DNA from: Isurus oxyrinchus
Lineage: Eukaryota
Assembly (NCBI GenBank): GCA_026770705.1
Contig: JANJGN010000035.1
Location: 13,144,001-13,208,000 of the forward strand
Length of the DNA: 64,000 nucleotides
Direction of reading: 5' to 3'
Below are positions 1-64,000 of the stretch, one piece after another (position 1 is the stretch's first letter; the number at the start of each line of letters is the position of its first letter). Made by a program: the position numbers and the translations under genes. The notes under the pieces are model-generated. The model worked only from the letters and a program-made list of their open reading frames with translations, did not search any database and was not told the origin of the DNA.

Positions 1-1053
1 ATTATGGGGATTCGGTTGAAGAGTAATTATATTAACTGTGATTGTTGCGTCGACTCGAATTCGAAACTAACTTTCATTATTTAACTGAATATTAATCAGT
101 TATTTGATCTAATTATTGGACTGAATGTAAACCTGATATTTACTGCCGATTCTTGGTCTGAAGGATAATAAGAAACTGTGGTTATTGGATTCGAAAAGGA
201 ACTGTACTTGGGCGCAACAATAGCTAAATATTTAGTGTGTTTACTGGACTGGAAAAATAATACCCCAATTAACTTTGATTCATCGGCTGAAAATTAATTC
301 GACATTTACTGTGATTAATGAACTGAACAAAGGACGAAACTTTTTACCCCGATTATTGGAGCAAATAAGTAATTGCGTGTTTATTATGCTTATCATGCTG
401 AAAAATAATCCGATATTTATGATGATTAATGCACTGAACCACAAAAGGTCCCTAGACGCTATTACTGTACTGTGAACATTTATATATTTACTGCAGCTAT
501 CCGAGTGTACACTAATTATTGTGATGTTTGGGCAATAACTAGAAACGAACTGCAATTTTTCGACTCAATGAAAGTTATTGGACTGAATGTTTATAAATTC
601 TTTGCTACGCTCATTGCGCTCAACAATAATCTAATGTGTACAGTGAGGATTGGACTCATGAATAAACACATTTGGCGTTCGTTAGGGCAAAAATGAGTTA
701 GTGACTTACCGTGACAGTTGGGGTAAACAGTAATACGATGTGCACAATGCTTATTTGACTGAATATTATTTATTCGACTAGATTATAATTTGAAATTCCC
801 TGCGATTATTGGACTAATCAACAGTAGAATCTGCGGTGTCATGATTAGATTGCAAAAACTTGGAAATTTCGTTCAATCATAGAACTGAAGTTGTGTTTAC
901 CGTGAATATTGAACTGACAATAATTAAGTGTTTAATTATAGTATTGAAGGCATCACTAATTATATATGTTCAACGCCATTTTGAATAATAACAAGCAGAT
1001 TTTTACTCTGATTTACTGAAGTTAAAAAATATTTGCGGCGATTCACAAATTCA

Positions 1054-1640
1054 GGGCAGGATTTTTCCGCCGGCGACGGGCTCGCTCGCCGACGCGTAAA
1101 ATGAGGCGGGATGACGGGCGGAACTCCCGGTGTCTGGCCGCCCCATTTAAATTTTCAGGAAGGCGGGGAGCGCAGTAAAATCAGCTGCCGCCTGACAGGT
1201 CAATGGCCAATTGAGGCGGGATGTGGTTTCATGTAGGGTTTAAGAAAAAAAAATAATTAAGTTTTTATCAAAGTTATGGACATGTCACAACTCATGTGAC
1301 AGTGTCACATGAGGGGACATGGTAGGGAAATTTTATTATTCCATTTTGAACATTTTGACTTTTGGAGCCAATCTCCCTGAGGCAGCACTTAGCCTCATTG
1401 AGATGAGGGTGCTCCTTTGTGCGCATGCATGAAAGAGCGCACTCTCGATTTTGGGATCCCCCACCTTCCTGCCCGCACAGGGAGCGTGCAGCGCTTCAAG
1501 GCAGACATCACACTGGGCAGGCCTTAATTGGCCCACTCACGTAAAATGACGTTGCACCCCCAATTGCGAGCGCCGATCAGGAGTGCGCCTGTGCACACCC
1601 ACCCTTCAACTTCACCCCCGACAGTGGGAAAATCCTGCCC
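1054..1640. mobile_element. Non-autonomous DNA transposon (MITE), GC/CpG-rich
   Basis: Terminal inverted repeats GGGCAGGATTTT (1054-1065) / AAAATCCTGCCC (1629-1640); internal 11-bp palindrome arms CTCATGTGACA-G-TGTCACATGAG (1291-1313); no transposase; no clear TSD. Confidence 0.8.
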
Positions 1641-1750
1641 TTTGTGCCACTTGCCTTCCCACCTATTTTTGTGTCATCCGCAAACTTGGCAGTAGTACAT
1701 TCTCTTCCCTCAACCAGGTCCTTAATATATATTGTAAATAGTTGTGGTCT
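1641..1750 (-). mobile_element. CR1 LINE reverse-transcriptase fragment
   Basis: Minus strand encodes FADDTKIGGKAS, the CR1-type RT catalytic motif. Confidence 0.8.
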
Positions 1751-1769
1751 CATTTTCCGAAGCTATTGA

Positions 1770-2200
1770 TGTGTATAATACTATTGGAAAACATTTTTCT
1801 TTTAAAATAGAGGTTTAGTCTGTGGTTGTGTCTTAATTGCATTAAGGCCAGTTAGTCTGCGTGCTATGACATGCACTAATTTTGAGATATAAACAGAATT
1901 AGAGGTGCACTTGTATTTTGTTGCATAGAGCATTCAAGAAGTGTGGTGAAATCTGGCACCTAGCTAGCAGAAACCAAGCAAATTGTTTATATTGATAATA
2001 AAATTGGTACTGTGAATGGGGCTCTATTGTGAGGAGAGGTAGTGTTCAAAGAGGCTTGTGATGCAATTTACATTCAATGAGATGTGCTGGATATAACCAA
2101 GAGCAGTGGTGTGTGTGTGGACAGAGGCAATTTAAAATCAATACAACTGTGAGCCTACAACTGACTCCACAGCAACCAAAGTGAGAAAAAAAAACCTCAG
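1770..2200. mobile_element. Unclassified insertion, possibly the 5' part of an LTR
   Basis: Non-satellite, non-CR1 sequence separating two CR1 pieces; starts TGT. Family assignment is a recollection-based guess. Confidence 0.3.
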
Positions 2201-2204
2201 CTTG

Positions 2205-3300
2205 GGCTCTCTCTTCCTTTTTTACCTATCGTAAGAAGCTCTTAAAATCCATTTTTATATTACTTGCTAGTTTACCCTCAAAGTTTACTTCCTCCATCTT
2301 TGTTTCTTTTTTGGTCATCTTTTGTTGGTTTTTAAAACTTTCCCAATCCCCTGGCTTACTACTAATATTTGCCATCTTACATGGTTTTCATTCAAATTGA
2401 TACTATCCTTAACTTCCTTGGTTCGTTGTATCATCCCCTTCCTATAACCCTTCTTCCTCACTGGATAGCCTCTTTGTTGTTAGTCATGAACTATATGCTT
2501 AAATGTCTGTCATGGTTCATTCTCCATCTTTTCTGATAAACTCATTTCCCAGTCCACCACAGCCAATTCTGCCCTCATTCCTTCATAATTAGCCTTATTT
2601 AAGTTTAGCACAGTTGTTTCCAACCCAAGTTGCTCAATCTCAAACTGAATGCTACATTTTACAATGTTATGATCACTATTTCCTAAGTGATCTTTTACTC
2701 TGAGATCATTTATTAAATTTGCCACATTGCACATTACCAGATTCAAAATAGCCTAATCCCTGGTTCGATACATAGCATATTGTTTCAGAAAACTGTCTCG
2801 AATATACTCTATGAATTCTTGCTCATGGCAACTTCTACCAATTTGATTTTTCCAATCTACATGGAAATTAATGTCACCCATGATTAATTTACTGCCTTTT
2901 TTACATGCCCTGATTATCTCCTGGTTTATACTCTGTCTTACATTATAGCTACTGTTCACTGATGGTCTACTCCCACCAGTATTCTTCCACCTGTTATTTC
3001 TTACCTCCACCCAAATGGATTCTACATCTTCTGATCCAAGATCATTTCTTGCTGTTGTGCGTATTCCATCTTGTACTAACAAAGCTAAGTCACCACCCTT
3101 CCCTTCCTGCCTGTCCTTTCGAGAAATCACATACTCCTGAATATTCAGTCCCCAGCTTTGATCTCCTTGCAACATATCTCCATAACACCTCTAAGATCCT
3201 ACACATTAACCTCTATTTGTGCTGTTAATTCATTCTAAGAACTAGGCAGGTTTCAGTAAGGAACCATTAATTTTGCCCTTTTGCCATTTCCCCCCTACGA
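2205..3300 (-). mobile_element. CR1 LINE ORF2 fragment (AP-endonuclease and linker), decayed
   Basis: ORFs 2753-3175 and 2510-2746 give RKDRQEGKGGDLAL, ESIWVEVRN, IMGDINF, LGNSDHNIV, LNKANYEGMRAELA, typical of CR1 endonuclease; stops and frameshifts are present. Confidence 0.9.
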
Positions 3301-4698
3301 CCCTAATTAACATGATATTTACATGGTGTATTTGACTGAAAAATCCAAAATTTTCTTTGTAATTACACAACAAAACAATAAGTACATGGTAGAATTGTTC
3401 CAAGCAGTTGAGATTAATTTGAAATGTATTCAGATAACTATACTGAACAATATTTGAATAGTTAGATTATTAGAGTCAATGCAATTAGATGATTTAAAGT
3501 TAACACTTGTGTAACAAATAATTATATACTTCCAAAACTTAATGGACCAAAACAATCTGGACATTATTTGTCATTTAAATTTGAAAGATATTTAATGAGA
3601 TGCTTGGATTAAAGTAAATGGGTTTTACATGGAAGACTGGACAGATTATGCTTGAATATTATATATGTTTAGTTACCTAAAATTAATTAGAAATGTTACT
3701 AGAATTTAGGAGCAGCAATAACTGGATATACACCACAATAAGTAGAAAGTTGCTATGATTATTTGAGTGAAAACTATTTAGATGATTGTCAAAAATTTGG
3801 GATTGGCAAGAATTTCATATTTACTGCAATTATTGAACTGATCAATACTGGGATGTTTAGTAGTATGTAATGTTACATTGATATTCATGTGGTATTTAAA
3901 ATGAACATTTTTTAATACGTTTCATCTGTTTATTGGGAACACAACTATTTGATATTTAATGCTTTATTGAAAGATCTAATAATTAGTTCCATTCAGAATG
4001 TTTTGGAATTATTAGACTCTGAACAATTAGATATGACTTGTTATATTTTGGATTCAAAAATAATTATATATTTTTAAGGCAATTTGGATTAATAATTGTA
4101 TAATCATTGTCATTATAGGACTGAACATTTGAAATGCATTTACTGAGATTCATGGTCTGAAAGCACGATAAGATTTTAACTGGAGTAAATGATATGCGGA
4201 TGTTCCATGTGCTTAGAGCACACAACAATAATAAGGCATTTTAAAATAACTTATGACCAACAGTAATGAGACACATAGTGGTCTGAACAATCATTAAACA
4301 TCTCTTCTGATTATTTTGCAATGTTTAGAAAGGACCTGCAATTATCAGAATGGAACATAAATAAATCTTCACGGCCTTTATTGCACTGAATAATAATCAT
4401 ATTTGCTATGATTAGTGAGCTGAAGAGTAATTTGATTATTTCTATGTGAAGGGTACTGAAAAACAATTAGATTTTATGAATATGCAATGAGGAAATAATG
4501 GTACATTATTGCTATTAATTGGACTAAAGAAACAATGGGAATTCACTATAATGGATTGACAGAATAATTAAAAATGTGTGTTAATTGTAATTTTAATACA
4601 GAGTATTTAAAGTTGATGGCAAAAGAACAAATATTTGATGTTTTCAAAACAGATTGCACTCATAATAATTAGATATTCACTGTCATTTGTGTGATTTT

Positions 4699-4717
4699 TA
4701 TATATATATATATATAT
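4699..4717. repeat. (TA)n microsatellite
   Basis: Run of TATATATATATATATATA. Confidence 0.8.
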
Positions 4718-7700
4718 AATACAATATTTACCAAAGCCTTGAACTAAAGGACAGTGCGATGTTAAAAAATTTTTGTTACATTGAAACACACTTTGAAATT
4801 CATATGAACCTGGAATGAATTTTGACATTTCTTCTGATAGTTGAAAGGCCATTAACATCAATGATGTATGCAATAATTAGACATTTTAAAATGTAATTTT
4901 GAGATTTTCTCTGCAATCAATTGGCTTAACAATTAAGCAATCTTACGGCAAGTGATGGTTTGAGAAATAATTATACATTTATAGTAGTCATTCGACTGAG
5001 CTAATGATGACACCTTTTATTGTTGCATTGAAAAATTGATTAAAGCCTACTTTTTTAAATAGGAATGTAAAAAATAAGATATTTATAATGATTTTTCCAC
5101 TTACAATATTTAAGTATTTATTATGTTTAGTCCAATGACAAAAAATAAGAAATTTAATCTAATTGTTACCCAGAAAAAAATAGAGATTTCAAACCTTTCC
5201 ACTTACTTTAATCCACTTATTTTAATTCTATGAATCTCATTAAATATCTTTTAAATTTTCAGTTAAAAAATGACAGCGAATGTCCAGTTATTTTTAGTCC
5301 AATATGCTTTCCAAATTTACATATTCACTGTGATCATTCGATTTGGTATTAATCATACTTCCTGTGATTATTTTCAGAAGAATAATTAGAAAATAGCTCG
5401 CACTATTGTGCAGTATAATAATTACATGCAGCCATTATTGTGCTGAATTTGAATTCATGCATTTTTATATTGCAAAAACATCTTGTTTGATCTTTGTATT
5501 GGTCTGAGAAATATCTAGCTATTCAGTTTGATCAACTAACTAACAATAAGTGCATAATATAATCGTTTTTTTGCATTTGATAACAATTTGAGATCTGTTG
5601 CGGAAAGTGGACTGAAAAACATATGAACAGATAACGAGGCAATTAGTCTGAGAAACAAAATGGATATGAAATACGGGCATTGAAGGGAATAATAACTTGA
5701 TATTTTGAAGGCGTTTTGGGCTAATGGTAATTAAGAATTCATTGTATATCATTTAAACACCATTTTCTATGACTTTGGGACTTGAAAGTAATTAGATTTT
5801 ACTGTGACGATGGGGATAAACAATACTTTCCTTTAATTTTGTTCATTGCCGGAACTGTATTTAGAAATTTCCAAAGAATCTGGAACCAGTTATGATATGT
5901 TACATACTTGTGTTATTGGCCTGAACAATCATTAGAAAATTACCGGTTATTTACTGAGCAATATTTACTATCCAACTCTATTGTCTATATAACAATTAAA
6001 CACAACTGTATTCATTGTACTGCACAGAAACCAGAAATTATAGTTCCGAATAACCATCACAGTAAATGTCTCAATGGTGATCGGTGGAATACACAAAGTA
6101 AATATCTAAGAATTGTCAGTTGAACAATAAATTTAATATCCAATAATTACATACCCATTAAATGAAGCATGGTTTCAAACATTTCCGGTGCATCCCAGAA
6201 GATTTCTAATCATTTCTTTTCCAGTACAAATATCACCATAAGTGTTTAAAAATTGCTCAGTGCATCAATTGGCATAAAACTATTTCATTATTCAGTAGGC
6301 TGATCACAGAATAGGAATCAGTGAATCCACTTTGTAAGTATCTCATGACTGATCATCTCAGTATTAGCTGGCAAGAATGTTGATAAACTTTTCTATAATT
6401 ATACAAATTCAAACAACAAATAACAGTAACCATTGCTGATTCAAAGTTCTGAGAAAATTTCAAAACATTGTTCAGTTCAGTAAGAAAAACACAAAGTCCA
6501 AGTGTTGTTCATTCCAATTATCACCATATAGATCAATTATTTTCCTATGGAGGATTGCAGTAAGTATCCTTAAAATGTTCAGATCAAAAATCAGAACGAA
6601 TATCTAACGTTGATATTAGTCCAAAACGCTTTTAAAATATCATTTTTTTTTACATTCAATACTAACGTTAAATATCTAAATGGTTTTCGTCCACTAAGTT
6701 AACTATATGTCATATCTTCAGTTGGCTTATCAAATTAATATGTGAGTTACTTTAAATCTGATAAATAATTCTAACATCCATTATTGTCTTCTATATTACT
6801 CATAGTGACTATCTTCTTACCGTTCAGTCTGATATAGTTAGGAAATAATAATAAATTCCTTTAATGCGATAATGGAGTAAATATGTATTTATTATTCAAC
6901 CCTTTATTTACTGTTAGTTTCTAATTATAGTTGTGACAGCAAGCACATAAATTTAACTATTGTTCAATCCAATAATAACAGTAAATATGTAAATTCCATC
7001 AGTCCAATAAAACCTTGAAAGTATTAATTATTTGCTCCTTGTAATCAGCACAGTAAATATCAGTGGATAATCATAATAAATACCTAAAAATTGCCAATCG
7101 AGAAATCATTAAGTATCTAATTATTTTGGCACTATAAATACAATCGGGATTTAATCAATTTCGTTACAATAATCCGAGTAAATACCTAAATCATTTGCAA
7201 AGTCTAATCATCACCATACATTTTTAATGATTGCTCTTCCATTAATTGAAGTAAACATATTTAACTCAGCTGTCCTCTAATCCCCACTAATATGGCAATA
7301 TTATCAGCCCAAATCTTGTTGTTAACTTCAACAAGAGCGTTCAATATCTCTCTATTGTCTCTCTCGCTATCAAATAAAACGTCAAAAAATCTTATGAATC
7401 ATATATTTTTAACATGATATGGATTTAATATTCTTGCTCAGTACAACAATACCAGTAATCAGAGTAAGTTCAGAATCTGGACAGATCAAAATACTTGGAA
7501 GCATCAACGATTGTTCAGTCCAATAATCACGGTCAACATCTAATATTTGACCCATCAAAGGAAAACAAAAACAAAATGAATACAGACGTTGCACATTCTA
7601 CTCATTATCATTACAGCGATCCCCTGACACTTGAACTGTTCAGGTAGACAAGTCTAACTAATTTCAAATTATTGTTTAATGGAACTAAAACCGGTAACAT

Positions 7701-7938
7701 ACCTATTTCTCTTCATACTGTCAGACATTAGATGCCTCTTTTGTTCAGTCAAACACACACACAAATGAACTAATTATTCCTCAGTCCAATAATCATATCA
7801 AACATCTGATTTTTGCTCAGTTCAAATAATTCAGTAAGCATTAAATTAATTTTCAGCACAGCAGATCCTTCGAATCTCTAATTATTTTGCAGTCCAGTCT
7901 GTTTCTAAATGTTGCACAGTGCAACACTCATTGTAAAT

Positions 7939-8107
7939 AAAAGCAAAAAACTGCGGATGCTGGAAATCCAAAACAAAAACAAAAATACCTGGAAAAACTC
8001 AGCAGGTCTGGCAGCATCTGCGGAGAGGAACACAGTTAACGTTTCGAGTCGGTATGACTCTTCAATAGAACTAAGTAAAAATAGAAAAGAGGTGAAATAT
8101 AAGCTTC
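7939..8107 (-). mobile_element. Solo 3'-terminal (pLTR) fragment of a Penelope-like element, sister subfamily
   Basis: Reverse complement of the same terminal sequence as 10840-11000 (CTGCGGATGCTGGAAATCC...CTCAGCAGGTCTGGCAGCATC) but with different internal sequence; flanked by TGTAAAT at 7932-7938 and 8108-8114. Confidence 0.8.
8034..8072 (-). ncRNA. Degenerate minimal type I hammerhead ribozyme motif
   Basis: Minus strand AGUU-CUAUUGA-A-GAGUC-AUACC-GACUC-GAAA-CG-UU-AACU; stems I and II pair, core mutated. Confidence 0.5.
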
Positions 8108-8218
8108 TGTAAATGTCTAATTATTGTTTAGGCCACGGCTAACAGTTTATATCTCATACAAAAACAGAATTACCTGGAAAAACTCAGCAGGTCTGGCAGC
8201 ATCGGCGGAGAAAAAAAG

Positions 8219-8257
8219 AGTTGACGTTTCGAGTCCTCATGATCCTTCGACAGAACT
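8219..8257 (-). ncRNA. Minimal hammerhead ribozyme motif in the inverted pLTR
   Basis: AGUU-CUGUCGA-A-GGAUC-AUGAG-GACUC-GAAA-CG-UC-AACU; one stem II mismatch. Confidence 0.6.
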
Positions 8258-8338
8258 TGAGTTCGAGTCCAAGAAAAAGTTGATTCACTTGTATTCACTA
8301 TACCCCCTGACCTTCCCCTCTCCGATGCTGAATGTTCA

Positions 8339-10483
8339 GTGCTCAGCAAAGGACTTAGTTTCATACCCTTACGCCCTCACCTCAATGAATTTCGGGCTCG
8401 GCATGATACTGAACTCTTCTTCCGCCGTCTTCGTCTCCGGGCTCACTTCTTTGGGCAGGAGTCCTCTCCCAGTTCAACGGATCCTTTTACCCATCTCCAA
8501 TATTCTCCCTCCACCTGGACCCCTCCCTCTGGATTCTTACCTTCTCTTGATCTTTTCATTGAGAACTGTCGGCGTGACATTAGTCATCTCAATTTCTCTG
8601 CTCCTCTCACCCATTCTAACCTGTCTCTCTCTGAACTTACTGCACTCCATTCTCTCAGGTCCAACCCTGACATTGTCATCAAACCCACTGACAAGGGTGG
8701 TGCTGTTGTTGTCTGGCGCACTGACCTCTGCCTCGCGGATGCTGAGCGTCAACTCGCAGACACTTCCTCCTACCTCTCCCTGGACCATGACCCCATCACT
8801 GAACATCAAGCCATTGTTTCCAGGACTGTCACTGACCTCATCTCCTCTGGGGATCTCCCTCCCACAGCTTCCAATCTGATAGTCACCCAACCTCGGACGG
8901 CCCGCTTCTATCTCCTACCCAAAATCCACAGACAGAACTGCCCCGGTAGACCGATCGTCTCAGCTTGCTCCTGCCCCACAGAACTCATTTCTCGTTATCT
9001 TGACTCCCTTCTCTCTCCCCTTGTCCAGTCCCTTCCCACCTACATCCGTGATTCCTCTGACACCTTACGTCACAACAATAATTTCCAGTTCCCTGGCCCC
9101 AACTGCTTCCTCTTCACCATGGACGTCCAATCCCTCTACACCTCCATCCCCCACCAGGATGGTCTGAGGGCCCTTAGCTTCTTCCTCGAACAGAGGCCCG
9201 AACAATCCCCATCCACTACTACTCTCCTCCGTCTGGCTGAACTTGTTCTCACGCTGAACAATTTCTCCTTCAACTCCTCTCACTTCCTCCAAATAAAAGG
9301 TGTGGCTATGGGTACCCACATGGGCCCCAGCTATGCCTGTCTCTTTATGGGGTATGTGGAACATTCCTTGTTGCAGTCCTACTCCGGCCCCCTTCCACAA
9401 CTTTTTCTCCGGTACATCGATGATTACTTTGGTGCCGCTTCAAGATCTTGTCGGGACTTGGAAAAATTTATTAATTTTGCTTCCAATCTCCACCCCTCCA
9501 TCATTTTCATGTGGTCCATCTCTGACACTTCCCTTCCCTTCCTTGACCTCTCTGTCTCAATCTCTGGTGATAGACTGTCCACCAATATCCATTACAAACC
9601 CACCGACTCCCACAGCTACCTCGACTACAGCTCCTCACACCCCGCTTCCTGTAAGGACTCCATCCCATTCTCCCAGTTCCTTCACCTTCGTCGCATCTGT
9701 TCCGATGATGCTACCTTCAAAAACGGTTCCTCTGACATGTCCTCCTTCTTCCTAAACCAAGGTTTTCCACCCACGGTCGTTGACAGGGCCCTCAACCATG
9801 TCCGGCCCATCTCCCGCGCATCCGCCCTCACGCCTTCTCCTCCCTCCCAGAAACATGATAGGGTCCCCTTTGTCCTCACTTATCACCCCACCAGCCTCCG
9901 CATTCAAAGGATCATCCTCCGCCATTTCCGCCAACACCAGCATGATGCCACCACCAAACACATCTTCCCTTCACCCCCCTTATCGGCATTCCGTAGGGAT
10001 CGCTCCCTCCGGGACACCCTGGTCCAGTCCTCCATCACCCCCTACTCCTCAACCTCCTCCTATGGCACCACCCCATGCCAACACAAAAGATGTAACACCT
10101 GCCCCTTCACTTCCTCTCTCCTCACCGTCCAAGGGCCCAAACATTCCTTTCAAGTGAAGCAGCATTTCACTTGCATTTCCCCCAACTTAGTCTATTGCAT
10201 TCGTTGCTCCCCATGTGGTCTCCTCTACATTGGAGAGACCAAACGTAAACTGGGCGACCGCTTTGCAGAACACCTACGGTCTGTCTGCAAGAATGACCCA
10301 AACCTCCCTGTCGCTGGCCATTTTAACACTCCACCCTGCTCTCTTGCCCACATGTCTGTCCTTGGCTTGCTGCATTGTTCCAGTGAAGCCCAACGCAAAC
10401 TGGAGGAACAACACCTCATCTTCCGACTAGGCACCTTACAGCCTTCCGGACTGAATATTGAATTCAACAACTTTAGGTCGTGA
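8339..10483 (+). CDS. Penelope-like element reverse transcriptase + GIY-YIG endonuclease (714 aa, N-terminally truncated)
   Basis: Motifs DKGG, FYLLPKIH, GRPIVS, MDVQSLYTSIP, GVAMG, RYIDD, LPFLD, YKPTDSHSYL; linker CxxxxCxxC; VYCIRCSPCGLLYIGET...RFAEH...GLN. The frame continues upstream to ~8291 (VFTIPPDLPLSDAE) with no ATG; the GTG start is nominal. Confidence 0.95.
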   Translation: MLSKGLSFIPLRPHLNEFRARHDTELFFRRLRLRAHFFGQESSPSSTDPFTHLQYSPSTWTPPSGFLPSLDLFIENCRRDISHLNFSAPLTHSNLSLSELTALHSLRSNPDIVIKPTDKGGAVVVWRTDLCLADAERQLADTSSYLSLDHDPITEHQAIVSRTVTDLISSGDLPPTASNLIVTQPRTARFYLLPKIHRQNCPGRPIVSACSCPTELISRYLDSLLSPLVQSLPTYIRDSSDTLRHNNNFQFPGPNCFLFTMDVQSLYTSIPHQDGLRALSFFLEQRPEQSPSTTTLLRLAELVLTLNNFSFNSSHFLQIKGVAMGTHMGPSYACLFMGYVEHSLLQSYSGPLPQLFLRYIDDYFGAASRSCRDLEKFINFASNLHPSIIFMWSISDTSLPFLDLSVSISGDRLSTNIHYKPTDSHSYLDYSSSHPASCKDSIPFSQFLHLRRICSDDATFKNGSSDMSSFFLNQGFPPTVVDRALNHVRPISRASALTPSPPSQKHDRVPFVLTYHPTSLRIQRIILRHFRQHQHDATTKHIFPSPPLSAFRRDRSLRDTLVQSSITPYSSTSSYGTTPCQHKRCNTCPFTSSLLTVQGPKHSFQVKQHFTCISPNLVYCIRCSPCGLLYIGETKRKLGDRFAEHLRSVCKNDPNLPVAGHFNTPPCSLAHMSVLGLLHCSSEAQRKLEEQHLIFRLGTLQPSGLNIEFNNFRS

Positions 10484-10864
10484 GCTCCCTCCCCCATTCC
10501 CACCCCATTTCTGTTTCCCCCTTTCCTTTTTTTCCAATAAATTATATAGATTTTTCTTTTCCCACCTATTTCCATTATTTTTAAATATTTTAAAATCTTT
10601 TATGCTCTCCCCACCCCCATTAGAGCTATACCTTGAGTGCCCTACCATCCATTCTTAATTAGCACATTCGTTTGGATAATATCACCAACTTTAACTTTAA
10701 CACCTATGTGTTCTATTGTACCATTGTTGTTGACATCTTTTGATGATCTGCTTCTATCACTGCTTGTTTGTCCACACAACCACCTCTCTCTCTATCTCTC
10801 CGCCCCCCACACACACACACCTTAAACCAGCTTATATTTCAACTTTTTCTTGGACTCGAACTCA

Positions 10865-10903
10865 AGTTCTGTCGAAGCGTCATGAGGACTCGAAACGTCA
10901 ACT
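10865..10903 (+). ncRNA. Minimal type I hammerhead ribozyme motif in the 3' pLTR
   Basis: AGUU-CUGUCGA-A-GCGUC-AUGAG-GACUC-GAAA-CG-UC^AACU; predicted cut after C10899. PLE pLTRs are known to carry such minimal hammerheads. Confidence 0.65.
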
Positions 10904-12989
10904 CTTTTCTTCTCCGCCGATGCTGCCAGACCTGCTGAGTTTTTCCAGGTAATTCTGTTTTTGTTTTGGATTTCCAGCATCCGCAGTTTTTTTGTTTTAT
11001 ATTAGTTTATATCTCATTATGGCTGGCTCACTGGAACATATCAAATTATTGTTCAGTTGAATGGACACATTTAAGATTTAAGTTTGATTAGTTCAAATAT
11101 CACCGTAAAATCTAATTATATTTCACTCCACTAATCGAAGGAAAAGCTCATTCCAATAACCACCCCAAATATGTAAATATTAAAGGTGCAAAAAGCATCA
11201 AAATTGTCTGATTATTTTTCAATAGGAACATTAAATGTCTGATTGTTCTAAGTCCCATATTCTAATTGGGATATCCAAATACCATTCACTCCACTTAATA
11301 GGGTAAATTCCAAATAATGGTCAGGCCCAATTGATGATTTGAAGATTCACTTATTGTATCATTGCTTAATCACATGAAAAGCTACTCAGCTTTTCCAATA
11401 TATTTCTCAGAGTTATTAGCACAGTATTATTGCACATAAGTGGATCACATAATCAAATAAAATCAATTTGAATCTGCTTAACATCAAGTCCAATCAAGTT
11501 TATTTCTAATTATTGTTTGGACAATGATCAAGCAAAGTATTGTTCCAACAGTCCACAACAAACATGGAAGGACTAATAATTACTCAATCAAAATAACTTT
11601 TAAATTGTGGTCAGTGGAATAATGACGCTGATTACCAAAAACCTCTCAGTCAAATTGTCATGATAAATGTCTGATTGCTTCTGGGTCATTTAAATGCAAT
11701 TAATATCCAATAAGTTCCTCAGTCCAGTAATCACCATGAATGTCTAATTATTACTCACTCCAACAATTGCACCAAAAATACTTGATTGTTAATTGCCCTA
11801 ACTACAGCAAATACCAATTGTTACCAGTGCATTCCTCTATCAAATGACTTAATTATGTTTCACCTCATTACTGCTATTAATGTTCATAGATTTCCTTTCC
11901 AATGATCACATGAAATTTGTAAATATTATTTGCACTGACACTGATGTTAATTTGAGATATGGACAGTAGAAACATTTATCATGCCATATTTGTTTATTTG
12001 AATTATCACAATTATTTAGTACTTAACGTCCAGTGAAATAATCACACAGAAAAATCAAATTATTTGTTAATGCCATGAATACACTTTATTTTAAATTATT
12101 GTTCAGTCTGCTAATTGCAGTAAATATCGAGTTCCTGGCAACTTAATTTTTTTGGAAAATATATTAATATTGTTCCCTACAATAAAGAGAGGAAATGCCT
12201 GATTACTTTTCAATGCATGCATCCCATTAAAGATATTTCCATTGTCAATGCACTAATGAAAGTAAATTTTGAATAGTTTTTACACTTTGAAGACATCCAA
12301 ATAATTGTCCATTTGAACAAAAAATTATATTTTTGTTATTGACATTGAAATAAGAATAAGATATTCTATGAGAGTGAATTTCATTTTTAGTACAATGAAA
12401 AGCGTTATCATATATTAGCATTAAGTTTAATAATCAGAATTTATACAAAATTATCTTTATTCTTTTCAAGACTTAGAGACTATCAACTGCATGTTCATTC
12501 CAATAATCACAGTAACAATTATTTGAAATTCATATGATTTAAATGGTGAATAGTAGATTAAACTTTTGTGCTAATAGATAAGCAATTAATTAGTATTGGA
12601 CACTTGTATTTGTGAGTAGATAATTAGATCTTTTCTAATCTGTTGTCCCTCCTCTGTATAGGATGGAAAATCAGTGCTAGCCATTGTGATTAATCGAATA
12701 ATCTATAGTTGGATATTGGAATTGTTTATTGGACTTGGTAATTATTTCAAATGTGTTCTAATGACTGAACTGAGTAAATTTGAACATATATTTAGATTAT
12801 AGTGCAGAAAGCAATTAGCTATTCAGTGTAAGTCTTGAAGTAAAAATAAAAAATAGTTATCTTTTCAGCCATTTGGGTCTAATAATAATGAAATATTCAC
12901 ACTGTTTCTTAAAATGAACATGGGAACGACTTTTGCTGATTCTTTGTCTGGAAATTAATTAATCATGTTTTAAGGTGACAATTGACCTG

Positions 12990-13255
12990 TCTTTCTAACT
13001 TTAAGATCTGTTTGGGACTGTTACCGTATAAGGGATTGTACTTGAGAGTCAGGTTAGATAGGAATTTTAGTATTCAAAATAAAATTAAGTAATTGGAATC
13101 TTACCTATGTGTTGGACGTCTTTTCTTTTGTTAAATAAATATTCTAATTTATTTATTTTTTTACATCTCTTAAGGTCTTGTGGACGTATTGCTTCTGAAT
13201 TCAATTCAAGTGTCCCTCGTCGATTTGATCTGCCAGACACACACCATCTGCCACA
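12990..13255. mobile_element. Non-satellite insertion, possibly an LTR 3' fragment
   Basis: 36-bp periodicity is lost; contains AATAAA; coincides with a jump in higher-order repeat register. Confidence 0.35.
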
Positions 13256-16200
13256 TCATTTCAAATGCTGTTATTGAAATGAATAACTGAATATTTTAAG
13301 GTGTTTACGACCAATGGTAATTAGGAATTTGTTGTAATTATTGTACTGAACATTGAAACATCATTTGCTGTGATTGGAAAATAATTATATTTTACTTCGA
13401 TAATGGAACTGTACAAAATTTTCATTTTAAATTTGTTCACTGGACAGAGCTGTAGTTGGAACGTTCCAAAGAATCTGGAAACAGTTATAATTGACACACA
13501 GTGCTTTTATTGGCCTGAGCAATAATTGGAAAATTACTGTGATTATTGAATTTAACAATATTTAGTATCAAACTCTAATTATTTTCTGTATAATAATTAG
13601 ACACACTGCATTTATCAATGGTAGTAAACTTATATAATTATTGAACATGCTAAACTCAGGAAATGCTGAATTATTACCACTGAATCCACTTCAAAAGGAT
13701 CTCGTTATTGCTCACTGAACTAATCTATTGTTTGCCTTTACAAAAACCACATGGATTCGTACCACAATCAGCAGTATCCACTGCCAGTTCTAAGTTCCTA
13801 GAGTATTTCTAATTATTCAGTTTAGTAACAAAAACATAAAGTCCAAGTCTTGCTTCTTCCGATGATTAGCATAAAGCTTAATTACTTTCCTACCAGGGAT
13901 TAAAGTAAACATCTTTTAAATGTTTAAATCAGAAATCAGAAGGAATATCTAATTATATTATTAGTTAAACATACTCTTAAAAAATCTAATTTAATTTCAC
14001 ATCAATATTAAAATTAGATACATAATTTTGATTAGTCTATTAATCTAACCATATATATAAAAAATTAGTTCAGTTGGATTATAAAATCAAATTTTGAATT
14101 ATTGCAAGTCTATTAAACAATTCTAACACCCACTCTTGATTTCTGCATTATTCATAGTGAGTATCTGCTTATTGTTCAGTCTCATACAGCTAGGAAAAAT
14201 GATACTCATTTAGTGCGGTAAAGGCAGCAAATATGTACTTATTATTCACCCAATATTTATTGTTAGTTTCTAATGACAGGTTAGATAGCAATCACACAAA
14301 TATAACTATGGCTCAATCCAATAATGACAGCAAATATGGAAATTCCCGCAGTCCAATAAAACCTTGGATGCATTAATTCCCTGCTGCTTGTAATCAGGAT
14401 AGTAAATACCTAAGTAAATATCAGTGGATAATCATAGTACATACCGAACATTTTCCAATTCAGAAATCACTGCAAGTGTCTACTTATTTATGGCACTATA
14501 AATACAATCGATTAATTTCATTGCAATAATCAGAGAAAATATATAATTATTTGCCCAGATCAATAATCACCATCATTTTCAAAGATTGCTCTTCCACTAA
14601 TTGAAACAAAGATATTTAATTCAGTAGTCCTCTAATCACAGCTAATATGGAAATTGTAGGAGGTGAAAGCTCTTTGTTAACTTTAATACCAGCACTCAAT
14701 ATCAATTTATTATCTTCCTAGTTATAAAATAAAATGTTGACAATTCTTATGAATCATATCTTTTCTAAAATGAAATTGATTTAGTAATCTTGCTCAGTAT
14801 AATTAAACCAGTAAATACCACATCATTGATTTGTTTAATAATCCGAGTAAATTTATAATCTGCTCAGATCAAAATAGTTGGAAACATCGATGATAATTCA
14901 GTACAACAAACACAGTAAATGTCTAATATTTCATCAAAGGAAAATGTAAACATATCTGAAATTTTTCAGTGCAATGATAACACAAAAATAACCTAATTAT
15001 TCTTCTGTCCAATAACCATAGTAAACATCTGAATATTGCGCAGTTCAAATAACTCAGTAAACATTGAATTAATGTTCAGCACAGTAAAACCTAAATTATT
15101 TTTTTGTCCAATACTTACAGATTATTTCCAAACGTTGCTCTGTCCGATAATCACTGTAAATGCCTAATTATTGTTCAGGCTGCCACTAGTAGTAGATATC
15201 TCATTATTGCCAGTCCATATTCTTGGTAAGTTTTTAATTATTATTTGGTTCGGTAAACAATGTTATGATCTAAGTTTTGCCAGGTTCAATTGTCATCATA
15301 GAATCTAATAATATTTCACTCCAGTGTCGAAAGAAATGTTCAGCCCAATAATTACCCCAAATATCTAAATAATATTAGTCCAAAAAGCATTGAAGATATC
15401 TAATTATATTTCAATACAAGCATTCATTATCTAATTATTTAAGTCCCATATTCTAACTGTATATCCAAATGCCATTCACTCCACTTGATAGAGTAAATTT
15501 CAAATAATTGTCACTCCCAATCAATAAGATGGAAAATCATTTATTGTATCATTGACTAATCACTGTGAAAATCTGTTTTTTTCAGCAAAATGCTGAGGCA
15601 TGTCACTACATTATTATTGAACATCAAGAGAGCAAATAACAAATTCAATTTCAATCTACTCATCATCAGGCCCCCCCAAAAAAGTTCTAAGTTTTGTCCA
15701 GATGATAATCAAAAGAAATATGTGTTGTTCTTTTGAATGCTCTCAGTACATGTGGACATTTCGAGAGCCAAACAAAAAACAAAAAAGGACTAATAATTGT
15801 TATGTTCCCTGACCACAGCGAATGCAAGATTGTTACCAGTGCAATATTATTTCAAATGATTTAACTATGTTTCACCCCGCTATTACCATTAAATATTGAT
15901 AGTTTTCCTTTCCAATAATCTCAAAGAATGTCAAAATATTGTTTGCTCTAATACTGTCATTAATTTAAGATTTTTTTACACAGTCAAAACATTTAGCGGA
16001 ACCTTTTTGTTCATTCCAATGATCACAATGCACAAAAACTTATTGTCTGGTCAAATAATCAAGCAGAAACATCAAATTACTTTTCACTGCCATAAACACA
16101 GTTTGTTTAAAATTCACTTTGTTAATGACAGTAAATCTCCAATTCCTTCCAGTCTTTATTTTTTTGGAAAGAATCTTAATATTGTTCTTTCCTGTAATTG

Positions 16201-17467
16201 GAGGAAAGGTCTGAATACTTTTCAATGCATGAACCCCACAAAAGATATTTTTAATTTTCAATCCACCAATTAATGTGAATTACTAATACCTATCATTAAA
16301 AACAGTGAAATTATCCAAATAACAACTTAATCAAATACTGTATGTACTGTTCACATTGCAATGAACTCACAATATTTATGTTATTCTGTCTATATGTGTG
16401 ATTTTCATCATTTCACGATGTAAAACTGCATCCTATGATATTATTACTAATTTTAATAACCATAATAAATATCAAATTCTCCTTTTCTTCTGTTCAAGAC
16501 ACACATTGAGTACCTACTTATTGATCATTGTAATTATCAGAGCAGCAAATATGTGAAATTCGAATGATTTAAACAGTGAACAATAGGTTTAAATTGTGTG
16601 ATTGTTAGAACACAATAAATAGATATTCAACAGCTGTATTTGTGGGAAAATAATATATTTTCTAAGAATTTTCTACTGGAAACTATGATATTTTCTGTCA
16701 TTAGAGAACAGAACAGCTAAATATTGTTGCTGAAATTAATGAGCTCAGAAACAATTGCACACTTATGCTGATAATTTGGCTGAATAAAGTTAGATCTTTG
16801 CTCTGATTAATTCATGGAAAAATGTTTGAATACTAATTGTATTTCAAGGACCTAAAAGTATTAATATTCACTGTGATTTTTCGATTAAAAATTAATTAAA
16901 CCACTGGCCTTAAGTCAGAAATGTACTGTGAGGATTACACAGAATGATAATTAATCACTACATGTTTTTAATTAGACTTTAAAAATGTACACGTTTATTC
17001 TGATTATTCAATTTAATGACAATTATATCTACATTGATTATTATCTGAAAAATACTTAGAAGTGCACTGTAAGTACTGGACTTAGTATATGGTTCCAACC
17101 ATTATTAGTTTGAAAATCTAATGATAACTTGCTGTGTATATTTGTTACAATATCCAGGTGTCAATACTTTGCATTAGGCTGAAAATTCGATAGATTATCA
17201 ATTCAACGAAATAACAACTGGATGTAACATTTGATTACTAGACTTGGTAATAAATGGAAATTTCTACTGATAATTGTACTGAATAATATTTCAACATGCA
17301 TTTAGATTAGTAGACTAAAAACTTTTAGATGCTTAAACATAATTTTGGTGCTAAAATAAATCATTATTTTCAAGGTGTTCTGATTAATAAAAATTCTATG
17401 CTTGTAGCCATCACTGGACAAAAAAATATATCCGAATTATGCCGTTCTAAACAAATGTTCCTCATAC

Positions 17468-17793
17468 ACTGCGGCTGCAAGCCCTAGCCACCCTTAGTGC
17501 TTCCTCCAAGTGGTGCAAGTGGTGGGTAGTACGTGGTAGTCAGCAGGAAGTGTCCTTGCCCATGTTTGACTTAATTCCATGAGATTTCATGGCGTTGGTT
17601 TCGATGTGGATGACTCCCAGAGCAGCTCGTTCTCGACTGTGACGCCACCTCTGCTGGGTCTGTAATTCAAGTGAGACAGGACATACCAGGGATAGTGATG
17701 GTGGTGTCTGTGAGATAGTCATACTCACAGAGCCATACCTTACAGACAATAGCAGGCTGTTGCTTGACGCGTCTGTGAGAAAACTCTCTCAAA
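17468..17793 (-). mobile_element. LINE (CR1-group) endonuclease fragment, decayed
   Basis: GC-richer island; minus-strand peptides SHRRVKQQP, DTTITIPG, RPSRGG, ALGVIHI, VKHGQGHFLLTTTY resemble an AP-endonuclease N-terminus. Confidence 0.7.
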
Positions 17794-20700
17794 TGAGAAA
17801 GAAAAAAGATGTGTAATGCTTGTACTGAAGTAAAAGATAATCTGATATTTTGAAGGCGTTTTGGACTGATAGTAATTCGGAATTTATTGTAATTATTAGA
17901 ATAAACGTTCACACATCTGTGTGTTTCAGCGACTGAAAAACAAGTGGATTTTGCTTTCATAATGGGGATAAACAATATTTTCATTTGAAATTTGTTCATT
18001 GGAGAGAACGGCAATCAGAAATTTCTGTAGAAACTGGAACCAATTATAATTTGATCCTTATTGGTGTTATTAGCCTGAACAATAATTAGAAAAACAACTG
18101 ATTATTATACTCTGCAATATTTGCCATCAAACGCTGATTATAGTCTGTATAATAATTCAGCACCACTGCATTTATTCAAATGTACAGAAACCATCACAGA
18201 AAATACCTGAATGATCAGTGAAATACTCAAACTAAATATCTAAGAATTGTTAATTAAGGAATAACATTTAATATCTAATTACTTCATACACTTTAAATGA
18301 AATACTAGCTAAAACATTTTTCAGTGCGCTTGTTCCATAAGATCTCTATTTTTTAGTACAATTATCACAATAAATGTCTAAATATTGCTCAGTACGTCAA
18401 CTGTAGTGAACTAATTTCATTGTCCAATACGCTAATCACAGGAAATGCAGAATTATTACCAGTGAATCCACTCCGAAACAATTTCATTGCTGTTCACTTC
18501 AATACCAGCAGAAAAGATCGACTGATAGCGTTTTCGACAATCGCACAAATTCAGAGCACAAATGGCAGGATCCATTGCCAGTTCCAAGTTCCGGAATATT
18601 TCAAATTATTGTTCAGCTCAGTAAGAAAACTAGAAAGTTCAAGTATTGCTTCTTCCGATTATCATCATAAAGTGTAATTATTTTCCTAGCAGGAATTGCA
18701 GTAATGTTCAGGTCAAAGAAAGAAAATCTAACTGTGTTATTCGTCAAAGCACTTAATATATCTAATTCCTTTTACCTTCAATTATAATGTTAAATATCTA
18801 ATTGCTTTTAGCCCATTACTCTAACCATATGTCAACATTTAGTTCAGTTGGGTTATCAAATCAAATTTTGAATTATTGAAAGTCCAATAAAAAAAAAATC
18901 TAATATCCATTATTGTTTTCTACGTTAATCATGGTGAGTATCTGCTCATTGTTCAGCCTGATACAGATAGGGAAACTCAATAAACTCATTTAGTGTAATA
19001 ACAGGGTAAATATCTACCTATTACTCAGCCCAATAATTACAGTTGATTTCTAATTGTGACAACAATAACACAAATATAACTATTGTTCCATCAAAAAATA
19101 GCTTGCGGCCGTCCAGTAAAACGTTGAAGGTATTAATTTCTTGTTCCATGTAAGCAGCATAGTGAATATCTAAGAAAATATAATTGGATATGGTAAATAC
19201 CTTAAAAATTGCAATTGAGGAATCACTGCAAGTATCTAATTATTTTGTCACTATAAATACAATCGGCATTTAATCAATTTCAATGTAATACCCAGAGTAC
19301 ATATATCATAATTTGCACAGTTCAATAATCACCATAAATTTTCAACAATTACGGCTCCACTAATTAAGTGAAGAGATTTAATTCGGCAACATACTAACAC
19401 TCGCTAATATGGCAATAGTATGAGCTCAAATCTCTTTATTAACCTCAACACTAACATTAAATATCCATTTGTCGTTTTCTTCCTTATTATCAAACCAATG
19501 GTCAAACAATCATATGAATAATTTATTTCTTCACATGATATGAATTTAATATTCTTGCTGAGTACAATAATACCAGTAAGTATCAAATTATTGTGTTGTT
19601 CAATAATCAGAGTGAAATTAAAATCTGGACAGATCCAAGCACTTGGAAACATCTACGCTTGTTCAGTCCAATAATCACAGTAGACATCCAATATCTATTC
19701 TATCAAAGGATCAACGGAAACACATCTGTTTTTTTTCAATTCAATAATGACAATGAATATCTAAGTGTTATGAGTCCACTGGGCTTGGAATACCTTACAT
19801 GTTTTAATAAATACACTTAAATACATGCTTTTAACATGCTATTCACTATCATTTCAGTTATCACACATTAATCACACAATTTTAAATATTCCAGTTGACA
19901 AATATAGTAACTTTCAAATTATTGTTTAATGGAACTGAAACCGGTAACATACCAATATCTCTTCATTATGTGGTAACAATAGAAGTCTCTTCTTTGCAGT
20001 GAAATACACGAACAAATGAGCTAACTATTCTTCACTTCTGTCATCATGGTAGACTGATTATTGCTCACTTCAATTAACTCATTAAACATTGAATTATTGT
20101 TCAGCCCATTAAAGTTTTCGAATTTGGGATTATTTTTCAGGCTAATGCGCGCAGTTTTTTTCCTAAATGTTGCTCAGCCCAAAAATTACTGTAAATGTTT
20201 AATTATTGTTTACACTACTACTAGCAGTGTATACCTGATTATTGTTGGATAACTTTCTTGGAAAACGTCTAATTGTTGTTTGCCTGTGTAAACAAATTGA
20301 GATCTACGTTTTGCTTAGTTCAATTATCATTGTAAAATGTATTTTACTCCAGTATGGAAGGAAAAGCTAAGTCCACTAATTACACCAAATATCTAAATAT
20401 TATTGGTCCAATATCATTGAATATATCTGATTACTTTTCAATAGAAACGTTAAATGTCTAATTGTTATCAGTCCCATTATATAAGTGCATATCAAAGTAC
20501 AGTTTACTCCACTTAAAAGAGAAAATTTGAAATAATTGTGATGTCCAATCAACAATTCGATCATTTTCTAATTGTCTCGTTGATTAATCACAGCAAAACC
20601 TATTTATCTTTCAGCACATTGCTGAGAGTTCTCATCATCTCATTACTGCTCATAAATGCAGCAAAGAACCAACTCTACTTGACTCTACTTATCATCAAGT

Positions 20701-23700
20701 GCTATCAAGTTTTCTTTCTAATTATTGTTTAGTAAATAATCAAACGACATTTACGTCTTGCTCATAATAAATGCTCACAATAACTATGCAGAATTTCGAC
20801 CTTCCAAAAAAACTTGGGGCTAAGTATTGTTCCATGCAGTCAATATGATAAATATTTAAATTGTGATCAGTAGAATAATCATGTTGATTACCCAAGCCTT
20901 CTCAATCGAAATATCACTGCAAATATCTAATTGCTTCTTGCTCATTTAAGTGCAATGACATTTTAATAATTTATTCTGTCCAGTAATCACCATGAATGTC
21001 TAATTGACACTCACTCTAATAATTGTACCAATATTATTTAATTGCTAATTGGGCTAACCACAGGAAATGCCCAATGTTACCAGTGGAATACACTTCCAAA
21101 TGATTTAGTTACTATAAAATAGCGATATATTTCCTATCCAGTAATCACATGAAATGTCTAAACATTGTTTGCACTAACGATTATGTTCAGTTCAATTTTT
21201 TTTTTTACGGACAGTAACAACATTTAACATGCCATTGTTGTTTATGTCCGGAATCACAGTACACAAGTATTTATTGTCCAGTCAAAGAATCATACAGAAG
21301 CATCAAAATATTTTTTCAGTATCATAAACACAGAACATTTAAAATTATTGTTCAGTTTGTTAACCACGGTTTAGCATCAAATTCCTGCCAGACTTTTTTT
21401 TGAAATCATCTTAATATCGCTCTTTCCGAGAATCAGAGGAAAGTTCTGATTACTTTTCAATGCATGCATCCCACTGAAGATATTTTCCATTTTCAATACA
21501 CTAATGAAGGAGAATTTCTAATAGTTAACAGCACTAACATTTTGAAAACTTTCAAATAAATGTTCAATTGAATACATTGCACTAATTGTTCAACTGACAT
21601 TATAATAAGCAGACAATATTCTTTTCATTATTCTGTCTAGCACAGTGAATTTCATTTTTAGTACAACAAAAAATGTTATCCAACGAATTTGGTGTTTAAT
21701 AATCGCAATAGATGCCATTTTCTTTTCACTTCAAGACATATTAAGACTATCTACTTATTGTTCATTCCAATAATCACAGTGACACTTATTTTGAATTCAA
21801 AATATTTAAACGGTGAACAGTAGATTAAAATTTGTTGAGAGCAGGTAAGCAATTAATAGATATTCAACATTCCATTCAAGTGGAGGCAATTCGATCTTTT
21901 CTAAGGCTTTTCCATTTGAACTCATACAATATTCTCTCTGGTGATGGGACAGAACAATTAAATATTTTTGCTGCAATAAATGAACTTAGAAATAATTACA
22001 CATTTATAGTTATAATTAAGTTAAAAAAAGATATTTGATCTGGATATTTCATCAAAAATGATTTGAATACTAATTGTATTTCAAGGACCCAAAACTAATA
22101 AACATTTACTGTGATCTTTCGATTGAACATTATATGATTCTACTGGCCTTAAGTCAGAAATGTGCTGTGATGATTACAAAGAATTATAATTAATCATTTC
22201 AATTAGGCTTTCGAAGTTTAAAAGTTCACTCTTATTATTGGGTTTAATTCCAAATGTATCTACATTGATAATGATCTGAATGATTCTTAGAAATGAAGTG
22301 TAAGTACGGGACATAGTACATGCTTCCATCCCTTAATACTTTGGAAAGAAAAGGAAAATTCCCTGTGTTTATGTTAATACTTTGTACTGAACATTTAGTA
22401 ACTTATCAATGTGAATATTCAATGAAATGCTAAGCAAATATTACATTTGTTTATTAGACTTGGCGATAAATGGGATTTTCTACTGATGAATGGACTGAAC
22501 ATTATTTGAACATTCAGTTAGATTAGTCGATTTAAACATTTAGCGGTTAAAACTTATTTTTAACATTAAAATAATTGGTTATTTTCAAAGTGATCTGATT
22601 AATAATAGCAGTACATTTGTAACTTTTATTGGACAAAAAGTAAAAACATATTTTTGGTGTTCCCAAATTGAACAAATGTTCAACCTTTAATGTAATTATC
22701 AGAGCAGGCAATACTAGATATTCCTAAGAATTTAGAACTGTCTGGGCTTCTATAATTTCTCTGATTATTCATCTAAACAAAGATGAGATGTAGATAGCTT
22801 TTATCATACCGAGCAACGGCATGAAATGCATTTGATTTTTACAAGATTAAGATATTTTGTGTAGTTATTGGAAAGTCATTAGAGAGGTGATTAACGTTTG
22901 TTTTAAAGTGAAAAATAATTTGATATTTTCAGAGAAGTTGCCCTGATAACAAATCGATATAAGCGGTAATTTTTAAATTAAAGAAATTAACAGCTTTACT
23001 GCAATTGATAGACTGAGTATTAATCATGCATTTATGATAATTATTGGAGAGAATAAATTATTAGATATCTACTCTGTTTATTGGACTGAAAAAATGATAA
23101 ATTCTGATTGTGCTTATAGGACCAAAAATAGTCACTTAATAATCCTTAGACATATACTAGGATTATTCTAATCATAATTTAAGTACTTAATGTGGTAATT
23201 ACACAGAAGAAGTAATTACTTTTTCATGCATTTATTGGACTGCCAAAATTCACATATTTGCTGCAATTAGTTGTTTGAAGAATAATTATTGTCTGAACTG
23301 TAATTTGAAACTTACAGCATTTATTGGACTGCATATTGACTGCATTTCTGCAGTTGGGAATAATTTAATTATAACGTCTCCTCTCTGTAAAGGGCTGAAA
23401 ATCAGTGCTAGTCACTGTGATTAATCAGGTAACCAATAATTGGATCTTAGAATTGTTTATTGGATTTATTAATTATTTGAAATGTGTTCTAATGACTGGA
23501 CTGAATTATATTTGGACATTTGCTAAGTTTATAGTGCTGAAAAGATTTAGCTATCTGGTTTAAGTGTTGAAACAAAAAAAAAAACATTAGTTATCTTCTC
23601 AATCATTCTGGACAAATAATACCTTGATATTCACTCTGTTTCTTGAAATGATCATGTGGAAGACTTTTACTGTGATTCGTGTTCTGGAAAATAATCATGT

Positions 23701-26700
23701 TTCAAGGTCACAGTTAGCTTAACCAGGATTTGGGCTTTATATTTGTTTATTGAACAATAATTAGAACTTGCCCAATAATTTCAAACAGGTAATGATTAGG
23801 AATATACCGATATCAGTGGGCTGAACAACAGTTACCAATTTATTGTGATGATTGGTTTGTAAATTATTCAGAAACAAACCATAATAAGTTGCTGAACAAC
23901 AGTTAGACATTTTCCACAAGGATTAGACTGAACACTTTTTCATCTTGAGCAGCAATCAGTTATTTATTGTGAGAATTTGAATGAAAAACAATGAGATGTT
24001 CTTTCGTATAGTGGAAACAAATATTTACTGCTGTTTACTGACAAGTTTGTGGTTAATCAGAAAATTGAAATTATGTATTATTGATGGAGTGAAGTTGTAA
24101 ACATATAATTTGAGTATAGGAAGGCAATACATCTATATCTAAATTAGTAATTCTTATACTATCATTAGATATTTTGAAAGAGATTTTGAGGGATAAGGAA
24201 ACATTCACCCTGGACTGAAAAATGAAAATATAGTTGGAAGACGCAGAGATATAAAAAAAAGATAATGCTTTAAATTAACAGTGATTATGGTGTTGAAAAA
24301 TAATGATATAATTCTTTATTTTGATTGGACTGGAGAATAATAAAGTATGTGCTGTGATCAATGTTCTGAAAATAATGGTATGCAAAATGCTTTTATTGTC
24401 CTTAACAATAATATGAGTGATACATAATGATTTGAAAAAACAATAAATGTGAATATTATAAAGAAAATCAATAGATGTTTAGTGTTTGAACAGAATGAGC
24501 AATACTTAGATATTTGGAATGAGGAGTGCACTAATAATAATTTGACAGCTGCTGTGCCTAAGAGACTGACCGAATAATTAGGTTTAATGCAATTCAAATG
24601 CTGAGCACAATATACACCTTCTATGTTGATTATTGGACTGAAATGGTGATGGTGCTTATTGTTTCATTATTGCACTAAAAAATGATTAAACACGAAGCAG
24701 TAGAAATTAAACATGACGTTTCAATGGAAAGATCTCAGATATTTACTGTGGTTATTCAACAGATCATTATTTAGATTCTTTAATGTGATGACTACATGGA
24801 AAATAAATAACTTGTTCCATGTTATTATTAGACATTTGAAACTTACATATTGCCTGATTATTTGATTGAACCATCATTATATTTGCTTTGACTATCTTCT
24901 GATCAATAATGAGGAATAAAATGCAATTATTGGGTGAAATAATATGCATATTTACAGGCTTTAATTTATTGACAAATGATTTTTTGCCTGCTGCATTTGG
25001 TTAGATCATTTGAAGCAAAAAATTAAAGGATTTAAAATCAGCATTGGTGTGAAAATTAATTATATATTCCCAAAGAGCTTATTGCTAATAATAACAGGAA
25101 ATTGCTTGCATTATTGCACTAAAAATTGGAAGGCCATTTACTGCGATTCAAGGAATGACAAATAATTAGGTTTTGTGTAGAAAACCTGACTTATATAAAT
25201 GCTTGTACTGGCCTAAATAATTAGTGAAATTCTAATATTTTAGGAATGGTAACAATTAGAAACATAATGTTATTTGTGGCATGACAATAAATATAAATTT
25301 CCTGTGATCTTGCTACCGGTCAATATTTAGAATATTTCCAAGAACGTAGGATTGGCAAGGAGATCAAAATCAATCAAATTGTTGTTCTAAATAATTTTGG
25401 GATTTTAACACGTTTTATTGCACTAAGCTATTTGAAATTCAAATGGTATTTAGAATGAAAAACGTTTTATGTATTAATGGGAAAGAAAATTATTTGACCT
25501 TTATTGTGATCATTGAATTAAACAATACTGGGGGTTTTAACTTTTTTTATTGTACTCAGCAGTTATTTGTAATTCATATGATTTTTGAATGAAATAAATT
25601 TATACATTTCTTTTGCTTAATGGAAGGATAATGATTTGATGTTTAATGTTATTAAAATGGACATTAATTTTGATACTTTCAGGGAGGTTTGTAATTATTA
25701 GATTCACATTAAACAGATATTTCCTGTTGGCATTTAGTCAGGACCACTGATCAATATTTAGAATATTTCCAAGAACGTAGGATTTGCAATTGACTGAAAT
25801 TTGAAAAGATATTTAGTAAGAGCCATGGTCAGAAAGTATCATTGCATTTTACTGTGATCATTAGAATAAACAATACTTCGAATTTACATGTGCTTTTTGT
25901 ACACAGCAATAATAACAAATGATCCAAGAATTTAACACCAGCAGTGATTAGACATGCACTGCTATTTGTGGTCTGAAGAATAAGTAGAACTTTTCTGTGA
26001 TTATTGGACTGAACAATATTCAGAAATTAACTATGTTTACTGCTCTCAAAATCAATTAAATATTCACACTTCATTGGACTAAATAATGATCAGAATTTTA
26101 CAGGGTTTATCCAACTGAAAAATGATTATATATTTGCTCTGATTATTGAGCTGAAGTATAATTTGATTATTTCTGTGTGGATGGGACTGAAAAACAGTTA
26201 GATGCTACGATTTTGCAACAAAGCAAAAATGGTATGCTACTGGTACTTATTGAAAAAATTGGGATTCACGATAATTGCTAGACAGAACAATTAAAACATT
26301 GCATGTTGACTTTAATTAGGATACAAGTATTTGTAGCTAATATACAAATTCAATTCGATGTTTTCAAAGCAGATAGGAGTCATGATAATTAGGGATTCAC
26401 CGTCATTTGCCGATTGAAAATGTATATATCTGGAGCTCATGGAGTGAACAAATGTTAATCATATTTGCTGATTATTGTCAGGCTATAAAAGTATTATTGA
26501 CAAATTATCAACTCTCAGTAATACAGTATTTACCAAAATCTTGAGCTGAGCACTATTGGGATGTTAAATCATTTTAATTGCAAGGAACAATAATTTGACA
26601 TCCATATGAGTTTGGAACGAACAATATTTGGACGATTCCTGCAATAGTGGAAAGGCAATTGATAGATATTTAATGCTAGCATTGAAGTGAAAAGAACATT

Positions 26701-29128
26701 AGACGCATTAAAAATAATATTGAGATTTTCTTTAAAATTACTGGGCTGAACATTTAAGAAACTTCACTACCGTCGAGGGACTGAGTAATAGTTATACATT
26801 TATAGTGATTATTGGACTGAACAAATGATGAGATAATTACTTATATTGGTGCATTGAAACAATATTCAAAATTCATGTATGTATAAAGCTGAAAAAAAAT
26901 AGTTCTTTACTGATTATTTTCATATTACAACATTCAAGAATTTACTCTATTTATTACACAGATCTGAATTTAGATATTTATTGTTAAGTTTTACGGAGAG
27001 ATAATTAGCAATTTTATGCCTATATTATCGGCCGAACTTTACAAATTTACTGTGATTATTTGATTGCATAATAATCATATTAACTATCATTATTGTCTGA
27101 ACAATAATTAGAAACTAATGATAATTATTGCAGTGCATAGCATGTAGGTACTGAAGCAGTTATTGCACGGAACATGAATTTTTGCATTTTTAAATTGAAG
27201 GAAACTGATGTTTAATTTCTGTATTAGTCTGAAATATATAGCTATTCAATGTGGTCAATTAATTAAAAATAAGTGCATTATATAGTTGTTTACTGCAATC
27301 TAGCATAACTTCAAATTTTCTTTGCGAAAGGTACCATACTACATTTGAACAGGTGATTGGACTTAGATAGAAAATAACTGATTTGTGTCATTCGTATTGA
27401 CCTGGAAGGTAATCTGATATTTTGAAAGCGTTTTGGATCAATTGTAAAGACGAATTTGTTGTAATTACTGGACATAACATGGAAACATCGTTTGCTCTAT
27501 TTCTGGGACTGGAAAATAATTAGATTTTATTGTGACATTGGGGCTTAAACAATAAGAGCATTTTAAATTTGTTCATTAGGCAGAACTGTAATTATAATGT
27601 TTCAAAGAACCTGAAAGCAGTTATAGTTTGTTGCAAACTGATGTTATTGGTTTGAACAATAATTCAAAACTTGCTGTGATCATTGACATTAGCAATGTTT
27701 CATATCAAACTCTAAATATTGCATGTATAATAATTAGATACTATGGCATTTATTGAACTGCACAGAAACCAGAAATTATACTTCCCTGTAACCATCACTG
27801 GAAATATCTAAATGAGGATCAGTGGAATTCTCAAAATAAACATCTAAGAATTGCATTTGAACAACAGCATTCAATATCTAATTAATTCATATCTTTTAAA
27901 TGGAATGCAATTTCAAACATTTTAACAGCGCTTATTCCAGAAGATCTCTAGTCATTTTTTCCAGTACAATAATCATCATAAGTGCCTAGATATTGTTCAG
28001 TACATCAATTGTAGTAAACTTATTTGATTGCTCAATAAGCTAATCGCAGAAAATGCTGAATTATTACCAGTGAATTCATGTCGAAAAGATCTCATTGTTC
28101 TTCACTGCATTACTAGCAGATAAGGTGTATTGATTGTCTTTTCAACAATCACATGAATTCAGACCACAAATAGCAATATCCACTGCCAATTCCAAATTCC
28201 TGAAATGTTTCTAATTATTGTTCAGTTTGGTAAGAAAAACATAAAGCACAAGTGTTGTTTATTCCAATTATCACCATAAGGTGTAATTATTTTCCTACTG
28301 GGTATTGCATTGACTGTCTTTGAAATGTCAGGTCAAAAATCAGAACGAATATCTGACTTTGTTATTGGTTAAAAAAAAAACGTTTTTAAAAATCTAGTTC
28401 TTAGTCAAAAAAGCTGTCATAAGATCTAATTTATTTTACCTTCAATACTAACGTTAGATATCTAGTTGTTTTTGGTCCATCAGTGTAACTACATATCAAA
28501 ATGTAATTCAATTCAGTAATCAAGTATTGCATTTCCACAAGTCCAGTCAGTGCTTCTAACATCCATTATTTTCTTCATTAATCACAGTGATTACTTGTTT
28601 ATTGTTCAGTCTTAAACAAATAGGGGAAAAATAACATATATTTAGTGCAATAATGGTGGTAAAAAAGCACTTACTATTTAGCCCAATAATGACTGTTATT
28701 GTGACATCAATCACAGAAATATAACTATTCAATCCAATAATGACAGTAAACATGTAAATTCCAGCAGTCCAATAAAACATTGACTATTAATTATTTGCTT
28801 CATCTAATCAGCGTTGTACATTTCTAAGGAAATATGAGTGAATAATCATAGTAAATGCCTAAAAAAATGCCAATTAAGAAATCACTGTAAGTGTCTAATT
28901 ATTTGTGGCGTTATAAATACAATTGATGTTTAATCAGTTTCATTGCAATAATCAGAGTAAATATCAAATTGTTTGCACAGTCCAATCATCAGCATAAATT
29001 TTCAATGATTACTCTTCCATCACTTGAAGTAAAATATTCAATTCAGCAGTCCACTAATCACAGCTAATATGGTAATTTAGGAGGCTAAAACTCTTTGTTA
29101 ACTTCAACACTAACATTATATATCTCTA

Positions 29129-29356
29129 AAACAAAAACAGAATTACCTGGAAAAACTCAGCAGGTCTGGCAGCATCGGCGGAGAAGAAAAGAGTTGACGT
29201 TTCGAGTCCTCATGACCCTTCGACAGAACTCGAAGGGTCATGAGGACTCGAAACGTCAACTCTTTTCTTCTCCACCGATGCTGCCAGACCTGCTGAGTTT
29301 TTCCAGGTAATTCTGTTTCTGTTTTGGATTTCCAGCATCCGCAGTTTTGTTTTGTG
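29129..29356 (+). mobile_element. Short fold-back Penelope-derived insertion (inverted pLTR + pLTR + tail)
   Basis: ~95-bp near-perfect inverted arms around ~29226; near-identical to the ends of the 8158-11003 element; 14-bp TSD ATTATATATCTCTA (29115-29128 and 29357-29370). Confidence 0.92.
29191..29231 (-). ncRNA. Best-preserved minimal hammerhead motif in the window
   Basis: GAGUU-CUGUCGA-A-GGGUC-AUGAG-GACUC-GAAA-CG-UC-AACUC; 5-bp stem I and 5-bp stem II fully paired. Confidence 0.65.
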
Positions 29357-29609
29357 ATTATATATCTCTATGTTTGTTTTGAATTATCAAATTGTCGAAA
29401 TCTAATATGTATCATATATTTTAACTATGATATGAATTTAATATTCTTGTTCAGTGCAATAATGCCAGTAAATATCACATCATCGTTTCTTTTTAAAATC
29501 CGTGTAAATTTAGAACCTTTTCCGATCAAAATACTCAGAAACATCTACGACTGTTCAGTCCAATAATCACAGTCAAGAGCTAATATTTGTCCCATCAAAG
29601 GAAAATGAT

Positions 29610-29955
29610 TAGAAATCTTCTGGGATATGGCACCCTGAAAATATTTCAAATTGTTTTACTTTTAAAGGGTATGAAATAATTAGATGTTAAATGTTGTTGT
29701 TCAATTGGCAATTCTTAGATATGTACTTTAAGAATTCCACTGATCACCATTTAGATACTTGCTGTGATGGTTACACAGAAGTATAGTATCTGGTTTCTGT
29801 ACAGTTCAGTAAATGGAGTTGTTTCTAATTATTATACAGACAATAATTGGAGTTTCATACCAAACATTGCTAATGTCAATGATCACAGTATATTTCTAAT
29901 TATTGTTCAGCCCAATAACACCAGTTGCAACAAACTATAACTAGTTCCATATTCT
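29610..29955 (-). repeat. Short inverted copy of ~27605-27950
   Basis: CTGGTTTCTGTACAGTTCAGTAAATG is the reverse complement of CATTTATTGAACTGCACAGAAACCAG; TTGCAACAAACTATAACT matches AGTTATAGTTTGTTGCAA. Confidence 0.8.
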
Positions 29956-31725
29956 GATTGATTTTCAGTGCAATAATAACAATAAATATCTAAATATTAT
30001 GATTTGAAGGGGCTTGGAAAATATGACATACATTTAAATATATATTTGAATTCAATTCTTGAACATCCATTATCATTCTTTATTATAACATTCATTATCA
30101 CTGCCATACTCGCACGGCATTTTAACAATTTAGGTTGACAACCCTTTCAAATTGTTGTTTAATTGAAGCAAAACTGGTATCCCTTCATTCTCTAGGAACA
30201 TTAGGTGTCCGCTTTTTTTAATGAAATACACACACAAGTGACATAATTATTCTTCAGTCCAATAATCATCATAAACGTCTGATTATTGCTCGGTTCAATT
30301 AAGTCAGCAATGTTGTTCATCCCACTAAACCCTTAGAATCTCCAATTATTTTTCAGTTCAGTGCTCACAGACTTTTATCTAAATGTTGCTCAGTCCAATA
30401 ATCACTGTAAATGTCTAATTATTGTTTAGACCACTGCTACCAGTCAGATGACTGGATGTCAAGCCTAGTAGATTTATGTTACATCCACTTATTATTTCGT
30501 GGATAATCACATTGATGATCCACTGAATGTTGAGTCCAAAGCAAAGTATGGAGATCAGATTATTGTTGTGTACAGACACAGCAAATTAGCATTTCATTTT
30601 CAAATCAGTAACAGCTGGAACCATTTACTAAGTCCAATACATACACTCCATTTCTAAGTATTATTCAGATAATGATCATTATAGACATATTGGAAATTTC
30701 TAATTACAGTTCTGTACAATGAACACATTTAAAATGCAAGCATTGTTTAGCCCCATTATCACATTAAAATCTCATTATTTTCCAGTCCCAGAAACACAGC
30801 AAATGATATTTCAATGTTAAGTCCAATGATTACAACAAATTCCTCATTAACGTTGCTCCAAAACACCTTCAAATTATCAGATTATCTTTCAGTTCAATAA
30901 CAATGTCATATACCAATTATTTTCTTCCTTAGTCCAATCACCTGTTCAAATGTAGTTTGTTCCATTTCACAGAGCAAATTTCAAGTTATTATGAATTACA
31001 ATAAACAACTATATAATGCATATATTCTTAGTTACTTGATCAAATCGAATAGCTTTTTGAGAATAACAGTGATTAAACATCAGATTCTTCCAAATTAAAA
31101 TGTATCAATTCTTCAATGCAATAGCTGCTTAAGTATCTCCATATTATGCATGGCAATAATTACAATTAGTTTTAATTATTTTTCAGACGATAATGGTAAT
31201 TAACGTGATTATTATAAAACAGAATAATCACAGTAAAATATGTAAAATTCGGCTGGCTGATAAAGGTAACAAATAGCTAATTATTTTTCAGATAAGCTTT
31301 ACAGTAAATATCGTAATTTGGATTTGTGTACCAAATAGAGTAACTTCCTGAATGGTGTAATTTGAAAACAATCAATAAAGGCGTAAATATTTTTCAGCCT
31401 TATACGTACATGAACTATTAATATTTTTTCAATGCACCCATAATCACTATAAATGTCAATCCTTCGATGGTAAAGTTTCTTAAAATAAATCTCAATAATA
31501 TTTTTAAATCATTCATTAACTGTTCACCTCAAAGATCTCTTCATTTCCTATGCACTATCGCAGGAATTGTCCAAGTATTGTTCATTCCATACTCAAACGA
31601 ATTTCAAATTATTGATCCTTGCAATAAAAAAGGCTTAACATCCCACTGTTGTTAAGCTCAATATTTTAGTAACTGTTTTATTACTGGGAGTTGATAATTC
31701 TTCGATATATTTGAAAACTTGTATA

Positions 31726-31966
31726 AAGAAAAGCAAAAGACAGCGGAAGCTGGAAATCTGAAACAAAAATAAATGTAGCTCGAAAAACCCAGCAGGCCTG
31801 ACAGCAGCTGCGCAGAGGAATACAGTTAACGTGTCCAGTCCGTATGACTCTTCAACAGAACAGTTCTTATGAAGAGTCATACGGAGTCGAAACGTTAACT
31901 GTATTCCTGACCGCAGATGCTGTCAGTCATGCTGAATTTTCCATCTATTTTTATATTTGTTTCTGA
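31726..31966 (-). mobile_element. Older fold-back Penelope-derived insertion with two opposed hammerhead remnants
   Basis: Imperfect inverted arms centred ~31860; plus-strand CAGUU-CUUAUGA-A-GAGUC-AUACG-GAGUC-GAAACGUU-AACUG (31861-31901); absent from the paralogous arm at ~26470-26520. Confidence 0.85.
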
Positions 31967-34900
31967 ATAGCTGTAGCCTGACCATCAGCAAGTATGAGTA
32001 ACATTTATTCACTCCAGATATAATTTTTTTCAGTCAACAAATGACAGTGAATCCCTAATTATCATGAGTCTAATCTGCTTTGAACACATCAAATTGAATT
32101 TCTACAGTAAGTACAAATGCTTTGCTTTCTTAGTACAACCAAACATGGACTATTTTAATTGTTCAGTCTAACAATTATCGTGAATATTAATTTTTATTTA
32201 GCCCAATGAATACCAATCGCAAGCCATTCTTGACCCGTTGCAAAATCATAGCATCTACCTGTTTCTCAGTCCCAACCTCACAGAGAGAATCGGATTATTC
32301 TTCAGTTCAATAATTAAAGCAAACATACGATTATTGTTCAGTTGAATAAATCCTGTAAACATCTGATCATTACTTAGTCCAATGAGGTGTGAATATTTAA
32401 TTGATTTTCAGCACACTAAATGCAGTTCTTTTCCGAATATTGTTCAGTCCAATGATCACAGGAAATTTCGACTTATTCTTCAGACCACAAATAGCAGTAC
32501 ATGTCTAATTACTGCTGCTGTTAAATTCTTGGATCAGTTCTTATTATTGTTGTGTACAAAAAACACCTGTAAAACCAAAGTATTGTTTGTTCCAATGATC
32601 ACAGTAAAATGCAATGATGGTTTCAGACAATGACTCTCCGTAAATCACTCTTCAAATTTCATTTCATTACTGACGACGATTCTCCAGTTATTGGACAAAG
32701 CGTTTTGAAAATATCTAATCAATCTAAATTATAACAGGAAATATCCTTCTAATGTGAATCTAATAATGATAAACCTCACTGAAAGGCTATATTTAATGTT
32801 CACATCAATAACATTAAACATCAAATCATTATCCTTACAATAACAACCCGTAATTTATAATATTATTCAAAAATAATATGAATTCCAAGTAACTGTTGAC
32901 TACAATATAAACAGTTAAAACCCCAATATTGTTCAATATATTAATCACAAAATAGATCAAGTAATTTTCTTTCCAATTAACGCATAAAACGTCTTAATAT
33001 TTTTCATTATAAAAACCATGAGAATTTCAAATAATTTGCTAAATTAAAACAAGCTAAAATCCCAGCATTATTTTGAGCAACGATTAGATTTTGATTTTAA
33101 TTGAATTTGATCTCCGTGCCAATCCTATATTCCTGGAAATCGTGTAAACATTGATCAGTAGCATAATCACAGTAATTTTCTATATATTATCATGCCACTA
33201 ATAGCAGTATGTTTCTAATTGTTAACATTGCTAAAATCTTGGAATTTCACTAATTATTTAGGTCAATGTAACCAATTAATATTGAAATACTTCTCAGTCG
33301 AGTTTTCTGCGTAAAATCTAATTATTTGTCATTTCTTGCATCACAGTAAATGCCCTTCCAATTTTGAGTCCAATAATGCAAGCAATTTCCAGTTATTATT
33401 ACTGATAAATGCTCTGGGAATAGATATTTTTCACACCAATGTTGTTTTAAACTCTTCAATTATTTTTGATTCAAGTGATCTAACCAAATGCGACAAATGT
33501 AAACCTCATTTTCAATAAATTAAGTCTGTAAATATGCACTTATTATTGCACCAAATACTTGCACTTCATTCCTCATTATCTATCAGAGAATAATCAAAGA
33601 AAATTATCATGATGGTTCAATCAAATAATCAGCCAATATGTAAATTTCAAAAGCCTAATAAAAACATGGAGCAATTTATTTATCTTCCATGTACTCATCA
33701 CAGTAAAGAAACTAAATAATGATCTGTTGAATAATCAGAGTAAATTTCTGAGATTTTCCCATCGAAATGTCGCTTTAAATTTCTAATGCTTTATATTTAA
33801 TCATCATTGCAATAATGAGAGAATGAGCACCATCATAATTTCAGTCCAATAATCGCCATACAGGTGTATAAATTGCTCAGCATTTGAACTCAGTATCTCA
33901 GGCAAAGCAGCTGTTGAAATATTATTAGTGCAATCCTCATTCCAAATATTTAAATATTGTTCATTCTGTTTTCTAATGACATTCTTTATAATAACTACAT
34001 TTATTGTTTACTATAATAATTGTGTATCATTCATATTATTGTTAAGGACAATAAAGGCCTCTTGTATACCATTAGTTTCAGAACATTAATCACAGTACAT
34101 ACTTTATTATTCTCCAGCCCAATTAAAACAAAAAATCTTAGAATTATTTTTCAACACTATAATCACTGTCCATTTCAAATTATTCATGAATCTGCTACTC
34201 ACAGGAAAGATCAATATTATGCAACCCATATATTGTTAGAACAAATATCTAAATATTGGTCAGTCCTATAGTCAAAGGAAATCTGATTTAAAAAACATAT
34301 ATATCTCTGAGTCTTCCAAATATGTTTTCATTTTTCATTCCAGAGTCAATATTTCCTTATCCCTTGAATCTGCTTTCAAAATATCTAATGATAGTAGAAG
34401 AGCAACTTATTTAAATATATATGCATTGTCCTCCCTATACTCACACAATATTTTTAGATCTTCACTCTATCAAGAATAGTTAATTTCAATTTTCTGATTA
34501 ATCAATAGACAATTACAACATTCATAAATTGGTCAAATTCATCTGGCAATAAATGGAAATTTCTACTGACATCAGGACTAAACAATATTTGAAAATATAG
34601 ATAGGTTAATCGACCAAGACATTTAGGTACTTAAAACTTAATTTGGGTGTTAAAACAACTCATTATTTCCAAAGTGTTCCAATTAATAATAACTGTATAT
34701 TTGTTGCCATAATTGGACAAAACTTAGAACTTATTTATGACATTGCACTGAATAAATATTCAACATTTACTGCCACTGTCAGACTGGGAAATATCAGATA
34801 TTCCTAAGAAATTAGAATTGTCTGCAATTCTAAATTTATCCTGATTATTGAATGAAACAACAATGGGATGTGAATCGTTTTCATATGCTGGACAATAGTA

Positions 34901-37900
34901 TGACAGCCATATGTTTTTTTACAATATTCAAAAATTTCATGCGATTGTTGGAAAGATTATAAAGAGATGGTTAATACTTGTATTAAAGTGAACAATAATT
35001 TGATCTTTTCAAAGAGGTCTGTGCTGATAATAGTTTGATGTCAGCTGTGATTTGCAGATTAAAGCATTTTTTAGCTTTACTGCAATTGGTCAATTGAGTA
35101 TTAATTATGCATTTAAGGTCAATAATGGAATAAAAAATATATATTTATTCTGATTACTGCATTGAAAAAATGATAAATCCTGACTGTATTTATAGGATTG
35201 AAAAATATTTCATCTTTCACTGTGATTTATCGATTGATATTTTTACAGATATACTACATTTATTCTATTCATAATTCAACTATTTACTGTGATGATTGCA
35301 TAGAACAAGTAATTACCTTTTCTTGCATTTACTGGACTGCCTAAGTTCACATAGTTATAATGATTTTATTAAATGATAATTATTGTTGGAACTATGATTA
35401 GAAACTCAGAATTTATTGGACTGCTTAATGAGTAGATATGTAGAACAGTTACTTGTATTGAAATGAACTTAGTATTTGCTACATTTATAAATTACTTGAA
35501 TCTGATGTCTCCTCTCTGTATTGGATTGAAAATCTGTGCTGGTCATTCTGATTGATGAAGTAACCAATTATTGGATAGTCAAGTTATTTATTAGACTTGG
35601 TAATTATTTGAAATGTTTTCTAATGACTGGACTGAATTATATTTGGGCATATGCTATAGTGGTGAAAACAATTAGCTCTCTGGTGTAAGTATTGAAGTGA
35701 AAATGTATTAGGTATTTTTAAACCATTTTGGGCTAATAATAATAATTGGATATTAACTCTGTTTCTTGAACTTACCATGTGAAGACTTTTACTGCGATGC
35801 ATGGTCTGGAAATGAATGATATTTTAAGGTGATAATTGAACTAACCAGTATATGGACTTATATTTTCTTATTGAACAATGATTCGATTTTTTTTCTGAGA
35901 ATTTCTGACATGCACAAATTAGTTATATGCAAGTATCAGTGAGCTGAACAACAGTTATAAATTTAATGTGATTATTGAATTGTGTAACATTCAGAAATAA
36001 ACTGTAATACAATACAGAAAAATAGTTAGATATTTGCACATTGATTGGCTTCAACGTTTGTTCACTATGATTATTCATCTGAGCATCAATCAGATTTTTA
36101 CTGTAACTTTTTGAATGATATTCAGTAAGATGTTACTTTGTATATTAGAAAACGCATATACTTACTGCAGTTATTGAACAGAGCAATTTTGAATCTTATA
36201 ATTGCTTAGCAATTTGAAATTCACTATCTTTGATAGAGCGAAGAACTAAAAATATTGTTTGATCATAGGAGGGTCAATACATACATATTTAAATAGGTCA
36301 ATCTTATACTATCAGTAGATATCTTGAAAGTGGTTTGGAGCGATAATGATGAGATATTCGCCATGCACTGGAAAATGAAAATGCAGTTGTGAGACTGAGA
36401 GATTTAAAACAAAAGATAGACATGTACTGTGACAGCAAGTCTGAACGATACTTTGATATAGGTATGGCAGAATATCAGTGTTTTCTGTGAGATGCAGACT
36501 GATCAATAGTTTGAAAGAAACTGTGATTATGGCGTTGAAAAATAATTCTAAGTTTTTTTTGCTTTGATTAGACTGGAGAATAATAAAGTATGTACTGTGA
36601 TTAATGAACTAAAAATAATAGCATGCACAATGTTTTTATCATCCTTAACAATAACATGAATTTAATTGAATTGTTAGGTTAAACAACAAGGAAAAATAAT
36701 CAATAGATATTTAAAATTTATATACAAGGAGCAATACTTAGCCACTTTGAAAGATGATTGCACTGGTAACAATTCGACATCTGCTGTGCCAAAGGAACAG
36801 AAAAAAAAACAATTACATTTGATACATTCCAGGTAGTGAAAATAATTAGACATTTTATGGTAATTATTGAACTGAACAGATGATGATGTTTATTGTCTGA
36901 TTAGTGTGCTGAAAATGGTTACATTAGAACAATTAGGAGTTTAAGGTGATATTTCGATGGAAAATCATGGATATTTACTGTGATTATTATTATCAGCTGA
37001 TCATTATTTTGATATTTTCTGTCGTGGTTACACAGAACAAAAGTTACTTGTTCCATGTTTTATTCAGCTTTCATATTTACAGATTTGCTGTAACAATTTG
37101 CTTGGAAAATAATTACATTTTCTTTAATTATATGAACAATGATCAGAGACAAACTGTAGTTAGTGGGTAAAATAATACGTGCATACTTACAGCCTATATT
37201 ACTTTGAAATACAGTTTTCATTTGCTGCATTTATATGAAACAATGATATTTTGTTTATGCTGTGGATTGGACTGAAATATCTGCATCTTTTCATGGTGAT
37301 TAACCAACAAAACAGTCATAGAATGTTAGAATTGTTAACTGCTATAGAAAATACTATGATAACAGGCCTGAACAATATTTGGACATATAGCCAGGTTATT
37401 GGACTCAAAATAATTAATGGCTTTATATTTGTATTAGTGTGAAAAATAATACATTTGCAAAGCATGTTGACTAACACTAACTTGAAATTACTTGTCATTT
37501 TTGGATTGAAAATTGGAAAGACATTTACTGCTATTCATGGAATGAGAAATAATTAGATTTTACTCTGAAAAATCAACTAAAACCTTATCAGCTATTAAAT
37601 GTCTTTATTGGCTTAAAATAATTATAAAGTCACCAAGGATTTAGGAATGGCATTAATTAGCTATGCACTGCTACTAGTGGAATGATAATAAATATAAATT
37701 TATTTTCAGTAATGGACTGGACAATATTTACATGATTTTCAATAATGTAGGATTGACAATGAGTTCACATTTAGTGTAATTATTTATGTAAATGGGATTT
37801 TAACTGGTTTGATTGTACTAAACAATTATTTGAAATACATATGGTTTTTAGAATGAAAACATTTAGATGTTTTATGATTTAATTGGAAAGACAATTATTT

Positions 37901-40900
37901 GATATTTAGTATCATTATTGAAGTCAATAATAATTAGAGCCATTCAGATGGGTGTGGAATGATTAGACTCAGAATAATTAAATATTTCTTAGGGCTTATT
38001 TTATTGAAAAATATTTGGATACTTTAAATCGTTTTGCATTTATAATAACTGGATGATCATTATGGCTATCAGACCAGGATTGAAAAGGCATTTCCTGAGA
38101 CTCTTGTCTGCAAATATAATTAGGTATTACTGTGACCACTGCACTAAGTGATACATGGATTTTACATGTGTATGTTGCACGCATCAATAATAAGAAATTT
38201 TCAAAGAATTTCGGATCAGCAGTAATAAGCCACATGCTGTTTCTCATTGGTCCGAACAATAATTCAAAATTTCACACGAATTTTGGACTGAACTACATTT
38301 AGAAATGAACCGTAATTATTGGAAGGAAAAATAATGAAATAATCAGAGCATCTATTGGACTGAACAATAATTTGATGTTTACGGTGCTTATTGACCTTAT
38401 TGAACAATAATCATGTTTAGTATAACTATTGGACTGCAGAATAATTCGATTATTTCTGTATGATGGCACTGAAAAACAGTTAGATGTTATGACTGTGCAA
38501 CAAATAAATATGTTAACAGTATTTACTGGGGTAAATAAAAAACGTGGAATTCACTGTAAATGCGGGACTGAACAATTGAAATACTGTGTGTTTATTGTAA
38601 TTAGAATAGAGTGTATTTAAAGTTAATATTCAAATGAACAAATAGTCGATGTTGTCAAAGCCGATCAGGTTGATTATGTTGAGATATTCACTGTGATTTG
38701 TGAACTGAAATATATATATGGAGTTCATGGAATGAACAATTTTTTAGACATATTCGGTGATTATTGGGCAATAAGTATTCAGATGTTGTCCTAAAGTTAA
38801 GAACTCTCAGGAGTACATTATTCAATAAAAGCTTGAAATAAACAATAATGAGCTGGTAACTATTTTTAAAAATTTAACTGAACAATAATTTGAAATTCAT
38901 CTGATTTGGAATGAAAGACATGTTGACAATTCCTTTGACAGTGAAAAGGCAATGAATAGATATTTGATGTTAATGTTGAAAGTGAACAATTATTAGATGC
39001 TTTAAAAATAGCACTATTGAGCATTTCTCTGTAATCAATGTGCTGAACAATTAATAACATTTACTACAATTGAGGGACTGGCTGATAATTATATATGTAT
39101 GATGAAGATTGGACTGAAGAAATGATGGGATACTTCCTCTTATTATTGCATGGAAAATTATTAATATTAATGTATTTAATGGAGTGAAAATTAAATATAC
39201 TTACAGGGATTTTCCATGCACAATATTTAGCCATTTACTTGTTTATTTCACTGATAAAACTTCAGATATAAACTGTAGGGTTTATCCAGAAAAAAAAAAA
39301 ATCGAATGATTTCATACCTTTATTACACTGCTGAAATTTACATATTTATTGTGATTTTTCGATTGGATGTGACTCATATTTCCGATGACTATTTTTGGAA
39401 CAATGATTAGAAACTAGCTTTACATATTGCACTGTATAATAAGCACATGCTTACAGCTGGAATTTCACTGAATATAAATTTATGTATTTCTATTTTACAA
39501 CTATCTAATGTTTAATCTATGAATTGGTCTGAAGAATATTTATCTATTCACTTTGATCAATTAGCGAAACAATTAGTGCCCGCTTTAATAGTTTATTGTA
39601 TTTGAGATTGACTTGAAATTTACCCTATGAAATGGACCAAACAATATTTGAGCAGGCAACAAGTTGATTGGACTGAAAATAAACTATACCTAATGCTGGT
39701 CTTAAAGTGAAAGATAATCCGACATTTTGAAGGCATGGTGGACTCATGGCAATTTGTTATTCGTTGTACTTCTTCGACTGATCATTTAAATATCTCGTTC
39801 TCTGATTCAGGGACTGGAAAGTCATATTTACTGTGACAATGGGACGGAACAATTGTTGCATTTTAAATCTCTTCATTGGACAGAACTGTACTTAGAAATT
39901 TACGACGGATCTGGAACCAATTATAATTGACACATAGTGTTGTCTGGCCAATAATTAGAAAATCGAAGTGTTTATTGCACTGAACAATATTTAGTGTCAA
40001 ACTCTTATTATTATCTTGAAATAATCATATAGCTGCTGTACCTATTGAACTGCAGAAAAATCAGGAATTATAGTTCCGTGTAAGCAACACAGCAAATATA
40101 TAAATCATGATCCGTGGAAATCTGAGAATTCTGAATTGAACAATAGCATTTAATGTCTAACGATTATAATGAATATTTCAATTTTGCTAATCCAATAAAA
40201 CACCTGATGATATTAATTATTTTTTTGTTGGCAGTCATCCTAATAAATATCTAAATTATAATCAGTGGATAATGGAGTTCGTATCAAAAAAAAAAAAATT
40301 GATGAGTCACTGTAACCATCTATTTGCTTGGCATTATAACACGAACATTACTGTAATTAAATCGGTTAAATATTCAAAGCAAAGGTATAATCACTTTTTC
40401 ACACCAATAATCACTAGAAATGTTTAATGATAACTTAATCATTAATTTAATTCCCCAGTCCACTAATCACAGCTAACATAGGATTATCATGATGCTAAAT
40501 ATCTTTGTTAACTTCAAAAGTAACATTGAATATCTATTTATTATCTTTCTACTTATCAAAGAAGAAGTCTAATTATTGTTCATTCTAAAAATAACATGAA
40601 TTTAATATAATTGCTCAGAACAACAAAGTCAGTAAATATCAACTGTTGTTGGGATTGTTCAACAATTACATTAAATATAAAATCTGGATTAACCAACATT
40701 CTTGGAAACATGATTATTGTCCCTTCAATGGAAAACGTAAATACATCTGTTGATTTTTTTGTCAGCATATTTAGGTTGCCATTTTTAGTGATTTTCAAAT
40801 TCCTGCTTAGTACAACAAAAAACCGTAACATACCAATGTTTCTTCATTCTATAAGAACATTACTTTATTTTTAGTGGACACAGAGATATGACCTGATCAT

Positions 40901-43900
40901 TCTTAAGTCCAGTAATCATATTAATCAACTGATTATTTCTCAGTTCACTAAACTCAATAAACATCTGATTATTGTTCAGTCCAATAAGCACTGCAAATCT
41001 CTAATTATTTTACAGTTCAGTACTTACAGCTTTTTTTTTTAATGTTGGCCAGTCCAACAGTTACTGTAAATTTCCAATTATTGTACAGATCACTACTTGA
41101 TGTATATGCATAATTATTGATGCCCAAAATCCTGATAAATGTCTAATTATTGTTCGGTTCAATTAACAGATTTATGATCGAAGTATTGTTTAGTTCAATT
41201 ATTATCCTAAAAGCTAATTATATTTCATGCCACTTATTGCAGTAAGTGACCTTTAAATGTTGAGTCCAAAATTGTGTGAAATATCGAAAAACTATTGGTA
41301 CAAAAAACATTGAAAATGTCTAAGTATTTTTCAATTCTAAGATTGAATAACTAATTTTTTTCAGTTCCAATATCTAGCTATATGTCCAAATGCAATTTAC
41401 TCCACTTAACAGAGTAAATTTCTATTAACGGTCATGTCCAATCAATAGTTCGAATGTTCTCTTGGTGTTTTGTTAATTAATCACAGCGAGAATCTGCTTT
41501 TTATTGAGTCTACTGTTGTTCTCAGCTGTTACATATAAATTCAGCAAATAAAAGATTCATGTTGAAAGCAATAATGACAATGTCAATATACTTATCATTA
41601 AGTCCAATGATTACAGTTTGTTTCTAATTATTGTTCAGACGATAATCAAAGGAAATATAAGTAGTGTTTAACTGAAGTGATTATGTATATTTCAGTAGCC
41701 CTATTAGGGAATGAAAACACAAATTATTGTTCTGTTTAGTCATCACAGGAAATATTTAAACTATGATCAGTGGAATAATCACATGGCATACCTAAGACTT
41801 GTCAATTGAAATATTAGGGTGAATATCTAACTATTTCAAGGCACTTTTAAATGCAATGATATTGCAATCATTTTTTCAGTGCAACAATTGCCAGGAATGT
41901 GTAATTATCGCTCACTGCATCAATTGTGCAAAGGAAATAATTGTTATGCCCCCAATCACATTGAATGCTGAAGTGCTATCCTCTTTGAAAGGATTTAATT
42001 ATTTTCACCTCAATGCAACCTAGATATTGAGAGAATTTCTTTTCAATGGTCACATGATGTGTCAAAGTATCGTTTGCTATAATACTGGTGTTACTGCCAC
42101 ATAGCTTTTAAGGTCAATAAAAACACTCAGTCTGCCTTTATTGTTTTGTTCAGCAGTACATAATTGCCATCCGGTCCACTTAATTAGATAGAAATATCAA
42201 GTTAATTTTCAATACCACGAACACTGTTCAGTCAAAAGTATTGGGTATCTGATAATTACAGCAAATAATAAATTCTTGCCAGGCAGGTTGAAAAAAGTAT
42301 ACAATTGATTATAATTTCGTCATTTTGGGAAAGCAATTAATATATATTTACTGGTTGGATTTAAGTTGAAAAAACCTCACATCTTTTCAAAGAGCTTTAC
42401 ATTGGTAATAGTTCGATATTCGCTTCAGTTCGGGGGCTGAACAGTTAAGAAACATTATTGGCATGAATTAACTCAGGAACAATTAGATTTTAATGGTGAT
42501 AATAGGTCTGAAACAATGATTGGATATTTGCTCTGATTATGTCTTTAAAAAATATTTAAATGCTAATTGTATTTGTAGGACCCTAAAAGCTGGTCAGAAT
42601 TTAAAAGTTTGGTGTTTACACGGAATGAGAATTAGACATTTCATGTTTTCATTGGGCTTACGAAACTTACATGTTTACCATGATTATTCGATTGAACAAT
42701 AGTTCTACTGACTTAGATTATTAACTGACAAATAGTTAGCAATAGACTGTAAGCACTGTACTTATTAAGTAAATGTTTACAACCTTTATTGCTTTGAAAA
42801 TGAATTTAATAATGCACTATTTGTATGTAACATCACCACAAAGTTTACATTGGACTGAAAATTAAACGGATTTTCACTATGATTATTCAACAAAACAATA
42901 CGTGGATGTAAAATGTGTTTACTGGACTTGACAATAAATGGGAACTTGTTCTGATAACTGGGCTGAATCGTATATGTACATGCAGCCAGATCAGTAGATG
43001 GAAAACATTTTGGTGTTTGAACTTAATATTGTAGCTAAAATTATTCATTATTTTTGAAGTGTTCTGATTAATAATAACTTTCATTGTTGTCATTATTGGG
43101 GTAAAAATTAAATCTTAATTGTGGCGTTCATGAACTGAACAAATTTCCAACATTTATAGCCACAATCACATCAGATAATATTAGATATTACTAAGAATTT
43201 AGAAATGTGTAGAACTCTAAATTTATTCTCATTATTGAGCTAACAAATGATAGGATGTTAGCAGGTTTCATTATACAGGATAATAGCTGAAAATTTATTT
43301 GAATTTCGCAATGAAAAGTATTCAGATATTTTCATATAATTATTGGAAAGACAAAATGATCAATGCTCTTATTAAAGTGAGCAACAATTTGATCTTTTTC
43401 AAAGAGGTTATGGCTGATAATTCAAAAGTAGCTATGAAAGAATTTGATAACTGTGCTGCAGTTGATGGATTGAACATTAATTATGTATTTATGGCAATTA
43501 GTGGAAAGAATAAATAACTAGATATTTGCTCTGATCATTGCACTGAAAAATGATGAACGCTGATTTTATTTTCAAATGAAAAATAATCACATATTTATGG
43601 TGCTTTATCGATTCATATTTTTGAAGATATACTAGGATTAAACTGCTGACCATAATTTAGTTATACACTGTGATGGTTACATGGGGAAAAAATAATTTTC
43701 TCATGTTTTTATTGGATGCTTAAATTTACATATTTAATGTACTTATTTCAATGAACAATAATTATTTTCTGAAGTGTGATTAGAAACTATCAGCGTTTAT
43801 TGGACTGCAGAATAAGTACATATTTGCAACAATAATTGGATTGAAATGAATTAATCATTTTCCACATTTTGAAATTTCATTAACCTGATGCCACTTCTCT

Positions 43901-46900
43901 GTATTGGATTGCCAAATCAGTGCTGGTTGTTGTGATTAATGAAGTAAGCATTAATTAGATATTAGGATTGTTAATTGGACTTGGTGATAATTTGAAATTT
44001 GTTCTCATTTATAGATGGACTTATATTTGGACATATACTTAGATTATTGTACTGAAAAGTAGCTGTCTGGTGTAAGTATTGATGAGAAAAACAATTAGAT
44101 ACTTTGAAATAATTTTGAACTAACGACATTTGCATATTCACTCTGTTTCTTGAACTGACTATATGAAACACTTTTAACTGCGATACATGGTCTGGAAATT
44201 AACCATTTGTAGAGCAATAATTGGAATAAACAGGATTTCGACTTTATATTTGTTTGTAGAACAATAATTGAAATTTTTCCAAGAACTTTGGGTTTGAGAA
44301 TAAGTATACTAGATATATACTAGTATCAATGGGCTGAACAACATTTGGAAATGTACTATTAATTGGATTGTGTAATATTTCATACAAACTGTAATAAAAT
44401 TTATGAACAAATATTTAGATATTTGGCGCATTCAGTGGATTGAAGTGAACATGATTGTTGATCTGAACAATAATCAAATGTTCACTGTGGCTTTTTGAAT
44501 GAAATACAGTTTGTTATTATTTTGTACGTGGCAAGATAAAGATACATATTTGTGCATTAGTTGAACTGAGAAAGTTTGGAATGTTTTGAATGTGATTTTG
44601 ATTAACTATAAAATTGAAATTCACTACGATTGATAGACTGTGATTTAATAACTAAAAATATCACCTGGTTTTAGGAAGGACAAACAATATACATTTAAAG
44701 TAGGCATCTTTATGCTATCATTGGATGTTTTGAAAGCGATTTTGAATAATAATGATTAGATATTCACTGTGAACTGAGAAATGAAAATATATTGGGGAGA
44801 CTCAGACTAAAAGAAAAAAAATGAACAGTTGACTAAAGGACTGAACGATATTTAGATGCTTGCTATGAACGTAGGTTGGACAAGTGATTTACTGTGATTA
44901 GCAGACTGAATAATTGCATTGCAGCTATGATTGGGGCACTGAACAATGATTCAAAGTTATTTGTGTTGATTCCACTGGAGAATAATTTAATATTTACTAT
45001 TATTGAGGAGTTAAAAATAATGGCATGCTAAATGCTTTTACTGACTGAACTTAACAATAGTATGAAATTCATTTAGTTTAGAGAATAAGCAATATGCACC
45101 ATTATTTGAAATGTTATCAATTGATACTTCATTGTAACATGCAATGAATAATCCTTAGATATTTTCAAAGAGAGTTACACTGATGTGCTTAAGGGACTGA
45201 TCAATTAATTAAGTTTGAGACAGTTCTGGTAGTGAGCAATAATAAGCATTTTTGTTGATTATCGGACTGAAGAAATGATTATGTTTGTTGTCTGCTTATT
45301 GCACTAAGAAATGATTGAACATGAATAATTATAAACTGAATGTGATATTACAATGGGAAATCATGGATATTTACCATGTTTATTCAGCTGATCATTCTTC
45401 AGATGTTTACTGAGTTGACTACACGGAGCATAAGTCACTCATTCCATGCTTCAATTAGACTTTCGTAACTTACATGTTTACAGTTAGTATCTGATGGAAC
45501 AATAATTATACTTTCTTTAATTCTTGCCTGAACAATAATTAGGAATGAACTGTAATTATTGGGCTCAATAATAGGTACATAGTTACACTGTGTTTTATAT
45601 GGGACATAAATTTTTTTCATATGCTGCATTTATATGTAATCATAATATGATGTTTACATTGTGAATTGCACTGACAAAATGGCAACTTTTCATTGTGATT
45701 ACTCAATGAAAGTGTAAGCGGATGCTGGAGTTCTTCATTGTTCTTGTGAAAAATTTGATTTCTGCTGTGATGACTAGACTCAACGGTATTTGGATATGTA
45801 GCTGGAGTATTGAACGCCAAGCAATCAGATTATTTAAACTTAGTATTATCATGCAATAATTATATCTTTCCAAAACATTTTGCCTAATGATAACTGAAAA
45901 TTCCTTGTCAGTACTGGGCTCAATAAGGAAAAGATACTGACTGCGGCTGATGGAATTAAAAATAATTAGGTTCCGCTAAGTTATGTGTTTATTGGGAAGT
46001 CCATAATTTGATACTCAATGAAACCAACAATAATTAGATCCGTTCAGAGAGGTTTGACATTATCAGACTGAGAACAGTTATATAATCCTTGATATTTATT
46101 GTACTGAAAAACAATTAGATATTCTTAAATAGTTTTGAATTAATTACAGCTACATAATTATTGTGGTGCAGACCAAAAATTTAAAATGCATGTTTGGATA
46201 TTCATAGCCTGAAGATCTAATTAGATATTACTGTGATAATTTGAATAAATGATAATTGGATTTTACATGTGCTTTTTCCACGCAACAATAATGAGAAATT
46301 TTCCAATTTGGGACCAGCAGTAATAAAATGTGTACTGCTGTCAGTGGTCAGAACAATAATTATCAATTTCCTGTGGTGTTTTTAGAAATTAACTGTAATT
46401 ATTGGACCAAGAAATAATTACATATTCTGTGTTTGGTGAACCGAACAATAATGAGATGTTTACTGTGCTTATTGAACTGAACAATAATCACATGTTTGCT
46501 TTAATTATTGAACTGAAGAATAATTCGATTATTTCTATGTGGATGGCACTGAAAAACAATTAATTGATTATGCAACGAGTAAATAATGGTATGTGAAGGG
46601 TTTTTATTGGTCTAAATCTAAATGTGAAATTCACGATAATTGCTAAATCAAAGAATTGAAATGTGTTTACTGTAATTATAATGTAAATCATTTAGATTTT
46701 ATATTCAAATTAGCAAATAGTTGTTGTTTTCAAAGCAGAATGGAGGATTGCACAATTGTTAGGCATATTCGCTGATTAGCAAGCCATAAATAAGTGAGTA
46801 ATCACAATGAAAAGTTACCTTTTTTTAGTGCAATATACAATGTTATCCAAGTATTAAGAATGCTCAGGAAAACAATGTTTACCAAAATCTTGAACCAAAT

Positions 46901-48588
46901 AATAATAGGGTGTTGACTTTTTTTATTGTACTGCACAAGAAGTTGAAATCCATATGAGTTTGGAATGAACAATATATTTTGACAATTTCCTGTGATGGTG
47001 GAAAGTCAATATATAGATATTCAACGTGAGAATTGAAGTCAATAATGATTGCAAATAGTATTGAGATTTTCTCTGTAATTAATGGGACAAACAATTAAGA
47101 AATTTTACAACAACTGAGGGACTGAGTCATAATTATAGAGTTGTAGCAGTTATTGGACTGATCGTGTGATGAGATACTTTCTCTTATTGTGGCATTGAAC
47201 ATGCTGGAAGAATTATAGCATTTATAGGACTAACACATTGGGTAATCACAATGATCATTGCATTTACAATATTTAGGTGTTGCTATGTTTATTTCACTGA
47301 TCAAACTTTATATAGCATTTAATCAGTAATATAGTTTGAATACTGTAGAAATTTCCGTTTTTACTTTGATTATTCCACTACTTTCGTAAAAATAATTAGT
47401 AACTAATTGTAAATATTGCACTATGTAAAATGTACATAAAACCATTATTGCACTGAATATGAATTTGTACATTTTAATGTTGGACAGATCTAATGTTTAA
47501 TCCTGCTTCGATCTGGTAAATATGTAGCTATTCACTTTGATTAATTAGCTAAGCATTGCATGCATGATATTATTGTTCATTCCACTTGATAACAACTGGA
47601 AATTCATTCTGTGAAAGGGTCTGAACAATACCTTGACAGCTAATCGGATGATTGGACCAAAAAAACGCAGTGATATATAATTCGATATTTTGAAGGTGTT
47701 CTGGACATATGGAAATTAAGAATTCGTTGTAACACTTAGATTTAATCATCATGGTCTATGATTCAGGGGCTGGAAAGGAATTAGATTTTATTGGGACCGT
47801 GGGATTAAACAATACTTGCATTTTAAAACTGATTATTGACTAGGTCTTTAATGAGGAAGTTCCAAAGAATCTGAAACCAGTTTTTAACTGATACACAATA
47901 GTGTTATTGGTCTGAGAAGTAATTGGGAAATGACTGTGATTATTGCATTGAATAATATTTAGAATTAAACTCCAATTATTATCTTGAAAATAATTAGACC
48001 TCCGTTGCAGTAATTGAACTGCAGAACATTCTGAAATTATACTTCTGTGTAAGCACCACAGCAAACTTCAAAACTATCATCAGTGGAATAATCACAATAT
48101 TGTCAATCAAACAACGAAATTCAATGTCTACTTATTTTCTATTTTTTAATTGCAATTAGATTACAAACATTTCCAGTGCACTGATCACAGAAAAAATCTG
48201 ATTTTTTTTTCAGTCCAATAATTACAGTATATATCTTACCATTGCTCAAGACATGAATTGTGGTAAATTCGGTTAATTGCTCAGTCCACTAATCAGAGGA
48301 GATGCTGAACTATTAACAATTCAATTCTCTTCGAAATGATTTCATTTATGTTCACTTTAATACCACCGTTAATGATCTATTGATAGTCTACCAATAATCA
48401 CACAACACCTTCAAATATGATTTTCTCTAATGGTTATATGAATTTACCATAAATGTTAAGGACAGCGAAAACACTTTTCATGAGATTGTTGTTTAGTCCT
48501 ATCATTTCTGTGCATAGCTCAAGTCCAATAAACACACAAAAAAAATCAAATTATTGTCCCATGCCACAAGGAGGCACTGAATAATTAG

Positions 48589-48909
48589 TGGAGGCGTAGT
48601 GGTATTGTCACTGGACTGGTAACCCAGAGACCAAGTGTAATTCTCTGGGGACCTAGGTTCGAATCTCACGAACGGAACATGGTGAAACTTGGATTCAATA
48701 AACATCTGGAACTTTTTTTCAAAGTGTAAAGATGAAACCATTCCCAAATGTCGTAAAACTCCATCTGGTTCACTAATGATCATTAGAGAAGCACTACACG
48801 TGATTCCAGACCAAAACAGTGTGTTTGACTCTTAAATGCTCTCTGAACAAGGCAAATTAGGGATGGGCCTAGCCAGCAACGCCCACATCTCATGAATGAA
48901 TAAAAAAAT
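48589..48909 (+). mobile_element. tRNA-derived SINE with LINE-shared 3' tail
   Basis: A-box-like GGCGTAGTGG, B-box GGTTCGAATC; tail ATTAGGGATGGG...GCCAGCAACGCCCACATCTCATGAATGAATAAAAAAA, shared with 56648-56778 and with LINE ends at ~61190 and ~62930. Confidence 0.85.
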
Positions 48910-51134
48910 AGAGCTTGTTTAATAATATTGTTCACTCTGCCAATCACACTAAACATCAAATTATTGCTGGATTTAAATTCCCCGAAGGCATCGAAAGATA
49001 ATTCAATCCTGCAACCTATAAATGTTTAATTCATTTCCACGCTGAATATCTCATGATCATCAGTCAAGACAGCCTAGAAAGCACCTAATAATAAACATGC
49101 TTTAAATACTTATTTATCGTCATTCCAATACTTACATAATATTTTTAGTTATTCAGTCGAGCCAACGTAGCGATTTTCGATTTAATATTTAGTCACTTGA
49201 ACACAGTTATCGTCAAAATATTGCTCAGTTCATTAATTTCAGTAACTATCAATTTATTTGTCATTCCATTAAGCAAAAATACGTTTAGTTGTTGTGCAGT
49301 CCAATAATCCATAGGATTTCTTTGGAATGGTTCAGATCACGAATAGTAGTATCAATTGCCCATTCTAAATCCCTGCGTTATTATTAATTGTTGTTCCGTT
49401 CAAAAACAAATACAAAGTCCAAATATTGTTTATCACCATTCTAACCATAAAATCTAACTATTTTCCAGACCGTAAATTGCTGGAAATATCTTTTAAATGT
49501 TCAGTTCAACAATAGAACAAATATCGAATTGTTACCAGTCCAAAACACTTTTAAAATATGTAATTTATTTAAACTTTAATACACACATTAGACATCGAAT
49601 TGCTCTTAGACCATTAATCGAACTAGATTTCCAAACACACATCAGTACAGTTATCAGATCAAATTTCCAATTATTATAGGACCAATAATCTATTCTAACA
49701 TTCATTATTTTCTTTACGTTAACCACAGTGACTATCTGTTCAGTCTGACACAGATAGGATACAAATAATACATTAATTTTCGTGCTATAATTGTCGTGTC
49801 TATGTACTCAGTATTCAGCCATATGATTACTGTTGGCCCTAAAATGATGACGGTAAATATAATTATTACTCAATCGAGTAGGTAAATATGCCAATTTTGG
49901 CAGTCCAATAAGAAACTTTACACCGCTAATTATTTCTTCAAATCAATCATTAATTTTAGTGTCTAAATTATGATCAAGTGAAATGAACATCATAAATATC
50001 TAAAATTGCCAATTGATGAATCATTGTAAATATCTAGTTATTGTTTGCCTTATGAATACAGTCAGTATTTATTTGATTTCATTGCAACAATCTGGGTAAA
50101 GAACTAATCATTTGTTCAGTCGAATGAACACCATAAATTTACAATGATTAATCATCCATTAAATGCAGTAAAGATATTTAATTCAGCAACCTACCAATCG
50201 CAGCCAATATGTGATTCCAAAACTACTTGATAGCTTTAACACAAATATTAAATACCTATTAGTTTATTTTATAATTACCACATAAATGTTAACACGCAAA
50301 CGCATTCTAAAATCATATGAATCGATAATTATTGTTCGGGAAAATAGGATCAGTTAATATTCCATCATTTTTGTATTCAATAATCAGAGCAAATTCAGAG
50401 TTCTGGGCAGATCAAGTTATTGCAAACATCCGAGACCGTTCAGTCGAATAATCACAATGAATATCCATAAATGGAGCCTGTAAACGTATTTGCAATTTTC
50501 AGTACAATATTCACAGTGAATAACTTATTATCAGAAATCCAAACCCGATTGAAATATTCGAATTCTAACTATTTGAATACAGACTATAATATTCTATTCA
50601 TTGACAATACAATAATCACCTGGCATTTTAACTATTCAGGCTAAAAATGTAGAGAACATCAATGTTTCCTTCATTCTAACGAAAACCGTTAACATCCCAA
50701 CATATCTTTATTCCGTAACACCATTAATTATCATTTTTTCAATCCAATGCACACATAAGCGATCTAAGTGTTCTTGACCGTTGGAATGAAAAATCTAAGG
50801 TTATGCATCACGGAATGATGGAATCGTGGAATGAAAAAGAATTACTGACTTCTCTGATTATTTGACAAAACAAATGCTCATATAAATAACATTATTGTAC
50901 AGAAACTAATTAGGCATTATATGTGCTAAATGCATTGAACTCACACCCATTATTTTCTTCTGAGAAACAAAAACACTGGGAATATTTAGGATGGTCAAAT
51001 AATTTCATGTGATCATTGGACTGGCAGAATTTCTTTGCACACTTTTTGCATTCGATTCCTTTGTTTTATTGGTAGGCGTGAGGTGCGAATCGCTGTGTAG
51101 GCCAACACCTATTTCCCGTTCCTAATTGCCATAT

Positions 51135-52630
51135 CACAGAATCGAATTTTTCTGGCTCAGGAGGAGGCCATTCGGCCCATCATGTCTACACTGGCACTCC
51201 AAGTGATCATTATGACCTAGCGCCATTGCCCTACCTTTCCTCCTGATCCCTACACATTGTTTCTGTTCAAATAAACATCTACTGCCCTCTGGAATGCCTC
51301 GATTGAACATGCCTCCAACACACTTCCAGGCAGTGCATTCCAGTCCCGTCCTATTCGTTGTGTGAAAATGTTTTTTTTCCCACATCACATTTGCTTCTTT
51401 TGCTAATCACTTTAAATCTGTGTCCTCAAATGCTTGATCCTTTTATGACCGGGATCAGCTTCTCCCTATCAACTCTGTCCAGCCCTCTCATGATTTTGAA
51501 TATCCCTATCAAATCACCTTTTAGCCTCCTTCTCTCCAAGTTGAATAGTCCCAACCCCTTCAATCTATCCTCATAGCTGAAGTTTCTTAACCCTGGAACC
51601 ATTTTTGCAAACTTCTTCTGCACTCTCTCCAATGTGTTCACATCCCTCCTGTAGTGCCGCAGCTAGAACTGTACACAATACTCCAGCTGAGATCTAACGA
51701 ATGTCTTACGTACACTTAGCATAACCTCCTTGCTCTTGTACTCTGAGCCCCGATTAATAAAGCCCAGGATGTTTTATTATCTGCTCTCTCCACCTGTTCT
51801 GCCACATTGAATGATCTATGCACATATGTGCCGAGATATTTCTGCTCCTGCACCCCCTTCAATATTTTACTCCTTATTCCATATTGTCTGTCCATGTTCT
51901 TCCGACTAAATTGCATCACCTCACACTTCTCTGCATTGAACTTCATCTGCCACATATTTGCCCACACAATCAACTTGTCTGTGGCCTCTTGAAGTTTCAC
52001 ACCATTCTCTTCGCAGTTCACAAAATTCCCAAGCTTCGTATCATCCACAAACTTTGAAACCGCCTCCTGAACACCAAGAACTACATCATTAATATGTAGC
52101 AGGAAAGGCAAGGGTGCCAATATCGGCCCCTGAGGAACTCCACCACAAATCTTCCTCCGCCCCAAAAAAACGCCCATTGACAATTAAACCCTGCTTCCTA
52201 TTTTTCAGGCAATTTTGTATCCACATTGCTACTGCCCCTTTTATTCCATGAACAATAACTTTTCTCACAAGCCTATAAGGTGGGACTGTATCAAATGCCT
52301 TTTCAAAGTTCTTGTCCGCCACACCAACAGTGTTACTCTTATCGACCTTTTCTGTAGCTCTTCAAGTAACTCCAGAAAGGTATTTAAACACGATTTCCCT
52401 TTTAGAAACCTATGCCAGCTCTTCCTTATCAACCCATAATTTATCCATGTGACTACTAATTCTATCCCGAATAATTGTTTCTAGAATCTTGCCCACCACT
52501 GAAGTTCAACTGAGTACCCTGTAATTTCTAGGCTTATCCTTTATGATCTTTTCTGAACAAGGGTGTGATGTTTGCAATTCCCCAGTTCTCTGGCTCCACC
52601 CTTGAGCCTTGAGGAAACTGAAATATTATG
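51135..52630 (-). mobile_element. CR1 LINE 3' portion (RT domain + 3' UTR), decayed
   Basis: FEKAFDTVP, GVPQGPILAP, SKFVDDTKLG, WQMKFNAEKCEVM, LERVQKKFAKMVPGL, LERRRLKGDLI. Confidence 0.95.
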
Positions 52631-52839
52631 GCCACAAGGGATTTGGAGGCTTTTGGGAAAAGATTGGAGAGAATGGCAATAATTTCCCAGGTCCTTTAAA
52701 ATTACCAATATAGAGAATTTCGGCCCAATGGTCCATGTGGAGAAAGGGCAGCGCAGCGTGATTGACTTGGAAGGGTTTTAAAAGAATCAGCACATACCTA
52801 ATGGATGGAATTTGTTAAATGCACTCAATTTACATAACT

Positions 52840-53470
52840 ACCATTGCTGCTGCACCTTTGTATCACCGCAGTGAGCCTCATCTTAATTGAAACCCCTGTA
52901 TTGATATCACTCTGGGTCACCACTCAGTTACAGATTTATCTCTCTCTTGTTTATGCCTCTCATTATCACCGTACACAGTCATGCCTTTGCCTGCCTCCCT
53001 TGGTTGATCTATTTCATTATCACTGTACTCAGTCACACCTTTACCTATCTTTTTCTGTTGATATATTTCATCAGTCGTACATCTACCAATCTCTTTTGAT
53101 TGTTAATTTTCAATCGGTCCTCAGTCGTACCATTGTCAATCTTTCTCTTGACATATTTCAGTATCAAAGTTCTGTCATATTTTCTAATATTTCAATATCA
53201 CTGTATTCATACCTTTTTGTCCCTTTCTTGATCTCTTGCTCTCCGTTGCTCTCTGCTCAGACATATTTTATCTATTTTCATTTGGTGGTGTCGTTCTATA
53301 TCATTGTACGCATTTTCACCTTTATTTATCTCCTCCTATTAATTTTACTCCAGATCACTTTGTTCAGTCAAAACTTTATCTCTCTCACTCTAGTGCCTTC
53401 TTGCATCACTGCACTCAATCGTTTTATCCATCCCCCTCTTTTCGTATCTCCCTTTATACCTTTGCTCCAT
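52840..53470. repeat. Degenerate ~54-bp pyrimidine-rich minisatellite
   Basis: CATTATCAC(C/T)GTAC(A/T)CAGTCA at 52961 and 53015 (54 bp apart); related units throughout; explains the repetitive 220-aa ORF. Confidence 0.7.
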
Positions 53471-54399
53471 CTCACCTTTAAGTTACTATACCTGTTAGAG
53501 TGGTAGGCGGATGGTTGTTCTGCGTTCTGGATTATTCAATAGATGTATGTTAGATAATTGAATAGTACAGCTAACTCAGAGTTTAATTTCTTCTCAGTAG
53601 CATCATGGTAACTGAAGCAAGGAGGCAACCGAAATGGTGAATGCTGTATTGACTTTATGGTGGAAATAAGCAGCTATAAAGACGGGAAAGATAACGTTAT
53701 TTACATCATGATCAGAGCCAATATTACCTTACCATAAAGAGGGTGAAGGAACTTGTAAAATTATGATATAATTTACTGTAATGTTGAAAATCCCCAAACA
53801 GATGTTAATTGGATCCAAATCAGCTGGTGAAGCTGAATCCAAGAGACAGGACTTTTCCTTTATTGAGTGAGGGCTTTTTGTGACTTGTGCAGCCTTACAG
53901 CTGTCACCCTTCAAACACAATGTTCCAGCTAAAAGCTTTTTATATGTGCACAAGGACAATTAATATCCATCACCTGTTTCTATTCACCTTCACAATGTAA
54001 TTGACAAACTTTAGCAATGTTGCTTTACAAGGCATTAACAATAGGCTCATCTTGTTCCATAACTTTAACCTCCATTTGTTATCTAAAGTGGACCAATACG
54101 GATTAGGCAAGTCAAAGGTTAGAATTAAATTAGCTATAGGTTCATTAGGCTCTTGTTTTACATAGCCATGGCAATTGTTTTTGGCTATTAATGTTGAGGA
54201 TTCTCAGTGTCGTTACCCTGTCGAGTTTTGTCGGTTATCTGAGCCTAGTTGCAATATTGTCCTTTGCTATTTTACGTGCAGAGACCAGAGAAATCGTGGC
54301 TGTTCGCATCAATCACATCTAATTAAGTTGAGGTTTAATAGGTTTTCAGCCAGAGGACGGAGATTACATATAATTTGAAAATGAGCCAGACAACAGATG

Positions 54400-54620
54400 C
54401 AAATTTTATTTTGTGCCCCGAATTGTCATGATCTGGAAAGCACTGTCTGAAAATGTGCTAGAAGAAGACTGAATGCTAATGTTCAGAAATGAATTGGATA
54501 ACTACTTGAAATGAAAAAAAAAAACAAAATCTGCAGGATTATGAGGAAAGAGCGGGACACTCGTAATAATTGGACAGCTATTTCGAACAGTCACCACAAC
54601 CAGTATTGACAGAGTTCCCT
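54400..54620 (+). mobile_element. Old CR1 3'-end fragment
   Basis: ATCTGGAAAGCACTGTCTGAAAATGTGCTAGAAG...GAATTGGATAACTACTTG resembles the CR1 terminus also seen at ~57680-57840. Confidence 0.55.
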
Positions 54621-54941
54621 CCCTCCTCTCTGAGAGATCCAGGCAGAAAGAGCGAGTTAGAGACATGGAGTGTCACCGTGGGGAAAATGGCGCGATAGAG
54701 TTGAAAAAGCAGTGAGAAATAAGCGGAAGGCAGAGAAAGAGCCAATCCAGAAGGTACATGATGTTAGAAAGAATCACAGATATAACTTCAGGGAGAAGGA
54801 TGGAAGGGGTCAGTGTCTTTAAGACTCCTCACAGGAACCTCCATTCTCTAGGACCTTATACCTTAGCACAATCTGTCGATCCTAGCTATGCATTCATGGG
54901 ACCTCCAAACTTGCAGCCATGTTAACCTGGCATGCTGTAAG

Positions 54942-55170
54942 TGCATTTATATAAAGCCTTTCACGATCACAGAACTTCCCAAAGACCTGTGTAACCACAT
55001 AAATACTTCTGATTGTTTATTGTTATAAACTAGGAAATATAGGAGCCAATTAGCACACTACAATTCCCCGTTTGCAGTAATGTGATAATGATCAACTAGT
55101 TTGATTCAGTGATGTTGATTACGAGCGAAATATTGGCAAGGACACTGAGGATATCTCACCAACCCTTCTT
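54942..55170 (-). mobile_element. Ancient Deu-domain SINE (SacSINE1-like) 3' part
   Basis: GCATTTATATAAAGCCTTTCACG...CCCAAAG...AATGTGATAATGA...GTGATGTTGATT...AAATATTGGCAAGGACAC matches my recollection of the family consensus. Confidence 0.6.
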
Positions 55171-55184
55171 CAACACATTTTCTG

Positions 55185-55430
55185 TTTATTTATTCATTGC
55201 ACGTGGACCTCACTGGCAACTCCAGCATGTGTTACCCACCCTTAATTGCCCTTGTATTGAATGGCTTGCTATGCATCCTCAGGGGGTGCGGTGAACGACA
55301 TTGCTGTGGGTTTAAAGCCACTTGTAGGCTAGACCAATAAGGACGGAAGATTTCCCTCCCTACAGTTTATTAGTGAATCAGTTTTTTCAATGTAACAATT
55401 CATAGCCACTATCACTGACGGTAGCTTTCA
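55185..55430 (-). mobile_element. tRNA-SINE 3' part, decayed
   Basis: Reverse complement of the tail in 48589-48909 (CCCTTAATTGCCCTTG, GATTTCCCTCCCTA, ATTAGTGAATCAG). Confidence 0.65.
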
Positions 55431-55569
55431 AACTGGAGTGTGACCTTTGGCTTGCGTGCAAACTAAAAGTTCTGATTTTGGCAACAGGTGTTCTCATGAT
55501 GTTGAGAAGTTCCGTAAGTTCTCACGCCAGTGAGACTTTTGCGTAACATCATGAAATGATATAGGTAGG

Positions 55570-55990
55570 AAGGTTTAATTGTGCCTTCGCCGGCCCCTTG
55601 ACATAACTATCCAATTCATGCTTGAGCTAATCTCATTCCCATAGCCCTACACTTTTTTTTTCTCTTTAAGAGTGCATCGGTTTCACCGGTATTTCAGTGT
55701 ATTCTGGATCTTTACTCCTTGTTTTTTTCAAACAAAAATGTAACTCACTATTGCCTTGGGTTATTTTGTCAATCATCGTCTATCGGTGCCTTCTGAATCT
55801 TCTGCCACAGAGCATTCTTTCTCTTTACTTAAATTAGAAAATCCTTTCAGGGTTTTGAAGACCTTTATCAAATTTAGGCTCGAATGAGAACAGCTCCGCT
55901 GGCCCCAATCTCTTTACATAACTGAATTATCTCATCCCGAGTACCATGCTAAATAGAAAATCTCTGCTGACTCTGAAAGACCTTCTTACG
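55570..55990 (-). mobile_element. Old CR1 3'-end fragment
   Basis: Similar to 51170-51640 (CCCATAGCCCTACAC, TTTTGAAGACCTTTATCAAAT, ATAACTGAATTATCTCATCCCGAGTACCAT). Confidence 0.55.
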
Positions 55991-55999
55991 TGGAAAAAA

Positions 56000-56500
56000 G
56001 TACAGTAAAGAAGACGACCAGTTGTGCCTCTGTGGGCTGGTTGATGAATGTGAATTGAAACCGTTGACCTGTCAGGCTATTTTTTCAGTCGTCGAAGGCC
56101 GAGGGCCTCGATAATGGGGCAAGATGTGACTAGCGGCGTTCGACCGAACATTTGTATTATGGGTCTGAAGTATTTGCCGTATTTATGAATGACTTCTGTA
56201 GAAAGTATAGAGCTAAATATACAGGTTTGGGGTGAGGGGGGGGGGGGGGGGTGGGGGGGGGGACGGGGGGAGGGTGGGCGTATTGCAGGATTGTAAGCAC
56301 TGTAGATGAAGCATAACCTTACGAAATTGGTTTATGTAATTACGTGAATGGGGTGGTGGTGGGGGGGGGGTGGGGGGGGGGGGGTGGTTGCGTTGGGGGG
56401 GGGGGGGGGGTTGGGGCGGGGGGGGGGTGGTAGTTTGGGGGCGGGGACCGGATATGCCAAACGCATGTCATTTTCGATAACTGTGAAACAATGGAGAGAT
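56000..56500 (+). mobile_element. Highly decayed CR1 RT fragment interrupted by poly-G tracts
   Basis: GTGACTAGCGGCGTTC (VTSGV) and GTATTTATGAATGACTT (VFMND) motifs precede the G tracts. Confidence 0.45.
56229..56447 (+). repeat. Two G-rich tracts with G-quadruplex potential
   Basis: Multiple runs of 4-15 G at 56229-56279 and 56350-56447. Confidence 0.85.
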
Positions 56501-56647
56501 TAGTTTTACAATGGGTTTGGGGGTAAATGGGAATTTGGTTTGTAGTAAGAGAGAAACAGTGGGTGTCATACAGGAATTGTCTTTGCTTTGAACATCGATT
56601 TTTAATTAAAACTTATGTTTTATTGCAAATCATTTGATTGTTAACTG

Positions 56648-56778
56648 CCTGGCCACATGTGACTCCAGACTCATAGCAATGTGGCTGACACTTAAAATGC
56701 CACTTGAACAGAGCAATTAGAGATGGGCAATAAATGCTGGCCTAGCCAGTGACGCCCGCCCGACGAATGAATAAAAAG
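56648..56778 (+). mobile_element. SINE 3' half
   Basis: GTGACTCCAGAC...GCAATTAGAGATGGGCAATAAATGCTGGCCTAGCCAGTGACGCCC...GAATGAATAAAAA. Confidence 0.75.
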
Positions 56779-56829
56779 AGCATGTTACCTGTCGCTGGCC
56801 ATATTTTAATTAGATACAGTGTGGGTGCA

Positions 56830-57885
56830 CGCTGACGGACTGTCCTGACTTCGTTTTGCATATTACCAGAGCAATGGGTATCTTTACCGCTATCACAGCG
56901 ACCAGTGATGCACTTTACTAATTTAGAGATATCGATTGAGGGACGCACATTGGCCTTCACATTTCAACATTTCCATATGACACATAGGTTGGAGTCATCG
57001 TGAACTGTGAGCCGAACAATAGTCGACTTTTAGAGGCTATGAACTGTTGGAATGGGCGTACATATGACAGATAAATTCTATTACAGAGAAGCGTAAATTG
57101 ATTCCGTTTGGTAGTAAGAAATAAAGGAAGCAATATAACACTATGCGGTGAAACGTTAAAGTTGGTACAGCAGCAAAAGCACCTGGGTATATACACACAA
57201 ACGGAAGAAAGTTTATGTTAAGGATCTGAACACTTTTGTTTTTAAAAGCATGTCTGACTTTGGTGTCTTATAATACGAGATATTGAGACCAACAGGAAAG
57301 AATTTATGACGAACCTGAATGAAATACTGATTACGCCTGAACTGGAGTGTTGTGTCCAGTTCTGACCACCGAATTTTAGGAAGGACTCTAAATCATTAAC
57401 AGTGATGCGGGAATGATTTTCCAGAATGGTTCCAAGAATGAGGGACTTCATTTACATCGACAGGTTAGAGAAGCTTCTTGGGCTGTTATCCACAAGAAAG
57501 AGAAAGTTGAGAGGGAATTTGACAGGCGCTTTTAAAACCTTGAGGGCTCCAGATAGAATAGATAGGGAAAAACTAATCCGATTAGTGGAAGGGTCGACAA
57601 GCCAAGGACACCGATTTGAGGTGTATGACAAATAAACTGAAAGTGACACAACCATCTTCTTATGCAGCGAAAGATCAGGATCTGGAACGTATCGCCTGAG
57701 AGTATGATGGATTCAGACTAAATCTTTGCATTGAAAATCCAATTCGATGATTATCTTAAGAGAAAATATTATGCAGTTGCTGGAGGGAAAATGCAGGGGA
57801 TTGAATCAGAATGGGCTGCTTTTGCAGAGAGTCAGCATGTGCAGTCCGTGCCAATAAGCCTCTTTTTATTTTGCTGGAACAATTC
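56830..57885 (+). mobile_element. CR1 LINE 3' portion, decayed
   Basis: ORF 57426-57635 MVPRMRDFIYIDRLEKLLGLLSTRKRKLRGNL...GHRF; upstream CVQFWSP-like and DDTKVG-like remnants. Confidence 0.85.
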
Positions 57886-57953
57886 TGACGATCTACCCTG
57901 CCTTTCTGCGAATATTGTCATAAAAGTTTGAACATTCTTGTAAAAAGGGGATC

Positions 57954-58123
57954 GGGGCCTCCGTTTAATGTCACTTTGCTGACAGTAGTTGGCAGCCCCG
58001 TCAATGTGGAGCTCCCAGAATGCAACATTAACTTTTTTACCTTTTAATTTTTACAAATTCCTGGATTAAGGCTTAATCCCACAACCTTCTGATTCAGAGG
58101 CGAAAGTGGGACCCACTGAGCCA
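57954..58123 (-). mobile_element. Ancient Deu-domain SINE 5' part
   Basis: GGGGCCTCCGTTTAATGTC ... CCCACAACCTTCTGATTCAGAGGCGAAAGTGGGACCCACTGAGCCA (reverse of a tRNA-like head); family recalled, not searched. Confidence 0.65.
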
Positions 58124-58505
58124 AGCAGCGCCACCCAACGGCAGTTCCTTCTTTTCAATACAATGATACGCTCGTTTAAAGGTTTAGCCTCCAATGTAAT
58201 TGCCGGTGGAAAGAGTCATGTTATTTGTTCCCCCTTCCATTTTGAGTTTAATTTGTGTGGAATTTTATATTTATTCTTAATTGTCTCTTCAGTGCAGTGA
58301 ATTCTGTGAATATTATCATGGCTTCTGTGCAAATCCGTTACTCTATATCTGTTGGCCTTGCCTCTCTCGGATCTCATTGTCATCGTCTTATTTTTACTTC
58401 TGATATTTGATTACCTCACTTGTTTCTGCGTAGAATCTTTAATATTTTCTTCTCGAACCTGCCTGTGCTTTCAGCGACTTCCAGGAATCCACCTTTATGG
58501 ATTGT

Positions 58506-59000
58506 TCACTCTGGTCCATGATAGCTCTCAGTGTCGATAGCTTCCTGGCTACATTTCACCAGGAGCTCAAAGGCAAATTTTGTACTTTGAGAACGGTGGC
58601 GACTCTCCTCGGGACCATTCGGCGGTTTAGCGTCGTTTAAAAGAACATTCAAAGTTATTTTAAATATAAGCCCATCGACAATTCGGGCCATCATTTTTTC
58701 GATTGTATTGGAATGGGTCAGCTTTGGCTGCGCCCACCGCATTTTGACTACACTATTTCATATGTCTTCCTCCATCTCTTCCAGTGACTCAGCGTCAAGC
58801 GAATGTTGGTGAAAGGTTTGGTCCTCAGTCCAAGATTCAGCGTCACCAGAGATGTCAATCATCAGCAAATGATGGAGGCTGTCTTTGACACTGCTATCTA
58901 GTGGTATTTATAAACATATCGCTGCTCACTGAATGCTCAGTTTGAGTTTTTCCAAGTCTACTCGGTGGTTTAAATCGAATAGCTTGTTCTTTTTTAGTCA
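58506..59000 (-). pseudogene. Possible decayed coding exon, product unknown
   Basis: One frame of ~165 codons with only 3 internal stops (58758, 58908, 58926), acidic protein-like composition, and an upstream TTTTTTCAG acceptor-like site at ~59024-59032 on the minus strand. Confidence 0.3.
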
Positions 59001-59289
59001 GTTTTCATTCAACTATATAATGCTGAAAAAACTTGTTTCATGGTACAGTATATATTAACAAACGCCATATAATCTCTACAGAGAAGGTTTCACAGCATTC
59101 AAAGGGTAAGTACAGAAAATCTGTCTCTCGAGTCTCCACCACTTTGCATGGTTCCATAGGATTGAGGCTGGCTTTTCCCACCTTTAAAATAAACTGCAGT
59201 TCTGCCACATCCATTCATGAATGGCAGTTGCAAAATTAAATTTTGCTGTAGTGATTGACCAGAAACATACCTGAAGCTGCGACATAACT

Positions 59290-59790
59290 GCTAGGGCTAA
59301 AGAGCAAGTTTAGAGCCTGGGAATTATTGGGAGACAAGTGCAATTACTGTCTCGCCAAACCCTCCCCACAGTTCACAAATCACAAGAAAGGCTTGTGGTG
59401 GAAATGGCGACATATGACTGGGTGAGTGCAGCTCCAACAACACTCAAAAGGCCCAGCACCTGGCAGGACAAATAAACCCATTTGATGGGAAGCTCAGCCA
59501 TCAACCATAACCATCTCTGTGCTCACCCCTGAAGCACCACGTGTTCTTCAACAGCACATGCAACTCCCAAGACCTTTACTGCCTAGAAACAACAACGGAT
59601 GCAGGCGTAGGGGCTCAGCATGCTGCTCGTTCACATTCAAGTCACCTACCATTCTGACATGGAGAAACTCACCATTCATTCAATGGCAGTGGCTCAGAAT
59701 CCTGGGGCTCCCGACCTATCATCGCTCTGGCTGTACCTACACCTCAGAATTTGTAGTGGTTCAAGAATTCGACTCGCCACCACCAGAACT
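59290..59790 (+). mobile_element. LINE 3' fragment (family sharing the SINE tail), decayed
   Basis: GCAGCTCCAACAACACTCAAAAG, CTACTGCCTAGAA-like, CACCTACCATTCTGACATGGAG, AGAATCCTGGGGCTCCC; homologous to 60965-61250 and 62925-63390. Confidence 0.65.
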
Positions 59791-59864
59791 CCCAAGACCC
59801 ACCAGGGATGCTCAATTATCGCTGGAGTTTCCAGAGACTCCATACAATGTGAGCGAAAATCAAA

Positions 59865-60070
59865 TGACCATAATAATATCCATAACGCTAATAATATAAT
59901 ACTGGCAACAATATTAATAGTAATAATACTAACATCAATTGTAACAATAATAATAATATGACAATAATGTTAATAATAACGATGACAATAGTAATAGATA
60001 TAACAATAACAACAGCAATGAAAATAACAATAACAATAGCAATACAAAATACTAATAATAATAATAATTC
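59865..60070. repeat. Degenerate (AAT/AAC)n microsatellite
   Basis: ~200 bp of AATAAT/AACAAT triplets. Confidence 0.9.
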
Positions 60071-60261
60071 CCAATACCATCCTTGTCCAATCTCCTAGGC
60101 CAATCACCTAAAATCTATGCACTCTGGTGGTAGAATTAGTGACCCCTTATTCACACCAGCGCAATCAGTCAGGCTTTCAAACACCCCCACCACCTCTCTT
60201 AAGCTTCTGCATTCGAGGGAGAACAATCCCTGCTTCTTCAGCCTCTCCTTATCCCTCATTT

Positions 60262-60830
60262 AGGAACAGGAGAAGGCCATTCAGCCCATCGAGCCTGCTC
60301 TGCCACTCAACACCACCATGGCTGATTGAAAACTTCAATGCCTTTTACCCACGCTATCCCCATAACCTTTTACATCATTATTAATAAGATGTATATGAAT
60401 CACTGCCTTAAACGTACTCAATGGCTGAGCTTCCATGGCTCTGTGGGGTAGGGGATCCCAAAGATTCACAACCCTCTGAGTAAAGAAATTTCTCCTCACC
60501 TCGGTCCTAAGTGACTTGCCCCTTTTTTTGAAATTTTGTTCGCTGGTTCTAGAGTCCCCAACTAGCAGAAACATCTTACCTGCATCTACCCTGTCGATTC
60601 CTTAAAGTATTTCGTAGGTTTCAATGAGGTCACCTCGAATTCTTCGAAAATCAGAGAATACAAGCCCAGTTTCCCCAATCTCTCTGCATAAGACTGTTGA
60701 ACATTCGATGCATTCCCTCTATGGCAACAATATCCTTCCTGAGTTAAGGGGACCAGCACTGTAAAAATACTTCAGGTGCTGTTTAACCAAGCTTCTATAC
60801 AATTGAAGCATGACTATGCTACCTTCTAGT
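60262..60830 (-). mobile_element. CR1 LINE 3' end
   Basis: ORF 60335-60574 RTEVRRNFFTQRVVNLWDPLP; 3' UTR GGCCATTCAGCCCATCGAGCCTGCTC. Confidence 0.9.
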
Positions 60831-60964
60831 ACACAGATATATAGGAAAACATCACATAGAATATATCGCACAGAAACAAACAATGCCATTCAGTGAACCC
60901 ATGCCTTTTTTCCAGCTCCACTCCACCAGCCTCTAAGCCTCCTCATCTAACCCTATCCGCATGA

Positions 60965-61250
60965 ACACTGGTTTCTTCGTGAGGCATATATCTAGCCAGG
61001 AAGGACAACGGCAGCAGATGCAATTTCCCCTCGAAGCCACTCACCATCCTGACTTGGAAATATATCGCGTCCCCTTCACTGCCAACGAGTCAAAATCAGG
61101 GAACTCCCTCTATAGCAGCAGTGTAGGTTTATTTAGTCCACATCGACTGCATCGGTCCAAGAAGACAGCTTACCTGCACCTTCTCAAGGGCAATTAGGAA
61201 TGCGTGATAAATCTTGATATGGATAGCAACGCACGCATCCCATGGACTAA
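60965..61250 (+). mobile_element. LINE 3'-terminal fragment
   Basis: CACCATCCTGACTTGGAAATATATCGC...CACCTTCTCAAGGGCAATTAGG; reverse-complement homologue at 62925-63200. Confidence 0.75.
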
Positions 61251-62359
61251 TAACTCATACAAAAACACATTTAATCTGTTTTGCCAAACTGTATTATTGT
61301 AGAGGAGGGTAAATAGTATGGAAAGGCACCACATTTGATAAGTTGTTATGTTTAAGCCCTTACAAGGTCAAGGAATATAGCTATTTCAGTTATTCGTCAT
61401 CAGAGACAAGCAACAAGATCAATGGAAATTTGGAAGGCGAAGTCATTGAGGCTGGAGGCGAGAAGCGACAAATTGTTAGCTTTTCAAGTGCAGCTAGTTG
61501 GACACGGCATGGGCTGAGAAGGTAAGTGGAACGGAGGCAAATTTGTGATGATACCTGGGTGTACATGGTCGCTCTGGGAGTAAAAGTAATGTAATTCCCT
61601 ATCACTGACACTCAGGGGCGTCGTGCTGCGAGATCCTGGACAACTCGATCGCCGAACCATGCCACGTTTAATCTGACTGTGCGAGTTCAGGCCCCTTGGC
61701 CATTACGTGAGACAATAGACATAGTGTTCAAATTATACCTATGCATTGCCATTAGAAAGCAAATCATGTTGTAAAATTAGCTGTGATCGGATACGTTACA
61801 GACGAATGAGTTTGCACGATGTGCAGGAAACAGCTGAGTGAACTGTTGCATATAAATAACGTGATTGTCTTGATTTAAAAGGATATGAAGCAACGGCAAT
61901 CAGTGTTAAAAGCATGAAGGTCTACTAGGGCTAAACATTCTCAAGCATGGGATTTTATACAGGAGCAGTTGCTGGTTGACTTGAAACATGGCACTTTGCA
62001 GACTGTACAGTTCTTTGGTCAGAAATTCAGTCGGCCTATTTCTCTCACCCGTCCACTCTCGCTGACCGCCGTGCGTCTTACCAGAAATAATCTCAGTTAA
62101 ACTTACTGCTTTCCCTGTCCTAGACAACATTTACCAAATATGATGCCCATAACTCCAGCGGAGGCCCTTGCAATTGAAAACGTCAAGGAGAAACTGGATA
62201 ATTACCCAAGGAATAAGGGATAGGCATGGGTTCAATGGTGGTCAGAGGCGATTCTCGTGAAGCAGAAACACTGGTAATAACCAGTTGTGCCGAATGGCCG
62301 TATCTATGCTGTACCTTCTATGTATCTTCACTTAGAAAGCAACCAGATGCTATAGGCCT

Positions 62360-62599
62360 CAAAATGGCTGATATATTGCTAGAAAAAAAAACTCAACAGG
62401 TCTGACAGCATCTGTGGAGAGAAAGACAGATTTCACGTTTCGAGTCCGAGTAACTTCTTCAGAGCCCATTGGAGTCATACGGAATCCAAACGCTAAATCT
62501 GTCTTTCTCTCCACAGATAATGTTAGACCTGTGGAGTTTTTCCAGCATTTTTTGATTTTGTTTCAGATTTCCAGCATCCGTAGTATTTTTGCATTATAC
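62360..62599 (+). mobile_element. Old fold-back Penelope-derived insertion
   Basis: Inverted arms centred ~62467, ending in the TTTCCAGCATCCGTAGTATTTT tail; minus-strand canonical CUGAAGA...GACUCGAAACG at ~62430-62465; possible TSD TAGGCCT (62353-62359 and 62602-62608). Confidence 0.8.
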
Positions 62600-62924
62600 T
62601 TTAGGCCTTTTGGCTTTAGTTCCCACTTAAATAGTTCTCTATCTCCCGATATCATCCTCAATCTATTAGAGCCATCATGCTCGCAAGCTGAAATATTCGA
62701 TTACCCTAGCTCACATGCAGACAGACTGACAAACATAAACACACTCACACAGACGAAGACGCTCACATTTCCCAAACTAAGACACTAACATACTTACTCT
62801 CTCCCTCTCCCTAGCCCTCATGCAGAAACATGCTGACAAACGCCTTCGCACACGCTGTAAAGGCCCGTGAGTCTTTTGCAGAGGCTCACTTAGTTCGGAG
62901 TCATAATCTGAATTTTTACAATAA

Positions 62925-63390
62925 ACATTAATTCATGGGATGTGGGCTTCGCTGGCTGGGGCAGCATTTATTGCCCATCCCTAGTTCCCCTTTTGAAGGT
63001 GGCGGTGAGCTTCCTTCTTCAACCACTGCAGTCCATGTGGTGTAGCTACACCCACAGTGCTGTTAGGAAGGGAATTCCAGGAATTTGTCCCAGTGACAGT
63101 GAAGGAATGGCCGATATATTTCCAAGTCAGGATGGTGAGTGGCTTGGAGGGGAATCTCCAGGTGCTGGTGTTCCCATTTATCTGCTGCCCTTGTCCTTCA
63201 AGATGGTCGTGGTTGTGGGTTGGGAATGTTTTGTCGAACGAGCCTTGTTGAATTCCTGCAGTGCATCTTTTAGATGGTACACACTGCTGCTATTGTGGGT
63301 CAGTGGTGGAGGGAGTGAATGCTTGTGAATGGGGTGCCAATCAAGCGGAGTGCTTTGCCCTGGACAGTGTCAAGCTTCTTGAGTGTTGCA
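62925..63390 (-). mobile_element. LINE 3'-terminal fragment
   Basis: Begins with the reverse complement of the shared tail (ATTCATGGGATGTGGGCTTCGCTGGCTGGGGCAGCATTTATTGCCCATCCCTAG); encodes KKLDTVQGKALRLIG on the minus strand. Confidence 0.85.
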
Positions 63391-63409
63391 AGCAAGTGGG
63401 GAGGATAGG

Positions 63410-63880
63410 ATTTGATTGCAGGAGTAGCGAATCACAGGGGCTTGGTTAAACCACATTTGCAGTATTGTTTGCAGAATTGGTCCTCTTTCCTTAGGAAGGA
63501 TACAATTTATACAAAGGGAGTATATGGAAGGTTCCCCAAACTTGTTCACAGAACAGCGGGACTGTCCAATGAGGGGAGATTGGGAAAACTGCATCTGTGT
63601 TATCTAACGTTTCGATGAATGAGAAGCAATCTCATTGAATCCTACAAAATACATAAAGGGATAGACAGGGCTGATGCAGGTTAGATGTTTTCCCTGGTTT
63701 GGGGAGTCTAGAACCAGGGGACCCAATATCAAAATACCACTTAGGACCGAGATGAAGTGATCTGATTTTACTTAGGCGGTCGCGAATTTTTGGAATTCTG
63801 GAATTCTGGAAGCTCAGCGAGTGAGTCTGTTTAAAGTGGAGGTCGACAGACCTCGAAATAGCAGTGAGATTCGAATTTGC
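63410..63880 (+). mobile_element. CR1 LINE 3' fragment
   Basis: ORF 63412-63618 LVKPHLQYCLQNWSSFLRKD...GLSNEGRLGKL. Confidence 0.8.
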
Positions 63881-64000
63881 CATCCATCGCATTGCTGCCA
63901 AACAATCTCTCCCATACTCACCAGCGCAGTCGCCTGCCATTGGAGTAAAGTGGAAGGATCTGCAGATGGCCCATTTGGTCTACTTAACGAACTCGGCTTC

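Follow-up and report, generated by a model that had tools for sequence, protein, structure and literature searches.

An old satellite, probably dead and decaying neutrally, built from 10-kb units of opposed arms in the shark Isurus oxyrinchus

This locus raises the question of whether some 50 kb of AT-rich DNA that appears unique is in fact an old satellite and, if so, how it was built and whether anything maintains it. The window, the whole 64-kb stretch of DNA that was analysed (64,000 nucleotides), lies on contig JANJGN010000035.1, and the original prediction placed a ~50-kb array of ~36-bp units at 1-50780. Base-match autocorrelation over 1-50,780 peaked at lags 36 (0.334, robust z = 18.8), 35 (0.323, z = 14.6) and 71 (0.315, z = 11.1) compared to a median of 0.289, and no comparable peak was observed in 50,780-64,000. 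We decoded the array with a two-strand looping profile HMM of the 35/36-bp monomer, which assigned 39,532 bases of the window to array states, all inside 1-50,940 and none further right. Array states covered 89.6% of non-insert DNA and 10 of 6,802 insert bases. Three Markov-3 shuffles of one arm yielded 0-0.6% array states compared to 91% for the real arm, ruling out a chance periodicity of AT-rich DNA. TRF at its default setting (2/7/7) called 149 bases compared to about 39,500 in the HMM, confirming that default settings miss the array, while 5,247 bases were called at 2/3/5 and 43,717 at the permissive 2/3/3. Thus, the autocorrelation, permissive TRF run and profile HMM that had been suggested as checks each recovered the array.

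The strict ~36-bp phasing that had been ascribed to the array did not hold. Among 994 start-to-start monomer lengths, 361 were 36 nt, 278 were 35 nt, 113 were 34 nt and 65 were 37 nt; phase faded after about 6 units and the autocorrelation signal was lost by 8 units. This length spread and decay reject a long-range strict 36-bp phase. A fixed alternation of 35 and 36 nt is likewise rejected, the excess at lags 70:71:72 being consistent with a random mix. The exact cores cited for the phasing, GGACTGAA (n = 23) and TTCAGTCC (n = 9), were spaced by a multiple of 36 in 1 of 30 successive spacings and came within 2 nt of one in 3 of 30, roughly the chance level. What the two cores tag is alternating multi-kb orientation blocks.

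In total, 1,238 segments were decoded, including 1,028 near-complete monomers, with a consensus that is 75% A+T and lacks CpG. Monomers were 65% identical to the consensus and 48% identical pairwise, and conservation did not exceed 82% at any position; one of the three best-preserved monomers (38356-38391, forward strand) matched the consensus at 32 of 36 positions. As noted before, neighbouring units were very diverged: adjacent monomers were 47.9% identical (930 pairs) compared to 48.4% for random pairs, which supports the claim that homogenisation at monomer level has ceased. The array is a long head-to-tail run of a single monomer, as a satellite should be, and it lacks the high identity that concerted evolution gives a live one. 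These data support an old satellite whose monomers no longer homogenise. In the deepest consensus 14 of 30 monomers are 35 nt long, and this length is therefore ancestral. We found neither the monomer nor a similarly laid-out shark satellite in the main text of the largely open-access literature.

Above the monomer, the array is nested into blocks of ~48 monomers (~1.7 kb) and units of ~10 kb. In each unit a forward arm of ~6 kb is joined to a reverse arm of ~3.6 kb, with about 280 monomers altogether, and the unit is repeated six times in tandem. Unit copies were 61-77% identical, compared to 48% between monomers, and are thus divergent higher-order copies. Among the matches listed (120 of 166 self-matches), kb-scale matches were collinear at offsets of 8-12 kb, with homologous junctions. 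The reverse-to-forward junctions were homologous in all four intact cases, and the units were therefore copied as one tandem block.

At the left edge, beyond which the array runs on, ~30 monomers of this family in forward orientation (1-1035, + strand, from the HMM) lie out of register with the 10-kb unit: they scored 18 against it compared to a shuffled maximum of 20 and positive controls of 396 and 230. They are 68% identical to the monomer, with a CpG o/e of 1.1, and constitute an older or separate layer. An insert block follows (1036-3313), consisting of a MITE-like element and then an old LINE relic. Unit I retains only the distal part of its forward arm (3314-6035, +) and has a reverse arm (6036-12560, -) broken by inserts at 7939-8114 and 8158-11017. 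Most of the forward arm of unit II is deleted (12560-13615, +, with a non-array piece at ~12984-13265), and its reverse arm (13616-16543, -) is missing its initial ~210 nt as well as an inner block. The forward arm of unit III (16544-18186, +) has lost ~4.7 kb, where a 378-nt non-array piece (17429-17806) lies instead. The reverse arm of unit III (18187-21782, -, ~105 monomers) and the forward arm of unit IV (21783-27773, +, ~170 monomers) are complete and together form our 9,587-nt reference unit. The truncated reverse arm of unit IV (27774-30444, -) carries an insert at 29129-29370; at 29603-29955 it also contains the forward-to-reverse junction, copied in inverted orientation. Next to it lies an inverted duplication of forward-arm DNA (30445-34524, -), derived mainly from 24050-27605; it is 81% identical to its source (range 78-84%) and is the youngest large event. 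Unit V consists of a forward arm (34525-40065, +) and a reverse arm with deletions (40066-42291, -), and unit VI of a forward arm (42292-48043, +) and the most diverged reverse arm (48044-50775, -), which contains a SINE-like insert as well as ~600 nt of additional monomers and is truncated at the array's right end. The last ~3 forward monomers (50827-50940, +) have no place in the unit. Private deletions, the inverted duplication and later retroelement insertions thus mark structural disorder after amplification.

Older layers are still visible beneath the 10-kb register. Inserts were excised before the unit copies were aligned, and 1-1035 was masked in the arm-consensus and shuffle analysis. 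Monomer-level local scores reached 214 between forward and reverse arms and 149 within the forward arm, compared to maxima of 67 and 39, respectively, in 60 shuffles; this null omitted 5 junction monomers and was still inflated (mean 54), and hence conservative. Matching monomers were offset by 48 in the reverse arm and by 50-51, 66-69 and 117 in the forward arm, and the consensuses of the reverse arm and the distal forward arm matched in inverted orientation over 2,016 nt at 68.6%. Two types of 48-monomer block in regular alternation were rejected, support (91-100%) being found for one type only, and reverse-arm blocks clustered with differing forward-arm parts. Trees of the unit copies, built from columns with at least 4 copies and omitting four short forward-arm pieces, were star-like with branches of 0.14-0.32, the longest in edge copies (0.23-0.32 compared to 0.14-0.21 elsewhere, among six units with weak inner support). 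Amplification at the ~1.7-kb and ~10-kb scales continued after the monomers had diverged.

Inserts occupy 13% of the array. The young retroelement in unit I (8158-11017, +) has a 14-bp target duplication and a 740-aa open frame (8261-10483), and from its layout we take it to be Penelope-like. The best matches of an inserted retroelement fit an elasmobranch host. The MITE-like element (1053-1641) has 16-bp terminal inverted repeats. Of 8 inserts tested, 3 had empty sites in sister units, and no two units had an insert in common. Of 17 open frames of at least 110 aa in the 64-kb window, just one (126 aa) lay wholly within an arm, which rejects a protein-coding array. Searches for Rfam families, tRNAs and CENP-B boxes gave nothing above chance, and one 301-nt arm piece had no match among phages and plasmids. 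Two patches in the array show no CpG loss.

The array had also been proposed to have kept its length and phase. Between higher-order copies there were 538 gaps, or 0.102 per mismatch compared to 0.089 in six transposon pairs; one gap was 35 nt and none was 36 nt or 70-72 nt (counts from 12 block pairs that share copies and are not independent). Thus, indels are ordinary, the upkeep of phase by unit-length indels is rejected, and retention of length and phase is not supported as an active property. Deletions numbered 185 and insertions 71. Sites unlike the monomer changed faster, by a ratio of 1.26-1.34, or 0.97-1.28 with three agreeing copies. A pull back towards the monomer was rejected as the cause: a uniform-rate simulation lacked the effect, but mild rate variation reproduced it, a neutral simulation with tree-estimated rate variation giving 1.26-1.32. 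Such rate variation could itself mask weak selection. Equilibrium GC was about 0.33, close to present GC, and no GC-biased gradient was found along the array.

Neither junction between arms was a mirror centre. Scores of the flanking 200-800 nt fell between the 4th and 70th percentiles for 300 random block pairs, which rejects a perfect fold-back, and the forward-to-reverse junction folded no better than shuffles (z = -0.02). An 18-bp palindrome (21787-21804) occurs in one of five junction-like sites. Junction copies were 77-83% alike, kept no better than the remainder, and junction bins changed at 0.86-0.97 of the mean rate, inside the 0.76-1.26 spanned by all bins (four short forward-arm pieces and the inverted copy omitted). 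The final 400 nt of the forward arm were retained in all six units, other bins in two to four. Monomer lengths were tighter than a single neutral indel rate predicts: 0.03-0.05 indels per substitution fits the whole history, the last layer calibrates ~0.08, and forward runs from the 10-kb consensus left 47-53% of monomers at 35-36 nt compared to 57% observed. Substitution rates also varied with position in the monomer (p = 0.0002-0.011 for A, G and T), and the deepest-layer ages were uncomfortably large under published shark synonymous rates. Taken together, neither indels nor substitution patterns nor junctions give clear evidence of selection or of hairpin potential.

We consider it probable that the array is a satellite at least tens of millions of years old that was amplified on successively larger scales, is now dead and undergoes neutral decay. 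A tandem array of the AT-rich 35/36-bp monomer came first and would once have been homogeneous, because the real copies are 65% identical to the monomer, the 10-kb consensus 70% and the consensus one level deeper 79%. Blocks of ~48-50 monomers (~1.7 kb), their monomers already diverged, were then duplicated, and part of the array was inverted, or copied inverted, which set a forward arm beside a reverse arm. The tandem copies and star-like tree show that the resulting ~10-kb unit then multiplied in tandem, to six copies or more in a brief period; on general satellite theory, unequal crossing-over or re-replication is the likeliest route. Homogenisation then ended, and the copies have since gained private substitutions, deletions and retroelement insertions at ordinary rates and, once, a template-switch-like inverted duplication. 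Today the array most likely has no sequence-specific function, its visible period being a passive remnant. Counted against this reading are the tight monomer lengths, position-dependent rates, forward-arm end survival, 13% inserts and large ages.

Several of these points bear on selection as the keeper of the array, whose period or junctions would be weakly constrained because it binds protein, has a structural role or forms part of a repeat-rich long non-coding RNA. The indel deficit in older layers, the rate differences within the monomer, the forward-arm end preserved in 6/6 units, the low insert share and the two patches without CpG loss would favour it, but the limited conservation of every monomer position, the unexceptional rates and folding of junctions, the lack of any Rfam match and the tolerance of large private deletions make it improbable. 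An origin of the forward+reverse unit as a foldback DNA transposon of Rehavkus or Tetris type, later arrayed in tandem, is unlikely. Such elements, as described in PMC12581902, have long opposed arms of short tandem repeats in their inverted termini, once exceeding 11 kb, and seed satellites, and the inverted match between reverse and distal forward arms is in keeping with this. The shark units, however, run head-to-tail as copied tandem blocks, without mirror-image outer terminal inverted repeats, mirror-centred junctions, or a unique core or transposase frame between arms, and their reverse-arm blocks group with different forward-arm parts. Least credible by far are three readings: that the array is an assembly artefact, that its period arose by chance, or that it decayed from a coding repeat of 12 residues per unit. 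Although 36 is a multiple of 3 and the tandem consensus is stop-free in one of six frames, 35-nt units are nearly as frequent and ancestral, monomers occur in both orientations, and mean conservation is near-flat across positions modulo 3 (0.65, 0.67 and 0.64, worked by hand); mis-assembled duplicates are impossible at 61-83% copy identity, and the shuffles argue against chance.

It is possible, if only tentatively so, that the array began as a centromere or pericentromeric layer and is now a relic comparable to the dead layers beside human centromeres, a reading that is compatible with a dead satellite and adds an origin to it. Against it, the 64-kb window holds no live homogeneous relative, the 36-bp unit is below nucleosome length, subtelomeric or interstitial arrays would decay likewise, and the CENP-B box motif was found 0 times exactly and twice with one mismatch (1.9 expected), with no CpG in the monomer. 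CENP-B boxes are not required in all centromeres. In macrosatellites such as D4Z4 and DXZ4, multi-kb units also stand in tandem at a single locus; these are near-identical and CpG-rich and are not known to be made of an inner short satellite, whereas the shark array is AT-rich, 61-77% identical and entirely monomer-built. Dead human alpha satellite layers, as described in PMC2729386 and PMC9549924, resemble the shark array: they no longer homogenise, their higher-order copies are divergent, and they have undergone deletions, inversions and retroelement insertions. Their older copies lie edgewards, a gradient that the longer edge branches here may echo (in six units, with weak inner support). 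The divergence also seems excessive for shark rates, which recalls the hypermutability of freshly dead alpha satellite outlined in PMC2729386. In contrast, the shark monomer is unrelated, its units of ~280 monomers have a built-in orientation switch, and decay is far deeper (48% pairwise compared to 71% in the oldest human layer). In Tribolium, macro-dyads likewise oppose multi-kb subarrays of one monomer at recurring inversion points and at several higher-order levels, and putative centromeric regions of beetles are marked by multi-kb subarrays in inverted orientation, in line with a centromeric past. Inversion sites there are about 98% identical with predicted hairpins, whereas the shark junctions are 77-83% alike, no better kept than the rest, and do not fold; such symmetries are documented only in Tribolium, according to PMC13081366 (other Tribolium features also from PMC12581902).

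Centromeric and satellite DNA of sharks and rays is barely described; a preprint (10.1101/2025.06.08.657570) locates a putative stingray centromere, its repeat unnamed in the available text. More doubtful is the fuller reading that the array is an ancient elasmobranch (peri)centromeric macro-dyad fossil, amplified 140-260 million years ago, readable through slow shark mutation and sharing its 10-kb register with other shark orders. If true, this would be the deepest decodable satellite hierarchy in any vertebrate and a vertebrate counterpart to beetle macro-dyads, and much 'unique' shark DNA would be unrecognised fossil satellite. Four nested amplification levels are still resolvable at 48% monomer identity, and other assemblies can be searched with the profile and the 10-kb register that the array supplies. 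With it one could test for how long a dead satellite remains legible in a vertebrate with a slow clock, and whether newly dead arrays outpace flanking DNA in mutation. The array seems to be decaying with no detectable role, yet a very old history of repeat evolution can still be read in it.

The original prediction of a ~50-kb satellite of 36-bp monomers, hidden in AT-rich DNA, was borne out. Autocorrelation of positions 1-50,780 peaked at lags 36 (0.334), 35 (0.323) and 71 (0.315) against a median of 0.289, and no comparable peak was present in the rest of the window beyond 50,780. Seeded from the window, a position matrix settled on a single 36-nt consensus, and a looping two-strand profile HMM assigned 39,532 bases to array states, none of them outside 1-50,940. 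As controls, the HMM assigned to the array 0 bases of the 13-kb right flank, 10 of the 6,802 bases in the inserts that interrupt the array, and 0-0.6% of three shuffles compared to 91% of a real arm. As anticipated, default tandem-repeat settings miss the array: TRF recovered 149 bases with standard weights and needed very loose ones to reach 43,717.

Among 1,238 monomer segments, 1,028 were near complete (564 forward and 464 reverse), with 65% identity to the consensus and 48% among themselves. Forward and reverse monomers yielded an identical consensus, and conservation reached at most 82% at any monomer position. Adjacent monomers were no closer to each other than random pairs, in agreement with the strong divergence first noted for neighbouring units. 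The strict ~36-bp phasing of monomers and cores did not hold: lengths were 36 nt in 361 and 35 nt in 278 of 994 monomers, no phase signal remained at a distance of 8 units, and the spacing between exact cores came within 2 nt of a 36-nt multiple in 3 of 30 cases.

The array alternates in orientation in multi-kb blocks, and self-comparison of the window revealed collinear matches of 1-3 kb with 65-72% identity at offsets of 8-12 kb. An unbroken stretch at 18187-27773 (9,587 nt) served as reference, onto which the remaining array maps in order as six tandem units (I-VI), each with a forward arm of ~6 kb, a reverse arm of ~3.6 kb and private deletions. The forward-to-reverse switches near 6036, 13616, 18187, 27774, 40066 and 48044 are one common junction, which in unit II lacks ~210 nt on its reverse side, and the intact reverse-to-forward switches are homologous in four of four cases. 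A perfect 18-bp palindrome lies at one of the latter (21787-21804) and is weaker at the sister junctions. Reverse arms share 61-77% identity (15 pairs) and long forward arms 63-71%; star-like topologies were obtained for the arm trees, where central reverse arms have branches of 0.14-0.18 and the final two reverse arms 0.28-0.32. Positions 29603-34524 hold unit IV DNA that was duplicated in inverted orientation in a complex way and is 81% identical to its source; a 735-nt block splits this copy in two, resembling multi-step template switching. Block 1-1035 carries the monomer and lacks the 10-kb register. Non-array pieces are located at the two largest forward-arm deletions (12984-13265 and 17429-17806), and no match to the former was found elsewhere in the window.

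Consensus arms, computed from the unit copies by script, were 70% identical to the monomer. The reverse consensus arm, inverted, matched the forward one over 2,016 nt (68.6%), and the forward arm contained an internal match of 1,598 nt (65.8%). Counted in monomers, the offset within the reverse arm was 48; in the forward arm, offsets were 50-51, 66-69 and 117. Top scores were 214 (forward versus reverse arm) and 149 (within the forward arm), compared to shuffled maxima of 67 and 39 (60 shuffles); hence, a block of ~48-50 monomers was the unit that predated the inversion. One block type grouped across arms with 91-100% support, the others giving no resolved grouping. The block consensus was 79% identical to the monomer, and since 14 of its 30 units measured 35 nt (11 measured 36 nt), the 35-mer is an old variant. 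A mirror centre was rejected at both kinds of junction; thus, either the inversion did not arise as a clean fold-back or it was trimmed later.

Inserts make up 13% of the array; the labels Penelope, CR1-like, SINE and MITE used here are our assumption from layout. A young Penelope-like retroelement (8158-11017) has a 14-bp target duplication, and its 5' end is inverted, with arms 98% identical. It carries an intact reverse-transcriptase frame of 740 aa, whose best named matches were to Chiloscyllium (67%), Rhincodon (66%) and Mobula (71%, half length), the remaining matches listed being at most 56%; on this basis the host is most probably a shark or ray. Short palindromic or partial fragments of its end, of differing ages, lie at 7939-8114, 29129-29370, 31714-31973 and 62387-62600 (arm identity of 97% and 80% in two of them), and 1053-1641 is occupied by a MITE-like element, rich in GC and bounded by terminal inverted repeats of 16 bp. 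Empty sister sites were found for three of eight inserts tested, and no insert was common to units. Identity of inverted ends ranged from 98% down to 80%, indicating that insertions were spread over a long period after amplification. The right flank (50941-64000) is made up of LINE and SINE relics, old and heavily mutated, along with simple repeats, including a reverse-transcriptase fragment (51719-52183), poly-G tracts (56229-56446), a decayed AAT microsatellite (59889-60068) and a 54-bp two-copy repeat (52960-53071); its CpG observed/expected ratio was 0.51, and neither a gene nor a tRNA or Rfam match was found in it.

Active maintenance of the array is weakly supported and, in our view, very improbable. 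Between units there were 538 gaps in 21,442 columns, or 0.102 per mismatch, compared to 0.089 (25 gaps) in six transposon pairs; gap lengths fell off smoothly, with 35 nt seen once and 36 or 70-72 nt never. Monomer-mismatching sites changed faster than monomer-matching ones, which a uniform-rate simulation did not reproduce; simulation with tree-estimated rate variation gave a ratio of 1.26-1.32 compared to the real 1.26-1.34 (0.97-1.28 with three agreeing copies). Bin comparison across arms showed no special conservation of junctions, and one junction folded the same as its shuffles. Against pure neutrality stand monomer lengths that spread less than expected under one indel rate (0.03-0.05 for the whole history versus ~0.08 in the last layer; 57% at 35-36 nt versus 47-53% in forward simulation), substitution rates that differ between monomer positions, and retention of the forward-arm end in six of six units, a pattern resting on two deletions. 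Early unit-wise turnover would explain the tight lengths. Array patches at 1-1035 and 48903-50775 showed no CpG loss (observed/expected ~1.0 versus ~0.4 elsewhere), and unit VI held 34 CpG, compared to 12-20 at the matching alignment columns in three sister units; such patches may mark long-term germline hypomethylation.

The layers of the array and their order are shown by the data, and we infer the molecular mechanism, an initially homogeneous array and the absence of a function today. It is fairly probable that a satellite of a short monomer would have undergone block duplications and then an inversion, after which the 10-kb unit would have been amplified in tandem by unequal exchange or re-replication and left to neutral decay. 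A beginning as a foldback transposon is quite improbable, two defining tests of such an origin having failed; a putative centromeric origin, compatible with the decay scheme, is a doubtful possibility. The array works in the same way as the dead, divergent higher-order layers described for alpha satellite (PMC9549924), but it is unrelated to them in sequence and more decayed. Its layout resembles the macro-dyads of Tribolium, documented only there according to PMC13081366; however, the inversion sites of macro-dyads are conserved and foldable, whereas the junctions here are neither (folding at one junction). No satellite monomer is named in the text consulted of elasmobranch genome papers, and literature searches, confined to paper texts, returned no description of this repeat.

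The whale and zebra sharks are separated by a dS of 0.061-0.111 accumulated over ~50 million years (PMC13100897), and for the epaulette shark a mutation rate of 7e-10 per generation has been reported (PMC10587355). At the whale/zebra shark rates, a branch of 0.16 corresponds to 144-261 million years (48 at three times the faster rate) and the distance to the monomer of ~0.48 to 432-784 million years (144 at the threefold rate). The age obtained for the deepest layer is too great to be plausible and suggests that the rate was faster locally or in the past; for alpha satellite that had recently died, a 2-3 times higher mutation rate was estimated (PMC2729386). Because the rates come from another lineage, only a minimum age of tens of millions of years is safe. 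That the array is common to other shark orders in register and marks an old centromere is unlikely. The array is real and richer than first described, and it is probably functionless today.

Follow-up and report, generated by a model that had tools for sequence, protein, structure and literature searches.

PLEs that carry an endonuclease (EN+ PLEs) and belong to the Neptune clade are defined by a CX2-5CxxC linker between the reverse transcriptase (RT) and the endonuclease, and the accessible part of PMC8557442 gives this linker as absent from Penelope/Poseidon. Neptune elements are biased toward insertion into microsatellites, with the linker proposed as mediator (PMC8557442, same portion). 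The element described here is like them in its single ORF with RT and C-terminal GIY-YIG domains, its CX2-5CxxC linker and CCHH motif, its 5′ truncation, its inverted pLTR arm and its tail at one end, which is 30-40 bp long in Neptune. It differs in its target sites: for Neptune, the excerpts of that source describe a bias toward microsatellites, in which target site duplications (TSDs) can often not be read, whereas here the sites are 14-mers outside microsatellites, within a complex satellite and with 19 bp of common context.

For PAc, a Poseidon element of Anolis carolinensis, the available text of PMC11167929 describes a protein that cuts as well as extends the two strands and has a preference for ATT within AT-rich DNA. 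Its reverse transcription starts at two internal sites bracketing the tail, a dimer is predicted, and nicking of its own pLTR or of other AT-rich DNA has been proposed. In contrast to the present element, PAc belongs to the Penelope/Poseidon clade and has no linker. The motif reported in that text is just ATT, with no fixed nick spacing, and the predicted dimer interface lies mostly in an N-terminal region that is missing from our copy A. Penelope families of Adineta vaga (PMC3846280, seen in part) are similar in having an inverted pLTR, clean TSDs, a TATA-like pLTR box and microhomology at 5′ joins, and their tail measures 31 bp. They differ in that their TSDs are 8, 9 or 10 bp long or absent within one genome, and the portion available names no common target motif. 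Family-specific preference within repeated sequence, a further likeness, is found in Chlamys at (C)n/(CA)n, Naiad at (TA)n and the spike-moss EN-minus PLE-X in 28S rDNA, but there the targeted sequence is a simple repeat or rDNA, and the domain orders are other than here (PMC8557442 and PMC9977147, partial texts).

The preferences described for EN+ PLEs are short ones: ATT, AT-rich DNA or microsatellites. In the passages available, the choice of targets by EN+ PLEs and the building of tandem and inverted structures are stated as open (PMC8557442, PMC11167929, PMC2377424), and PLE tandem formation is left unexplained (PMC2377424). The accessible parts of PMC12910113, PMC8969392 and PMC8869645 add nothing on targets, and a literature search with most subscription papers and Repbase reports outside its reach yielded, for Neptune elements, neither a TSD of fixed length nor an extended motif. 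We analyzed a window, i.e., the whole stretch of 64,000 nucleotides of Isurus oxyrinchus DNA, in which two young PLE copies lie in a degenerate satellite. With its clean TSDs, intact endonuclease frame and candidate 19-bp site, this young family allows direct tests of the nick geometry and of what the linker zinc finger does; if generic bias is all there is, the two copies are an ordinary pair of PLE insertions.

A young subfamily of an element with Neptune features

The following features make up the two young copies, A and B.

8158..8283, minus strand: inverted pLTR arm of copy A, without tail, 123/126 identical to the 3′ arm
8284..11003, plus strand: body of copy A, a 5′-truncated Neptune-type PLE, with an open frame to the stop at 10483
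10076..10102, plus strand: CX4CxxC linker between RT and endonuclease (C598, C603, C606), nearly invariant in the alignment
10187..10480, plus strand: GIY-YIG endonuclease with CCHH motif and R, H, E and N catalytic positions, from Pfam and alignment motifs
10965..11003, plus strand: tail of copy A, 39 nt, at the 3′ end only, with both edges in a repeated U-rich motif
29129..29356, plus strand: copy B, a head-to-head mini copy, with inverted arm 29129-29233, forward arm 29230-29356 and 34-nt tail 29323-29356

The first-pass annotation had assigned the element to the PLEs with a GIY-YIG endonuclease, and this holds: a single ORF encodes a PLE-type RT and, C-terminally, a GIY-YIG domain with intact motifs. 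Pfam returned RVT_1 at E=1.6e-7 and GIY-YIG at E=7e-4, the latter below the curated cut-off. Homologs amounted to 736 of the 8000 scored candidates, many annotated as RVT_1 and some as GIY-YIG; among named proteins, the nearest (66-71% identity) belong to cartilaginous fishes. Residues C641, H663, H679, R659, E708 and N724 are nearly invariant in an alignment of 21 sequences, and the second Cys is present in the query. The frame of copy A comprises 732 aa counted from 8285, compared with 890-930 aa for many full-length relatives, which shows that the copy is 5′-truncated. A search for solved-structure relatives of the alignment found 0 among 177635 sequences. In bacterial and archaeal contigs, the 22-nt pLTR pattern occurred in 0 stretches, and none of the 62 pattern hits of a protein scan was confirmed.

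The linker excludes Penelope/Poseidon, and the available part of bioRxiv 10.64898/2026.07.22.740005 reports Neptune and Poseidon as the only two detected in vertebrates. Taken together, linker and vertebrate distribution point to Neptune as the clade, for which the structure and domain content of the element are ordinary. The pLTR features of EN+ PLEs are present as well: an inverted, 5′-truncated arm (126 bp in A), which in copy A starts at the upstream inferred RT start, and a tail at one end (39 nt in A, 34 nt in B). The inverted and forward arms of copy B are identical to the 3′ arm of A at 103/105 and 121/126 positions, and the inverted ends of the two copies begin at most 2-3 nt apart. 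Judged by arm identities of 96-98%, A and B are one young subfamily.

No Rfam match to the hammerhead family was obtained in 7000-33000, where two sub-threshold miRNA matches reflected hairpins, and the predicted fold of 10855-11003 was no more stable than shuffles (z -0.55). By eye, the region near 10869-10895 contains a candidate variant-core hammerhead motif. A splice-donor-like CAG|GTAATT at 10943-10952 follows an ATG in the hammerhead-like pLTR loop of A and B, and C is similar; by eye, it may belong to a PLE intron.

Matching 14-bp duplications at two independent insertions

The duplicated target sites of the young copies are as follows.

8144..8157, plus strand: left TSD of copy A, exact 14-bp repeat, monomer positions 11-24
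11004..11017, plus strand: right TSD of copy A, exact 14-bp repeat
29115..29128, plus strand: left TSD of copy B, exact 14-bp repeat, monomer positions 11-24
29357..29370, plus strand: right TSD of copy B, exact 14-bp repeat

What the first-pass annotation had reported of these sites was reproduced. Both TSDs are exact direct repeats at the positions and the 14-bp length given there, and no extension is possible on either side; that of copy B is also readable as 13 bp, because its final base fits the element sequence too. They have the common core TATATCTC at TSD positions 5-12, are equal at 10/14 positions overall and, as had been claimed, have the same orientation relative to the element. 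The common monomer phase was confirmed with reconstructed empty sites: in both, the highest score places the TSD at positions 11-24, on one and the same strand, with 17.5 bits in A and 8.0 in B, the latter right at the threshold for monomer calling. CTAAC directly to the left of both TSDs had been missed, and its inclusion brings the positions common to A and B to 15/19.

A rival account of this likeness is that B derives from A, by duplication plus deletion or by gene conversion carrying the flank. In its favor, an alignment of the left ends that takes in the TSD and 5 flank bases extends over 124 bp at 93.5%. Nevertheless, the two TSDs of each copy are identical while 4/14 positions differ between the copies, and the junctions and tails of A and B differ. 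The flanks are non-paralogous, in agreement with the earlier claim: their local alignment scores 25, whereas true paralogs reach 162 and 214, and the median among 1470 random pairs in phase is 28. These scores also led us to reject deep paralogy of the two sites. Finally, empty paralogs were found for both loci, each carrying the flank of its own site (the native flank, in the case of B), and the likeness of the two sites is therefore native to each locus. Internally identical TSD pairs that differ from each other at four positions, together with native flanks, show that the insertions were independent; a common origin by duplication or conversion is largely refuted by the empty paralogs and the non-paralogous flanks, and we regard it as highly improbable.

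Older copies of the lineage deviate in length and position

The sample had been described as two insertions. There are indeed only two clean sites, but the window contains three further, older copies of this lineage that had been overlooked.

7932..8114 including TSDs, minus strand: copy C, an older-subfamily 3′ fragment (7939-8107), 137/163 to A
7932-7938 and 8108-8114: exact 7-bp TSD of copy C, monomer positions 11-17, with an empty paralog at 30406
31724..31962, minus strand: copy D, an older head-to-head mini copy in a different phase, weakly placed near monomer position 36/1
62387..62598, plus strand: copy E, an older head-to-head mini copy outside the satellite, with no convincing TSD

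The TSD of copy C begins exactly 36 bp, or one monomer, to the left of that of copy A. Copies A, B and C, three of the four copies in the array, thus have a common left TSD edge at monomer 10|11. Copy C has no inverted arm, no TATAT core and no 14-bp duplication; its TSD of 7 bp shows that the fixed 14-bp length is not lineage-wide. A search for a TSD of copy D found none, and for copy E we rejected a 10-bp, 1-mismatch repeat located ~27 bp from the left end. TSD lengths are therefore 14 bp for each of the two young copies and 7 bp for the older C, and unreadable in D and E. Given the variation of PLE TSDs within the Adineta vaga genome, the agreement of two lengths is weak evidence. Neither do the copies keep to one position as those of a site-specific element would, with D at another phase and E outside the array.

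Copies C and A occupy adjacent monomers (7932-8157). The chance that either young copy falls at most 40 bp from the end of an older copy is ~0.7%, and the adjacency may reflect either a hot spot at this locus or the attraction of an insertion by a pLTR already present.

The satellite offers a scaffold rather than the site itself

3200..51000, also ~1-1200: degenerate 35-36-bp satellite, 633 monomer calls

We called monomers with an iterative matrix in 44.3 kb of array from which the PLE copies had been removed, reaching ~51% coverage and 633 calls, as opposed to 14-25 hits in shuffles. The satellite is arranged in alternating strand blocks and kilobase-sized paralogous macro-units of 65-80% identity; it is old and degenerate, not homogenised. 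Tandem Repeats Finder did not detect the array, and the literature search returned no description of this ~49-kb degenerate satellite with many inversions. A protein-coding origin, such as from leucine-rich repeats, was dropped because monomers are often 35 bp long and there is no long in-phase ORF.

The monomer consensus matches TSD A at 11/14 positions and TSD B at 9/14. Four of the bases common to A and B differ from the consensus, and the two that fall in the core, T5 and C12, occur together in 3/632 other monomers. At the respective phases, CTAAC is present in 3/632 and TATAT in 5/632 other monomers, while TATATCTC is present in 0/632; the commonest 8-mer at the core phase is AATATCTA, in 34 of the 632. 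The A and B sites hold short TA runs, and when we examined the microsatellite bias of Neptune, no tandem repeat was called at any PLE insertion site. The proposal that the satellite supplies the site repeatedly is thus valid for a loose scaffold, at 11 and 9/14, but not for the strict core. Two unoccupied occurrences of TATATCTC exist in the array, at 24246-24253 and 34300-34307; they are paralogs of each other, and both border a ~110-bp indel between paralogous blocks.

The first-pass annotation had also suggested a possible targeting relationship between satellite and retroelement. Under such targeting, chromatin, DNA shape or the monomer motif would recruit the element to the array and the cut would fall at a fixed phase. 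The common 10|11 edge of A, B and C is in line with this idea, as is the presence of 4/5 copies in an array where just two other insertions were noticed. Moreover, WATATYT is denser inside the array (5.7/kb) than outside (1.7/kb, in a set that includes a 1.2-kb satellite piece), and the accessible part of bioRxiv 10.64898/2026.09.17.752431 notes Penelope elements in chordate centromeric arrays. However, the array occupies ~75% of the window, and its size alone predicts 4/5 copies (P=0.63), so that the check for enrichment within the window gave a negative answer. TATATYTC is about equally dense inside (0.34/kb, A and B counted) and outside (0.31/kb). Furthermore, the occupied sites are rare variants and not consensus monomers, D is out of phase, E lies outside, and the array is old and degenerate. 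Given the lack of enrichment, the absence of the strict core from other monomers and the 7-bp TSD of copy C, the window does not support a targeting relationship, and we consider it improbable.

The likeness of the two sites probably exceeds generic AT bias

The segment in which A and B are alike had been picked post hoc; we therefore let the segment vary freely at fixed register and took its best score, using ~1 million random pairs per null. With the choice of segment so corrected, a match at the level of A and B arose at 3e-4 under a uniform null, 5e-4 for AT-rich pairs and 1e-3 for array pairs containing TATAT. Among in-phase monomers the corresponding value was 0.03-0.05. With a fixed segment, random array pairs reached 10/14 at 1.9e-3, a run of 8 at 4e-4 and 15/19 at 7e-5; AT-rich sites with ATT or AAT near the nick reached 15/19 at 2e-4. 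The phase coincidence of A and B has itself a chance of ~1 in 72. The bulk of the A/B signal is thus one phase coincidence, and the excess within the phase is borderline.

A rival account of these figures is generic PLE behavior plus luck: a liking for AT-rich DNA, ATT or (TA)n would draw insertions to the most TA-rich patch of the monomer, and the remaining match and the equal lengths would be due to chance. A bias toward AT-rich DNA and microsatellites is documented in the available portions of PMC11167929 and PMC8557442, the sample is of two, the in-phase excess is slight, and C, D and E repeat neither length nor core. In contrast, even pairs of sites that contain TATAT match as well at just 1e-3, which makes a generic AT/TA bias unlikely as a complete account. 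The fixed-segment value for AT-rich sites with ATT or AAT near the nick and the TSD edge common to 3/4 array copies also argue against it. We hold this explanation to be unlikely, albeit the strongest of the competing ones. Of the proposed target preference, the part that stands is an excess beyond generic AT bias at P of about 1e-3 for two sites, with the left TSD edge found also in the older copy C; the fixed 14-bp length, not being lineage-wide, does not. The data hold a real, better-than-chance hint of sequence preference.

A target look-alike within the pLTR

10829..10842, plus strand: internal target look-alike, 11/14 to TSD A and 9/14 to TSD B

No other segment of element A matches the two TSDs jointly as well as this one, which lies in the pLTR. 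Both non-consensus core bases are present in it, copy C retains it at 13/14 positions, and it marks the 5′ end of that copy. Its score was reached somewhere in 628 of 2000 block-shuffled elements and is unremarkable by itself. At the 5′ end of C it was reached in 9/4000 shuffles, and at any of nine copy termini on either strand in 25/4000, in a terminus test designed post hoc. The segment may instead be a TATA-like promoter box, because most mini arms start ~30-55 nt downstream of it. The short-arm 5′ termini of five copies lie in a 60-nt stretch (10829-10886), three of them at 10862-10866, ~30 nt past the TATA-like box. The mini hairpin copies may be cDNAs that ran off the 5′ end of the transcript.

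The look-alike would gain another meaning if RNA guided the choice of site, i.e., if a tandem transcript carried it just behind the tail and the nicked strand primed only where it could pair. Its resemblance to both TSDs, core bases included, its orientation, which fits pairing of a bottom-strand primer, and its coincidence with the 5′ end of copy C would all be accounted for. However, no tandem with a tail followed by the look-alike is present in the window, and the common CTAAC flank lies outside the primer. The anole element, according to the available text of PMC11167929, initiates at RNA sites non-homologous to the cut DNA. Pairing at the inverted ends involves just 3-5 bases in different registers. 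We judge RNA guidance to have little chance of being correct. Primer-RNA pairing at the inverted ends as the sole cause of the core was rejected, because it amounts to 3-5 bases in two registers.

A proposed endonuclease preference for an extended site

We propose that A and B are independent recent insertions in the same satellite phase, and that their matching 14-bp TSDs come from a GIY-YIG endonuclease that prefers an extended AT-rich site and makes nicks 14 nt apart (probability about 0.55). The likeness of the sites would then likely reflect a sequence preference of the enzyme and not a special partnership with the satellite; two clean cases are no proof. In favor of this proposal we counted the exact TSDs, the A/B likeness relative to the uniform, AT-rich and TATAT-containing nulls, the native flanks seen in empty paralogs, the off-consensus common bases, the left edge of C, the placement of the look-alike at the 5′ end of C, the intact endonuclease motifs and linker, and the precedents of the anole element and of the linker in Neptune. 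Against it we counted the small number of clean sites (two), the in-phase value of 0.03-0.05, the deviations of C, D and E, the variable TSDs of Adineta vaga, and the look-alike's unremarkable score, post hoc nature and possible identity as a promoter box.

In the proposed series of events, the endonuclease would nick the bottom strand where the TSD begins on the left (T^GTTAG in both copies) and the top strand 14 nt further right, so that 3′ overhangs remain. Reverse transcription would be primed by each 3′-OH at one of two fixed positions within the RNA that bracket the 34-39-nt tail, and head-to-head joining of the two cDNAs would yield a long body with a short arm in the case of A and a mini hairpin in that of B. 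By analogy with the portion of PMC11167929 available, both ends of A and B would be primed and the TSD length would correspond to the spacing of the two nicks. A spacing of 14 nt exceeds a short 3′ stagger by about one helical turn, which might result from two endonuclease domains acting on one face of the DNA, and the linker zinc finger is a candidate reader of the extended site. Copy C, which has no inverted arm, would have been finished in another way, which may account for its shorter TSD.

The role of the satellite would be passive. The monomer resembles the preferred site at 9-11/14, which could explain why insertions fall in one phase, and rare variants nearer to the preferred sequence would be picked. 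Less firmly, the similar site in the pLTR would serve self-insertion producing PLE tandems.

A bolder version, which we put forward tentatively as possible but doubtful, is that the Neptune subfamily is sequence-specific: a dimeric GIY-YIG endonuclease would recognize a non-palindromic site of ~19 bp and cut it with a fixed stagger of 14 nt, reverse transcription would be primed from both nicks, and a copy of the site would be kept at the pLTR edge. If so, one specificity would explain the formation of tandem pLTRs, the head-to-head mini copies and the phased insertion into the satellite.

Other features of the window

Outside the array we observed fragments of LINE endonuclease and RT and an AAT-type microsatellite (2753-3190, 51716-52183, 59900-60070), which contains no PLE copy. 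Within the array, a SINE-like insertion at 48560-48910 lies at about monomer position 30, not at 10|11; it has tRNA-like boxes by eye and an A-rich 3′ end, and ARAGORN called no tRNA in it. A GC-richer insertion at 17455-17800, probably a LINE fragment, is located at a macro-unit junction. The array seems poor in LINEs and SINEs relative to the region of 51-64 kb.
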